A stretch of DNA of 61,047 bases, counting the filler, from Jimgerdemannia flammicorona (Eukaryota), in the NCBI GenBank assembly GCA_003990765.1. It is 2 parts of 2 records of this genome, joined end to end, with 100 filler letters (N's around TTAATTAATTAA, not from the genome) between each part and the next. Parts side by side here need not be neighbours in the genome. Positions count along the whole stretch, not along the records: positions 1 to 30,479 come from RBNJ01000442.1; positions 30,580 to 61,047 come from RBNJ01000443.1. The stretch is one strand, 5' to 3'. Made by a program: the position numbers and the translations under genes. The notes beneath the pieces are model-generated. The model searched no databases. It was not told where the DNA came from and worked only from the letters and a program-made list of their open reading frames with translations. Position 1 is the stretch's first letter. Every line of letters starts with the position of its first letter. Below are positions 1 through 61,047 of the stretch, piece by piece.

Positions 1-300
1 GTTTAGACATTGTCCAAATGTTTCGACAAAGTCCAAATGACTCATTTATTACTTAGCCACCCTCTCATAGCTAGCAAACTTGTATAAATAACCCAGTATC
101 TTTGAGTGAATAAACCTCAGATCGAAATAGTTCAAAAGCAAAGAGATAGCAAAGGAACTAGTAAGCCTGTGGGCAGATACACTTCGAACTCACCCACCCT
201 CCCCTGCCACTTCAAGAGACTCTGCGAGAGTCAGAACAGTCAAGTTTTCAAGATACAGAAATCCGACATACTTTCAAGAGTAAGTGTCTGCTACGTTACA
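1..300 (+). mobile_element. 3' part of an LTR of Ty3 family B (truncated by window start)
   Basis: Near-identical to the reverse complement of LTRs 37446-37912 and 43689-44155; ends ...CTACGTTACA at 300, followed by ATAT. Confidence 0.9.
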
Positions 301-2129
301 ATATATAGTTTTATTACAATTTGGTAGTAGTAGAAGCTACTTCTACTTATAAGTAAACTTCTCTCAAAGAACCTACTACAAATATAGACAACTCAGTCAA
401 TATTACTAAAATTATTAGTGATAGCTAAAGAATACCTTCACTCTGACTACTCTCTAAAACTAAGTCAAAGAAGTCAATAGAATTATCATTAAATAGACTG
501 AGACCTATACTAGCCAAGAGAAATTTGACAAACTCAATAATAAAACCATTTAAGAAGTATTCAACACATTCATCATACTCAATAAAGAAGTTGCCCACAC
601 TTAAGAAATTTGAAAAATTAATTAGTAGTCACTTTTATGAGAAATATATAAGAGAATTCTTTAAAACTATAAGTAAATATTTCCTAAATCTTCTCTCTAA
701 TAATTATTACTATAAAGTCAAGATCTTTCTGAACTATAAGAAATATATATTATACTAACTAAAGGAAATCTCACCTTTATCACTGAGTCCTCTATATATA
801 AGCAAAGATAATCCAATAGTGAGAATTACAAACTGCTAAACTCAGTGAAGCCTCTATTATATTATTCTGATTTAGAAAAATATTTGGAAAAAACCTAAAC
901 CCAATACCAGTGACCTCAGTACTACTATAGACCTACTACTAAGAATATTAAGTCTACTAAAAATCACTACAGAAGATCAAATAATAACTTTATCAAAACT
1001 ATAAGCTTATAGACTAGTCACCAAGCTCACCCACTTTAGTAATATTATAGAAAAAATAACTATACATTATACTACCTCTAAGATAACAGTATCTGAAAGA
1101 AGACTACTACTATCTTACTATATAAGTGATGAGAATAGTAAAATGACATTGGTAGATAACTCTACCTTAGTATCAAAACAAACAAACTTACAGAAGACCT
1201 TTAACTCATACTATTCAAAAAAAAAGTAGACTAAGTAATAATATTGATTGGACAAGTTGATACCAATTATTATATCAATAGATGGAATGATAATCAGAAC
1301 TCAGATAGTACTCTCAATAATAATAAGTACCAAGAAATTGAAGATCTCTATATAACTGCAGGCTTATAAGTAGAAAATGTTATCACTTATTTTACAGATA
1401 TAGCTATCCAGTAGTGATATAATCTTCTAGTATACTCTCTTATCTGAGAAATCTTTGTCAAAATTGATATAAGTGAAGAAGATGATAATTGTCCTAACTA
1501 TGAAGTCTACCCAGCTACTATGGGTCTAAAAGAGCTGATTATTTAATAGTTCTGCAGCTTTGTTTATATTGCTAAAGCCAGAACTAAGCTTAAGAACCTC
1601 TGATTATATAATGATGAAAAAGAAGACTTAGAAGCATTTATAATAAGATTAGAAACTCTTCTAAATATTATAAGAATAGAATATAGCTAATGAGAATAAA
1701 CTGTAAATGAAACTAGAGTAGTATACATCTTTAATACTATTTCTGGATAATTATCAGAAAAAATCCAAGAGCAAGAATGACTATATAATTATCCATATGA
1801 GTAATAGTTCTTATGACAAGCTATTATCAGAATATATACTATCTTAGCAGCTCAAAAACTAAGAGACAATAGAAACAACAATAAAATAGACAAGTGATAT
1901 CAATTTGAGAAGAAATATAAATCTTGAAATGACTCTCCAAAATTACAAAAAATATTCAAGAAATTGTCTGATAAGGAAATAAAAGAACTTATAAAGAAAG
2001 AAGCATATTTCTACTATAAAAATAGAAAATATATATCTTACAAATACTCTGATAAGAAGACCAATATAAGTAAAAAACTATTCTTCTCATATATTATCAC
2101 TATAATAGGAGATAACTCCAAAGGAATCT

Positions 2130-2560
2130 CTGAAAAAATTAAGATTATATAAGAGATTCTACATTATTACAAAAATTTCAGACCAAGTATATGAAGCTAA
2201 TGCTGGCTATAACCTCTACTCTAGTATAGAAATAACCATTAAACCAGACAAGTAAGTAATTATTAGTATAGATGTTAGAATGAAAGTTCTCAAAGAAATC
2301 TATATCTGTCTAATAGAAAGAAATGGCCTAGTCAAGGAAAAAAGACTCCATATAACTAGAGGAGTTAAAGATCAAGGATTCAGATGTAAAATTAAGGTCC
2401 TACTATATAATACTAGATAGGAGATAGTCAAAATCATATATAGAAAATAAATTGCCCAAGCCATTGTTAAGGTAATATAAAATAATTTTAAAGTTAAAGA
2501 AACCAATGAACTCTCACTCTATGATAGAGAAGAAATAGCTTTAATATTAACAGAAAAACA
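2130..2560 (+). pseudogene. dUTPase remnant of Ty3 family A, upstream of protease
   Basis: YEANAGYNLYS (motif 1 AGYDL), ERNGL (RSGL), KDQGF..KIKVLL (motif 3), IAQAI (motif 4); many stops. Confidence 0.75.
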
Positions 2561-2859
2561 CCCTGATAAGGCCAAGGAAAAAACCAAGATACAGAAGATT
2601 GTTTATATTAAAGACCTCAAGACTGAGATCAGAAATAGTATTAGCATATTGTCAATAGATATATCTCTACAGAGTGATATCCTCATAGAGTTAAGATATA
2701 CTATTTTGAATATATAAGAGAATATATTATATGTATCCTCAATTCAAGAAGTATGTATAAGCCCACCATCTTAGAACAATAAGATGAAGAAATCAAGAAT
2801 ATTAATAATGAAGATAAAGATATACAAAATTGGGAAGAAGAAGTATCTCTAGAAACAAT

Positions 2860-3250
2860 TGCTGTCTGATAAGACAACTCTGAATATATGTATCTATAAG
2901 AGAAAATCAAAGAAATCTCTATTGAAATTCTTATCAATAGTAGTATAATAAGTACTATCTTAATAAAGAGGCTGTCAATAAGTTCAGACTCAAGATGTAA
3001 AGAAACTCAGAAGGAAATATTACTATATTTAGAAATAGAATAACTTAGAAACTCTCTAAAATCTATAAAAATATACTTCTATAACTAGGAGACTATACTA
3101 TAAAGCAGATATTCTATATCATATATCTTCTAAGACATAATCTTATTCTTAGAAAATTCTGACTCACTTAAGAAAAGCTATATATTAACTAATAAACCAA
3201 CATAATCTCTCTAGAATACATAAAGTTATAGCTAGAACAGATTATAAAAA
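2860..3250 (+). pseudogene. Retropepsin protease remnant, family A
   Basis: EILINSS at ~2924 (decayed EILIDSG); position between dUTPase and RT. Confidence 0.55.
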
Positions 3251-3341
3251 AAGCAAAACTTAAGTACAATATCATCTCTACTATTTAAATAAAGAAGTTA
3301 ATCTGAAAATCAGAGCAGCATATCTATATATATATTATTAA

Positions 3342-6300
3342 TAGGGATCCCAGATAGCCGGCCATGGTCAGGCCATAGCTAAGCCACAGTCAGCTATGGC
3401 TGGCCACTGGCTGGCTATATAGCTGAGCTTAATTTTCAAGTTATAGTAGAGCTTTACAAATCTATAAAATAGGCATTTCATATAAACATCAATAAATTTA
3501 CAAATATATTTCCAAATCTATTTATCATTTTTGTGCTAAATTCCCATACTAAAGGTGAATTCAATAAGCTATAGTACATCCAATTTAGATGCATATTCAT
3601 AGAGTTATTAATATTTTTATAAATACTACTCAAATAGTTAGCTGAAAATTTAAGGCCAAGCCAGGGTGGCTCGGCCTTAAATTTATGGATTGGCTAGCTG
3701 GTTAGGCTAAATTTGTAAATTTAAGGCTGAGCTATCCTAGCCAGCTGGCCAGCCATCTGGGATTACTTTAGAAATTATACAGAGATTTTAAATGTCAACT
3801 GTATAATGAAAACACATAATATTTCAATTATCTTTATTGTTCTGAATTCATCTGATAATTGTGAATCTGAAATACTTAAATATGTTGAATTTTGCTGTAT
3901 TTTCATTAAGCTATTGAATGGTAAAGGGGCAAATTCTACTCTATCTGAGGCACACAGTTCTAGGCTCATGAGTAGTCTTTTTGATTAATTTGGCTTTATG
4001 AAAGTACTTAATTTAAGGCTGAAATTGTAACAAGTTATATTATATATATACTTAGGGATCCCAGATAGCTGGCCAGGTAGCCGAGCTTAATTTTCAGATT
4101 ATAGTAGAGCTCTGCAAATCTGCGAAATAGGCATTTCACATAAACATTAATATATTTGTAAATATATTTCCAAATCTATTTATCTTTATTGTGCTAGATT
4201 TCCATACTAAAGCTGAATCCAATAAGCTATAATATATCTAATTCGGATATATATTTATAGAGTTATTAATATTTTTGTAGTTGAGTCTATTGATGGGTTT
4301 AATTATAAGATTCATAATTGTCACTTGACCAGTTGGTTGAAAATTTAAGACCAAGCCAAGGTGGCTCAGCCTTAAATTTATAGATTGGCTAGCTGGCTAG
4401 GCTAAATTTAAGGCCAAGCCACTTGGTTAGTTGGCTATAAATTTAAGGCCAAGCCACTTGGCCAGTTGGCTATAAATTTAAGGCTGAGCCACTTGGCCAG
4501 TTAGCTGTAAATTTAAGGACAAGCTACTCTAGCCAGCTGGCCAGCCATCTGGGATCAATTTAGAAATTATGCAGGGACTTTAAATATCAACTGGGTAATA
4601 AAAATACATAATATTTCAATTATCTTTGTTGTACTGGATTTGCCTGACAATTGTAAATATAAAATGCAAAAATATATCAAATTTGGCTGTGTTTTTATCA
4701 AGCTATTGAATTGTAAAGGGGTATATAATTTCTACTCTATCTGATGTGCATTATTTTGGCCTCTTACCCAGCCTCAATTTAAGGCCACTAATCACTCAAC
4801 TGGCCAAGTAGCTCAGCCTTAAATTTAAGGCCAAGTCACTTGGTCAGTTGGCTGTAAATTTAAGGCTGAGCCACCCTAGCCAGCTGGCCAGCCATCTGAG
4901 ATCAATTTAGAAATTATACAGGGACTTTAAATGTCAATTGCATAAAAAAAATACATAATATTTCAATTATCTTTGTTATGCTGGATTCACCTGACAATTG
5001 TAAATATAAAATGCTAAAATATGTCAAATTTTGCTGTGTTTTCATCAAGCTATTGAATTATAAAGAGACATATAATTTCTATTCTATCTGAGCCAAGCTA
5101 TGAACACTACCAAAATATATAGGGAAGATGCCAGCAGTGCACAGTACTTATACTCAACCTTTTGATTATAACTTTATATTATACTTAATATAAAAAAAAA
5201 AAATCATAACTTGATATAAAATATCATTGAGTTTAATCAAATAGTGAGTTTTTTTTTATTATTGTTTATAATATCAATTATCGCAATAATATTTGGCTTT
5301 AAAATTAAGCCAAGCCACTCAAGTTCTATGCCCCACTGATCTCCTCCGTGAGGCAGAACTGTTGATAGAGGCAGAACTGTCGATGGAGACAGAACTGTCA
5401 ATAGAGGCAGAACTGTTGATGGAGGCAGAACCATTGATGGAGGCAGAATCATCGATGATGGGAGTCAATGGAGGCAGAACTATTGATGGAAGCAAAAATC
5501 GTCAATGATGGAGTCAATGGAGGCAGAACCATTGATGATGGAGGCAGAACAGTTGATGGAGGCTATGGGGGTAGAACAGTTGATGGAGGCTATGGGGGCA
5601 GAACTGTCAATGGAGTCGATGGAGGCAGACCCGTCAACAATGGAGTCGATGGAGGCAGAACCATTGATGGAGGCAGAACTATTGATGGAGGCAGAACTGT
5701 TAATGGAGGTAGAACTGCCAATGAAGGCAGAACCGTCGACAATAGATGATGAAGTCAATGGAGGCAGAACTGTTGACAATGGACAATAGAGTCAATGGAG
5801 GCAGAACTGTTGACGATGAAGGCAGAACAGTCGATGGAGGCTATGGGGGCAGAACAGTCAATGGAGACTATGGGGGGCAGAACAGTTGATGGAGGCAGAA
5901 CCATTGATGGAGGCAGAACCATCGATAGAGGCAGAACTATTGATAATAGACAATGAAGTGGATGGAGGCAGAACTGTCGATGATGGACGATGGAGTCAAT
6001 GGAGGCAGAACCATTGATGATGGAGGCAGAACAGTCAATGGAGGCTATGGGGGCAGAACAGTTGATGGAGGCTATGGGGGCAGAACTGTCGATGAAGTCA
6101 ATGGAGGCAGACCTGTCGATGATGGAGTCGATGGAAGCAGACCTGTCGACGATGGAGTCGATGGAGGCAGAACTGTCAATGGAGGCAGAACTGTCAATGG
6201 AGGCAGAACTGTCAATGGAGGCAGAACCATCGATGGAGGCAGAACTGTCAATGGAGGCAGAACTATTGATGATAGACAATGAAGTCGATGGAGGCAGAAC

Positions 6301-8640
6301 TGTTGACAATGGACGATGGAGTCAATGGAGGCAGAACCATTGACAATGGAGACAGAACAGTCAATGGAGGCTATGGGGGCAGAACAGTCGATGGAGGCTA
6401 TGGGGGCAGAACTGTCAATAGAGTTGATGGAGGCAGACCTGTCGATGATGGAGTCGATGGAGGCAGACCCATTAATGATGGAGTCGATGGAGGCAGAACC
6501 ATCGATGGAGGCAGAACTATTGACGATGGATGATGGAGTCAATGGAGGCAGAACTGTTGATAATGGAGGCAGAACAGTTGATGGAGGCTATGGGAGCAGA
6601 ATAGTCAATGGAGGCTATGGGGGCAGAACAGTCGATGGAGGCTATGAGGGCAGAACCATCGATGGAGTCGATGGAGGTAGACTCATTGACAATGGAGTAG
6701 ATGGAGGCAGAACTATCAATGGAGGCAGAACTGTCAATAGAGGCAGACCTGTCGATGATGGAGTCGATGGAGGCAAAACCATCAATAGAGACAGAACTGT
6801 CAATGGAGGCAGAACCATCAATGGAGGCAGAACTATCAATGGAGGCAGAACCATCAATGGAGGCAGAGCCATTGATGGAGGCAGAACTGTCGATAGAGGC
6901 AGAACCATTGATGGAGGCAGAACTATTAATGATGGACAATAGAGTCAATGGAAGCAGAACTGCTAACAATGGAGGCAGAACAGTCAATGGAGGCAGAGCT
7001 ATCGATGGAGGCAGAACTGCCGATGGAGGCAGAACCATCAATGGAGGCAGAACTGTCAATAGACAGAACTATTGATGATGGAGGCAGAACCATTGATGAT
7101 GGAGTTGATGGAGGCAGAACCATCAATGAAGTCAATGGAGGCAGAACCATCAATAAAGTTGATGGAGGCAGAACTATTGATGGAGGCAGAACTGTCGATG
7201 GAGTCAATGGAGGCAGAACTGTTGACAATAGAGGCAGAACAGTCGATGGAGGCTATGAGAGCAGAACTGTCGATAGAGTCGAACTATCAATGGAGGCAGA
7301 ACCATTGATGGAGGCAGAACCGTCGATGATGGATGATGGAGTCAATGGAGGTAGAACAGTCAATGGAGGCAGAACCATCGATGGAGGCAGAACCATCGAT
7401 GATGGAAGCAGAACTGTTGATGATGGAGTCGATGGAGGCAGAACCGTCGATGGAAGCAGAGCTGTCAATAGAGGCAGAACCATTGATGGAGGTAGAACCA
7501 TCAATGGAGATAGAACTATCAATTGACAGAACCATCAATGATGAAGGCAGAACCATCAATGATGGAAGCAGAACTGTCGATGATGGAGTTGATGGAGGCA
7601 GAACCATTGATGGAGGCAGAACTATTGACGATAGACGATAGAGTCAATGAAGGCAGAACTGTTGACGATGGAGGCAGAATAGTTGATGGAGGCAGAACAG
7701 TTGATGGAGGCTATGGGGGCAGAACTGTTGATAGAGTTGATGGAGACAGAACCATCAATGGAGGCAGAACCATCGATAGAGGCAGAACTATCGATGGAGT
7801 CAATGGAGGCAGAACTATTGATAATGGAGGCAGAACAGTTGATGGAGGCTATAGGGGCAGAACTGTCAATGGAGTTGAACCATTAATAGAGGTAGAACTG
7901 TTGATGGAGGCAGAACCGTCGATGATGGAGTCAATGGAGGCAGAACCGCTGACAATGGAGGCAGAACAGTCAATGGAGGCAGAACCATTGATGGAGGCAG
8001 AGCTGTCGATGGAGGCAGAACTGTCGATGGAGGTAGAACCATCAATGGAGACAGAACTGTCAATGGACAGAACCATCGATGATGGAGGCAGAACCCTTGA
8101 CGATGGAGTTGATGGAGGCAGAACTGTCAATAGAGGCAGAACTATCAATAATGGATGATAGAGTCAATGGAGGCCAAACCATTGATGATGGATGCAGAAC
8201 AGTCGATAGAGGCTATGGGGGCAGAACTGTCGATAGAGTTGATGGAGGCAGAACCATCAATGGAGGCAGAACCATTGATGGAGTCAATGGAGGTGGAACT
8301 GTTAATGATGGAGGCAGAATAGTCAATGAAGGCAGAACCGTCGACAATGGATGATAGAGTCAATGGAAGCAGAACCGCTGATGATGGAGGCAGAACAGTT
8401 GATGGAGGCTATGGGGGCAGAACTGTCAATGGAGTCAATGGAGGCAGAACTGTCGATGGAGGCAGAACCATCGATAGAGGCAGAGCCATTGATGGAGGCA
8501 GAACCATCGATAGAGGCAGAGCCATTGATGGAGGCAGAACCATCGACGATGGACGATGGAGTCAATAGAGGCAGAACCATTGATAATAGATATATAAACA
8601 AATCACCATAAGGCACCTTTTGAAAAATTTCGCCCCATAT
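3342..8640 (+). repeat. Left long inverted arm (~5.3 kb)
   Basis: Mirrors 15875-20888 block by block from the TIR to ...CACCATAAGGCACCTTTTGAAAAATTTCGCC. Confidence 0.92.
5349..8590 (+). repeat. Minisatellite array, 18-bp core GATGGAGGCAGAACYRTY with 9-bp and 27-bp variants
   Basis: Directly visible tandem array; source of the MEAEL/DGGRTV ORF calls. Confidence 0.95.
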
Positions 8641-8849
8641 ACCAATGCCTTACCCATGTAGGTCTCACGTTGTCAGGCCTCACATTGTCAGGCCTCCCAG
8701 GCCCCTCGAATTGCAAACCTTTGACATCCTACCCACTATTCATAGTTGTTTGACTGGTACACCTCAAGGCATATATCTCAACTTAAAATCCCATTTAGTT
8801 AATAGTTACAAAAAATCAGTTGCTAATGTATAACTACAAAAAATGTTAC

Positions 8850-8856
<7 letters not shown>

Positions 8857-8921
<65 letters not shown>
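8857..8921 (+). repeat. Poly(A) tract (~65 nt)
   Basis: Homopolymer run. Confidence 0.9.
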
Positions 8922-8923
<2 letters not shown>

Positions 8924-9127
8924 TTACAGGACAATCTCCTCTCCCTTGTTAAATTGATCCTCTATCTCATATATCTCCTCACCAAGTTGCTCCTTCTCCT
9001 CCTTGCCAAGCTGCTCCTTCTTCTCCTCATCAAACCAATCTTCTTCCTTCTTACCAATTCTCAGAGATGATGTAGGAGGTGTTAGATTAATGACAAATTT
9101 GTCTTTTCTTTTGGTATTTAAAACTCT

Positions 9128-9730
9128 TTAAACTTGACTAGCATTAAGACTAGTGATTTTCTGATGCCCACAAATTCTCAAAATATCATAGACTGAATGA
9201 GCCTTGCTTATCTTCTTTTGTATAGTATGGTGGGAGATTCCTGATGATGAGATCAGCACTTCCTCACATTTGTTGTTAGTTGAAATCTGGTTGCTATCTC
9301 CTCCTAAATCCTCCCTTTTAAGCCGACAACCAAAATCATACAATACTTCAAGTAAACATTTTCCACACTTCCTCTTATAAGTATTAAAAAGATCAATATA
9401 ATTATCCTCTGGTGTCTTCTCCTGAGATATTGAGGATTTGTTTACTTTAGCAGCCTGATGTAGGAAATCACCCAAAGACTCCAGTTCTGCTTTCAGTACC
9501 TCTTGTTTGGCTTTCAGTGCCTCTTGTCTGGCTTCAGAATCCTTAGAAAGACAGATGATATTTTTTTGTTTCTTGCTACAGATAGTAACTAGTTCTTGAA
9601 CTTCTGTAGAAGAAATAAGAAATTCTATCTTTAGAGGGAAGTTACTAGCATATTCTTGAATAGTGAGAAAAGCATCTATTACTTTCTTTGAGAGAGATAT
9701 ATTGGAGGATACCACATATGTTGACATCAC
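9128..9730 (-). CDS. Cargo ORF of the hAT, unknown protein (200 aa; probably extended ancestrally to 8924 with an acidic tail)
   Basis: Non-repetitive 200-codon ORF; reading past the TAA gives ...KKEEDWFDEEKKEQ... then, after a frameshift, ...GEEIYEIEDQFNKGEEIVL*; motif similarity to Ty3 ORF3s. Confidence 0.65.
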   Translation of the reverse strand: MMSTYVVSSNISLSKKVIDAFLTIQEYASNFPLKIEFLISSTEVQELVTICSKKQKNIICLSKDSEARQEALKAKQEVLKAELESLGDFLHQAAKVNKSSISQEKTPEDNYIDLFNTYKRKCGKCLLEVLYDFGCRLKREDLGGDSNQISTNNKCEEVLISSSGISHHTIQKKISKAHSVYDILRICGHQKITSLNASQV

Positions 9731-9924
9731 ATGATATCTGGTCTGCTCATAAACCTTAATTTCTCATTTTCAAAAAATTCCCACTTATTTTTCCCAGTTA
9801 CCTTTCTGAGCTAGATTACTTTGTCACATGGATGATGTCAGGTGAATGTTGGAATATTCCAGACAGTATGACATCATCTATACAACTGTAATAGTAGAAA
9901 TCACTAATGAATCATTAGTGATTG

Positions 9925-11620
9925 TGCACCTCAGATAGAGTAGAAATTATATGCTCCTTTACAATTCAATAGCTCAATAAAAACATAACTAAATTTAATA
10001 TATTTTAGCATTTCAAATTCACAATTGTTAGGTGAATCTGGCACAATAAAGATAATTAAAATATTATGTATTTTCATTGCACAGTTGTCATTTAAAGTCT
10101 CTGTATAATTTCTAAATTGATCCTAGATGGCTGGCCAGCTGGCTAGAGTAGCTTGGCCTTAAATTTACAGCCAACTGGCCAAGTGGCTTGGCCTTAAATT
10201 TACAGCCAACTGGCCAAGTGGTTTGGCCTTAAATTTACAGCCAACTGGCTAAGTGGCTCGGCCTTAAATTTACAGCCAACTGGCCAAGTGATTTGGCCTT
10301 AAATTTACAGCCAACTGGCCAAGTGGCTCAGCCTTAAATTTACAGCCAACTGGCCTAGTGACTGAGCCATCCTGGCTTGGCTTTAAATTTTCAGCCAACT
10401 AAAATATTTTTAGTAATTGTGTGCCTCAGATAGAGTAGAAATTATATGCCCCTTTACAATTTAATAGCTTGATGAAAATACAGCCAAATTTGATATATTT
10501 AAGCATTTCAGATTCACAATTGTCAGATGAATCCAGCACAATAAAGATATTTGAAATATTATATGTTTTTATTGTACAGTTGACATTTAAAGTCTCTGCA
10601 TAATTTCTAAATTAATCCTAGATGGCTGGCCAGCTGGCTAAGGTGGCTCAGCCTTAAATTTACAGCTAACTAGCTAAGTCATTTGGCCTTAAATTTACAG
10701 CCAAGTGGCTTGGCCTTAAATTTACAACCAACTGGCCAAGTTGCTTGGTCTTAAATTTAGCCTGACCAGCTAGTCAATTTATAAATTTAAGGCTGAGCCA
10801 CCCTGGCTTGGTCTTAAATTTTCAGCCAACTGGTTAAGTAATATTTATGAATCTTTTATATATAGTACACTGTACTTATATTCAACTTTTTGCTACTCCT
10901 TTTTAATATATTTAATAAATAAAATAAAAACCATAAATTGATATAAAATAATAAAAATAGTTTCACAATTTTGGCCTTAAATTAAGCACTTTTACAAACA
11001 AAAAGGCTACTCATGAGCATAGGAGTTACTTTTATAAAGCCAATGAATTATTAGTAATTGTATATCTCAGATAAAGTAGAAATTATATACCCCTTTATAA
11101 TTTAATAGCTCAATGAAAACATAATCAAATTCAATATATTTTAGTATTTTGGATTTACAATTCTCAGGTGAATCTGGCACAATAATAATAATTGAAATAT
11201 TATATATTTTCATTGTGCAGTTGATATTTAAAGTCTCTGTATAATTTCTAAATTGATCCCAGATGGCCAGCTGGCTAGGGTAGCTTAGCCTTAAATTTAC
11301 AGCCAACTGGTCAAGTAGCTTGGCCTTAAATTTACAGCCAACTGGTCAAGTGACTCAGCCTTAAATTTAGCCTGACCAGCTAGCTAATTTTCAATCAGTA
11401 TTTACGAACCTTTTAGAAATCAAAACAGCCAAATAAGGTCTGGCCACTTGGCCAACTAGCCAATCCATAAATTTAAGGCTGAGTCTTAAATTAGTAACTA
11501 CTTCACTTTATAGAAGTATTTCTTCACAGCTATAGTGGCTAGGCCTTATAATTATTTAATTGAAAATTCTTTTATAACTAAGTGGCTGGGCTTCACAGCC
11601 ATAGTAGCTAAGCCTTAAAT
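9925..11620 (+). repeat. Three tandem internal copies of the hAT end module with 35-bp repeats (GGCCTTAAATTTACAGCCAACTGGCCAAGTGGCTT)
   Basis: Same module as in the arms, with TIR-like GATCCYAGATGGC at ~10119, ~10615, ~11255; putative transposase-binding subterminal repeats (inference). Confidence 0.85.
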
Positions 11621-12022
11621 TAGTATACTCTATCATTATTTGTATATATATATATATATACTAACAAAAAATTCACTATAAATACTCTGCTCTCTAAAGT
11701 AAAATAAATCTTAGTTCCTAACCACAATTCTCAATAATCTTACAAATACACTTCAACTGAGCTGATCTGCTTAATATAACACTCTCACAAGTCACCCACC
11801 TACAAGAAGCTACTTTTCACTCAAAATCTGCTTCTACAATTATAAGATAATCAACCCATTGATTTATCTCATAGTGCTTCTAAACAATTTACAGTTCAAA
11901 TAAAAGCAATAAGTAATATAAGACCACCGAACTTAGCAGTTCACTGGCAGTTCAATAAGACTTTAATAGAACTTAATAACTTTAGAAATATCTTTTAATA
12001 AATCAATTGCTTGATCTCAAAA

Positions 12023-13869
12023 ATGGAGTCTAATATTGAAGAAACTATTTCTGCTTTAGCTATATTTAGTCAAAAAGATACTTCAAGCTCTTTTGCTTTA
12101 GTTTCTTCTAAACAAAAGTCAAAGTTTTGGGATTATTTTACCCTTAACAATGACAAAAAATATAGCTGTAATTACTGTTCTACAGTATTCAGCTCTGGTT
12201 CAAATCTTAGTACACTGAAGCACCATCTTACTTATAAACATTCTGATAAGATAGAGGCAGTATCTTCTGCTAATAGCTCTGTAGTATTACAATCATTTGA
12301 TGCTCAAGATACTACCAAGAAATTCATCAAATGGATTGTTTGTGATTTGCAACCCTTTACAACAGCTGAGAGACCTGAGTTTCTTGACTTTGTAAAGAGT
12401 TTTAACCAGCCATATGCACTGCCCTCTGCAGATCATACCAAAACTCTTATTATGTATCAATTTGTGACAAATAAAATAGCTATTAGTGAAATACTTCAGA
12501 ATATTTCTGGATTATTATCTTTAACAGCTGATATTTGATCATCTTGTATACAAGACAGTTATCTTGGTATAACAGTATATTTTATTGATGCTAATTGGAA
12601 AATGCAACATCTTACTTTAGATATTTTACCATTTGGCAATTCTCATTCTGGTGATGCAATTAAAGAAGCCATAGAGAGTATTTTGGATGATTTTGGAATT
12701 ACAACAAAGCTTCTTGCTTTGGTTACAGATAATGCAACCAATATGACAAAGCTTTTGGACTTTTAAAGAATGAAATAGAGAGAAAGTATAAGCACCAGAT
12801 ATATCATATTAGATGTTCTGGTCATATACTTCATTTAGTTGTTCAAGAAGGCTATAAGATTAATAGCAATTTTCCTGATCAACCTCTCAATAAACTTCAC
12901 CAATGTATTTTTACAATACATAGAAGTCCAAAGCTTATACAAGAACTTCAGAAGCTTTGTGAATATTTAGAAGAAAAGTTTTATAAACTAGCTATTGATA
13001 TAATCACATGCTGGACTTCTATCTATCATATGGTAGATATTGCACTTGGGCAGTGCAAAGCTCTTGATATGCTTATTGCTAATGCTGAGCATGGATCTAT
13101 TTTGAAAGAGAATTCTTTAACAGATAAAGATTGGGAAGAGATCAGTAGAGATTACAATCAATTGAAGATGTTTTTTAAAGCTTCTGAAATTCTGATTGCT
13201 GAAAATTATCCTACTCTCAATCTTGTACATAGTATATATGTATGTCTTATCAATAAGTTAAATACTCAATCAACAGATCAGAGTAAAAATATGGCTGAGA
13301 AACTTCACAATTACTGGATGAAACTTCCTATTGAATCCAGTTTAGCTACTATTCTTGATCCTCATATAAAGATTAATTCTAATCTTTATTAGAAAAATAT
13401 CAGAAAAACTGATATTGTTAAGAATCAGAAAGCATATTTCAATCTTCTTAAAAAACATGCAAAAATCTACACTGAGTCTATTCCTAGACAAGTTGAAATA
13501 CTACTTTCTAAGAAGACTACATTTGAAGAATTCTTAGATCTAACAGAAGAAGATCTCAAGTCTACTTCTGAATTAGTTGATGCTATCAATATAGATCAAG
13601 AGATAAAACTCTACTTTGATATACCAATTGCTGATCAAAGAGTAAAGCCATTAGACTGGTGGAAAAGTCATGAAAAAGAGTTTCCAACTCTAGCAGCTAT
13701 GGCAAGAGATTGGTTAGCAATTACAGCATTAAGTGTTCCTTATGAATCACTTTTTTCAATTGCAGGAAATACTATTACTGCAAATCGAAATAGACTATAT
13801 CCAGAAACTGCAAGAGCACTTTTATGTTTAAAATTATAGTGGAACTTTGATAAAAATTTGAATAATTAA
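12023..13869 (+). pseudogene. hAT transposase (BED zinc finger, DDE core, hAT dimerisation domain), disrupted
   Basis: FWDYF..CNYC..LKHHLTYKH; SLTADI*SS; VTDNATNM; IRCSGHILHLVVQ; YPTL; PLDWWK..EFPTLAAMARDWLAI..SVPYESLFSIAG..RNRL; stops and a frameshift. Confidence 0.95.
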
Positions 13870-13890
13870 ATAAATTGGCTTTTGTACTTA

Positions 13891-15302
13891 TATATATACT
13901 TTAGTATTTTTTATTTTATAATAAATATCAAAGAATAATTATAGCTTTAGTCACTTAGTTATAACAGTGACCAGATACTTGTTTTAACTTAACTACTCCA
14001 AATAGGCTTGGACTGCTTTTCAGGTGGTTTGGATAGCTTGATTTGGTGGCAAACCAAATCCGAATTTCTCTATACTGACTGATTTCCTTGTTATAGAAAG
14101 AGGCAGTGTGAAATTTCCAAGAAATAGAGCTATCCTCTAGAAAATTATCCTGATCTCTGTTTTTTAAAATATCTCTTGGTTGTGGAGATATTTGAACTTG
14201 AAGTTTTGATCTGAGTTTTGGGAGAACTTGAATAATTTATCAATAGATTGAGGAATGGTCTTCAGCTTTGGATAGATTGTAGCTGAGGTCTCTGGAGATT
14301 TTTGGGATGTATTTGCTCTCGGGGATTCTCGGTGGTTCTCCAGATATAGGCTAGTTTCTCACAGTATCATATTTTGAGGTATCTCCTTGACGTTTTGGTA
14401 TATATCTCCACAGTAAGGAGTCATAATCTCATTAATCTTGGTGAGAATGTTTTCAAGGGTCTTGGCAAGCTCTGTTCAAAAGGGGAGATCTATAGGATTC
14501 GAACTGAGCTCGAACAATTCGATCAAAGTGTGGGAACCGGTCTTTGGTTTTGACTTATTTTACTGAGATACCGAATTTGGGTCAATTGGGACTCTCAGTA
14601 AAATCAAGTCAAAACCAAAGACCAGTTCTCACACTTTGCTCAAATCATTCGAGCTCAGTTCGAATCCCATGGATCTCCCCTTTTAGACAGAGCTTGCCAA
14701 GAACCTTGAAAACATTCTCACTGAGAATAATAAGATTACAACCCCTCACTGTGGAGATATACACCAAAATTTCAAGAAGATATCTCAAAATATGATACCA
14801 TGAGAAACTAGCCCATATCTGGAGAACCACCAAGGATCCCCGAGAGCAAACACAACCCAAAAATCTCCAGAGACCTCAGCTACAATCTATCCAAAGCTGA
14901 AGACTATTCCTCAATCCATTGACAAGTTATTCAAGTTCTTCCAAAACTCAGATCAAACTTCAAGTCCAAATATCTCCACAACCAAGAGATATTTTAAGAA
15001 ACAGAGATCAGGATAATTTTCTAGTAATTTGAGGCAATCTCTATGCCAAGTTTCAAAAGGATAGCTCTATTTCTTAGAAATTTCATACTGCCTCTTTCTA
15101 TAATAAGGAAATCAGTCAGTATAGAGAAATCTGGATTTGGTTTGCCACCAAATCAAGCTGTCCAAGCCACCCGAAAAGCAGCCAAGCCTATCTGGAGTGG
15201 TTAAGTTAAAACAAGTATCTGGTTACTTTTATAACTAAGTGACTAAAGTTATAATTATCCTTTGATATTTATTATAAAATAAAAAATACTAAAATATATA
15301 TA
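13891..15302. repeat. Long hairpin/foldback insert (~680-710-bp arms, 24-bp loop 14569-14592)
   Basis: 13891-14568 is the reverse complement of 14593-15302 except a ~33-bp indel near 15025-15057; TA-rich ends; MITE-like. Confidence 0.9.
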
Positions 15303-15874
15303 ATTAATTTTATTATTATTTATATAGAATTACATTTACCTATAGTTTCTTTTTTAAATCTAATTATTGTATCAAAAAGTTTTTGTTTTTTTTTTGATAT
15401 CTTATAACTTTTTAGATGATGTTTTTGTTTAGCTAATTTTGTCATTTTTATACTAAAAATAATGTAAAGTTTAAGTGAGGCATTAGAAGGTGAGGTGTAC
15501 TAAAATGGGTGTCAGAAAAGAGCATCAGTGTGAGCTGAAATGAGTGACAAGCGATAAGGCTTTGGAATGAGTGACGAGTGATAAGGCTTTGGAATGAGCG
15601 ATGAGGCTTTGAAATGAGTGATGAGCCACAAGGCAAGGCTCCCCTTCCCTCTCCAGCAAAAGAAATTCTGAACCTAGAGCAAGGAAGCTGTCATATGTGG
15701 GGCATTGGAAGGCAAGGTGTACTAAAATGGGTGTTGGAAAATAGCATTGATATGAGCTGAAATGAGGGATGAGTGATGAGGCTTTGGAATGAGCAATAAG
15801 TGACGAGAGGAAAATGAGTAGTGGAAAAAGAGCATCAGAGTAATTAGTAAACTCTGGAAGTCACATATATATAT

Positions 15875-18800
15875 ATATGTGGCGAAATTTTTCAAAAGGT
15901 ACCTTATGGTGATTTATTTATGTATTCATCATTGATGGTTCTGCCTCCATCGATGGTTCTGCCTCCATTGACTTCATTGATGGTTCTGCCTCCATCAACT
16001 CCATCATCAATGGTTCTACCTCCATCGTTAATGGTTCTGTCCATTGACAGTTCTGCCTCCATCAATGGTTCTGCCTCCATTGATGGTTTTGCCTCCATCG
16101 ATGGCCCTGCCTCCATCGACAGTTCTGCCTTCATCAACGGTTCTGCCTCCATCGACTCCATCGACAGTTCTGCCCCCATAGCCTCCATCAACTGTTCTGC
16201 CTCCATCATCAGCGGTTCTGCTTCCATTGACTCCATCATCCATCATTGATGATTCTGCCTCCATCAACAGTTCTGCCTCCATTGATGGTTTGACTCCATT
16301 GACAGTTCTGCCCCCATAGCCTCCATCGACTATTCTGCCTCTATCGTCAATAGTTCTGCCTCCATTAACTCCATTGACAGTTCTGCCTCCATTGATGGTT
16401 CTGCCTTCATTGACTCTATTGACAGTTCTGCCCTCATAGCCTCCATTGACTGTTCTGCCTCTATCATCAATGGTTCAGCATTTGTTGACTCTATCATCCA
16501 TCGTTGACGGTTCTGCCTCCATCAACGGTTCTGCCTCCATTAACTCCATCGTCAAGAGTTCTGCCTCTATCATCGATGGTTCTGTCCATTGACAGTTCTG
16601 TCTCTATTGATGGTTCTACCTCCATCGATGGTTCTGCCTCCATCAATGGTTCTGCCTCCATCGACTGTTCTGCCTCCATTGCCAGCAGTTCTGCCTCTAT
16701 TGACTCCATTGTCAACAGTTCTGCCTCCATCAATGATCCATTGATGGTTCGACTCCATTGACAGTTCTGCCTCCATAGCCTCCATCAACTGTTCTGCCTC
16801 CATCATCAACAGTTCTGCCTCCATTGACTCCATCGACAGTTCTGCCTCCATCAATGGTTCTGCCTCTATTGATGGTTCAGCCTCCATCAACTCCATCGAC
16901 AGTTCTGCCCCCATAGCCTCCATCAACTGTTCTGCCCCCATAGCCTCCATCAACTGTTCTGCCCCCATAGCCTCCATCAACTGTTCTGTCTCCATCGACT
17001 GTTCTGCCCCCATAGCCTCCATCAACTGTTCTGTCTCCATCGACTGTTCTGCCTCCATCATCAACAGTTCTGCCTCCATTGACTCTATCATCTATCGTCG
17101 ATAGTTCTGCCTCCATTGACAGTTCTACCTCCATCGACTCCATTGTTAACAGTTCTGCCTCCATCATTAATGGTTCTGTCCATTGACAGTTCTGTCTCCA
17201 TCAATGGTTCTACCTCCATCGATGGTTCTGCCTCTATCGATGGCTCTGCCTCCATTGACGGTTCTGCCTCCATCGACTGTTCTGCCTCCATTGTCAGTAG
17301 TTCTGCCTCCATTGATTCCATTGTCCATCATCGACAGTTCTGCCTCCATCGATGGTTCTGCCTCTATTGATGGTTCTGCCTCCATTGACTCCATCGACAG
17401 TTCTGCCCCCATAGTCTCCATCAACTGTTCTGCCTCCATCATCAACAGTTCTGCCTCCATAGACTCCATCATCTATCATCGACGGTTCTGCCTCCATCGA
17501 TGGTTCTGCCTCCATCAACAGTTCTGCCTCCATCGACACCTCCATCAACAGTTCTGCCTCCATCGACGGTTCTGCCTCCATCAACTTCATCGATGGTTCT
17601 GCCTCCATCATTGGTTCTGCCTCCATCGATGGTTCTGCCTCCATCGATGGTTCTGCCTCCATCGATGGTTCTGCCTCCATTGATGGTTCTGCCTCCATCG
17701 ACAGTTCTGCCTCCATTAACTTCATCAATGGTTCTGCCTCCATTGACTTTATCAACAGTTCTGCCTCCATCAACTCCATCATCGATAGTTCTGCCTCCAT
17801 CATCGACAGTTCTATCCATTGACAGTTCTGCCTCCATTGACGGTTCTGCCTCCATTGATGGTTCTGCCTCCATTGACAGTTCTGCCTCCATCAACTTCAT
17901 TGATGGTTCTGCCTCCATCAACTCCATTGTTGATGGTTCTGCCTCCATCATCGATGGTTCTGTCCATTGACAGTTCTGCCTCCATCGATGGTTCTGCCTC
18001 CATCAACTTCATCGACAGTTCTGCCTCCATCAATGGTTCTGCCTTCATCAACTTCATCGACAGTTCTGCCTCCATTGACTTCATTGACAGTTCTGCCTCC
18101 ATCAACTCCATCATCAATGGTTCTGCCTCTATTGTCAACAGTTCTGTCCATTGACAGTTCTGCCTCCATCAACAGTTCTGCCTCCATTGGCAGTTCTGCC
18201 TCCATCGACAGCTCTGCCTCCATCGACAGTTCTGCCTCCATCGATAGTTCTGCCTCCATCGACTCTATCAACAGTTCTGCCCCCATAGTCTCCATCAACT
18301 GTGCTGCCTCTATCGTCAGCAGTTCTGCTTCCATTGACTTCATTGTCCATCATTGACGATTCTGCCTCTATCAATGGTTCTGCCTCCATCTACTCCATCG
18401 TCCCTCCATCAACTCTATCGACAGTTCTGCCCCCATAGCCTCCATCAACTGTTCTGCCCCCATAGCCTCCATTGACTGTTCTGCTTCCATAGCCTCTATT
18501 GACTGTTCTGTCTCCATCATCAATAGTTCTGCCTCTATTGACTCCATTGTCCATCATTGACAGTTCTGCCTCCATTGATGGTTCTGCCTCCATCAACTCC
18601 ATCGTCAACAGGTCTGCCTCTATCGACTCCATCGACAGTTCTGCCTCCATAGCCTCCATTGACTGTTCTGCCCCCAAAGCCTCCATTGACTGTTCTGCCT
18701 CCATCGTCAATGGTTCTGCCTCTATTGACTCCATTGTCCATCATTGACAGTTCTGCCTCCATCGATGCTTCTGCCTCCATTGATGGTTCTGCCTCCATCA

Positions 18801-20888
18801 ACGGTTCTGCCTCCATTGATGGTTCTGCCTCCATCGACTGTTCTGCCCCCATAGCCTCCATTGACTGTTCTGCCCCCATAGTCTCCATCAACTGTTCTGT
18901 CTTCATTATCAATGGTTCTGCCTCCATTGACTCCATCATCCATCATCGACAGTTCTGCCTCCATTGACTTCATTGTTGATGGCTCTGCCTCCAATGAGGG
19001 TTCTGCCTCTATCAATAGTTCTGCCTCCATCGACAGTTCTGCCTCCATCGACTCCATCGTCAACAATTTTGCCTCCATCAACAGTTCTGTCTCCATCAAC
19101 TCCATCATCGATGATTCTGCCTACATCAATAGTTCTGCCTCCATCAATGGTTCTGCCTCCATCGATGGTTCTGTCTCTATCAACAGTTCTGCCTCTATCA
19201 ATGGTTCTGTCTCGCAGAGAAGGTCAGCAAGAGTATGGAACTTGAGTGACTTGGCTTAATTTTAAAGCTAAATATTATTGTGATAATTGATATTATAAAC
19301 AATAATAAAAAAAACTCTCTATTTGATTAAACTCAATGATATTTTATATCAAGTTATGATTTTTTTTTTTTTATATTAAGTACAATATAAAGTTATAATC
19401 AAAAGGTTGTATAAGTACTATGCACTATATAAGCTGGCATCTTCTCTATATATTTTGATAGTATTTATAGCTTAGCTCAGATAGTTATAATTGTCAGGTA
19501 AATTTAGCACAATAAAGATAATTGAAATATTATGTATTTTTTTATTTAAAGTTCCTGCATAATTTCTAAATTGATCCCAGATGGCTGGCCAGCTGGCTAG
19601 AGTGGCTCGGTCTTAAATTTACAGCTAACTGACTAAGTGGACTCAGCCTTAAATTTACAGCCAACTGGCCAAGTGGCTCGGTCTTAAATTTATAGCTAAC
19701 TGACCAAGTGGCTCAGCCTTAAATTTAGCCTGGCCAGCTAGCCAATCTATAAATTTAAGGCCGAGCCACTCTAGCTTGGCCTTAAATTTTCAGTCAACTG
19801 GTCAAGTGACAATTATGAACCTTATAATTAAACTCATCAATAGACTCAACTGTTAATAACTCTATGAATATGCATCCGAATTAGATGTACTATAGCTTAT
19901 TGGATTCAACTTTAGTATGAGAATCTAGCACAACAAAGATAAATATATTTGGAAATATATTCACAAATATATTAATGTTTATGTGAAATGCCTATTTCAC
20001 AGATTTGCAGAGCTCTACTATAATCTGAAAATTAAGCTCGATCACCTGGCCAGCCATCTAGGATCCCTAGATATATATATATATTATAACTTGTTACAAT
20101 TTCAGCCTTAAATTAAGTACTTTCACAAAGCCAAATTAATCAAAAAGGCTACTCATGAGCCTAGGATTGTGTGCCTCAGATAGAGTAAAAATTATATGCC
20201 CCTTTACAATTTAATAGCTCAATGAAAACATAGCAAAATTTAACATATTTAAGCATTTCAGATTCACAATGTCAGGTGAATCCAGAGCAACAAAGATAAT
20301 TGAAATATTATGTATTTTCATTATGCAGTTGACATTTAAAGTCTCTGTATAATTTCTAAAGTAAGCCCAGATGGCTGGCCAGCTGGCTAGGGTGGCTTAG
20401 CCTTCAATTGCCAAGTAGTTTAGTCTTAAATTTACAGCCAACTAGCCAAGTGGTTCGGTCTTAAATTTACAGCCAATTGGCCAAGTGACTTGGCTTTAAA
20501 TTTACAAATTTAGCCTAACCAACTAGTCAATTCATAAATTTAAGGCCGAGCCACCCTGGCTTGGCCTTAAATTTTCAGCTAACTGATTGAGTGGTATTTA
20601 TAAAAATATTAATAACTCTATGAATATGCATCTGAATTGAATGTACTATAGCTTGTTGGATTTGCCTTTAGTATAAAAATCTAGTACAACAAAGATAAAT
20701 AGATTTGGAAATATATTTGCAAATTTATTGATATTTATGTAAAATGTCTATTTTACAGGTTTGCAAAGCTCTACTATAACCTGAAAATTAAGCTCAGCCA
20801 TCTGGCCAGCCAGTGGCCAGCCATGGTCAGCCATGGCTCTAGCTAGCCACAGCTGGTCAGAGTGGCTTAGTCATAGCTGAGATCCCTA
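15875..20888 (-). repeat. Right long inverted arm (~5.0 kb)
   Basis: Reverse complement of 3342-8640, starting GGCGAAATTTTTCAAAAGGTACCTTATGGTG. Confidence 0.92.
15925..19213 (-). repeat. Minisatellite array, inverted counterpart of 5349-8590
   Basis: Units ...GTTCTGCCTCCATC; same unique flanks mirrored. Confidence 0.95.
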
Positions 20889-20896
20889 ATTATTAA

Positions 20897-22484
20897 AGAG
20901 CTATCAGTAGAAGATAATAATGATGACTTTCTGAAATATTGAAGAATAAATATAATAAAGAAAAAAGCCTCTAGAAACTACTCAAAGACTATGAAGATGT
21001 CTTTCAAGAACTTTAAGAACTACTATCTACTCAAGTAGTAGAATATAGCATTAAAACTACTCTAAGAGTAGATCCTATCTACTATAAAATCTATTGACTA
21101 GCTTAGTATGAGCTGGAAAATCTCAAGAAATAGCTAGCAGATCTATCAAATAAAGGCCTCATGTGTCTATCAAAATTACTATATAGTATACTAATTCTTT
21201 TATCTATAAGAAAGATAGAAGCCTCTATATATATTAATTACTAAGTACTTAATTAGATATCTGTTAAGAACTGATATATACTCTCATAAATTAATAAACT
21301 ACTTAATGAAGTATATGTATAATGTCAAGATCTTTTCATTTATTGATCTTATATTTAGATATTATGAATTCTGTGTAATACTTTTCAGACTCACTAATAT
21401 ACCAATAATCTTCTAGATACTGATGAATTATATATTTTGAAAATATCTTTGAGTATTTATACTAATATATTTAGATGATATCCTAATATATAGCACAAGT
21501 AGTACTGTTTACCAATAATATCTACAGATAGTTTTTGATATACTCCAAGAATATAAGCTCTCAGAAAAAAAAAAAAAAGTACTATTTTTTCAAGAAGGAA
21601 ATCAAATATCTGTAATATATTATCTTAGTAAATAGTATTACTGTCAACTCCAAAAAGACTGAAGCAATCTATAACTAGCCCATTCTGAAGACTCTTAAGT
21701 CTTTACAAGGATTCAATAAATTAGCTAGATACTACTAAAGATTTATTTAAGAATTCTCAATAATTGTCTCTTTACTTATAAGTCTTTGCAAGTAGAGAAC
21801 TAATATCAAAAAAGAATAGACAGAAAAATACACCACAGCAATAAATATCCTCAAGAGAATTCTGACTAATGTGCCAATCCTGATCAGCTCAGACTCTATA
21901 GGACTCTTCATTATTACTACAGATATTTCAAATATTATAATTAGAGCTGTATTGAGTCAGTATAAATACCCAGTCATATACCTGTCCCAGAAGCTGAATG
22001 AGCATAAAAAGAACTATACAATACAAGATAAGAAACTTCTTACTATTATCTAATCTCTGCAATCATAAAGATATTTCCTTCTCAGTAAGAAATTTACCTT
22101 ATAGACAGACTATTAAGATTCAGATATAATTAATTTTTATGAAGAGACAAGCACAATGAATGTAGATCCTTATATCCTTTAATATTGAAATCAAGTACAT
22201 TACTGATATCAAAAATAAAGTAGCTAATATACTTTCCTGAAGTATTCTGAAGAATAATTTTGTAGTAATTAATATCACTATTAGTCTATATATTTAAAGA
22301 AGTCAAAAAGAAGTATCCAAGGATACTAATGTATAAAAAATTTAAGCAATATAATGAAGAAAGTAAACAAGAATATTTCTATTCAAAATAGATATATATA
22401 TCTTAACAATATAAAGATTTAAGTTTCTGATACTCTTATCTATCTATAAATCTTATAAGAATTATATAATATATTTATAGCTAG
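20897..22484 (+). pseudogene. Family A pol: RT, RNase H and start of integrase, degenerate
   Basis: YLDDILIYS ~21468-21495; FIITTDISN..AVLSQ..PVIYLSQKL..NYTIQDKKLL (RNase H). Confidence 0.85.
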
Positions 22485-22763
22485 TATAACAATACCTTTG
22501 AAACTAATGACATCAGAAGTCAGGAGACTGCTCAGACTTTATAAGTCTCTGATTATAAATTATGACTCAACTGTGACTTACCTTCACCAGAAGATGATCT
22601 GTATCTGAACTTATTGTGACTTATAGTGATCTTAGTAGTATACTACTCCAAATCAGATGACTCTACTCTCTGGACCAAAGAAGAAGACTCTTAAGATATA
22701 AAAGAAGTATCAAAAAGGAGTATAATATATTATCCATAAATAAGAAACTTACTACAAAATAAA

Positions 22764-23644
22764 ATGCCCACTATCTGCCAAACAGCAAGATCAAGAAACC
22801 ACCAAGGTCCATCAATCCAATATCAGATATTCTCTGATATCAAAAGAGCTATAAGAATGTATACAAGAAGAACTCTAAGCTTGAATATCTTTATAAGAGA
22901 CTCATACCACTACACCCTCAACTACTATAAAATGGAAATAAGAATCTCTGCTATTACTAAATATCTCTGGATGTGGCAAGAATATGAGTTGGGATATCAT
23001 CTCTGCCAAGACTTCTCACAGACCAGCTCTCAAGAAATTATGGAAGTCATATGTCTGGATAAGTATAAATAGAAGTTGGTCAAGATAGTCTATCAGATCT
23101 TCAGGCACATACTCTGGGTCATTCTTAACTTAGAATACATTAAGGTTTCAGATATCCAAGAACTAATAAGCTACTCTACAGATCATCGTCATAGAAGAAG
23201 TTCAGTCTACTATATATTATAGTTAAGAGTGATGAGGTATAAGACCTTTAGAATCTCATTCTAGAGAATAACCTAGATCAGTTCCTTCAAGATCTGATTG
23301 CATTATTTCAAGGCTCTCCTCTGAGAGTCTGCTACTCTCAGAATTCTACAGATATACTCTATGTTGTGGATGACAACACTATTGGTTGGAGATCTCAAGA
23401 ACTAGAGCAGAGTAAACTATTTATTTCATGAAAAGAAGTTCTTAACAACCTTCTGAAGAAGTATACAAGCCCACTTTCATCATCCACAGAGCCCTTCATT
23501 AACCTCAGCATAACTGTAGAGAATATAGAAAATGATTTGGTCAAACTCTCTGAAGAAAATGAAGAGAAAGATAAAAATGATATAATCTCAATTATATTGA
23601 ATTTCAAGTTATATGAGGATAGCTCTATTAGTCAAATTTGAGTA
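22764..23644 (+). pseudogene. ~300-codon ORF inside the family D LTR (ORF3-family protein)
   Basis: MPTICQTARS...WQEYELGYHL...KLVKIVYQIFR...ILNLEYIKVSDIQEL...acidic EENEEKDKND; collinear with 48263-49175. Confidence 0.7.
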
Positions 23645-24824
23645 AGTTAGTTAGTTGTACAAACAGTGACTACCTAAGAGTATCTCTAATAGTGTTTTAT
23701 TTTCTACTTTATTTTCAAAAATTTAACCAGGGGCAAAAAATAGGTCTACAATAGTTGTTTTATTTTTATTATAGTTTTAGATTTTTTTAACTAGAGCTCC
23801 TAGCTATTTTATTTCAGGGTAGAAATAGTATAGCTGCCCAACTTGGTTTATTTCAGTTCTACTCCCATCCCACCCTCTACTCTATGCACTCTACCCTCTC
23901 TCTCCCTATTGATGTCCTCTTTTACTACATATAATCCCAAAGAGCACATATAAGTATAGTAAAGCCTTCTCCCTTGAGGAGAATTGCCAAGTATGTCACT
24001 TATGGCTGAATATATCTCAAGATGTCATATTTGGCATTAACTAAATAGTATCTATGTTTTAGTTATACATTCACAATAATGCTATATTATATCTAGCAGC
24101 TATTAGTAAGTGTATACTGGAGTCTCTCTATAGCTACTTTGGTGTACTTTTGGAGGTCATCTAGAAGTTTGTCAGTTGTATTGCAGCTGTAAAGTACCTG
24201 TAGATGTCAGGAAAGATGGCAGAGGACTATATAGAGAATGTAGAGAATATATACAAGAAGGAGTATCTGGGTAACAAGTCCTTTAAATACAAAGATACAT
24301 AGATTATTTTGAAGGACTTGCTAAAGTGGTATACCTTCATTTGTCTGCTAACCCCAGTCTGCTCCAAACCTGTCAACATCATATATTACAGCTGCTCTAT
24401 ATCTCTATTCTTGAGGAAGAGGCTGCTGCTAGTGCAGACCAGTCTCCAGATGCTAAGAAAGCAAAGACTGCTAAAAAGTCTGATGAGTAAGTTACAGTGG
24501 CAGTATAGGTCAAGACAACAGCTCTGGTATAGCTTGTAGTAATACAGAAGAATCATTTGCTAGACTAGCTAGTATACATGTAGTGTATGGAGGCTTTTGT
24601 CTACTACTAAGCAGACCTTGACTTCCTAATCTACAGTATAAGTAGTATAGAACCTGAGATCACAGTGATAATACTTGTATATAAGTGCAAATATGGGTGG
24701 CACTGACCTCAGTGGTAGTATGTTTGGTATACAGTTTAGTGGTAGTACTAGAGGTATTAGTCAGAGTACTGCAGAAGTGTCAATTTGTCATAATTTGTAG
24801 ACTCATAAGATGCTATAATCTAAT

Positions 24825-25148
24825 AAAATAACTACATATTGATCTCTCTCAATCTATTTCAATAATGAAATACTATTTCTATTTATCTTAGCCTTATCTC
24901 ATGACTTCTGACCTTTCAATTCCTTAACTCTAATTTTAATAACTACTCATCAGTCTCTCTGGGTCTATGTTAATAATAAAATACTCATCTCTATTTATCT
25001 CAGCCTCATCTCACAGCTTCTGCCTTTTTAATTCCCTAATCCTAACTCTAATAACTACTCATCTATCTCTCTTAGTTCATATCAACAATGAAATACTCAT
25101 CTGAATTTATCTCAGCCTTACCTTACAGCTCCTGGCCTTTCAATTTCC
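24825..25148. repeat. Three tandem ~112-bp repeats within the Harbinger
   Basis: AATAACTAC..TCTCTCT..AATRATRAAATACT..TTTATCTYAGCCT recurs three times. Confidence 0.75.
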
Positions 25149-25199
25149 ACAAATACTCAATTAGTACAACACTATTGGTCTTATTCTTGATACTGTCTC

Positions 25200-26340
25200 T
25201 CTCATGCAAATATACCATATACTGGCTCCTGATAGTCATATAGCACTAGTTTGATATATGTAAACTCTTACATAAACTCATCAGTAATGTCCTTATCTCT
25301 CTAGTCATTAATTATTATATTATATAAAATAATATATACTCACATTATACTCACTATCTTGCTATTGCTCCACAGGTAGCAGGGGTGATAGATGATATAC
25401 CACTATATCTATAATATACTGAATATTTATTTAATATTCTTATATACTACCTCTTGGTACTGGATGAACTACCAGCACTTCTGGTCTTGTGGCTGCAAGA
25501 TGGTCTTTATAAAGATAGCCTAGTCAGAGTAGATACTATCTACAAGATAATATCTGTACTGGTGCTCATGGCCTTATAGGGTCCATTGGCAGCACTAATG
25601 CAGTCTATGGCCAGATTATTCAAGAATTGCAACTGGTCAATAATATTGATATTATTGCAGAAGTCAGGCATACTGAAGAATATATACTATATATACAGAT
25701 TATGTAACATAATGGCCTTCAGGATAATTGTCAGACAGCCTTCCTTGTTCTGGTACTATTTAGTCAGAGTGATAGGGTAGTTCTTTCATCTCTAGTATAT
25801 ATAGTTAATGGAGTCTAGCATATTAGAAAAGTCATATTTTATATTAATCTTAGCTAGTACTCAAAGCCACTCTTGACTGTAAAGCCAATCTATATTGATA
25901 CAAAAGTGGTTGAGAGATATAAGTACTATAGATTCTGAGACTTTATACAACTTGTCTATCAAGTCTACTACAAATCTGTATATAAGCAAGCATATGGCTG
26001 TAGTGTATTTTTGGAGGCCTGAAAAGTTCATATACTTAGTAGCATCAGGCCTTTACTGGAAGTACTCATTATATTGCTCTATATCATTGATAATATAAAG
26101 AAATAGGATCTTAGACATTTAAAACCACTGATGAAAGAGCTCATCACTATAGTATAGCTTCTCAGCAAAGTAGTCTTTGATGAGCTAGGTATAGAATCAC
26201 TTGAGCTTATAGTTGATATTGACTGTATACTCAATACAGGAGTTCCTATACTGTATTAGTACTATTTTGTCATTATTAGATAACTTAGTAGCAGTGATAA
26301 TGATCTGCTTATTCTTGGTATTATTATTGATATATTGATC
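25200..26340 (-). pseudogene. PIF/Harbinger DDE transposase, degenerate
   Basis: LIKDYF..Y.DELF; FSGLQK.TTAI.LL; MLDSINY..W KN.P (GSIDC.HW.WKNCP); KEG.LTIILKAI; NNINI (NDIN); YYLVDSIY (YYL.DGIY). Confidence 0.85.
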
Positions 26341-27800
26341 AAGGTCTCAGAGATATTGCTGGACAAAAGTCTTAAGGTCAAAAGATATGATGAGAGAGAA
26401 AGAGTGGGGTTCAAGAGAGAAAGATAGAGCAGAGACTCATATTCAGAAAAAAGCATACTCATTCATATATTTGAGATACACATTCTCATAAAGCACAAGA
26501 AATATAGAAGTTTTGAAACAACTGGTTAGAAATACGTCTTCCTGGGCTATTTTCAGAATGGCCCTCATCTCAAACTATTTTGCCTAGTCAATCAGAATAC
26601 TCAGAAATTTGGAAATAAAGCAGAAAATAAAACACTATTAGAGAAGTTAAATTTGAGTAAGTTAGTTAATTATACAACTAGTGACTACTTAATAACTAGC
26701 AAAATTCATCACAAATATAAAATTAGTCTTATCTAGCTAGTTAGTTACTTGATTTCCAAAAGTATATTAAATAGTATCTTCTAGTAAATATAAATTATAA
26801 TCAATTACATAGCCTCATATATAGTCTGAAATTTGTATAAATACTCTCTTAACTTATAGTGAATAAACCTCAGTTAGTTTGAGTTTAAAGTAAAAAGAAT
26901 TACAGAGAAATCTACTATCTCTAAAAGATGAAATAATTTTAAGAAATAAGATAACTAGAGCAATGATCCCTCAATATTTGAGCTTGAAGAATTTACTCTT
27001 GCCACCACTATGAGAATAGGATACAAGACTATAGAAAATTATCAAAATCAGAACTCAAGATACAGTTAGTTTGAGTTTGAATTAAAAAGAATTACAGAGA
27101 AACTCACTACCTCTAAGAGACTAGAATTATTCTAAGAAATAAGATAACTAGAGCAATGATCACTCAAGATTTGAGTTGAAGAATTTCTCTTGCTATAGAA
27201 AATAGTCATATTATGAAATTCAAGATACAAGATCAAGACCATTACTAGAAATGATTACCATTAGAATACAAGACTCTGGGAGCTTAAGATACAAGTTAGT
27301 CAGTTAAAACCTCTATAGAAACCTACCAGAAAACATAGAGAACTTATGAAATAATTACCAGGAAACTCAAAAACAACAAAACACTGCTGTAGTTAATAAT
27401 GCTACATCAGAAAATCATCACAAAACTCAAGATATAAGTCAGTTAAGCCACTATGGAAATCAAATATAAGACTCAGGAAACTTGTCAGAAAACTTAGCCA
27501 AGGATACCAGAACAATTGCCAACCTGTCAGAAGACAAAAGAGTACTACCAGGAAACTCAAAGAAATACAAAAATAATTACTGACTTTTTCACTATTTTGA
27601 ATACCTAGTTATATAACCCACAACTTACAATATATGAACTCCAACTCAATACAAGAAATGCAAATAAATTGAATAGCAGTTGAACTAAAAATTGAGCCAG
27701 AACATTATTTGATAAAGATATAAATAGTATATAAATATTCAGTAGCATATTGAGCTGTGCAATTCAACAAATAAGATATATATATCATACACTACACTAG

Positions 27801-28400
27801 TTATATCAGATTTGGTAAGATATACCAACTTATTGTCTAAGATTTCTACTAGTTTAAGATGATAGCTGACATCAAGAACTATATTGTATCTTATAATATT
27901 TGTCAAAGATAAAAGCCTAGTAACCAAGCTCTAGCTAGAATGCTATAGCTACTACTAATTTTCACCCAAAATTGAGACTATATTAAAATGGACTTTATTG
28001 TCTAACTACTAAAAATGAAGAAGAAAAGAGATGTAATTATTGTCTTTATTAATTACTTCAATAAGTAGACTTATTTTGTTACAATAATCACTACTGTAAT
28101 AGCTTCAGAAATAGTATAATTGTTTAATAACAATATGTTCTATCTTCATGAGTTATTATCAGCAATTATCTCTAACAGAAATACAAAATTCACAAATAAC
28201 TTCTAGCAGATACTTTTCAAAGAACTAGGAGTACAACTTAAGATATCTACTGCCTATCATCTATAGATAGATGATTAAACAGAATGAACCAATTGAACTC
28301 TAAAGTTGATGCTTCTACTATAGCTATAAGTAGAATGATTAGAACAAAAAACTGACCTTAGTCAAATTTATATATAATAAAGTATTCTTATACTGGTATA
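27801..28400 (+). pseudogene. Family A integrase core, degenerate
   Basis: MDFIV*L; IISNRNTKFT (SDRD.KF); LKISTAYHL*.D..TE. Confidence 0.8.
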
Positions 28401-28924
28401 ATTTTAGAGATATTTTATAGTATTGAAGTATAGAAATGAGATATATATAACTAATTTTAAATGTTCAAAATTCCTAAATATTCAATATAAGACCAAATGA
28501 TTAAAAGTGGGATCTGAATATTAGCTAAGAACCAAGTGGCTGGGTTTGGCTAATATAGAAGCCTACACTTTCAGAGCCTATCATTTATATAAAAAAAAGG
28601 GATCAGGTCTTTATTACATTATCATTAGAGAGGGTGGGAGGGGTACAAAACAGATTATAAGTATAAATATCTAGTTGTAATTACTGGTATCATTGAAGGA
28701 GAAGAGTGATAAGGTATTTTATTATAGGTCAGTTTTAAATCTATAGCTTACCAACTATTATTACTTAGCACTAGTGTATAACTGAAACTGACCTTAAACT
28801 ACTGAGTACTGAAACTTCAGAGATACTGAAACTATACTAACTAATATATTACTGTTCAAGAGTTATATAGTTTCAGCCACTTTACTGAAGTTTGAATTAT
28901 ATTCATAACTCTATTAACAGTAGT

Positions 28925-29717
28925 GCTCTGAATGGATTAAATTGATCTTGATGAGATTTGATTCAGATTCATCATATGATGGATTTGAATCAACTCAGAT
29001 TGGTCTCATGATCTGATCCAGATTGATCTGAATTGATCTATCCAGATTGATCTATACAGATTGATCACACAAAATCTTTTATAACATCACCCTTTCTTTT
29101 GTTCATTTTTTGCTTTACTGTACTTTAGTAACATCACTCTTTCTTTTATTCATTTTTCACTCTGCTGCACTTTGGTGATATTACCCTTTCTTTTATTCCC
29201 TCTCTTCTTTTATTCTTTCTTTATTCTTTTTCTTTGTTCTTTTTCTTTCTTGCTACATTATGAGCAAACAAAACAACAGCTCTTAATCATACATTGGTCC
29301 AGTCTATTCATTTTTTTTTACCCTGTAATAATTGTTAAAAGAGGGAATATTCAAGATGGAAATATACTCTCTGCTGACAATATTAGATTCTTTCTCATAT
29401 GGGCAGCACACAAGCTGCTCATCAAGAACTAAAGAGGTGATGGTGGTGGTGATGACAGTGGCAATAGTGGTGGCAATGGCAGGGATGAGGGAGAATTCCA
29501 GTAACAACTTACAGTGGCCCTTCAGATCTTAGAATTCACAGACCTCACAGCTATGTATGTAGTAGTCTTTTTGGAGCAGCCAATAGTAGATATAGATTGC
29601 TCATTCTGCTGCTACTTATTTACTTGTATTTACTTTTTTAATTTCTCCCAGTATGACCCAATTTACCTCATACTTTTCTTAGAGTCCACAGCTCTACAGT
29701 GAGATCTGCCAACTTTA
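28925..29717 (+). repeat. Dispersed repeat; inverted homologue at 36279-36912
   Basis: CTCTACAGTGAGATCTGCCAACTTT matches the reverse complement of AAAGTTAGCAGATCTCACTGTAGAG; shared GATC-rich block. Confidence 0.8.
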
Positions 29718-30479
29718 TTTGCAACATCTGGTCAAGATGAAGAAAGGCTGGCAGATATTGCAGGACATACCTTTGGTGGCTGAGCTATTGAGTCAATACA
29801 TTACATGGTGGAGGTCTCAAAAGAAACAGAAGCAAGCCTTCATGAGTAATCTTGTACATATAACTCATGCAACTCATCAGAATACAACTCACTCACTCAT
29901 GCTCTTTTTCTGAAATACCCATCTCTATGTTTTATTTAACTTTATTTTTATGTAGTCTCCTCTAAAAACACCTACATAATACCTGCACACAACCTGTCTA
30001 CACACAACCTATCTGTATGTAATCTGTCTATATATAACCTGTCTACATGCAACCCATCCACACACAACCCATCTACATACTTATCTTGACCTCTCAGATC
30101 AGAGCTCAGTTCTATTGGAAAGGAGAGTTCAAAGTTATCTGAGTTCAACCACATCTGGCATCTGATTAAATAGAGAAATTCAAGGGCAAGATATTTAGTA
30201 TAAGCAGTACTAGCATCATTATCAAGGCTTGGGAGTCTATATTCAAATCAGAGCTAATTGTTCTTGACCAAGAAGTCCATTGGCCAGCAGGAGTAATCAA
30301 CAATGAAGAGAACTATATTATTATTAACAATCATAGAGAGGTGGTTGCAATGGTGGTAAGAAACCTCTATGGTGATGAGCTTCACTACTACATAAATGAG
30401 ATTTGTGAGGATTGTGTCAAATACCAGGTAGCAGGAAAGAGGGGGTGAAAAAAGCAAGGAGGGGGGGTTTGGACAAAAA

Positions 30480-30579
30480 NNNNNNNNNNNNNNNNNNNNN
30501 NNNNNNNNNNNNNNNNNNNNNNNTTAATTAATTAANNNNNNNNNNNNNNNNNNNNNNNNNNNNNNNNNNNNNNNNNNNN
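30480..30579. other. Artificial contig/scaffold linker (44 N + TTAATTAATTAA + 44 N)
   Basis: Symmetric 100-nt spacer with a six-frame stop 12-mer. Confidence 0.9.
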
Positions 30580-33500
30580 CATAGATCTTTACTACCAAGC
30601 TGCGCCATTGTCCCCCCTGAGGACCCCAACCCACCCACCATCCAGTCAGCAGATCCCCCAACAGCCCCTCCCATCTTAACACCTTCTCCTGTAGCCCCAA
30701 CCACCACTCCTCCTCAGTTACAAAAAGCCAATGTCCTGCCAGGCCCACCCATACTGCTAATACCCACCCTACAGTGAGCCACCGATTGCCAACACCACCT
30801 ACAAGCCTAGATTCTAAATCTTCCCAGCGACCTCTCTCCCCATCTGGCCTCCTTTCAACCCCCAGCCGGTCCCCAATAGCTATCCAAAAGTCCCCCAACA
30901 CCTCACATTCCCCCAGCCAATGTTCCAGCATTTGTACAAATCCCCCAGCCTGCCCAATATCATAGCACTCCTCACAATCCAGCTGACCACCATCCACCAG
31001 ATGCCCAGAATGGAAGTTCAACATAACATTCCTCTGCAACATCCACCACCACACAACCCAAAATTTGGGAGGAAGCCATCACCGTACCTCGGTACTCCAA
31101 GACCAGATCCCTGCCCAATCCCACTCCTCACCAATCCTCACCACCTGCCAACTGCTCGGCCAAAGATCCTGGCCCATTCGCCGCTGACACTCCACTCTAT
31201 CTCCAATGTCAAACTCAGTGAGTGGAACTCCCCCTAGAAGCAGACAGTCCCATCTCCACATAGCCGGACCCCATGCCACCTCTCCCATCCGGTGCGCTCC
31301 ATCGACCACTCCTCACCAAAAGCCCCTATACTGTAACTGTCGGCTTCCGTTCAGACCTACCAAAGAGAGTAGATCAACGGAGGACCCCTGGGGGGAGACT
31401 CTCCTCTCCCACACCTTCTTCATCAATGGTACCCAACCCCACCCTGTAGCTTGACAGCCCTTCTCAACCACCAAGCTCGCAAGCAGTGTAGGCGCTTAGG
31501 GAAATCAACAAGGCCCAGGCCTCCCCTAAGCACTGGCTCGACAAGGGTATCCCAACTGATCTGGGCCCTTCTACCCACCCAAATCCAATCCCTAGCCAGT
31601 TTCTTCAACTGCTTCACTACCCAAGCAGGAAGGTTCAAGTGATACACCACATACCACAGCTTGGGGAACCAATATACATTCAGAATCGCTACCCACCCAG
31701 CCAGGGAGATGTGATGACCCCCCCAACTTTTCAGAGCCTCCCCCCAAATATCCACCCTCCTCTCCCACCATGCCCATGGCAGGACAGAACCATATACAGA
31801 GAGGAAGATACCGAGATACCGCACCACCTCTCCCTTGGGGACAATTGTTCCAATGACATCCCCTCCCACCAGTCCATTCTCCAGCACCATCGTCTCACAC
31901 TTATGCCAGTTGAGCTTTGCCCCAGAGTGTGTCTCATACCACTCCACTGTTTCCTGTAGAGCCTCGTCATCCACTACTGATCCAAGTCCAACAACCATGT
32001 CATCCGCAAAGGCCCCCACCTTCCACTCCACATTATACACCAAGAGTCCAGCCACCCTCCTACGGATCCTATCCATCAAAGGTTCCAAAGAGAGTGCATA
32101 AAGAATAGGAGACAGCGGGTCCCCTTGAGGGACTCCTCTCCCCAAGGGAAATGCCAAACCCCTGTGGCCATTACACATCAGTGCCACTCGACTCCCTTCC
32201 AACAAACTCAACATAGAGGCCCGAAACTGTGGCGGAACCCCAATTCTGTCCAGCACCTTGCCCAGCCAAACCTGCCGAACCCGGTCATAGGCCTTCTCCT
32301 GGTCCAGAAAAACCAGTCTACCATCCAATCCACAGGCCTGGGCTCCCTCAATAATGCCATGTACCCAGGCGGTACCATCTCTGATAAGTCTACCTCCTAC
32401 AAAGCCCTGCTGCTCCTCACCTAACACCTGTTGAGCAACCTTCTGTAGCCTCGCAACAATCACCTTAGTCACCAACTTCCGATCCATATCCAGAAGCATG
32501 ATTGGCCTCCAGTTTTTCCAATCCTCTCGCCTGCCCTTTTCTTTGTACAATAGGGCCACCAGCCCTAAGTCCTGCTCTCCAATCCACACGCCATTTAGAA
32601 GAACATAGTCACAGAGAGCAGCCATCTCTCCCAGCATTCCAGGGACTTTTGCCATCTTTTTCCAGAAGTCCCACGGTAACCCATCCTCCCCTGGAGCTGT
32701 CCCAAGTTTAGTCACTGCCAGAACTCCTTGGACCTCCTCCTCCTGGACTGGTAAGATCAAGTCCCCTAGACCTTCTACTAGTGGCGGCTCCCACTCCTCC
32801 AGTGTGTCCCCAATCACCTTGGCATCAGTACCCCCTTCCTCCTCACTCCACAGACCTCGCCAATTCTCCTTCAATACTCCCAGGATCTGCTGCATACCAT
32901 GTACCAACTCTCCCTCAGCATCCAAGACCCCATCCCACTGGTGTCTCACCCGCCTGGCTTTGAGGAGCCTAGACAATTACCTAGTAGGTCGCTCACCCTC
33001 CTCAAGCCCCTGCCACCTCAGCCTCGCTACCATCCCTCGCATATGAGTCTCCTCCTCCTCTCTCAACACCTGTTGCAGTTCTGCAACTTCCAATTTCGCC
33101 CTTTCCAACCTCCAGTCCTCCACCCCATCTGACATAAGCAAATCTGCCCACTCCAACTACAATCCCTTCAGCCGATTGGAAGCAAACTATGTTCTCCTCC
33201 TCCTCTGTCTACTAGCCTCTCTCCCAGCTCCACCCCAATAGACCCTTGCAGCCTCTTTCAACCTCATCCAACAGACACCCACAGACAAACCCTCCTGCCT
33301 CCAGAGCAGAACCTTTGTCTGGATGTCCTCCACCCATGAATCCTACAACTTCTTCTCATCTAGCAGGGAGGAGTTAAGACGCCAATGTCCGGGTCCGTCA
33401 CCACTCCCCCCAAACTGCCCCTGCCCAAACAGTCCCCAGTGGTCAGACCATGGGCACCACACTACCTCCAGAGACTTCCAGACATCAGCACCCCAGCATT

Positions 33501-34118
33501 CAGCTGTCAGTGCCCAATCAATCCTTGTTCCCAGGCCATTCACCCAGTATGTATAGACCCTGGAGTCGCCCCACCACGTTCGGCCCATATCCCCTAAGGA
33601 GCTAAGGTTTTCCACCTCCTCCCATACATCCAGACCTCCACTCCTCCCCCTGGCATTCCTCTCTCCATCAGTTAGATCCAGCTGCAGATCCCGAACCATG
33701 TTAAAATCACCACCAAGAACATTGACCCCTTCCTCCAAAAGAACGCCCTCCTCCAGTAGTATCTTAATCCACGCAATCCTCTCTCCCCTAGCTGCCGGAC
33801 AGTAGCAAGAGCCCACCCTCACTGATTCCCACCCTGGCCGGTGCCATTCGCCTCAGACCAAGCGATCTCCCCAGCTCTTGATTCCCTCCAAATCTCCTCT
33901 CCCCTTCTTTACCAGAATCGCCACCTTGCCAAACCAAGCGGTAGCCCCCCCCCATTCCATAGTCCATTCTACCCGATCATCCTCATCCTCACACCATACA
34001 TCCTGCAGTAAAAAGAGATCAGCCTCCAATCCCTTTAGCCATGTAAAAATGTTCTTATGCCGCCCTTTCCCCGAAGTCCATTCACATTGAGAGAGAAAAT
34101 GTTAGTTGTACTGTTCAT
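30580..34118 (-). pseudogene. LINE ORF2: APE endonuclease, reverse transcriptase, C-terminal CCHC
   Basis: SLNVNGL, GGDFN, TRIDW, SDH; PGEDG, WRPIMLL, DQEKAYDRV, GVPQGDPLSP, FADD; CEEC..H..GEC; frameshifts and stops. Confidence 0.93.
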
Positions 34119-34149
34119 GAGAAATATTGTTAAAGATAAAATATCTCCT

Positions 34150-36160
34150 CTACAAATCCTCATCCAAGCCCTCCTGTGCCACATCTAAGATGTGTTCCGC
34201 AGCCAGTTCCTTCTTCTCAGCTTCCTGTGCCTCCAACCCCTCCAGAAGTGCAACCATTGCCCCATCCTCTTTCTCCTCAAAATCCTCCCAATACTCCCCA
34301 CAGGCCTCCTGCCAGAACTGCAAACCATGACATTCCGCCCAACAGTAGGCCGCCCACTCACCAGCGACAACCACCAACTCTGCCTTCCTCACCTCATCTA
34401 CCTCATAACCCTCCTCTTCCAGTAGGATCGCAAGAATCTCCCCCTTCAGCGCTCCCTCCACTCCATTACCTCGCAGCAGCCGTGCCCAATGCTCCTCCAG
34501 CATGGCCCTCAGATCCACTTCCCCCAACACCTCCACTACAAGGTTGTCCATCACCTTGCTCATCCACAACAGATTCCCAATCTCCTTCCCTCCAGGGGTC
34601 CCTGGCCGCCCTGCATCCAGCATCGTAGTATCAGCACCCACACTGGCATCCTCATTCCACTCCTCCTCCGGGACATCCACCAGCTCGTCCTCACCCACCG
34701 CTATCACCTGGCCCCCTTTCGCTACATTGGGGACCCCAAAAGTAACTCATTGGGTCCCCTGCATCGGTACATCTTCTGCTTCTCCTCACTGCCCCATCGG
34801 GCCCCTCCTGATAAGAGGGGGGGGGGTGCCATCTGACTCCTCCTCCCAAACCTCGAAAGTACCATCAGCATAGGGATCCCTGCCCAGCACCTTCGCAGCC
34901 CATTCCTCTGGCACCACTGCCTCCTTTCCTCCTTTGCCAGCCCATACACTGGCTTGGACGCCTCCAGCCTCCTCAGTCCCAACTGCCTTCCTCTTCTCCT
35001 CTCCTGTCATACTTGCCAAGAGCTCCCTCTGCCTCAAGCACCCCTGGGCCCACTCCCACTGCTTCTTGTCAGTACAGATATGCTTTCCATCCACAATCTC
35101 CAGGTGCGTCAACTCCTCATAGAGCTTCCAAGCCTTCGCCTGCTGTTCCACCACACCACTCATCTCCTCCAATGCTTCCAACAGATCCTCCTCCTCCTCC
35201 TCACTCCCCTTCACCCTCGACACCTTGCAGATAAATGCTCCCCACATCAGCACTGAGGGCCAATTGCCTGCCTTCCCTGTGGCCTCCCTTCCTGCCAGCC
35301 GAATCTGGACATCAACATCACCTGTCCTAATCGTCGTCCCCTCCCACACCTGGAAGCCAACATCTACCACATCTCCATACTCCCCCATCACCTCCTCTAC
35401 CCTTCTCCTCATCTCCTCCTTCATCACTGTGGGCACCCCCTTCACCTGCAGCTGCACCACCCTGGGGTCCCACCTCAAACAGCGTACCATGGGGACCACC
35501 ACCTCCTCAACTGCCACTCCAACCCTCAGCGCCTCCTCCAGTGGGCCCACCTCCTCAAAGCCCACCTCAACTCCCTCTAGACCCTTCAGGAATTTAACCA
35601 AAGCCACCCCAGCCACCTGCTTCGAGATAAGCCCCAAAACCATCCTCGCCGTCACTGCCAAGCCCCGGAAGCACAAGGTGACCACGAACTCCAAGATCGA
35701 CTTCTTGAGTAACAGGGCCACCGCCAGCCCTGTCATACCATCCGCCAGGTCCCCCTTCCGCATTGGGAGCCCCTGCCCCCCCTGGCCATCAGCCATCACA
35801 TCTCTTTTTTTTTCCTGATTAACCGTCATGCCACCATCAGCAGTCCCGCCACTACCCCCAGCAGCCGCTCCACTCCCACCCCCTCCCCCTGGCGAAGACC
35901 CAGCTCCCACAGCAGCTCCGTCCTTCTGCTTCCCCTTCCCTCCTGCCTGACCACCTCGGGATCCTGCAGGCCAACCCCCAGACCTCAGCGTGTCCGCAAA
36001 GCTCCTCCCCTACTGCCCTCCAGCCCCCCCTCCAGATCCACTTCCACTCCCCAAGCTGTCCTGTCCACCTGAGCCCCCGAAAGACCCCATCCCCAGTCCA
36101 TACCCTCTCCCGACATGCTGCCAGTTGAAGGCCCCAGGTCCCCCTGACCTAGTACACATG
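34150..36160 (-). pseudogene. LINE ORF1 (Gly-rich N-terminus, RRM-like region, acidic C-terminus), disrupted
   Basis: ORFs 36010-36204, 34786-35910 and 34150-34707 in series upstream of ORF2. Confidence 0.75.
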
Positions 36161-36278
36161 TTGGCTCGCTTGCTGGTCGATATTTCCTTAGTATCTTTCT
36201 CCAATAAACGACTTGAAAGTGTGTTGTAAAGTGTGTGTAACGTGAATTGTAGCGGAGAAAGATGCTGTATTCATTGAA

Positions 36279-36912
36279 AAGTTAGCAGATCTCACTGTAG
36301 AGCTGTGGACCCTAAGAAAAAGTGAAACAGTATAAAATGAACTTAGTCATATTGTGGGAATTTAAATATAATTGCACAAAACCAACCTATATATATTATT
36401 GGCTACTCTAAAAAGACTGCTGTATATATAGCTATAAGGTCTATGAATTCTAAGATCTGATGGATTGCTTTGAGTTGTTACTAGAATTCTCTCTCATTCT
36501 CATCACTATTGCTATAACCATCATTATTGATACTTTGGCTCTTAATGGCAGCTTATATACTGCCCATATGAGAAAGAATTTAATATTATCAGCAGAGAGT
36601 GCTTTTTTATCTTGAATATTTTCTCTTTTGATAATCATTAGATAAAAAAATAAATAGACCTATATATGATTAAGAACTGCTATTTATTTGTTCATGATGT
36701 GATAGGAAAAACAAAAAAGAACATTAGAGAGAGAGAATAAAGAAAGAATGATATCACCAAAGATACAGAAAGAGTGACATTACTAAAGATTTTAAGTGAT
36801 CCAGATTAATCTAGATCAATCTAAATCAGATCATGAGACCAATTCAAGTTGATTTGAATCCATAATATGATAAATCTGAATCAAATCTCATTCAGATTAA
36901 TTGAATCTATTT
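36279..36912 (-). repeat. Inverted homologue of 28925-29717
   Basis: Collinear reverse-complement similarity. Confidence 0.8.
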
Positions 36913-37273
36913 GGAGGCTTATATCAACTTAATAATAATATCTTTCAGTAGTTTATAGTTTACTTCAAACTTATATATAGCTGCTCAAATTAGTTTATTT
37001 ACTTATAAATATACACTCTATATTTACTACTTGTATATTTTTCCAGTTTTTCAAAAAAAGAAATATAATAAATACCTGGAAACTGATGATATTGATATAT
37101 TATTCTTTTTAAAAGAAGCTGAAACATACTCTCTGATCTTTATTATATATATAGTTATATATATATATAGTTCTAAATCTTCCATAACCAAAATGGCATT
37201 TTTATATAAAATCTCCAAATCCAATATTACTCTCTTTTTATAATATAAAAACCAAACAACTTATTCTCCTTTT

Positions 37274-37274
<1 letters not shown>

Positions 37275-37334
<60 letters not shown>
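37275..37334 (+). repeat. Poly(A) tract (~60 nt)
   Basis: Homopolymer run. Confidence 0.9.
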
Positions 37335-37338
<4 letters not shown>

Positions 37339-37445
37339 AATAATGATGATAAATATAATTATAAGAGGATAAGAACCAGAAGTAAGATAGGAAGCCAAGT
37401 AGTATCAAGTGATATAGCTATAAAATTAGGCTTCACTCTAAGTAT

Positions 37446-37912
37446 TGTAACATAGCAGATGCTTACTCTTGAAAGTATGTCGGATTTCTGTATCTTGAAA
37501 ACTTGACCATTCTGACTCTCGCAGAGTCTCTTGAAGTTGTAGGGGAGGGTGGGTGAGTTCAAAGTATATCTGCCCACAGGCTTACTAGTTCCTTTGCTAT
37601 CTCTTTGCTTTGAACTATTTCAATCTGAGGTTTATTCACTTGAAGATGCTGGGTTATTTATACAAGTTTGCTAGCTATGAGATGGCTACTGAGTTATGCA
37701 GCTAAGTTATGAGTCATTTAGACAATGTCTAGAAATTTAGACAATGTCGAAATGCTATACTAAATCAGGGTGTTCAATTTGGATAATGTCTAAGAATTTA
37801 GACAATGTCGAAATCAAAGACTGCTAACTATAAGGCTATACTACTTTGGGACTGGGTGCGATCAAGTGTCTATTCCCTATTTCCTTCTTCCAAATTTGGC
37901 TGTACCATCACA
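37446..37912 (-). repeat. 3' LTR, family B
   Basis: Direct repeat of 43689-44155; PPT adjacent at 37913-37925. Confidence 0.95.
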
Positions 37913-37949
37913 ACTTCCTCCTGAATAGATGGTCTCATCCCTGGGGCAT

Positions 37950-38411
37950 CTATTTAAACTCCCAGGCTTCAACCATCTGTATGGTCTTGTACTGTGCAAT
38001 TTGCTGTATGACTGTTTCCCAATGATGTCTCCTCACTTTCTCAAAGTTGGTGAGGGTTACTCCTCTCAGGTAGTCTATTGCTGGTTCATCTTCTCGGAAT
38101 AACTTGTGGATCCTTTTGGCAATGGTGATCTGTGAGTGGGAGAGTTGACACTCGGCAATCCAGTCCTCCTTGATCTTTGCTGGATCCTGATTGAGCACCT
38201 GCCCAAGCTTGAAGTACTCTTGGAATTCTGCCCAATATTGATAGGCTCTAAAGTGCGAGATCTGAGAGGGATGAGTCTGTACAATACTCTGAATATCTTC
38301 ATAGTATGTCTCTATGGTTGGAAGCTCGGTGGTGTGCCATTGTCTTTTGATGGCTCTTTGGGCAGCACTAGTGATCTTGAGTGCCATCAAAGTACTTTTG
38401 TTACTGGCCAT
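37950..38411 (-). CDS. ORF3 accessory protein of family B (153 aa, intact)
   Basis: Open ATG-to-stop ORF between integrase and PPT; ATG overlaps the last pol codons (TATGGCCAGTAA). Confidence 0.8.
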   Translation of the reverse strand: MASNKSTLMALKITSAAQRAIKRQWHTTELPTIETYYEDIQSIVQTHPSQISHFRAYQYWAEFQEYFKLGQVLNQDPAKIKEDWIAECQLSHSQITIAKRIHKLFREDEPAIDYLRGVTLTNFEKVRRHHWETVIQQIAQYKTIQMVEAWEFK

Positions 38412-41400
38412 AATATTTCTTGAGTCAGTTTCAGTGAATGGTGGTGGGGATTATTGTGCCTGAGGGTTTTCATAGCCAAAAGGTGGTCTCTTTTATATCT
38501 TACACAAGGTAAGGTCCTTCCCACTTGGGCTCCAGTTTTCATGACCATGAAGCTTCTACCATATTCCGATACACTAGGACTTTGTCTCCTATCTTGATAA
38601 TCTCCAAGGGCTTGTGGGTCTTTTCCGCATTCCTCTGTTGTAGTATCTGTGCCTTGGTTATGTAATCCTCAGCCTTCTTCCTGATTTGGTGTAGTCTCCA
38701 TATTTCTATGTCCATATGTTTCCATACAGCATCTCCATTGAATGATAGGGTTCCTTGAGAACATTCTTCTCCAAATAACATTTCTCAAGGGGTAAAATGG
38801 GTAGTTTGTAATCAGATATCCCAGAGAGCAGATAGTGCTATTGGCAGATAGTGATCCCAGTTCTCGTAGTTATCACAGATCTTGGCGATAACATTCTTGA
38901 GAGTTTTGTTGGTCCTTTCTACTTGTCCGTTTCCTTGGGGGTGATAGGCTGTGGTCCGAATGTGCTGGATCTTGTACTTCTTGTAGAGAACCTCAAAGAG
39001 CTGGTTCATGAATTCTGTTCCTCTATCTGTAGTTACTTGTGTTGGGGTCTTGAACTGGCAGATGATTTCCTTGTGGAAGAAATCGGTGATTGACTGTGCA
39101 TTGGCTTCCTTGAGGGGTCCTGCTTCTATCCACTTCATAAAAAGGTCTACGATGACAATGATGTATCAGTTACCAGTCAGGGTCAAGGGTAGAGGGCTGA
39201 TTACATCCATGCTATATGGGCAAATGGTACTGGTTCTATGTGTGCTGATCCTGGGGCTTGATTCTGTTGGTCTTGTTTCTGTTTCTGGCATTTGTTGCAT
39301 ATCTTGACAAATTGTCTGATATCTTCCTCCATCCCTGGCCACCATATTGTTCATCTTGCCTTGTCATATGTATTCGTTCCTTCTAGATGGCCAAGTTCAT
39401 ATACTGATTTCATTGCTTGCTCCTTCTTGTATTCTGGTATGACCAGTAGTTTTCCTTTCTTCAGTGTTTCTCTGTCAGTTTCGAATTGTTTCCTTGTCCT
39501 GTTGATAATCATTTGTGTCCATACTTCCAGATGTTGGGGCATCTTTCGCTGTCCCAGGTGTGTGATAATTCCATAGTAGATCTCCTTATTCATGTTTGAT
39601 TTGTTGGTTGGAGGTAGTTCGAGGTGTCCATGAGAGAGTATCTGCATTGGAATTTGTTCTTCCAGGGCAGTGTATGATGGTTACATCATAGGCTTATAAC
39701 TTCATTATCCATCTGGCATAGATTCCCTTGGGTTGTCCAGTTGTCAGTAGCCAGGTGAGAGCTGAGTGGTCCGTCTGGATGGTGAAGTGTCTTCCAGCCA
39801 GATAGTAGTGGAACTTTTCCACAGCCCAGATGACTGCAAGGCATTCCAACTTATAGGACTCATATTCTTTTTCAGCCCCTTGGGTTCCATGGCTAAGATA
39901 TGCAATGACATACTCTTTTTTGTCTTCTTTTTGAGCTAGGACTGCTCCTAGTCTCTGTGCACTTGCATTCATCTGAAGGATAAATTCTTGGGTCCAATTG
40001 GGTCGTCTGAGAATGGGTGCCTGAGTTAGTCTGATCTTGAGTTTGTCAAATGCTTTTTGTTGTCTGCCAGTCCACTGGAACTTGGTATCCTTCTTGTTGA
40101 GTTCATAGATTGGACCTGCAATGTTGGAGAATCCTCTAATGAATCTGTGATAGTAGGAGGCAAGTCCCATGAAGGCTTGGGCTTCTGTGACAGTAGTGGG
40201 CCTTGGGTATGCTGCTACCACTTGTATTTTGAGGGGGTCCATGTGTGTTCCATCTTGATTGATAATATGGCCAAGATAGGAGATCTTGATTTCTGCAAAC
40301 TTACACTTCTTGGGTTTGATATATAGGCCATGTTGTCTTAGTCTCTCCATTATCTGCTGTATGTGCTGCAGATATTCCTCAGGTGTCTTGCTGTAGATGA
40401 TTATATCATCGACATAGACCATCATCCATCTTCCCATGTCATAGTGGAAGATTTTGTTCATCATTCGCTGAAAGCTTGCTGGTGCATTGCACATTCCGAA
40501 TGGCATTCATAGGTAGATGTAGGTTCTGTCAGGGGTGATGAAGGCTGACTTTTCGCTTGCCATCTCTGTGAGTCCGATTTGGTGAAATCCTGAGTATAAG
40601 TCCAAGGTGCTGTAGTACTCTGCTTCATCTCCCAGTGTTATGTATAAGGATGTCACTGATGAGCGGCAGTAGTTGGTGATCCTTCTTGGTAACTGCATTG
40701 AGCTTTCTGTAGTCAACACAGAGCCTTGGGGCAAATTCTCCAGGGTTGCTTCCTTTTTTTGGGGCTAGTATGTACAACTGGTGAAGACCAGGGGCTACTG
40801 GCTTCTTTGATGATGCCGGCTTCTTCCATCTGCTTGATTTCTTCTCTGAGCCATTCTCAGTAGGCTGGCGGGACAGGTCTTGCCTTCTGATAAATTGGTT
40901 TGGTGTCTCCGGTATCTACCTTGTGATAGTAGTGTGGGGTCTTTCCCTTGATATCCTTGAAATCTGTGGCAAGGACATCCTCGAATTTGTGGAGTATTTT
41001 CTTGAGTTCCTCCTTGAGTGGGAATTCATCTCCAATGGTGTAACTGTGCTTGCTTGTGTTTTTCTCCTTCTTATGCTCGAGTTCGGTGATCTTGGTGCTG
41101 GTGAATACTCCTCTTCCTGTGGATCCGAATCCTTTCTTTCCTCTTTTCATTTCCTCCAGATTCTTGACTTCTATGATCCTTGGCTGTATGATTGGGAAGA
41201 TCAACATCTGTGCCAATCTGTCCTTCTTCTTGACTGAGAATGGAATTGTAGGATTGTGGTTCCTAGCAATAAGTAGAATTTCTCCGGTATAGTCTGAATC
41301 AATGACTCCTCCTTCGATTGTGATTTCGCTTCTAGCCAGGCTGCTTCTTGTCTTGAGAATCCCAACATGATCCTTTGGGATGGTCAGTTGCGAGTAGGGT

Positions 41401-43574
41401 GGTTGTCTGGGGTTCCAGTACAGTTTCTTCTACTGTAGTGATGTTCATTCTGGCTGCGTTTTCTGACTTGTATTCTGGCAAGACTGCATCAGGGTGGATC
41501 TTTCGAATCTTGACCTTGATTTCTTCTTCATCATCACTGTCCTCCAGGAGGGCTGGCAGTTTGTCATCTTCCTCCTTCTCTTCTTCCCTGATCTGTTTTT
41601 CAAGAGCTTTCTGCCTTTTTTCCTGGTAGATCTTATTGGTTCTGATGGTGTACTGGTAGCAATCGTTGACATGCTCCATACAGTACATCTTGATTCCATG
41701 AGGACAGACTCCTTGTTGGGCATAGCCTTTTGCAATCTTTTTGTACCATTCTTCTTCACTCATCCATCCAACTTTCTTCTTCTTTGAAATAGTCACCATA
41801 TAAGCTTCCTCTTGCTCACTCTCTTCTTCCTCCATATCAGACAGGACTCCTTTGTTGATATTGATGGGAATTCATATCTTCTGTCCGTGGTAGGTGATCT
41901 GCATCTTCTGAGCATTGAGATCAATTACCGCCTTGGCTTTGTGAAGCCATTGATTGCCGATGAGGATATCATAGTTAGTGGCATTGGTTACGATTACATC
42001 TACTGGGATTGTTGCTCCTCCGATCTTGATGGGAACATCTCAGATCTTTCCCAGAGGTGTGGCTCTTGTGCCATTGGCTGTGACAAATACTAGCTTAGTT
42101 GCTTCTTCCACATCCCAACCTAGGCACTCTGCTGCCTTCTTACTGAGGAGACATCCTCCTGCTCCTGTATCAATGATGGCTTCAAAGGTTCTATCTTCGA
42201 TTTGGCATGTTGCATAAGCAGAGGTTTTTCGATTATCCTCACTTTCTTCTCCTAAGTCCTCTTGAACATTATTGACCTCAGTTATCTTCCATCCTTGTTC
42301 CTTGGTTGTTTCAGTAAGTCCAAACCTCATTTGCTGTCTGAATGTTGGGATTTCTGCGAGCTGACCAAAGGTTGCATTGACCTTTTGTTGACTGAGATCC
42401 TTAAAGATATTATACTTGAAGGTCTCGGTCTTGCAAAGCTTCTTTTCTTTTTCTCCTTCACTGGCTGAAGTGGTTCCTCAGATGATATCTTGAACTGCTT
42501 GCTCCAGCTCGATATCTTGGTCCATCTCTTCAGCTTGACTTTCTGTGTCAGTTTCCATCCACTTTTCCACTGGGTTCTTCTTGGGTCTTCCTGGTGGTCT
42601 CTTGTAGGGTTCTTTGCAAGCATCCTTCTTGGTGGTCTGAGCAGGATAGGCCTCCCATTTCTCTTCATCAGATTCTCTGATTTCTTCAAAGGTGATTTTA
42701 TTAGCCTGCTCCTTGTTTTATGTGGCATTGCTTGGTTGAACCTTGTGTTTGGTTTCACTCAACATTCATAGGAGTAGTGATCTTCTTCTCCACAGCTGTA
42801 GCAGGTACCTTTCTTCTTGTCTGAGGTAGTGGCAAACTTCTGAACAGGGCGGCGATCTCTTCCCCGGATTTCCTTTACCATATCTCCCAGGTGGGCAGTC
42901 ATTTCAGCAAACCTTTTGGCAAGTTCCTCCATAGGGTCACTGTTCTTTTTCTGCTCTGTAGCTTTTGGCTGAGGTGTGTTTCGATTGAGCATTGTGGTGG
43001 GGATCACACTGGTTGCCTTGGGTGCCTTGATTCTGACTCCTGTAACTCTCTCTATTGTATGGTCTTGTGGGTGTCTGGCTATCTAGTATCGCTGAGCATA
43101 GGTGACCTTCTGTGGCAGATCCAGAATCACTGGTGGTGAGTGGATGGCCATGGCTATTTCTGGATGGACTCCTTTCATGAAGGTTACTTTGGCTAATTGA
43201 TCTCAGATAGCAGCAGCATAATCTGCAAGGATTATCTAATATCGAATCCTGGTACAGAATGTGTTTGGATCCTCACTCATTCCTTGGCATATTGTGTTGA
43301 GCTGATCCTTCAGAGCTTGCTTGATCTCATCTGTGTAATATGTATTTCAGAGCCAGGTCTTCTGTGCTGTCAGTATGGTATCGGCATCATTTCCTGCATG
43401 GGTTGTGGCTGTGAATGCTGCTCTGGCAGGGCCTTGTAGACTGAAGGGCATGAGGGCTACTTGCTGTGCTGCTGTCAGAGTCCTTACAGCAGCATACTGC
43501 TCGAAATCGTCAATGAAGATGATGATTGATTCATCTGAGATATATCCATGGAATACTGGTGGTCTCATATCCAT
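38401..43574 (-). pseudogene. Family B gag-pol, disrupted
   Basis: CYSCGEEDHYSYEC; AIIDTGAG; dUTPase GVIDSDYTGEI and RGKKGFGSTG; YVDDIIIYS; RNase H; TDRGTEF, HPQGNGQVER; WEGPY. Confidence 0.93.
41110..41520 (-). pseudogene. dUTPase domain of family B, between protease and RT
   Basis: IRKIHPDAVLP; IEGGVIDSDYTGEI; AQMLIFP; RGKKGFGSTG. Confidence 0.88.
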
Positions 43575-43688
43575 CTTGTCTGAGTATTGGGGCTCGGTTT
43601 GTATGGTTGTTCAGGGGGTGGTGGTTGTTCATTGTTCAGCTTGAAAGTGAGGGATTCATCTTAAATCACCAGCCAATGGGCACCAAGT

Positions 43689-44155
43689 TGTAATGTAGCA
43701 GACACTTACTCTTGAAAGTACGTCGGATTTCTGTATCTTGAAAACTTGACCATTCTGACTCTTGCAGAGTCTCTTGAAGTTGTAGGGGAGGGTGGGTGAG
43801 TTCAAAGTGTATCTGCCCACAGGCTTACTAGTTCCTTTACTATCTCTTTGCTTTGAACTATTTCAATCTGAGGTTTATTCACTCGAAGATGCTGGGTTAT
43901 TTATACAAGTTTGCTAGCTATGAGATGGCTACTGAGTTACATGGCTAAGTTATGAGTCATTTAGACAATGTCTAGAAATTTAGACAATGTTGAAATGCTA
44001 TACTAAATCGGGGTGTTCGATTTGGATAATGTCTAAGAATTTAGACAATGTCGAAATCGAAGACTGCTAACTATAAGGCTATACTACTTTGGGACTGGGT
44101 GCGATCAAGTGTCTATTCCCTATTTCCTTCTTCCAAATTTGGCTGTACCATCACA
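43689..44155 (-). repeat. 5' LTR, family B
   Basis: Followed on the minus strand by ACT-TGGTGCCCA PBS. Confidence 0.95.
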
Positions 44156-47100
44156 GTATATAGATAATTCCAATATCTATTCAGAAAATTTTAAAGAACA
44201 CCTACACTACCTAGAGGAATTCTTCAAACTCACCTACAAGAATCACTTGAGATTGAATGCAAAGAAATGCTACTTTGGGAAACAGAAACTTGAATTTCTT
44301 GGATTCATAGTATCAAAAGAAGGAATCCATGCAGAACCAAAGAAAACTAAGAAGATCAACAATTGGCCAGTACTCAAGACTCTAAAGGAAATACTATTAT
44401 TCCTGATGCTAGTATCCTACTATGGAAGATTTATCAAGGACTTTGCCCAAATCACTGCCCCAATCCGAATCCTTCTCAAGAAATGAGTGCTATTCAAATG
44501 GACAGAATCACAAGAAAAAGCCTTCAAAGAACTTAAGAACTTCATGACTACAGCACCAATCCTTATGTGCCCCAATCTACAGAAGCCATTCATCTTGTAT
44601 ACAGATGCTTCTAAAGATATCCTTGGAGCAGTTCTAGCCCAAGAAGGACCTGATCAACAGTACTATACAATAGCTTATACAAGCAGAGCTATCAATCAGC
44701 AGCAGATGAACTATGGTAGCACCAAACTGGAATATCTTGCAGTCATATGGGCAGTCACTCTATTTAAGTATTACTTCATCAGAAAAAGATTCATCCTGAT
44801 CACAGACCATACAGCTCTCAAATGGCTATTCAACTGCAAGAAACCTACCAGAATCCTAGCCCACTGGATCCTTATCCTTCAGGATTACAAAATCACCATC
44901 ATCTACAAAGTAGGGAAAGCTCATAACAATATTGATATACTTTCCCACCAGCCCCAATGAACCAGAAGAAAGGTGTCTCAAGGAACTACACCCTAAAGGA
45001 AGCTTCTCAGACCATCAAAGTATAAGAAGATCTCATCTGAAAAGAATATCAGAAAGTCCACCAAGGACAGGCGAATGTAGAAGAGAAGTTGTGAACAATA
45101 CACCAATATTGGCCCAATCTTAGAATACAAGTCTGGGACATACTTAAGAAATGTGACATCTGCCAGAAGTAATAAGGAAGGAAGAACTATCAAGCACCAC
45201 TGCAACCATTGCACCACCAGATAACATCTTTCAGAGATGAGGAATAGATGTAATTGGACCTCTACCAGTTACACCAAGAAGAAATAAATATATTCTTATA
45301 TTTGTGGAACATCTGACCAAGTGGCCTGAGGATTTCTCAATGGAAATCACAGATGCCCTAACCATTGTAGGTCTTCTCCATAGACTCACACTCAGATATA
45401 GACCCCCAGAAGAACTCATCTCTAACTGAGGCACAGAATTTATCAATAATATAATCACAAGTTATACCTGAATTCACAAGATCCACCTAAAATGGACCAC
45501 ATCATACCACTCTCAGACCAATAGTATGACAGAAAGAATGAACCAGACCATCAAGAAAGGACTTGCCCAAGTCAATCCTACCAATTGGGACCTCTGCTTA
45601 CCTGAGATCCTATGGGAAATTTGGAATACCCCTGCTGCCTCCACCAGACAAAAGCCATTCAAAATGATGTTTGCCAAGAAGACCAGGACTGCTGATCATG
45701 AGAATCTCAGAGATCTCCTCAAGAAGGCAGAACAGTTATATAATCAAGCCCAAGGTCAGATTATCAAAGCCCAGGAAAGACAAAAGTATTATAACCAGAA
45801 ACAGAAATATCAGGAGATCAAGATTGGAGATCAAGTACTAGTTTGGAGAAGCATGATTGAAACAAATTTTGCCACCAAATTGGAACCCAAATAGGAAGGA
45901 TCTTATCTTGTACATAATATCTGATAAACTAGCATCTATTTAAGCAGCATAGATAGATGAACCCTGAGAACACCAGTATACATCAATTACCTCAAACTAT
46001 ATCTTCCCTCTACACTATGAGCCAAAGGATTGATCAGTGCCTCCAGACATTGGTCCTCAGCTCCTTCCAGACTCTGCCAGTTCTTCTACCCCAATTTTGC
46101 CAAGCTAATGGAAACCCCATTCAGAAGATCCAAGTTTACTAAGAAAATCTCACATGGGCGAGACACCTACTTCAAGTCCACCAACTGCAGGCCTATTATG
46201 CAATTGGTGAACAATTACAGAACCTTCCAGCCTTAGAGCAGACCTACATCAGGAACACTACAAGTCTGACCAGAAGAGATACTACTGCTGCAAACAGACT
46301 ATACACTATTTATAAATGAAATGTCACAGCTCTGATACAGACACAGTTTTCTCTGAATGACATTCAAGAAATGAACCCTATTACCTATTTGAGCATCATC
46401 AATTATGTCGAAATTCTATTCTCTGAAGAAGAAGAAGAGTCTATAGAATGGAGTGACCCTAGTACAGATAATGAAGATGACAGAACAGATATAGATGTAG
46501 AAGCAGCTTATGCTTATTAGGATGATGACTAAAGAACAGTCAGGGACAGACTATCCTTCAGTGGGGGCTGATGTAACAAACCAAAATGTACCATCCGAAT
46601 TATAACTTAACCAGATGATGTGAATAATTAGCATACTTAATCAGATGATGTGGGCTCTCAGCATAACATAACTTCCAGTGTATCATATTTACTCATGCCC
46701 CCACACTTATAATTAGCCAGAATACCAGAGTCTGTTTACCTGTACAGACTCTGTACATCATATAGACTCTGTATACTGTATAGGTCCTGTATACCATACA
46801 GACTCTGTATATCTGCCATAAGTAGCAAACCTATAGTTAGCTACATAGCAATCAGATAGCAACTAACTTGTATAAATTACCCCAGAGACAAGAGTGAATA
46901 AACCTCCATCTGAATTGAAGTGCAAACCAAAGAAGCCTCTAAAGATTGAGCATTGGTCCTCTTATTCCCACTCCAGTCTACTTTCTGATATAAAGCTGAA
47001 TTTGCCACCAAGTTCAAGTGAAGAACTTTGCTGCTTTTGAAATTATTGTTATTGGTATGCTTGCCAGATAAGCCTAAAGAACCCAAGTCCCCACCACCTA

Positions 47101-47958
47101 AGAGAAAGCCACCTTGCTCAAGCCAGTTTCTGATATAACTTCGCAGTGATCCATTCATGCAAACAAAGCCAGTCTTTGATGCAACTTTGCCAAGAGACTC
47201 TTTCCAAGAAAGCTGCCAGCATATTTCCCAGTTGAAGCCACCAATTTAGAAGAATCTGTACCATTGTATTCTTAGTTGAAGCTGCTATTTTCGAGTTATC
47301 TGCATTCATAGAGAATCCACAACACCCAAGTTATTATTTCCAGAAGAGCCTGATTCAGAAGAATCTGTGCCATCTGAGTTATTTCCCAGAGAGCTGCCAG
47401 TTAAGAAGAAGAATCTGTGACATCTGAGTTGTTCAAGTTATCTGAGTTGTCCACCACAAAAATTATTAATTGTTCCCAGTAAGCCTGAGAAGAACCTGCT
47501 GCCAGTATAATTCCCAGTAAGCTGCTATTTTAGGAAACTGCTGTACTATACAGAGATAACCCATTGCCCAAGAAAGGAATACTGCTAAATTACCAGACCA
47601 TCATGCATAAGGAACCCATGCTGCACAGAGATCATTATGCTATACAAGATTGCCATGCTCAGAAATTGCATACTTTTGGAGACTATCACCCAAGAAGGAA
47701 GCTGCTCATGCTATACACGAAATTCTACCAATTCTCAGTTGACCCAAGAAGGAAACCCATTCATACAAATCGCTGCTACACCTAGAGAATCGTCCTAATA
47801 AGGAAATCACTAGAATCACTTGCAGATATCCAGCTTTGACTATTATACCACTAAACACCAACAAGGACCTCAGGAATCTTAGAACATTTTGGGGCTCAAG
47901 CCAAACTACATCAACACCCAACCTTGTAATTTACCTCTATTGAGCCAGGCATGTTATA
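44156..47958 (+). mobile_element. Ty3 family C 3' fragment (RT end, RH, IN, ORF3, PPT, 3' LTR 46572-47958)
   Basis: Collinear with the reverse complement of 54959-58720; LYTDAS; PPT CAGTGGGGGCTGA then TGTAAC. Confidence 0.9.
46017..46532 (+). pseudogene. ORF3 of family C (171 codons, internal stops)
   Basis: MSQRIDQ...AYYAIGEQL...acidic tail; ATGA overlap with the pol stop. Confidence 0.8.
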
Positions 47959-47988
47959 ATATATAAGACTTTCATAAGTGATATATAG

Positions 47989-49876
47989 TGTGATGGCAAC
48001 TTCAAAACCAGTGATGTCAGAATTCAGAAGACTGTTCAGACTTCATAAGTCACTAGTTACAAATTGTGACTCAATTGTGACTCATCTTAATTATAAGATG
48101 ATCTGTGTCTGAACCCATAATGACTCATAATAACCTCAGTATTATACTATCTCAAATCAGATAACCCTACTCTCAAAGCCAAAGAAAAGACTCTTATGAT
48201 ATAAATGAAGTAATAAGAAGAAAAGTATAAAGCATCAAATAGGAGACTTTTAAAAAAATAAAATATCTACTATCTATCAAATAGCAAGATCAAGAAGCCA
48301 TCTAGGTCTATCAGTTTAAGAACAAATATTCACTAATATCAAGAGAGCTATAAGGTTATGTATAAGAAAGACTCCAAGCCTAAGTCTCTATATAAGAAAT
48401 CTCTACAACTATACCCTCAACTACTATAAAATAGAGATAAGAATTACCATCACTACTGAGTGTTTTTGGATATAACAAGAATATGAAAAAGGTCATCAAC
48501 TCTGCCAAAAACCCTTATAAACCAGCTCTTAAGAAATTGTGGACACTACTTATATGGGCAGATATAAATAGAAATTAGTCAAAAGAGTTCATCAGATCTT
48601 TAGTAGGCTTTTTCTAATCTAGAATATATCAAAGTCTCTGATATTTAAGAACTGATAAGCTGCTATACAGACTATCTTAAATAAATGATTACAGAAGAAG
48701 TCCAATCCACTATCATAGTTAAGAGTAATGAGATTTAAGATCTTTAGAACCTATCTTAGAGAACCATCCAGACTAATTTATTTATAGTTTGATTGTACTA
48801 TTTCAAGACTCTCTCTTGAGAGTCTGTTTTTCTCTGAATTTTACAGATATTATCTACTTTGTAGATGATATCACTATTGACTGTAGACCTCAAGAGCAGA
48901 ATGACTATATATACTTTGATGATATCATCAACAATGATATCACCTCTTAAAACAACTTAGAGAATAATAATGACCCACTTATTTTGCTTAAAGACAATAT
49001 TAATAACTTCCTTTTCTTACCCTCAGAGCTCTCCACTGACTTCAGCACATTTGTAGAGGATGTAAAAAATAATTTAGCTAGACTCTCTGAAGAAAAGGAG
49101 GATGAAGATGATATAATCTCAGTTATACTAAATTTTAAGTTAAATGAGAATAGCTCTATTAGCCAAATTGAGTAAGTTAGTTAGTTGAACAAATAGTAAC
49201 TATATATTAACTAGCTCAATTTATCACAAATATAAAATTTGCCTTATTCAGTTAGGTAGTTACTTGAATTCCAAAATCATACTAATTAGTATCTTCTAAT
49301 AATTGTAAGTTACAACCAATTACTTAGTCTTATACATATATAGTCTGAAAACTATAAATATCCTCTGATATATAATAAATAAATCTTAGTCAATTGGTCA
49401 GTAATACTAACTTAAGTTCTGAAAGACAAGGAAGTTGAGTGTAAGAACTTTGGAAAAAGACTCCAAGAGCTGAGAAATTACTCTTGCCATTGTGAAACTG
49501 AAGATTAAGATCAAGATCACATATTCAAGATATAAGTCAGTTGGTTAGTAAGTCAAAAAACCAAATTTTACTAAGTAAAGAAATCACTACTATTAGAAAA
49601 CAAGACTATGGGAAGACCCAAGAATATGCTAGACTGTCAAGAAATATAAAGAATATGTGAAAATTATTGTCAAGAACTATATAAATAACTACTGAATTCT
49701 GAATGACCAATAACTTGAGATATATGAACTTCAACTCAATATGAATATAAACAAACTAAATAGTAGTATATATGAATATTGAGCTGAGATTACTGTTAAG
49801 AAACAAACAGAAGATAGTAATTCAGAGATATATTGAGCTATATAGGAGTAATAAGAGATATAAATCACATGCTATA
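47989..49876 (+). repeat. 5' LTR of Ty3 family D (~1.9 kb, contains an ORF)
   Basis: TGTGATGG...GCTATA; followed by TTTTAGGAACTTAACTGAGA, which reads as a G-to-A/C-to-T-decayed tRNA-Pro-type PBS (TGGGGGCTCG..CGGGA); homologous to the solo LTR at 22485. Confidence 0.75.
48263..49175 (+). pseudogene. ORF inside the family D LTR, second copy
   Basis: EYEKGHQL...KLVKRVHQIF...LEYIKVSDI...SEEKEDEDDII..SSISQIE*. Confidence 0.7.
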
Positions 49877-51070
49877 TTTTAGGAACTTAACTGAGAAAGT
49901 TTTTTTAAGACTTCATCATTTGGCTCAAGAATCCAGCAGCTATCTATATTGAAGAATTCAGAAGAAACTAGGCAGCAGCAAGATCATGGCCAACAACAGC
50001 CTACTTCAGAAAGAGAAGCTCATATTATTATGAGGACAGCCCTTACCTTGTTTCAAACTAGTAGTCAGAAAACTAAATCAGAAGAAAGAAGTAATACAGA
50101 TTATGGTTTAACCTAAAAGAAAAGAAAATAACTCAGAGGACAACCTGAGTCTATTAAGATCTAAGGCCTAAAATAAGAAGAAGATTTTTTTTGAAGAATA
50201 TCAGACTCTAATCTACATTAGAGATTTAGGTAGAAGTGACTACATTTCTACTATCATCACCTGAGCTACTTTGCTGTATTAAGTATACTTTGAAATATCT
50301 GAAAGAGAAGAAGACTACTATTCCTATCTTCCAGAATAAGAGAAAGATAATGATTAGAGAAGTCAACCAACCTACCTAAGAGATGAATCCAATCTTTATT
50401 ACTACTCAAGCAGTAATATAGACTCTTGGCAAGATAAATGGAACCCTACTGCTTTATAACAGTAAGAGGTAGATGAACTGAACATTGGCTATATCAGTTC
50501 TATTCTAATTACTAAAATCTCAGTACTCTGGTCCTTCATACTCCAATATTATCCATAAGCAACAAGAAGCTCTAGCTCTCTCAGTACTTTAGTATTTAGT
50601 GACCACCATTTCTCAATTAGAGAATTACTACCATGGAATCTCTACTCTAGCTTTAATTAGAAGGGTCAGACTCTCATACTCTCACCAAGATACTACCTTT
50701 TATCAGTACCACTAGTTTATTAAATATCTTTACTATCTCTATCCCTACAAGCATTATTAAGAAACTCTACCCTAGAACCAGACTCAGATAGTAAAAATGA
50801 ACTAGATATAAGTTATCTTTAGAAATTTCATTAAAGATATCAAGAAATTCTTTTGAGAAATTGAAGTACAAAACAGTAGCTAAGTAGTAAGATACTCAGA
50901 GAAAGCTCAGAATTATGGAATCACTTCTAAGAGGACCTGCTTTACAGAAGTACATCTAAGCAAAGTAAGTTGGAGGAGTTATCTATAAGTAGAATATATA
51001 TGCTAATAATATTTAAGCAAATAGAGATTATGTAGATATATATAATATTTATAAAACCTGGCTCTATATC
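49877..51070 (+). pseudogene. Family D leader and gag remnant
   Basis: Follows the PBS; decayed coding-like sequence from ATG ~49986. Confidence 0.45.
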
Positions 51071-51073
51071 TAG

Positions 51074-54000
51074 TACAATAATCTTAAGTATTAATAGAAA
51101 ACACAAGAAGCTTTAACCTATATGAGCTAAGCTACTAATAAAGCTCCAAAAGGCTTCTATCATTGGATTCAAGCTCAGATGGTTAAGATATAATTGCAAC
51201 CTACAGTTCAACTAGCCCAGGTCCCAACTAACTTTCTCAATAGAATATTCCCAGAGCTTCAAAGATAAGTTATTAGGATGGACTATTATAATGATTCCAG
51301 TTTCTTTAAGAGGAAGTAGCTAAATCTGGAAGTTTTAGTTGATCTAAAGTAGCTTGAAGAGATACTTAAAGGTTTAAGTGTTCTCAAAAGATTTCTGAGA
51401 GAAAATATTCTGAACTCTATTTAGGTAGAGAATAAGGATATTTATACATGATCTAAAAGAAACATCTGGAAGGATCTTGGAAAGAAAGAGAAATGCCAAG
51501 AAATAGATTTTTACCAGAGCTGACTAATAATATTCTACAATGTTCTAAAAGGTTCTATGACTAGCTAAGATAAGATACTTAGTATCAAGGAAAGACAAGA
51601 ATGTTCTAGTAGTGTCTGGGTGGTGAGAGAAGGTTTCTAATAGTGGAACATAGTAGAATGTTCAAGAAATGACAAGAAAAGACTAACTAAAAGATGCAAA
51701 AATGTACTAAGACTAAATATGACTGTGAAATTATAACATCCCTCCCTCTTTAAGAACCAATATCCTCATTGAGTTCTTAGGTAACATAAGACTAGATATA
51801 CTTAACCAAAATTCTTCAAACTTATATCAGTATATTGGCAGGAATTGGTCATTCTTATATAGAGCAGAGGGCCTATTATCAGACTAACCAACTAGGAGAG
51901 GTTTGAACCCAGCTATTAGCTTCATTTTGGTGGACTTCTTGTTCATTAAATGTTCTGCTGGTTCTGGGGTCTCAAAGTAAACTTCTGATATATAAGGCAC
52001 TAGTTATTGCCAGAGGTTATTGATAATCCAAGGAAGTCACTACAGAGATTGGATAATGCATTTTACCTTAAAGTCTTAAACTAGATCTTGAGAGTTCTTG
52101 AGGTTGACCAGTAGTTCCCAGGTAGCATTATATTCAGGGTAACCCATCCACTTGACTAGGTATTCAGGACAGTGGTAGTGGATTCATTTTTTAAGAATTT
52201 TCTTAGCTTCATACTCAATATGGTCTTTAATAATCACAGAAGCAGAAGGCTTAGAAATTTGACCAGGATAGGGTAGTGACTGGTTCCAGGTCTTGAGATG
52301 TGATACATGAAAGACTGGGTGTACTCTTATTGTTTCAGGTAGCTTGAGATGGTAGGTGAATGCAGAGACTTGTTCAGTAATCTCAAAAGGTCCAATATAT
52401 ATAGGTTAGAACTTGTTTGAAGAGTGGTTGTCTTGAGATTATATCTTGAGATTCTCAGTAGACAGTAGGACTTGATCTCTAACAATATAAGTGACATTAC
52501 CGCATTTCTTGTCAGTATACTTGGCTTGATACTATTGAGCCTTCTGAAGATTCACAATAGCAATCTTGAGTAGTTCATTCATTTTATCTATAAGGTTCTT
52601 GGCAGTTGGGTCTTGTGTTTAAATGCTTTTCTTAAAAGAAAATAGACTTGCAGAGGTGTTGAAATATTGACTATAAAGTAACCAAAAATGGGAAAGACCA
52701 GTAGATGATTGGATAGTATTGTTGTATATATACTCTGCATAAGTCAGATAGTGGTCTCAATCATCTTACTTGTAAGAAATATAGTTTCTAAGCATTTGTT
52801 CTAGAGTTCTGTCCATGCACTTGGTTTGTCCATTAGTTTGTAGGTGAAAGACAGTAGATATAGCCAATTGGGTTCCCAGGGTCTTAAGAGAGTTTGCCAG
52901 AAGTGACTGGTGAACCTGGGGGTCACAATCACTAACAATTACTTATAGTAGGCCATAGTAACAGAAGATGAACTTGAAGAAGATTCTTGCAATCTTGAAT
53001 GTAGTAGCATTGGTAGTGGTTGGTTCAGCAACCATAGTCTTGGTCAGGCAGTCAACAAATATGATGATAGCAATCAGCACCAGACTGAGTTTGTGGTAGT
53101 TGAGTTATAAAGTCTATGGTAACTTACTCAAATTTCTTGGTGGAAATTGGCAGTAGTTGTAGCAACTGGCTAGTGCTTAGTTGGAAGACTTATTGTGCTG
53201 ACATAAATTACAGCTGACAATATAGTTCTTGATTTCCTTGACCATGCTTGGTCAATAGTAGTGGTGTTGAATGTTCTTGACAGTCTTCTCAATTTCCAAG
53301 TAACTGACAAGAGAGAGTTATGATGTTCTTGCAAAACCTTGTAGCATAGGTTCATGTTTTCAGGTAGGTAGACTTGATCTTGATGAAAGATCAGGTTGTT
53401 CTTGACAGTATCTATATCCTTGAGCTCATTTGAGAAAACTCTTTTGGCAACTGTGTCTTCTTTGTAAGCTTGCCTGATTTGGTCTAGGAATTCTGATACC
53501 AAGGTGACCTGTATGATTGTGGTGAGGTCTGGGTATCTTGATAAGGCATCTGGTACTACAAGTATCTTGTCAGGCTTGTAGATGATCACCAGGTTGAAGG
53601 TTTGAAGCTTGAGGCTCAACTTGGCTTGTAAATGTAACAGGGTAGATTGGGTGTTGATGTACTTAAGAGATTGATAATCAGTAATGACATCAAACTCAAT
53701 ACCTTCTAGATAGCATTGCCAGTGGTCTAGTGTATGTATTATTGCCAGTAGTTCCTTCTCATAAGTGGCTAGCTTTTGTTCAGCTAGGGCCAACTTGTGG
53801 GACTTGAAAGTAATAGGATGATGTCCTTTGTCATCATCTTATAACAGGACTGCTCCAATAGCAAAATTTGATGGATCAGTGGTGACTGTGAATTTTAGGT
53901 CTTGATTAGCATTATGTAGGACTAGAGCATGGGTCAGGTGGTTCTTGAGTTCTTAAAAGGCTTATTGACAAAAGAGGTCCCAGGTATAGGGTATATAGTG

Positions 54001-54958
54001 GTCTGAGTGTAGGGCCTTCTTCATAAGGTTAGTCAGTGGCTCAGTAATACTAGAGAAGTTTCTGACAAAGCAGTAGTAGTAGCCAGCTTGACCAAGGAAG
54101 GATCAGAGTTTGACAGAATGAGTCATTCTTCAATTACTTCTATCTTGTTTGGGTCTACTTGAATTCCTTATATAGAGACAATGTGGCCAAGGTATTTAAC
54201 TTGTTTCTTGAAGAATTTATACTTCTTGAGCTTGACATAAAGCTTGTGTTATTATTGGATCTCCAGAACTATTCAAATGCATTTGAGGTATTCTTCTTTA
54301 ATTGCACTAAAGATCAGAATATTATCAAGATATACCAATAGGAAAATAAATTGTTAGTCCTTGAATATCTTATTTATCAGAGTCTGGAATATAGCAGGTG
54401 CATTGGTGAGACCAAATGCTAAGACGAGAAATTTGTAGAGTCCAAAGGGGGTTATAAATACAGTCTTGGGAATGTCTTCTGGCTTGATTTGAATCTGGTG
54501 GTACTCTGATATGAGATCTAACTTGGTGAAGTACTTGGTATTCTTGAGAGCATCAAAGATTTGATCAATTAAGAGTAGCAGATAGCAGTTCTTGACAGTG
54601 AGTTTGTTGAGTATATGGTAGTCTATACATATTTGCAGGGTACTATTCTTCTTCTTGACAAATAAGACTAGTAAGCCATAAGGAGATTTGCTTGGCTGAA
54701 TGGTTCCTCATGTAGATAGTTCTTCTAGTTCTTTCTTAACTGCTTCAATTTCAAGTGATAACATATGATATATGTAATTCTTATATGGTATAACTCCTGG
54801 GATCAGTTTAATTTCATAATCAACTTCTTGTATAGGTGGTAGACCAGGTAGCTTGTCTGGAAAGATATCCTTGAATTCTTCTAGCAGTAACTTAACACTT
54901 TCATTGACTGATAGACTCTTGTCTCATTTCTTGGGACAGACTATTATAATAAAGATAT
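51074..54958 (-). mobile_element. Chromovirus-type Ty3 family E 3' part (RT-RH-IN-chromodomain, PPT, 3' LTR ending at 51738; left LTR boundary approximate)
   Basis: VYLDNILIFS; YEKELLAI..LDHW; SDCDPRFTS; EYLVKWMGYP..NATWE chromodomain ~52100-52220; PPT AAGAGGGAGGGA then TGTTAT. Confidence 0.85.
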
Positions 54959-56335
54959 TGTAACATGCCGGCTCAATGGAGGCAAATTACAAGGTTGGGG
55001 GTTGATGTAGTTTGGCTTGAGCCCCCAGTTACTTTGTCAAAAAGCAACAAAATGTTCTTAGATTCCTGAGGTCCTTGGTGTTTAGTAGTACAATAGTCAA
55101 AGCTGGATGTCCGTGAGCAATTTCCTTATTGGGATGGTTCCCTGGGTATAGTGGCAATTCATGTGTCTTTTCCTTCTTGGGTCAACTGAAAATGATACAA
55201 TTTTGTGTAGCGAGGTAATTTCCAAAAGTATGCGATTTCTGGGTAATGGTCTTGGTGCAACGATCCTTATGTAGCATGACAATCTCTGCATAACGATCCT
55301 CATGTAGCATGACGATTTCCAAAAGTATGCAATTTCTGGTGGATAGCTCGATTTGGCTCACTGGGAATGTAAGGTATGGGTTCTTCTTACTGGGAATAAT
55401 AGCTCGGATGACGCGGATAATTCGAATAACTGGGAATAATGCTGGCAGTAGATAACTTGATAACTCGGGCTCACTGGGAACAACAAATAACTCAGATGGC
55501 ATGAATTGGGCTCTTCTGGGAATGTGGATAACTTAGAAATGGCGGATGATGCAGATTCTTCCTGAATTAGTGGACTTCTTGAAAATGGCAGCTTAACTGG
55601 GAATTAACTCAGATGGTGCAGATTCTTCCTGAATCAGTGGCTTCAACTGGGAATACGGCAGAAAGGGTCTCTTGGCAAAGTTATGTTAAAGACTGGCTTC
55701 ATTTGCATGACGAATCACTGCAAAGTTGCATCAGTAACTGGCTTGAGCAAGGCGGCTTTCTTGGGAAGGCAGAGAATAACTTGGAAATGGCGGCTTATTC
55801 CTTAAGCAGTGGACTACTCAAATGGTTGCAAAGTTCTTCCTTGAACTTGGTGGCAAATCAGCTTTGTATTGGAAAGTGGACCGGAGTAGAAAGGGGAAAT
55901 AAGCTCACAATCTCCTAATAGTGGCTATAGAGTTCCTCTTGAAGTGTGGTAGGCAGACTTGTCTTTTGCTTCATTTTCGGACTTTTCAGACTGAGGTTCA
56001 TTCACTCTTGTCTCTGGGGTAATTTATACAAGTTGGTTGCTATCTGGTTACTATGTGGCTAACTATAGATCTACTACTTATGGCAGGTGTACAGAGTCTG
56101 TATGGTGTACAGGACCTGTACAGTGTACAGAGTCTGGATGGTGTACAGAGTCTGTACAGGTAAACAGACTCTTTCTGGTATGTCTGGCTATTTATACAGT
56201 TTTCTGCAGCAATGGTTGCTGGTTACTATACTGTGTGTTCACATCATCTTGCCTAATTATTCACATCATCTGGTTAAGGTGTTTTGGTTCATCACATCAG
56301 CCCCCACTGAAGGGTAGTCTGTCCCAGACTATTCT

Positions 56336-56851
56336 TCAGTCATCATCCCAATAAGTATAGGCTGCTTCTGCATCTATACTTGTTCCATCATCTTCATTGT
56401 CTGTACTGGGATAACTCTATTCTATAGACTCTTCTTCTTCTTCAGGAAATAGAATTTTGACAGAGTTGATGATACTCAAATAGATAACAGGGTTCATTTC
56501 TTGAATATCATTCAGGGAGAATTGTGCCTGTGTCAGGGCTGTGACATTTCGTTTGTAAATGGTGTATAGTCTGTCTGCAGCAGTAGTGTCTCTTCTGGTC
56601 AGACCTGTGGTATTCCTGATGTAGGTCTGTTCTCGGGCTGGGAGGTTCTGCAATTGTTTACCGATTGCATAATAGGCCTGCAGTTGGTGGACTTGTAGTA
56701 GGCACTTGGCCAGGGTGAGATTTTCTTGATGTGTTTGGATCCTTTGAAGGGGGCTTCCATTGGCTTGGCCAAATTGGGGCAGAGGGACTGGTAGGGCTTG
56801 GAAGGAGCTGAGGACCAATGTCTGGAGGTGCTGATCGATCCTTTGGCTCAT
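56336..56851 (-). CDS. ORF3 accessory protein of family C (144 aa open; 171 aa if TAG is read as TGG as in the other copy)
   Basis: ATGA overlap with the pol stop at 56848-56851; acidic tail SYPSTDNEDDGTSIDAEAAYTYWDDD. Confidence 0.8.
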
Positions 56852-59729
56852 GGTGTAGAGGGGAAATATAGTTTGAGGTGATTGATGTGTACTGGTGTTC
56901 TCAGGGTTTGTTCATCTATGCTTCTTAAATAGATATTAGTTCCTCTGATATTGTGTACAAGATAAGGTCCTTCCCATTTTGGTTCTAGTTTGGCAGCAAA
57001 GTTTGTCTCAATCATGCTTCTCCAAACTAGGACTTGATCTCCAATCTTGATCTCCTGATCCTTCTGTTTTCGGTTATAATACTTCTTTTGTCTTTCCTGA
57101 GCTTTGATAATCTGTCCTTGGGCTTGATTATGTAGCTGTTCTGCCTTCTTGAGGAGGTCTCTGAGATTCTCATGGTCAGCAGTTCTGGTTCTCTTGGCAA
57201 ACATCATTTCAAATGGCTTTTGTTTGGTGGATGTGGCAGGGGTGTTCCAAATTTCCCATAGGATCTCAGGTAAGCAGAGGTTGCAAATAGTAGGATTGAC
57301 TCGGGCAAGTCCTTTCTTGATGGTCTGATTCATTCTCTCTATCATGCCATTGGTCTGAGGGTAGTATGATGTGGTCCTTTTGAGGTAGATCTTGTGAATT
57401 CAGGCATAACTTGTGATTATGTTGTTAATGAATTCCATGCCTCGGTTAGAGGTGAGTTCTTCTGGAGGTCCATATCTGAGTGTGAGTCTATGGAGGAGGC
57501 CTACAATGGTTAAGGCATCTGCGATTTCCATCAGGAAAGCCTCAGGCCACTTGGTCAGATGTTCTACAAATACAAGGATATATTTGTTTCTTCTTGGTGT
57601 AACTGGTAGAGGTCCAATTATATCTACTCTCCATCTCTGAAAGATGTGAGTGGGTGGGGGAATCGGTTGCAAAGGGGCTTGATAGTTCTTCTTTCCTTGG
57701 TACTTCTGGCAAGTGTCACATTTCTGGATGATATCTCAGACTTGAGTTCTGAGGTGAGGCCAGTGTTGATACAGTTTTCAAATCTTGTCTTCTGTACTTA
57801 TTTGTCCTTGATGAGCCTTCTGATGTTCTTTATGGATGAGATCTCCTTGTGCCTTGATGGTCTGAGGAGCTTCCTTTAGAGTGTAGTTCCTCAGAACACC
57901 CTTCTTCTGGTTCATTGGGGCTGGCAGGAAAGTACATTAACATTGTTGTGAGCTTTCTCTACTTTGTGGATAATGGTGATTTTGTAATCCTGAAGGATAA
58001 GGATCCAGCAGGCTAGGATTCTGGTGGGTTCCTTGCAGTTGAATAACTATTTAAAGGCTGCATGGTCTGTGATCAGGGTGAACATTTTTCCAATGAGGTA
58101 ATGCTTGAACAGGGTGACTGCCCATATGACTGCAAGGTATTCCAGTTTGGTGCTGCCATAGTTCATCTGCTGCTGGTTGGTAGCTCTGCTTACATAAGCT
58201 ATCACATGATGCTGTTGATCAGGTCCTTCTTGGGACAGTACTGCCCCGAGGCCATCTTTAGAAGCATCTGTATACAAGATGAATGGCTTCTGTAGATTGG
58301 GGCACACAAGGATTGGTGCTGTAGTCATGCAGTTCTTGAGTTCTCTGAAGGCTTTTTCCTGTGACTCTGTTCATTTGAATGGCACTTCTTTCTTGAGAAG
58401 GATTCAGATTGGGGCAGCGATTTGGGCAAAATCTTTGATAAACCTTCTGTAGTAGGATACTAGCATCAAGAATGATAGTGTTTCCTTTGGAGTCTTAGGT
58501 ACCAGCCAATTGTTGATCTTCTCAGTTTTCTTTGGGTCTGCATGAGTTCCTTCTTTTGAAACCATGAATCCCAAGAATTCAAGTTTCTGTTTCCCAAAGT
58601 AGCATTTCTTTGCATTTAATCTCAAGTGATTCTTGCAGGTGAGCTTGAAGAATTCCTCTAGGTGGTGCAGGTGTTCTTCGAAATTTGCTGAATAGATGTT
58701 GGAATCATGCATGTATACAATCAGACAGTGATGGATCAAGGGAGCATAGACCAAATTCATCATCCTCTGGAATGTGGGGGGTATATTGCAGAGTCCAAAG
58801 GGCATTCAGAGGTATTCAAACAGTTTTCCTAGAGCAAGGAAGGCTGTCTTTTGAATGTCCTTGGGGTCCATGGAGATCTCATGGAATCCTGCAAAGAGGT
58901 CCATACTGCTGAAGTATCTGGCATCTTGTAACTGGTCCAAAAGGTCATCGATTCTGGGCAAAGGATAAGTATCCTTTTCAGTGACTGAGTTGAGTTTTCT
59001 GTAATCCACACAGAGTCTCCATCCTCCTTTCTTTGGTACAATAAGTATAGGGCTGGCCCAGGGGCTGGTAGAGGGTCAGATGACTCCATTGTCTAAAAGT
59101 TCTTATATGTGCTCTTTTTCGAATGTTTTTAAGTGATGGGGTATTCTATAGAGTTTCTGCTGGATGGGTGTTGCATTTCCTATATTTATGCTGTGGTGAT
59201 ATGATGGGTTGTATGGCAGGTTGCTATAATTGGTGATGAAGATATCTTGATATTTGTTGAGAAGTTCTACTAGTTGTTGCTGTTGTTGAGGTGTCAATTC
59301 TTCCCCAATGTTGGTGGAAGGCTTCACTGTCTCCTGGGTCGCAGAGGGGCCTTTCCTTTCTTCTGGGACCTTTTGCCGTTTCCTGATAGGTTTAGTTCAT
59401 AAATCTCCCTGTGAGTTCAGTTGAGAAAAGGCACCAGATGTCCTATGATGGTTCCTTTCAGTAAGATGATGGTCTCCTAACTTTGGTTGGTTGCTCGGGA
59501 GTGTACTGGGTTCATTTTGTCAGGGAATGTGTGTCCCTCTACGTCCAGATGTGGAATGTCTTCCTTGGGTTCAAAGAAAAGATTTCTGGGGTCGGGTGGT
59601 GCAAAGATTTCAAAGGTAGTTTGTTCTCTGGGCTCCAGGATGAGATTCTTGTGCAGTCTAACTGGTAGCCAGTACACTTGCTGGGGAACATTCCTCTTGA
59701 GGTGGTTGACTTGAAGGAGATGTACCTCC

Positions 59730-60130
59730 TTCCTGTCTGAACTTCCGAATCCTTTGGCTTGCCTTGTTCCCTCAGTTAGCTCAGAAACTTCCTGTAACTG
59801 TGGGGTCTTCATCTTCATGAAGACTGCTTGGGCAATCTTCTGTCCTCTAATGATTCAGTGCCATTCTGTACTGCTGTTGTGTAGGATGTCTTTAATTTCA
59901 CCTGTATATCCTGGGTCAATGGTTCCTCCTTCTACAGTTATCCCTTGTCTAGCAAGTCCAGACCTTGAGATCAGTTGAATATAAGCTCCTTGAGGTGGCT
60001 GCATGGCTAATCCGGTTCTGACCATGAAGGTTTTTCCAGGCTTGATAGATTCATCCTCCAGGCTGTGAAGATCGTATCTTACATCCTCTGGGTGGGCTTT
60101 GGTCGGGGGTTTGGCCTTGGGGTGCAGCAG
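59730..60130 (-). pseudogene. dUTPase domain of family C
   Basis: All five dUTPase motifs recognisable; one internal stop. Confidence 0.9.
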
Positions 60131-60662
60131 GGCATACTGGGCAATATCCTTGCTGAGTTTGGGCTTTCCTAAGGCTGAAGCTCTACTAGCAGAGAGCCTC
60201 CAGGCTCTGAGGTTGAGGTGTGGCCATCTGGCTCCAGTAGCGGGGTCTCGGAGATAGTTGATTCCTCTTCTTCCTATAGGGTCTAGGGCTTCCATGATGT
60301 TGGCAGTATCTTCTGCCCATCCTTGGCAGGTTGCATGTCTGATGAGAGCTAGGATGTCTTCTCCCAAATCATAGATCTTGAGGATTCTTTTTCCTGGCTT
60401 CTTGGTCTGGCTTTTTCGAATCTGGCTTTTTCAGATCTGGCTTCAGTTATCTCCTTTCCTCAAAGTGTGCACTGCAATATCATAACTGAGGTGAATCTTC
60501 TGATGTCTGCAGTCTTGGCAGTCAGGGTGTCTCCCATGGTTGCAATATCCCATTGCTCGGAAATGGTATTCCTAGCTGTTTATCTCCTGTTGTCTTGGGA
60601 ATCAGTACCCATCTTGATCATAGGTGGGTGGAAGGGTAGACAAGGGATCGTATGCAGGGCAT

Positions 60663-61047
60663 CATCTTTCTCCGGTAACATTCAGGTTACACAAGACTCA
60701 GACAACACTTTCTACAACGTATTTGGTGTTCAACGACTAACAACATGGATGGCAACAATTGATCTGGTGAGCGTACTGGCCAGGGGGGTGGTGGCGCCTT
60801 TGGCTGGCAGCAGGTGGGGAGGAGGGGAGATGGTTTGGGGATGCCAGGGGCCTCAATGGCTAGCCGGGGCCCCAGCGGCGGAGGGAGGGGAGGTCTGAGG
60901 CAGAGAGGAGGGGAGAGGACGACCTTTGCTGACAAGGTCAGGATGGGGGTGATGGCTTCTGGGCTGGATAGTTGGCTGGGCCTGGGGAAGGCGTCGATGG
61001 CTACTACCGGGGGTCAAGGAGGTGCACCCCAGGGTGCTTCTGGTGGT
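60663..61047 (+). mobile_element. 5' end of a second L1/Tx1-like LINE related to 30580-36265
   Basis: Shared start CATCTTTCTCCG..ATTCA.GTTACACA; similar G-rich ORF1 start (antisense LPTCCQ.KAP in both). Confidence 0.75.

Follow-up and report, generated by a model that had tools for sequence, protein, structure and literature searches.

A probable Ac-like hAT insertion with long, satellite-bearing inverted arms in an Endogonales-type fungus

Canonical hAT transposons are a few kilobases long, with terminal inverted repeats (TIRs) of about 10–30 bp and with left and right subterminal regions that are unlike each other. What, then, is a 17,547 bp segment that has the ends of a hAT element but is built of two mirror-image arms, each of about 5 kb, around a core? 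The segment occupies positions 3342–20888 of the window, by which we mean the whole 61,047-nucleotide stretch of DNA that was analysed. We favour, with a probability of about 0.7, the explanation that it represents one real Ac-like hAT insertion in an Endogonales-type fungus, carrying ~5 kb inverted arms and decayed since.

The segment has TAGGGATC at both ends. Its first 12 bases, TAGGGATCCCAG at 3342–3353, agree at 11 positions with the reverse-complemented TAGGGATCTCAG at 20877–20888, and when the left TIR is taken as 14 bases on the plus strand (TAGGGATCCCAGAT, 3342–3355) 12 of these agree exactly with 20875–20888 read in reverse complement. Directly outside the termini the target-site duplication (TSD) ATTATTAA is present at 3334–3341 and, identical in eight of eight bases, at 20889–20896. 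A scan of the tested end regions for TIRs lying beside an exact 8 bp repeat returned this pair alone. An earlier note on this DNA had claimed matching termini, an exact 8 bp TSD and transposition as a single unit; the first two are confirmed, and the third is supported by the enclosure of the whole 17.5 kb within one TSD. The terminal motif of the hAT superfamily is YARNG and the target consensus of the Ac group is nTnnnnAn. The element ends in TAGGG and the TSD carries the expected T and A at positions 2 and 7, so that terminus and target appear to fit both patterns, as judged from one insertion only. Three further sites that resemble the terminus, at 34871, 38849 and 42392, were attributed to chance, having neither a common subterminal sequence nor a TSD. 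Immediately inward of the termini, over the first ~15–80 bases, simple mirror symmetry between the ends is lacking, which counts against the explanation that we favour.

The arms extend over 3342–8641 (5,300 bp) and 15874–20888 (5,015 bp), about 59% of the element; mirror arms had been described before with inner edges at 8640 and 15875, one base further out, and we have refined these to 8641 and 15874. Each arm consists of ~2 kb of subterminal modules followed by ~3.3 kb of a satellite with 18/27 bp units. On the left, the subterminal portion (3342–5349, plus strand) comprises a terminal module, a second, inner occurrence of the terminal motif (4053), three units termed module B and 35 bp direct repeats rich in AAATTTAAGGC. 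The left satellite (5350–8641, plus strand) ends in about 50 bp of unique sequence at its inner edge. On the minus strand, the right satellite (15874–19213) mirrors the left with 105 copies of GTTCTGCC and leads into the right subterminal portion (19214–20888), which has an inner terminal motif at 20058–20069 and ends in the terminus TAGGGATCTCAG, read on the reverse strand. The inner copies, at 4053 and 20069, were considered as ends of nested elements and rejected, their flanks TATATACT and GATATATA being mirrored arm sequence with no TSD. The satellite core GGCAGAAC occurs 96 times in forward orientation in the left array proper (5350–8590) and 105 times in reverse in the right (15930–19213), and elsewhere in the window only once per strand.

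Three collinear blocks relate the subterminal portions: 3396–3727 to 20824–20493 (90%), 3718–4660 to 20409–19481 (89%) and 5084–5329 to 19484–19235 (91%). Outside the satellite the arms are 90.4% identical over 1,563 aligned bases, and several indels of 35–350 bp separate them. The 150 mismatches are spread symmetrically and comprise 137 transitions and only 13 transversions, on which basis the arms would have been ~99% identical before transition decay. When the two arrays are aligned in mirror register they display 85.3% identity with 70 transversions, compared with 78.5–81.9% and 123–181 transversions in three shifted-register controls. Since the mirror register surpasses the controls, homology of the arrays is positional, beyond that owing to a common repeat unit. 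Two heptamers mark the arm-like DNA: AAATTTA is found 82 times in 5.4 kb of it and eight times in the other 43.5 kb, with both strands counted, and GCCTTAA 34 times and once, respectively. Among the joints listed for contigs of other sequencing runs, those flagged as lying on opposite strands or going back (3651/11570, 4300/19802 and 20164/9930) are explicable as mosaics among the repeated arm modules.

The core carries, on the plus strand at 12023–13869, a hAT transposase gene interrupted by TGA at 12536–12538, a frameshift within 12740–12766 and TAG at 13390–13392 and at 13837–13839. Pfam matches are to zf-BED (PF02892, E = 9e-10), hAT-like_RNase-H (PF14372, E = 1e-5, at 25.6 bits just below the 27-bit cut-off) and Dimer_Tnp_hAT (PF05699, E = 1e-20); no match to the THAP domain of P-type transposases was obtained. 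The transposase reported earlier is therefore present with its BED, RNase-H-like and dimerization domains, but in a broken gene. In alignments the three nonsense codons fall where relatives have W, Q and W, and each corresponds to a G>A or C>T change. With these and the frameshift the gene is a pseudogene, and this copy is thus unable to move itself. The closest protein is P0001 from Jimgerdemannia flammicorona (94% identical). When the N-terminal part of the transposase was used to look for proteins of greater length, only relatives of 46–48% identity and no close intact full-length copy were recovered. The catalytic motifs of hAT transposases are DxW, a second D in VTDN, a C-terminal E in CESLFS and TRWxS. 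In P0003, a relative with 53–66% identity, the DxW, VTDxxxN, CSSH and TRWxSTY motifs can be aligned with those of Hermes; the broken gene of the window has the two D motifs and YESLFS, the latter with a putative catalytic E. Assignment of the element to the hAT superfamily is supported by the 8 bp TSD, the TAGGG terminus and the combination of BED and hAT domains predicted for the transposase.

The insertion lies in a decayed retroelement. A dUTPase domain is recognized on the left at 2187–2516 (PF00692, E = 5e-13, with stops read as X), and on the right, within 21315–22101, are a reverse transcriptase at 21315–21590 (RVT_1, E = 3e-10) and its linked RNase H at 21820–22101 (RT_RNaseH_2, E = 2e-18). 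All three domains are on the plus strand, in the order dUTPase, insertion, reverse transcriptase, RNase H, which fits a single interrupted pol, as far as domain order and strand can indicate. When the rejoined flanks were compared with four other retroelement copies by tblastn, no HSP crossed the junction and the nearest began 91 nt past it; the one blastn match had 74% identity and lay at a distance of 1.6 kb. The proposal that the flanks rejoin into one Ty3 pol is only partly borne out, with domain order and strand in its favour and zero junction-crossing alignments to set against them.

Other features of the core are a run of 65 A on the plus strand (8857–8921), an internal block (9923–11388, minus strand) of three module B units in right-arm orientation, 82–89% identical to 3714–3962, 4385–4750 and 4820–5092, and an 888 bp palindrome at 14137–15024, in which 399 of 443 aligned bases match and 34 of the 44 mismatches are transitions. 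The palindrome was considered as a nested insertion and rejected, having no TSD. The arm-like block and the palindrome point to internal rearrangement of the core, which likewise weighs against the favoured explanation. Scans of the window for tRNA genes and Rfam families gave no matches.

Opposite in strand to the transposase is an orphan open reading frame (ORF; 8924–9763, minus strand), with 211 codons open (9128–9763), an in-frame TAA at 9128–9130 and then 67 further open codons. It is longer than every ORF in 1000 Markov simulations, for which the maximum was 171. No Pfam family scored above cut-off, a BAR_2 match falling far below it, and neither a word-index search at near lengths nor an atlas search returned a homologue; the sole relative is a 51-residue fragment among 1.84 billion representatives. 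A single-sequence AlphaFold model has a pLDDT of 54, which is insufficient for searching by fold. One contig of another sample runs from the 5′ end of the ORF into the adjoining arm-like block, which suggests that the ORF regularly belongs to the family and was not captured. We think it most likely that the ORF represents a second gene particular to the family, or what is left of one, rather than captured host cargo. Cargo transposons carry passenger genes with homologues outside the element, and this ORF is an orphan. The earlier description of a giant Foldback-hAT with divergent cargo accordingly keeps its hAT identity, its Foldback-like arms, its single TSD and an opposite-strand ORF (9128–9763), but the ORF has no informative homologue and the designation as cargo is not sustained.

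Material from elsewhere is fragmentary. A search of the window for a second copy gave poly-A matches only, and a metagenome scan with the transposase alignment gave one 1.5 kb contig of 38% identity, uninformative on architecture. Scans of a prokaryote genome collection with the satellite pattern and with the terminus pattern produced zero matches each. Three sequencing runs from one study, with no RNA run among those listed, contain 5–6% of sampled words, and short contigs from them (150–430 bp) resemble, at 85–99% identity, sequence of the transposase, of the region around the ORF, of the subterminal modules and of the satellite. Among the run contigs listed, none joins the flanks without the element, none leads from a terminus into a different flank and none crosses an arm boundary.

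Could such an element be an accident? The family might normally have short TIRs and unlike ends, with this copy the aberrant outcome of one end and its adjoining satellite DNA having been copied, inverted, over the other end. Template switching in gap repair and alternative transposition of the Ac/Ds type, whether between sister chromatids or one-ended, are possible routes to such a product, which would then have transposed once or no further. The same left-type sequence is indeed present at both ends, down to the duplicated inner terminus (4053 and 20058–20069), and resembles a copied complex end; the additional rearranged arm-like units and palindrome in the core, and the absence of a second armed copy from the window and the metagenome scan, are also in keeping with a single event. 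The clean TSD, however, implies that the armed form was mobilized at least once, and satellite, subterminal modules and transposase all recur in the three other runs, although on short contigs this is co-occurrence only. We regard a one-off origin as unlikely.

Two further explanations fare less well. The large size, and a core that is unlike the arms in character, might suggest a composite in which two inverted non-autonomous elements flank a transposase segment, i.e. a macrotransposon, or an autonomous hAT nested within a foldback element. The arms do not, however, look like complete elements, since no terminal motif occurs at their inner edges (8641 and 15874), and pairs of TIR and TSD around the transposase are no more frequent than in shuffled sequence (none under strict settings; one under relaxed settings compared with 0–2 in shuffles), which leaves this origin improbable. 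Long-read assemblies are known to go wrong at long inverted repeats, and a chimeric read or mis-join could in principle have created the arms; two 44-N gaps are present in the window, though distant, at 30480–30579. A chimera would be expected to yield near-identical arms. Those observed differ by ~10%, almost exclusively by transitions, and by the 35–350 bp indels. That they are 90% alike, with 137 of 150 mismatches being transitions, suggests that they were once near-identical and then decayed, which argues against an assembly fold-back. A biological insertion is likewise favoured by the exactness of the TSD and by retroelement flanks that match, and we consider an artefact to be highly improbable.

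We return to a single armed hAT insertion and to its relation to known systems. With Ac, hobo, Hermes and Restless it shares an 8 bp TSD, a TAGGG-type terminus and a transposase of BED, RNase-H-like and hAT-dimerization domains; it departs from them, and from the short TIRs and few-kilobase lengths typical of the superfamily, in that inverted identity spans 5 kb, including 3.3 kb of satellite, in an element of 17,547 bp. No hAT with kilobase-scale TIRs was found in literature searches. With the Foldback-like elements (Drosophila FB, Tetris and Galileo) it has in common TIRs that are very long and contain tandem repeats, here with satellite cores in opposed sets of 96 and 105. Families of this class comprise copies of differing arm length, with a centre that varies or is missing. 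The TIRs of Tetris contain 220 bp repeats and also seed satellite arrays, the element being described as non-autonomous with its transposase unknown (PMC4079207). Galileo, of the P superfamily and with a THAP transposase, has long repetitive TIRs bearing multiple transposase-binding sites (PMC3688188). The present element differs from these in encoding a hAT transposase, in its 8 bp TSD and in its fungal rather than fly host. Macrotransposons and alternative-transposition products of the Ac/Ds type are made up of two elements, complete or fractured, each with inner ends of its own; the likeness to them is that a large segment lies between distant hAT termini, and the difference is at the arm inner edges noted above. 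Far-apart Ac/Ds termini have been described to move large segments, and inverted duplications have been linked to hAT ends (PMC1592236). ToxhAT of the Pleosporales, 14.3 kb and hAT-associated with 74 bp TIRs, carries ToxA, MFS and patatin genes and is transition-decayed in some hosts (PMC6737239). It too is large, fungal, marked by transition decay and furnished with extra genes, but these are recognizable cargo, whereas the element described here has TIRs of ~5 kb and an orphan as its sole extra ORF. On these sequence comparisons we consider it a real and new Foldback-like variant of hAT.

Our model supposes that, when the arms formed, the ends were near-identical ~5 kb inverted structures, each with a terminus, ~2 kb of modules with AAATTTAAGGC-type repeats and ~3.3 kb of satellite. 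Given the termini and TSD, a hAT transposase would have recognized the outer TAGGGATC termini, excised the entire segment and inserted it in the retroelement pol through an 8 bp staggered cut. The BED domain of Hermes binds short subterminal repeats (bioRxiv 10.1101/2022.09.16.508221). On the model of Hermes, Ac and Galileo, the repeats of the subterminal regions may serve the BED finger as clustered binding sites, as perhaps does the satellite. After insertion, C-to-T-biased mutation would have degraded each arm by ~4–5% and also killed the transposase through its three transition-type nonsense codons, with one frameshift in addition. In its present state the copy is an immobile fossil, mobile only with transposase supplied in trans. 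A broader and tentative hypothesis, which we think doubtful as a whole, is that an Endogonales hAT lineage converged on the Foldback build. Homogenized kilobase-scale arms would then be normal for the lineage, the AAATTTAAGGC repeats and 18 bp satellite would be putative arrays of BED-finger sites, the arms would seed genomic satellite as Tetris does and a second lineage-specific protein would be encoded beside the transposase.

So far, long TIRs with internal repeats have been associated with Galileo, of the P superfamily, and with the Foldback elements of flies. A hAT with 5 kb arms would add a third superfamily of transposases, and the fungi, to the independent origins of this build. Any wider significance is tentative, the element being one dead copy. 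Such a system would allow the function of the arms to be tested against the biochemistry of Hermes and Ac, with respect to binding-site arrays, synapsis, hairpin-prone DNA and the birth of satellites. Decay of the two arms almost solely by transitions provides an internal clock. It also hints that, in an early-diverging lineage of fungi, C-to-T changes are directed at repeats or driven by methylation. In one run contig the A of the TGA at 12538 is replaced by G.

The 17,547-bp element at 3342-20888 is a genuine hAT insertion, Foldback-like in its build and by now dead. Its left terminus, at 3342 on the + strand, begins TAGGGATCCCAG, and its right terminus, at 20888, reads TAGGGATCTCAG on the reverse strand. 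The target-site duplication (TSD) ATTATTAA directly adjoins both (3334-3341 and 20889-20896), so the termini and the 8-bp duplication described in the earlier note are borne out. A scan of the end regions for a 12-14-base terminal inverted repeat (TIR) adjoining an 8-bp direct repeat recovered only this pair. The terminal motif has a second copy in each arm (4053 on the left, 20058-20069 on the right), preceded in both cases by (TA)n. These inner copies were rejected as TSD-bounded ends, their flanking DNA being mirrored sequence with no TSD.

The mirror arms, 5,300 bp (left) and 5,015 bp (right) in length, make up 59% of the element. Their outer 2 kb are mirror-image collinear at 89-91% identity, in blocks pairing 3396-3727 with 20824-20493, 3718-4660 with 20409-19481 and 5084-5329 with 19484-19235. 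When 3342-5360 was globally aligned to reverse-complemented 19200-20888, 1,413 positions matched, 150 mismatched and 582 columns held gaps. The gap columns are chiefly entire repeat units, with one 347-bp unit extra in the left arm and 35-bp repeats totalling about 90 bp extra in the right. The inner portion of the arms consists of arrays of an 18/27-bp unit with consensus ATGGAGGCAGAACTATCA, forward at 5350-8590 and reverse at 15930-19213; the satellite core GGCAGAAC has 96 forward copies in the left array and 105 reverse copies in the right, and in the remainder of the window it appears once per strand. Aligned as mirror images, the arrays show 85.3% identity (367 transitions, 70 transversions), against 78.5-81.9% and 123-181 transversions in three circularly shifted controls, and several 300-column blocks hold only 0-2 transversions, so the arrays are homologous by position, beyond sharing a common unit. 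Inwardly the two arms stop at positions 8641 (left) and 15874 (right). Just before these edges they share about 50 bp of unique sequence, and the terminal motif is absent there. The proposal of terminal inverted arms of about 5 kb therefore holds.

Of the 150 non-satellite mismatches between the arms, 137 are transitions and 13 transversions, a transversion divergence of only 0.8%. The four transition directions are even (33-35 each), and by context CpA (59) and CpC (30) predominate over CpT (12). CpG is nearly gone from the arms (eight changes, 14 sites remaining); its observed/expected ratio is 0.42-0.43 within both satellite arrays and 0.01-0.19 elsewhere in the window. Judged from their alignment, the arms were once nearly identical, and their differences show that C-to-T mutation affected both of them following their duplication. 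An assembly fold-back as the source of the arms is disfavoured by this transition-dominated divergence, because a fold-back would yield identical arms. Repeat divergence of this kind, preferentially in CpA and CpC contexts, resembles the outcome of RIP-like or methylation-driven C-to-T mutation in what is probably a Mucoromycota genome.

Four open reading frames in the core (12002-12538, 12539-12766, 12733-13392 and 13393-13839) encode the transposase, with zf-BED (E 9e-10), hAT-like RNase-H (E 1e-5) and Dimer_Tnp_hAT (E 1e-20) Pfam domains across them. We aligned them with protein relatives, the closest of which, P0001 (94% identity over 92% of the query), is labelled at source as a Jimgerdemannia flammicorona protein; the host is accordingly taken to be a fungus of Endogonales type. 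In the alignment the gene starts at 12023, stops with a TAA at 13867-13869 and is disrupted at four places: a TGA at 12536 (W in P0003), a frameshift within 12740-12766, a TAG at 13390 (Q in P0001 and P0002) and a TAG at 13837 (W in P0001). Each nonsense codon reflects a G>A or C>T change, the spectrum also seen in the arms. Between P0003 and the Hermes transposase the DxW, VTDxxxN, CSSH and TRWxSTY motifs align (E 3e-4). The hAT transposase claimed for the core thus stands as to its BED and hAT domains, but the gene itself is broken. Nor does the gene lie in a still-recognisable, separately inserted nested element, since no TIR and TSD pair encloses it within the core beyond the level of shuffles: a strict scan gave no match (none in each of 20 shuffles) and a transition-tolerant scan gave one, against 0-2.

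An orphan open reading frame of 211 open codons lies on the minus strand at 9128-9763; beyond its in-frame TAA, 67 more codons are open down to 8924. This frame probably codes for a protein or did so until recently, because the longest frame was 171 codons, and none reached 211, when 8641-12000 was simulated 1000 times with a first-order Markov model. No Pfam family matches it above cut-off, and neither the protein atlas nor a word-index search among 116-370-residue proteins gave a match. Its single-sequence structure model is poor (pLDDT 54). The earlier note had called it cargo; the frame is present, but that status is not borne out, its sole relative by HMMER among 1.84 billion representatives being a 51-amino-acid fragment (64% identity, E 5e-6). 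A contig (record 11) from X2, one of three sequencing runs of one study, covers 9681-10079, joining the 5' end of the frame to an arm-like block, and further run contigs match the frame at about 90-95%; this suggests that the frame normally belongs to the element family rather than having been captured once.

That arm-like block (9923-11388, three units) is oriented as the right arm. The motif AAATTTAAGGC is strongly concentrated in arm-like DNA, AAATTTA has 82 copies there against eight in the rest, and GCCTTAA 34 against one. Downstream of the transposase lies an 888-bp near-perfect palindrome (14137-15024) with no TSD, its arms of about 444 bp being 90% identical and 34 of their 44 mismatches transitions; an X2 contig at 14921-15084 spans its right edge. 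A run of 65 A lies inside the element at 8857-8921, and a second, of at least 60 A, outside it at 37271-37334.

The window holds no second copy of the element. The three runs contain 5-6% of sampled core words and yield 37, 88 and 100 short contigs on 2900-21300 at 85-99% identity, differing from the element mostly by transitions. These contigs reach 22, 28 and 27 of 30 bins, including satellite, subterminal modules, orphan frame and transposase; by these matches, related copies exist elsewhere. X2 carries G at 12538, where the element has the A of its TGA, and some related copies are possibly less decayed. Among the contigs listed, none is long enough to reveal the architecture of these copies.

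By its 8-bp TSD, its terminal motif and its transposase domains the element behaves as a hAT element, and the structural hallmarks of Foldback-like elements are also present. Galileo is a P-superfamily element with THAP sites within long repetitive TIRs (PMC3688188), and Tetris is a Foldback element in which repeats of the TIRs give rise to satellites (PMC4079207); the long repetitive TIRs of both resemble our arms. ToxhAT, a fungal hAT-like element of 14.3 kb (PMC6737239), has 74-bp TIRs and cargo, whereas ours has arms of about 5 kb and an orphan frame. The BED domains of Hermes bind its subterminal repeats (bioRxiv 10.1101/2022.09.16.508221). Full-text searches of literature outside Repbase and the subscription journals brought up no hAT element with kilobase-scale TIRs, nor any paper on transposons of Jimgerdemannia or Endogonaceae. 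We provisionally regard this combination of hAT transposase and Foldback-like arms as undescribed. The element's value hinges on whether this build represents a family architecture.

With stops read as X, the left flank shows dUTPase (2187-2516, +, E 5e-13), along with a weak PNMA match that is Gag-like and below cut-off, and the right flank RVT_1 (21315-21590, +) and RT_RNaseH_2 (21820-22101, +). The flanks are consistent with the insertion having split a single Ty3-like pol, now decayed, since the domains all lie on the + strand in the dUTPase-then-RT order also found in the window's other retroelement copies. The earlier claim that they rejoin one Ty3 pol stands as to order and strand, but no tblastn alignment with four other retroelement copies spans the rejoined junction, the nearest starting 91 nt to its right.

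In three decayed Ty3-like copies dUTPase lies upstream of reverse transcriptase (2187-2516, +; 40857-41429, -; 59855-60430, -). The 517-codon frame at 31423-32976 (-) looks intact, contains RVT_1 in full (E 1e-28) and may belong to a younger retroelement. A 407-codon frame at 34786-36009 (-) has no Pfam family and lies where several frames are open. Two 44-N gaps (30480-30523 and 30536-30579) are far from the element.

What the first reader, a model, noticed from the sequence alone, without database searches (positions are those of the whole stretch)
8924..56851. One accessory protein family apparently shared by three LTR-retrotransposon families and a DNA transposon
Seen: similar motif spacing in hAT cargo 9128-9730 (LYDFGCRL..KAHSVYDIL..ITSL), B ORF3 37950-38411 (YFKLGQVL..IAKRIHKLF..IDYL), C ORF3 (YYAIGKQL..AADRLYTIY..SLNDI) and the D LTR ORF (EYELGYHL/EYEKGHQL..LVKRVHQIF..LEYIKVSDI). 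The hAT, C and D versions end in acidic tails. None shows an obvious signal peptide or TM helix, so they do not look like env. Inference: a mobile accessory module exchanged between unrelated TE classes, possibly a DNA/chromatin-binding anti-silencing or regulatory factor, by analogy with VANC of Arabidopsis VANDAL. Homology is judged by eye only.
Basis: partly seen in the sequence, partly recalled or inferred. Interest (0 to 1): 0.85.

Follow-up and report, generated by a model that had tools for sequence, protein, structure and literature searches.

The report
Shared retrotransposon accessory gene; lookalike cargo
Several retrotransposon families in this probably fungal genome share one undescribed accessory gene, which has been swapped between families, but the similar-looking gene in the neighbouring DNA transposon could not be shown to be related to it.

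Summary
All quoted motifs are present. The B, C and D ORFs are one family. A profile built only from 11 outside relatives scores them 35-62 bits, and 0 of 300 shuffles reach that. Two more LTR lineages in this genome (F, G) carry it. The gene lies just behind integrase (B, C) or inside the LTR (D, F, G) and is under purifying selection (dN/dS 0.10-0.18). It has been swapped: young D has B-type pol but a D/F-type gene. No library names it. The confident all-helical model matches ParB-type DNA-binding domains only weakly (Z 3.5-3.7).

The hAT ORF (H) scores no better than shuffles, so sharing between classes is not shown. H does lie inside a 17.5-kb hAT-ended unit with an 8-bp target duplication, and its relatives sit in a Crypton-like tyrosine-recombinase element.

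Most likely the LTR gene is a trans-acting regulator of its own element (inferred). This scan has already reported the LTR family on other pieces of this genome.

The parts
3342..20888 (.). 17.5-kb hAT-type composite element with TAGGGATC-type ends, an inner second pair of ends (4053, 20069) and an 8-bp target-site duplication ATTATTAA
   Evidence: inverted arms
5350..8590 (.). Purine-rich minisatellite in the left arm (inverted partner at 15924-19213)
8924..9127 (-). Continuation of the H frame behind a stop at 9128-9130; charged E/K-rich tail
   Evidence: copy L016 reads through this position
9128..9727 (-). H ORF (first ATG 9727). Low-copy cargo gene, not shown to be homologous to the LTR family; relatives (H2) lie in a Crypton-like element
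11412..13964 (+). hAT core unit shared with other copies; broken transposase 12002-13839 (zf-BED, hAT RNase-H-like, dimerisation domain)
22485..23677 (+). Decayed LTR of the old D lineage with accessory ORF remnant 22740-23222
37446..44155 (-). Ty3/Gypsy element B: LTRs 43688-44155 and 37446-37912, gag, PR, dUTPase, RT, RNase H, IN; 4-bp flanking duplication GTAT
37950..38411 (-). B ORF3, intact 153 aa; start overlaps the end of the integrase frame; followed by PPT and 3' LTR
46017..46532 (+). C ORF3, broken copy; ATG overlaps the integrase stop (ATGA); acidic tail; PPT and LTR from 46572
47991..49491 (+). Second decayed old-D LTR with frameshifted accessory ORF remnant at about 48257-48648
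56417..56851 (-). C ORF3, open to a premature stop in the acidic tail, in a C copy spanning about 55485-58708

Best explanation
B, C and D carry one family of small all-helical accessory proteins belonging to Ty3/Gypsy retrotransposons (shown). The gene always lies at the 3' end of the genomic RNA, either overlapping the integrase stop or inside U3, and it has moved between pol lineages with the LTR (shown for young D). It most likely encodes a soluble nuclear regulator: a helix-turn-helix-like core binds the element's own LTR, and an acidic tail, where present, recruits host transcription machinery to boost that element's transcription in a genome with strong CpG decay (inferred). Expression behind integrase is probably by translational coupling (inferred from the overlapping start and stop). 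The hAT cargo ORF H belongs to a separate, low-copy cargo family of DNA transposons (hAT composite and Crypton-like) that resembles the LTR family only by eye.
For: Family: 21 hits among 1.84 billion proteins, 11 of them divergent outside relatives. The outside-only profile scores B 61.8, C 49.4, D 34.8, F 47.6, G 24.9 bits, with 0 of 300 shuffles reaching any; F and G were not in the query. Position: the D ORF lies in 1548-bp LTRs flanking gag-pol; F in 2.5-kb LTRs and G in an LTR behind IN; an outside relative lies behind dUTPase-RT-RH-IN in metagenome locus L189. Selection: dN/dS 0.10-0.18 in six pairs of related copies, mostly between subfamilies. Swap: IN identity is B-youngD 70%, F-oldD 76%, youngD-oldD 38%, whereas accessory identity is youngD-oldD 49%, B-youngD 23%, F-oldD 27%. 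Trees put young D with B by IN (99/99) but with old D and F by the accessory gene (84/92, 93/97). B and young D share the PBS and PPT. Fold: pLDDT 89.5, all helical; among the top 30 structural matches the ParB-family VirB and SopB DNA-binding domains (three rows) align only over the conserved core. No TM helix; acidic tails in C, D, F, G. H: at shuffle level; YR in 4 of 6 H2 loci checked.
Against: The structural matches are at background level (Z 3.7, rmsd 5.0, 78 aligned; Z 3.5, rmsd 4.6, 88 aligned; none at Z 5 or more), and Foldseek found nothing at E 0.001 or better in PDB or BFVD. B has no acidic tail. There are no binding, expression or localisation data. The 11 outside sequences were found with a B+C+D profile, which inflates the B, C and D scores. 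The accessory tree has no starred branch, and one IN row (Dy2) is long because its stretch crosses a frameshift. For H, the profile is shallow (two subfamilies), so remote homology is not excluded.
Confidence: 0.45

Rival explanations
1. One reading: H is a remote member of the same superfamily, so one regulator module is shared by LTR retrotransposons, a hAT and a Crypton-like element.
For: Motif order is similar by eye (aromatic-x-x-G in a long helix, then A-x-x-hydrophobic-aromatic). hhalign puts the H 'KAHSVYDIL' helix on the family's conserved A-x-R-I-Y helix. The low-confidence H model has a similar run of helices. ESM Atlas lists the same three Pfam-labelled neighbours for B and H. One outside member hits H2 at E 2e-4 pairwise.
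Against: H scores -0.4 to 1.8 bits, reached by 14-135 of 300 shuffles; hhalign probability 0.5-0.8% over 17 columns. Atlas scores for H are 0.80-0.85, which the tool calls a lead only. The H fold search lists no VirB or SopB, but that model is unreliable.
Confidence: 0.25
2. The LTR-family protein is a sequence-specific anti-silencing factor that works like VANC, protecting its own element from methylation.
For: CpG observed/expected is 0.04-0.34 in the window's elements, so methylation-linked decay is strong. Each lineage has its own divergent version (15-27% identity between most), which fits family-specific action as described for VANC (PMC6719617, passages).
Against: No library match to VANC or to any chromatin domain. 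The carriers are themselves heavily mutated. No methylation data.
Confidence: 0.15
3. The protein is an RNA-binding export or packaging factor that works like CERV or Rev.
For: CERV is an LTR-retrotransposon accessory protein needed for genomic RNA export (PMC10309623, abstract). The basic conserved helix could bind RNA. One weak Atlas neighbour is a translation repressor family.
Against: No similarity found. Acidic tails and the ParB-like core hint at DNA binding. Co-transfer with the LTR fits an LTR DNA target, though it also fits a U3/R RNA target.
Confidence: 0.2
4. The ORFs are env-like or non-functional passengers.
For: ORF3 position is where env lies. Most copies carry stops.
Against: No TM segment; dN/dS 0.10-0.18; same position in an element from another organism.
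Confidence: 0.03

Closest known systems
Additional ORFs (ORF3/aORF) of LTR retrotransposons, e.g. bdelloid rotifer elements (PMC5408684, abstract read) and plant aORFs (PMC7264820, two passages read)
   Same: Extra sense ORF 3' of pol; dUTPase-bearing lineages; the same ORF type shared between diverse retroelements.
   Different: Not env, GDSL esterase or DEDDy nuclease; no Pfam, NCBIfam, PHROG or PDB match; in four of six lineages it lies inside the LTR.
Retroviral 3' regulatory genes: foamy virus Tas, MMTV sag, lentiviral nef (recalled, not from a call)
   Same: 3'-end or U3 position; Tas is a DNA-binding activator with an acidic domain.
   Different: No sequence or fold match found (BFVD, PDB); host is not a vertebrate; function here untested.
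ParB-family HTH DNA-binding domains (VirB 3vwb, SopB 3mkw)
   Same: Helical arrangement over model residues 61-153.
   Different: Z only 3.5-3.7, rmsd 4.6-5.0; no sequence match; no ParB catalytic domain.
VANC of Arabidopsis VANDAL transposons (PMC6719617, passages read)
   Same: TE-encoded accessory protein that differs between families; in the H case, tandem repeats lie within the element.
   Different: No homology detected; demethylation not tested.
Crypton tyrosine-recombinase transposons (PMC3212892, passages read), for the H2 carrier
   Same: YR gene, no TIRs, short direct repeat at the ends; some Cryptons carry an extra protein.
   Different: No GCR1_C or DUF3504 hit in the pieces scanned; carries H2, a second unknown ORF and a minisatellite.

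Membership tests
One family B+C+D | Significant profile similarity independent of the query copies | tested here: met
   Outside-only profile 35-62 bits, 0 of 300 shuffles; F and G also score
One family including H | Profile or profile-profile similarity above chance | tested here: not met
   -0.4 to 1.8 bits; hhalign probability 0.5-0.8%; H alignment is shallow
One family including H | Same fold | tested here: inconclusive
   H model pLDDT 50.8, pTM 0.29; the two models could not be superposed directly
LTR-retrotransposon aORF/ORF3 | Conserved extra ORF 3' of pol in many copies, under selection | tested here: met
env-like ORF3 | Signal peptide and TM helix | tested here: not met
   Maximum 19-aa hydropathy 0.03-1.16; no signal-peptide predictor was run
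ParB-type HTH | Significant fold or profile match | tested here: inconclusive
   Z 3.2-3.7 to VirB and SopB; no Pfam hit
VANC-type anti-silencing factor | Induces demethylation of cognate elements | not testable with these tools
   Needs expression and methylome data
VANC-type anti-silencing factor | Sequence homology to VANC | not tested
   No VANC sequence was compared directly; library scans gave no such hit
hAT element (3342-20888) | Short TIR and 8-bp target duplication | tested here: met
hAT element (3342-20888) | hAT transposase domains | tested here: met
   zf-BED, PF14372 (just under its cut-off), PF05699; gene is broken
Crypton-like element (H2 carrier) | Tyrosine recombinase | tested here: met
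   Relatives hit PF00589 above cut-off and align at 35-55% into L077-L080; the H2 carriers' own short exons gave no Pfam hit
Crypton-like element (H2 carrier) | No TIR; short terminal direct repeats | tested here: inconclusive
   No TIR found; TAATT at both inferred ends, but the two ends come from different copies

The most novel reading that the evidence does not exclude
One undescribed DNA-binding regulator superfamily is traded among all major mobile-element classes of this fungal lineage (several Ty3/Gypsy clades, a hAT composite and a Crypton-like element) and acts as an element-specific activator or anti-silencing switch.
Probability: 0.15. Interest if true: 0.8.

Novelty: new variant of a known kind. 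Interest (0 to 1): 0.5.

Why it matters
Fungal LTR retrotransposons are usually treated as gag-pol only, with non-coding LTRs. Here thousands of copies from several pol lineages carry a selected gene, often inside the LTR, and there is direct evidence that LTR and gene were swapped as a unit. If it is a self-activator, it is a testable retrotransposon counterpart of retroviral transactivators and may help explain repeat bursts in a genome with strong CpG decay. The separate H gene is a new cargo found in two kinds of DNA transposon.

Tried and rejected
Pfam, NCBIfam, PHROGs and PDB sequence searches named neither family. Foldseek against PDB and BFVD gave nothing at E 0.001 or better, and the VIA second look reached only Z 3.0. 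My recalled lead DUF3102/DUF1016_N did not appear in any Pfam scan; this is inconclusive. No H relatives were found among 3354 word-sharing candidates, in viral contigs or in metagenome contigs. No LTR-family relatives were found in viral contigs. Shallow hhalign runs were weak (B-D 39%, B-C 3%, C-D 0.2%) and were superseded by the deeper profile. Three of the 21 hits (P0015, P0016, P0028) were dropped as repeats or unrelated HTH proteins. The shuffle control failed through an option clash and was redone. An early idea that H is the 3' end of an LTR element was dropped: the other H copies show no pol in that position. The H fold search used an unreliable model and is not counted. No complex prediction was obtained, so dimer formation is open. 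Five literature searches bearing on the LTR gene (listings only) showed no description of this family; subscription papers and Repbase are not covered.
Full report
Setting. The window is a repeat-filled scaffold of two contigs (C442, C443) from a 231-Mb eukaryotic assembly. CpG is strongly depleted (observed/expected 0.20 overall, 0.04 in the hAT core). The host is probably an early-diverging fungus; the only tool hint is that the nearest Atlas clusters to H are Mucoromycota proteins.

Observation. All 11 motif strings searched lie in the ORFs named. B ORF3 is intact (153 aa from the ATG at 38411). C has one copy open to a premature stop and one broken copy. The two D copies are decayed members of an old subfamily, 43-48% identical to a younger D family with open frames of about 280-330 aa. 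First-look candidates in the genome were 2608 for B, 1661 for C, 7160 for young D and 16 for H; only up to 150 were scored per search, so these are not copy numbers.

B, C and D are one family. Pairwise and shallow profile tests were weak. A B+C+D core profile searched against 1.84 billion proteins gave 21 hits: 7 close relatives, 3 dropped as repeats or unrelated, and 11 divergent proteins. Ten of the hits were looked up and all were unnamed or 'hypothetical', from metagenomic sources. A profile built from those 11 alone scores B 61.8, C 49.4 and young D 34.8 bits; 0 of 300 shuffles reach these values and reversed sequences score under 4. The 11 were selected with a B+C+D profile, so this is partly circular. 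However, the same profile picked out two further families not in the query, F (47.6 bits) and G (24.9 bits), with 4847 and 5423 candidates. The core is an aromatic-x-hydrophobic-G motif, a variable linker, then A-x-R-I-Y-x-L-F and two more helices.

Position. In B and C the ORF follows integrase and precedes the PPT. The B start overlaps the end of the integrase frame, and in C the ATG overlaps the integrase stop. A relative in metagenome locus L189 has the same overlap behind dUTPase-RT-RH-IN (2 loci from 181 pattern matches). In young D the ORF lies in 1548-bp LTRs, upstream of the TATA-like and polyA signals. F has 2.5-kb LTRs around PR-dUTPase-RT-RH-IN, and G has the ORF in an LTR behind a much more distant pol (RT-RH 37-40%, IN 27-36% to the others). 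On the RNA, both arrangements put the gene 3' of pol.

Selection and exchange. dN/dS is 0.10-0.18 in six pairs of related copies (B, C, D, F, G), 0.27 for one close B pair, 0.40 for D vs F, and saturated in two distant B pairs. Integrase identity pairs B with young D (70%) and F with old D (76%), while the accessory gene pairs young D with old D (49%; B-young D 23%, F-old D 27%). Trees agree: IN groups young D with B (99/99), and the accessory gene groups it with old D and F (84/92, 93/97; unstarred, 99 columns). Young D shares its PBS and PPT with B, not its PBS with F. The simplest reading is that a B-type backbone acquired a D-type LTR with its gene.

Structure and function. The B model is confident (pLDDT 89.5) and all helical. 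No family library or Foldseek search names it. In the wide structural search no chain reached Z 5. The ParB-family DNA-binding domains VirB (Z 3.7, rmsd 5.0, 78 aligned) and SopB (Z 3.5, rmsd 4.6, 88 aligned) align over the conserved core, which is a lead and not a result. C, young D, F and G end in acidic tails and B does not; none has a TM segment. I infer a nuclear regulator that binds its own LTR and activates transcription. RNA export (CERV-like; PMC10309623, abstract) and anti-silencing (VANC-like; PMC6719617, passages) are the main rivals. None of these was tested.

The hAT ORF. H lies inside a 17.5-kb unit (3342-20888) with hAT-type ends and a perfect 8-bp duplication, so it is cargo here. 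It is not standard hAT cargo: of 14 other close hAT copies fetched, only C4705 carries H, and the rest share mainly 11412-13964. Two further H copies (C4738, C2247) show no hAT transposase or ends in the stretches held. H does not score against the LTR family: -0.4 to 1.8 bits, reached by 14-135 of 300 shuffles, and hhalign probability under 1%. Its model is unreliable (pLDDT 50.8). Weak hints of remote homology remain: the same helix aligns, and the Atlas lists shared neighbours. A subfamily about 30-35% identical, H2, lies in a different element. That element carries an intron-split tyrosine recombinase: better-preserved relatives hit PF00589 above cut-off and align into 4 of 6 H2 loci checked and into none of the 4 other H1 loci or the window. 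No TIR was found, which fits a Crypton-like element (PMC3212892, passages). H dN/dS is 0.29-0.69 in seven pairs and 1.65 in one close pair, so constraint is weaker than in the LTR family.

Prior knowledge. Extra ORF3 genes shared between diverse retroelements are known from bdelloid rotifers (PMC5408684, abstract) and aORFs from plants (PMC7264820, passages). Cargo shared between fungal DNA-transposon superfamilies is known for TET/JBP genes (PMC12730594, abstract). Five searches (listings only) showed no description of this family; no supplements were read. This scan has already reported the LTR family on other pieces of this genome (8 notes shown of 337 fitting); those are unchecked notes. 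Look-ups by sequence for B and H returned nothing.

Verdict. A real, undescribed, selected and exchanged accessory gene family of Ty3/Gypsy elements: a new variant of a known kind. Sharing with the DNA transposon is not shown (about 25% likely). Interest 0.5.

Noticed in passing
L079 (G000:C5741) about 2416-9647; also L077, L078, L080: Crypton-like element of about 8 kb or more with an intron-split tyrosine recombinase, a second unknown ORF on the opposite strand, H2 and a purine-rich minisatellite. Its YR exon has 57 matches among 67 candidates in the genome.
   Followed up: partly
window 3342-20888: Giant hAT composite with nested ends, 5-kb inverted arms, a 1.4-kb palindrome (13891-15302) and subterminal repeats. 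Both kinds of H-carrying element place a minisatellite beside H.
   Followed up: partly
L102 3345-5849 (G000:C8857): Solo F LTR of 2.5 kb with a 4-bp duplication, inserted in a hAT copy. Nested solo LTRs can make the LTR gene look like DNA-transposon cargo.
   Followed up: yes
window 30600-36130 (-): LINE-type element with ORF1 and RT (PF00078), GC-rich and less CpG-depleted than its neighbours.
   Followed up: no
window 40857-41871 and 59477-60430: dUTPase between PR and RT in B, C and relatives; B and C each seem to have two dUTPase-like segments.
   Followed up: no
L070 2940-3290 (young D, between IN stop and PPT): About 350 bases with no DNA similarity to B ORF3 except next to the PPT; origin unexplained.
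   Followed up: partly
window 53170-54707 (-) and 27800-28400: Decayed pol fragments of another Ty3 lineage resembling the G pol; not examined for the accessory gene.
   Followed up: no

Follow-up and report, generated by a model that had tools for sequence, protein, structure and literature searches.

The LTRs of retrotransposons are ordinarily non-coding, with the sag gene of MMTV as the textbook exception, according to PMC4667437. The locus at 47989–49876 raises the questions whether an LTR can carry a complete gene of its own, how such a gene could have come to lie there, and what its product might do. An initial annotation had described a gene of about 300 codons embedded within this LTR and spread by solo LTRs, and had called LTR-encoded genes rare.

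Setting of the locus

The window, i.e. the whole stretch of 61,047 nucleotides from Jimgerdemannia flammicorona that was analysed, is a nest of decayed mobile elements, including several gypsy-type retrotransposons, a LINE-like reverse transcriptase (RT), hAT and others. The old repeats in it are nearly devoid of CpG. Across nine pairs of LTRs, 106–207 transitions were counted against 1–23 transversions (for example 119 against 3), the transitions occurring mostly at CG and CA (by context: CG 75%, CA 36%, CC 20%, CT 6%). Four families are distinguished here: D1, to which the LTR at 47989–49876 belongs, D2, its sister by LTR, and families A and B, located in the window as follows.

37445–44155: family A
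44164–47958 and 54960–61047: family B

A dUTPase lies ahead of the RT in all four families (in the window at 59855–60430 and 40857–41429), and was not seen in the chromodomain-type gypsy element at 51289–54955. The family B LTR (46572–47958, 54960–56297) is 1.3–1.4 kb long and internally repetitive; its TATA motif and AATAAA are found only about 300 nt in, so that its length would be due to R/U5 and not to U3. Elsewhere in the window, two long, GC-richer and internally repetitive arrays (5084–8590 and 16000–19484) are inverted to each other and have frames open on both strands, and the N gap that joins the two contigs holds a short linker-like word at 30520–30540, an assembly feature.

Boundaries and copies of the D1 LTR

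47989–49876, plus strand: 5' LTR of D1, a decayed dUTPase-bearing Ty3/gypsy element, about 1.9 kb, with 5'- and 3'-positioned copies in the genome
49880–49897, plus strand: PBS complementary to tRNA-Pro, by match to the 3' end of the genome's tRNA-Pro
49898–51288, plus strand: first part of the D1 internal region, with the leader and sequence in gag position, common to other 5' copies

The D1 LTR begins with TGTGATG at 47989 and finishes with GCTATA at 49876, and other copies finish with CACA or TACA; the boundaries originally given for this unit of about 1.9 kb, with TG..CA-like ends, are thus correct. The PBS-like site reported behind it corresponds at 13 of 18 positions to the tRNA-Pro 3' end, all five mismatches being G>A or C>T, and at 17 of 18 positions in copy L029. 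A DNA search of the own genome with the D1 LTR gave 42 matches from 40 scored of 692 candidates, and a similarity-ranked sample of 39 D1 copies was fetched with flanks. The PBS follows the LTR in 11 of these, most of which continue into the internal sequence of window positions 49877–51288, and a common integrase end with a purine tract (PPT) precedes it in 18. Neither flank was found in ten copies, comprising three clear solo LTRs (both ends, identical 4-bp flanks), one probable solo (three of four flank bases alike) and others that are cut or ambiguous.

The internal order in both D1 (L104, L040) and D2 (L071, L078) is dUTPase, RT-RNase H, integrase, which is the gypsy order. With direct repeats on both sides, a tRNA-type PBS, a PPT, 4-bp target duplications and a pol order of RT-RNase H and integrase, D1 and D2 have the characteristics of Ty3/gypsy elements, and 47989–49876 is a genuine LTR of such an element. 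The target duplications of D1 and D2 are nearly all TA-centred (CTAG, ATAT, CTAT, GTAT, TTAT, ATAC, ATAG; one GCAG), reflecting either a target preference or a decayed CA/TG/CG core.

The LTR of a different gypsy element cuts off the D1 internal region at 51288; the first part of that region (49898–51288), read with X in three frames, gave no Pfam match. The D1 region behind the PBS (window 49987–51288 and the D1 5' copies) matches neither Pfam nor the gag of D2. Long coding-like sequence also precedes the dUTPase in D1 internal regions.

A solo copy and the frequency of solo LTRs

22485–27796, plus strand: solo D1 LTR, split by an insert, with CTAG at 22481–22484 and 27797–27800
22764–23645, plus strand: LTR gene of the solo LTR, interrupted by stops and frameshifts, with TATA motif 1 at 22697
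23678–26646, minus strand: relic of a PIF/Harbinger-type DNA transposon in the solo LTR, about 3 kb (PF04827, Plant_tran, E 3e-19 and 2e-8)

The lone copy annotated at 22485–27796 is indeed a solo D1 LTR with CTAG on both sides; as it stands, however, it is not a 1.9-kb unit, being split by an insert of about 3 kb. Its identity to the LTR at 47989–49876 is 71% over 1228 nt, 79% over 229 nt and 67% over 175 nt. The inserted relic ends in a 37-nt inverted repeat (23683–23719 / 26608–26644). A 48-nt stretch of the LTR flanks the insert on both sides (23630–23677 and 26645–26692, 87.5% alike), far exceeding the usual length of a target duplication. It may have arisen by local re-insertion or by a join of two LTR copies, and in the latter case the argument from CTAG for a solo copy would be weakened.

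Solo LTRs are left-overs of recombination and not mobile units. They constitute 3–4 of the 39 D1 copies and 3 of the 20 D2 copies in our similarity-ranked samples, a minority for which 'spread by solo LTRs' is an overstatement and 'retained by solo LTRs' the apt wording. The gene does survive solo-LTR formation, as had been supposed: the solo D1 LTR of the window carries it in broken form, and three D2 solo LTRs carry stop-free genes.

Evidence for a protein-coding gene

48263–49175, plus strand: LTR gene of about 290–300 codons in the D1 5' LTR, broken by stops and frameshifts

The ORF3-like gene had been noted in both window copies, and is present in both (48263–49175 and 22764–23645), each time in broken form. 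The coding capacity was assessed in 29 aligned D1 copies, in which a stop was counted as hard if it occurs in most copies and fewer than two copies show the less-decayed sense codon. By this measure the gene frame contains no hard stop in 289 codons, compared to 5–21 in the other five frames and 2–7 in the 40–93 codons of the flanking LTR frames. The frame is kept by 8 of 10 indels shared between at least two copies, versus 10 of 49 private indels (Fisher p 0.0006). A codon-position test on shared transversions, which has low power, did not reach significance (24 of 63 at third positions, p 0.25), the flanks giving similar values. Two further loci, L137 and L138, were obtained from 198 pattern matches in a metagenome scan, and dN/dS amounts to 0.13–0.17 for D2 versus L137 and 0.22–0.31 for D2 versus L138, with dS near saturation and with D2 copies that had been selected for few stops. 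The hard-stop, indel and dN/dS comparisons establish past selection on the predicted protein, and identify the LTR-borne gene as a real protein-coding gene.

A protein search of the own genome gave at least 137 matches, from 135 scored of 6512 candidates. The 21 long matches without internal stop represent D2, and this search, itself a lower bound, gave no sign of a single host gene.

The gene in both LTRs

The D2 LTR is about 1.53 kb long, and its gene is stop-free in 13 of the 20 fetched copies, a set selected for few stops. The check proposed in the initial annotation, to find full-length family D elements with the ORF in both LTRs, bears out the claim that the gene is duplicated in each element: it was found in both LTRs of all 11 extended D2 elements (two second LTRs are covered only in part, and the fetched locus L109 was omitted from this test). 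Of eight D1 elements that were extended, one ran as far as its second LTR, 10.2 kb further on, and the first 84 codons of the gene are seen there before the contig ends. The 4-bp flanks are identical in six of seven readable D2 LTR pairs. The PBS of D2 matches tRNA-Thr(TGT), as does that of family A (ARAGORN called one of the two tRNA loci).

At L076, about 310 nt before the 3' LTR, the integrase and the PPT of D2 are separated by a conserved spacer that has an ATG immediately behind the integrase stop and contains a TATA-like word; no protein match was found for this spacer. A stop recurs in its frame at about codon 25 and the frames do not join, for which reason a nef-like frame starting before the PPT and running into the LTR gene was rejected. 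Further relatives of the LTR gene, with 31% and 48% identity, are located on the opposite strand at L071 (G000:C31:35189-35497) and L080, adjoining D2 copies.

Relatives inside and outside the LTR

37950–38411, minus strand: ORF3 of family A, between integrase and PPT and outside the 468-bp LTR, a distant homologue of the LTR gene
56417–56851, minus strand, with a second copy from 46017, plus strand: ORF3 of family B, outside the LTR, a possible homologue

Profile comparisons indicate that the LTR gene is homologous to ORF3 of family A: a protein profile built from D sequences only finds this ORF among 410 window stretches with E 1.3e-6 over about 140 residues, and hhalign aligns the two with E 4e-5 and a probability of 70%. 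For the family B ORF3s the same search of 410 window stretches gave E values of 0.14 and 0.06, and hhalign a probability of 0.4%, and homology is no more than suggestive here. Of the earlier proposal that ORF3 moved into U3, the location in the LTR and the homology to an ORF3 outside it in family A (by the profile match) are upheld, while the direction of the move is plausible only.

Of the two metagenome loci, L137 looks like an undecayed D1 LTR, and L138 encodes a 43%-identical protein. The DNA upstream of the L138 gene resembles both the D2 leader (z 3.7–5.6) and the spacer before the D1 PPT (z 3.3–6.0, 4/5), and not the A or B controls. A purine tract followed by TGT is located directly behind its stop codon, and none is found at the site where the LTRs of D1 and D2 start. 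The L138 gene, on a single contig of 1.5 kb that includes neither pol nor a second LTR, thus apparently lies before the PPT, a layout consistent with a PPT that moved from one side of the gene to the other. The internal position before the PPT that characterizes aORF-3S genes is accordingly seen in family A and, apparently, in L138, but not in D1 and D2, where the PPT precedes the gene.

We propose that an accessory ORF3, together with its promoter, ended up downstream of the PPT, the tract that determines where the LTR begins. Reverse transcription would then copy the gene into both LTRs, and recombination between LTRs would leave a whole gene in each solo LTR. In this way U3 would have become a self-contained cassette, consisting of TATA motif 1, the gene of about 280–300 codons, and the ordinary TATA motif and poly(A) signal of the LTR. 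We infer both the PPT shift and its direction. The D2 spacer was also considered as a decayed ORF3 of the A type, and showed no trace of it with the PPT excluded (z 0.1–1.5); no likeness was detectable between the D1 and D2 spacers (z -0.7 to 2.0).

Candidate promoter and poly(A) motifs

48200–48206, plus strand: TATA motif 1, upstream of the gene, its candidate promoter
49353–49379, plus strand: TATA motif 2 and AATAAA, putative U3/R region, found in this D1 copy with the relaxed pattern only

The LTRs of D1 and D2 have the same order, i.e. the LTR start, a leader of about 200 nt, TATA motif 1, the gene, 180–210 nt, TATA motif 2, and AATAAA about 20 nt behind the latter; D2 carries four 35-nt repeats between the gene and TATA motif 2. 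The strict combination of TATA motif 2 and AATAAA was identified in 16 of 29 D1 and 19 of 20 D2 copies. The LTR of family A and one of two family B LTRs have it as well, although they lack the gene, so that it probably represents the ordinary promoter and poly(A) signal of the LTR, which would place the gene in U3, with a border set by these motifs. U3/R/U5 borders as such are a matter of RNA data, as outlined in PMC3601003.

TATA motif 1 is present in 28 of 29 D1 and 19 of 20 D2 copies, with the start codon following 55–100 nt behind it; a spacing of 57–88 nt describes D1, D2, A, B and L138. A TATA motif is similarly found 80–86 nt before ORF3 in ten of ten A and ten of ten B copies, where it overlaps integrase codons, and about 80 nt before the gene in L138. 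As the copies are related, the count of lineages weighs more than that of copies; the shuffle control for the motif ignores shared ancestry, and the independent units are about five lineages. The best argument for TATA motif 1 comes from the D-I-K codons of the integrase, which read TATAAA in all ten copies of A, with ORF3 behind the integrase, versus GAT ATC AAR in all 11 of D2, with the gene in the LTR; the integrase tails of A and D2 are similar.

In a genomic transcript the gene would be the final cistron, and would hence need a message of its own. TATA motif 1, gene and AATAAA all lie within the LTR, so that every individual LTR, solos included, contains the gene together with a candidate promoter and a poly(A) signal. 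We infer transcription of the gene from TATA motif 1. In one of three RNA runs, consisting of contigs of uncertain kind from which start, strand and level are unreadable, the LTR was deeply covered and most of the adjoining pol hardly at all; this was not counted as evidence. The LTR leader was also considered as a relic of the integrase tail, which DNA alignments did not support (z -1.1 to 1.8 against A and a single 3.4 against B).

LTR gene and RT tree in conflict

Two points had gone unremarked in the initial annotation, namely the TATA motif of the gene itself and the disagreement of the LTR gene with the RT phylogeny. A tree built from 12 RT-RNase H rows groups D1 with B (100/100), apart from A and D2, and a single clade of D1 and D2 is rejected (p-AU 1e-5). 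The RT-RNase H identity is 38–43% between D1 and D2 and 61–66% between A and D2; for the LTR protein these values are 50–51% and 21–24%, respectively. The non-coding leaders of D1 and D2 are also alike from the LTR start (z 3.0–5.4 in seven of eight comparisons), whereas the internal DNA (gag, pol) of the two barely aligns, and D2 gag pieces had no match in three D1 5' copies. A and D2 have in common their PBS (tRNA-Thr), their PPT and 64–68% identity of internal DNA.

Because the accessory gene is more alike than the RT, an exchange of U3 is the best explanation, and we regard such a swap between the D1 and D2 lineages as likely. A gene-bearing U3 would have passed between the distant gag-pol lineages D1 (tRNA-Pro) and D2 (tRNA-Thr), most simply by template switch, for which intermolecular strand transfer, as described in PMC6894440, supplies a mechanism. 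The R/U5 part was assignable to neither A nor D1 as origin (z at most 2.6 versus 1.8).

Without a swap, the gene would have lain in or beside the LTR in the common ancestor of A, B, D1 and D2, evolving slowly where it overlaps U3 signals, and rapidly, with shortening, outside the LTR. The accessory-gene tree is compatible with this history, as it does not reject a clade of D2 and A (p-AU 0.15), a result explained by the very long branch of A; the ORF3s of both A and B are short and on very long branches, and the decay of D1 blurs identities. However, both the accessory gene and a non-coding leader would then have to be better conserved than RT-RNase H (50% versus 38–43%, at equal decay), and the leader DNA aligns while that of gag and pol does not, which makes descent without exchange rather unlikely.

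Possible role of the protein

No Pfam family was found above cut-off for P0001-P0004, P0011-P0013, P0015 and P0016. The family includes 13 public proteins, all unnamed or hypothetical (13 of 5108 candidates in an alignment search). A protein search with the decayed D1 read-through found none among 721 candidates, a search with the stop-free D2 protein found six of 472, and a profile search against 1.84 billion representatives gave six matches, of one length class.

The LTR protein has a basic N-terminus of 40 residues and a strongly acidic C-terminal half. No membrane segment or env-like signal peptide was found, the hydropathy maxima of five family members being 0.47–0.96 (0.49 over 19 residues for the LTR protein). 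A fold model from 10 sequences had a mean pLDDT of 38; with 16 sequences, a confident helical core (pLDDT 80–95, residues about 70–160) and a disordered tail were predicted. The best fold match (Z 4.0, rmsd 4.5, 80 residues) may be a mere common helical arrangement. DNA-binding domains of the ParB/SopB/VirB/KorB/Spo0J kind recur in the top 50 fold matches, all of which are weak, and Foldseek gave no match at E<=0.001 in the PDB and viral models. The leads from the ESM Atlas are mixed, including helix-turn-helix and plasmid-partition families, a phage translation repressor and a closterovirus coat protein.

From the helical core, with its weak ParB-type matches, and the acidic tail we tentatively suggest, as a possibility that falls short of being probable, that the protein is a DNA-binding trans-activator of the element's own promoters which, like foamy-virus Tas, would be translated from a short mRNA of its own.

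With the same anatomy, the protein might instead act on RNA in the way of Rev or the CERV protein of Cer1, helping to export, translate or package the genomic RNA. The basic N-terminal 40 residues, the Atlas matches to a phage translation repressor and a closterovirus coat protein (scores 0.87–0.91) and the precedent of CERV, as far as it is described in PMC10309623, are in line with such a role. These Atlas matches, however, share fewer than 170 features and are mutually inconsistent, and the fold matches that recur are DNA-binding domains, so that we consider an RNA-directed activity somewhat unlikely.

VANC and Bet are proteins with a role in countering the host. The LTR protein could similarly counter host silencing or cytosine mutation, its dose being multiplied by its presence in every LTR. 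The differences between paired LTRs, almost all transitions and weighted towards CG and CA, suggest that the host attacks these elements hard, and a dUTPase is present in all four families; the role of Bet is outlined in PMC6950176. No similarity to known anti-silencing proteins was found in the Pfam, fold and Foldseek searches, however, and the gene-bearing LTRs are themselves heavily mutated, which leaves this role improbable.

That the open frame arose by chance, or is a defunct piece captured from the host, and has no role might be argued from the missing Pfam family, the broken gene in both window copies and the non-significant transversion test, but is already largely refuted, and very improbable, in view of the hard-stop depletion, the frame-keeping indels, the low dN/dS, the 13 public proteins that conserve the protein down to 24–35% identity and the own-genome search, a lower bound, that gave no sign of a single host gene.

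We favour, with moderate confidence, the explanation in which a U3 cassette arose through a PPT shift, was later exchanged between gag-pol lineages, and, more tentatively, may encode a trans-activator.

Comparison with known systems

The gene family occurs inside the LTR (D1, D2), behind the integrase (A) and apparently before the PPT (L138), and the TATA motif travels with the gene. The series of D1, D2, A and L138 offers a natural test of gene recruitment by PPT shift, of the trading of U3 and of the role of an accessory protein. In practice, repeat annotation will call hundreds or more gene-bearing LTRs of this genome non-coding. If the cassette and its trans-activator are as proposed, a regulatory layout of complex retroviruses would exist in a retrotransposon outside the retroviruses; if the exchange between families is correct, the end repeat itself would be a portable gene. 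That the LTR is an exchangeable gene cassette encoding a trans-activator, moved between gypsy lineages, with solos persisting as dispersed helper genes once the element has disappeared, is speculative and seems unlikely to hold in full. In the literature searched, with subscription papers mostly outside its reach, no gypsy-type retrotransposon with a whole gene in U3 was found.

Lentiviral nef likewise has coding sequence in U3; it starts upstream of the PPT, and a single LTR holds only part of it. In D1 and D2, by contrast, the LTR encloses the gene from start to stop codon as well as a TATA motif. A case of LTR swapping is reportedly known from soybean. U3 can be derived from a different co-packaged RNA, as PMC6894440 describes for LTR swapping. 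Unlike in such known cases, the RTs of D1 and D2 are only about 40% identical, their primer tRNAs differ, and the U3 thought to be exchanged carries a gene.

The additional sense ORFs of plant LTR retrotransposons (aORF-3S, ORF3) are described as internal, located either behind pol and before the 3' LTR or ahead of gag (PMC7264820), and an extra ORF3 is also reported for dUTPase-bearing elements of bdelloids (PMC5408684). The likeness consists in an extra non-env gene behind pol, which divergent elements have in common, typically as a separate transcription unit, as far as these two sources describe it (PMC7264820, PMC5408684). Those genes differ in being internal and described as expressed from spliced messages, whereas D1 and D2 have the whole gene and its TATA motif inside the LTR.

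Sag is a superantigen and a type II membrane glycoprotein. PMC4667437 describes betaretroviral sag as lying mostly in U3, with one described promoter inside U3, and as preserved in solo LTRs, 490 of its 527 contigs with sag being free of other retroviral genes; through sag, LTRs that defy alignment elsewhere can be compared across lineages. As with sag, the gene of D1 and D2 appears to lie in U3 (by the motif-based border), is duplicated in both LTRs and is kept in solo LTRs. D1 and D2 differ from MMTV in being Ty3/gypsy elements without env and not a betaretrovirus, their protein has no membrane segment, no Pfam match and no detectable likeness to Sag, solo LTRs are a minority of the sampled copies, and relatives of the gene are found on both sides of the PPT.

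Foamy-virus accessory genes are situated at the 3' end and made from an internal promoter, Tas being a DNA-binding activator of the LTR and internal promoters, and bel2 extends into U3, as described in PMC6950176. Family A, with its TATA motif in the integrase tail, has the same layout. Unlike the gene of D1 and D2, tas lies outside the LTR; the two proteins showed no link in sequence or in fold, and activation would apply here by analogy. In position and persistence the LTR gene of D1 and D2 is thus like MMTV sag, and in regulation possibly like foamy-virus tas, while it is a member of neither family.
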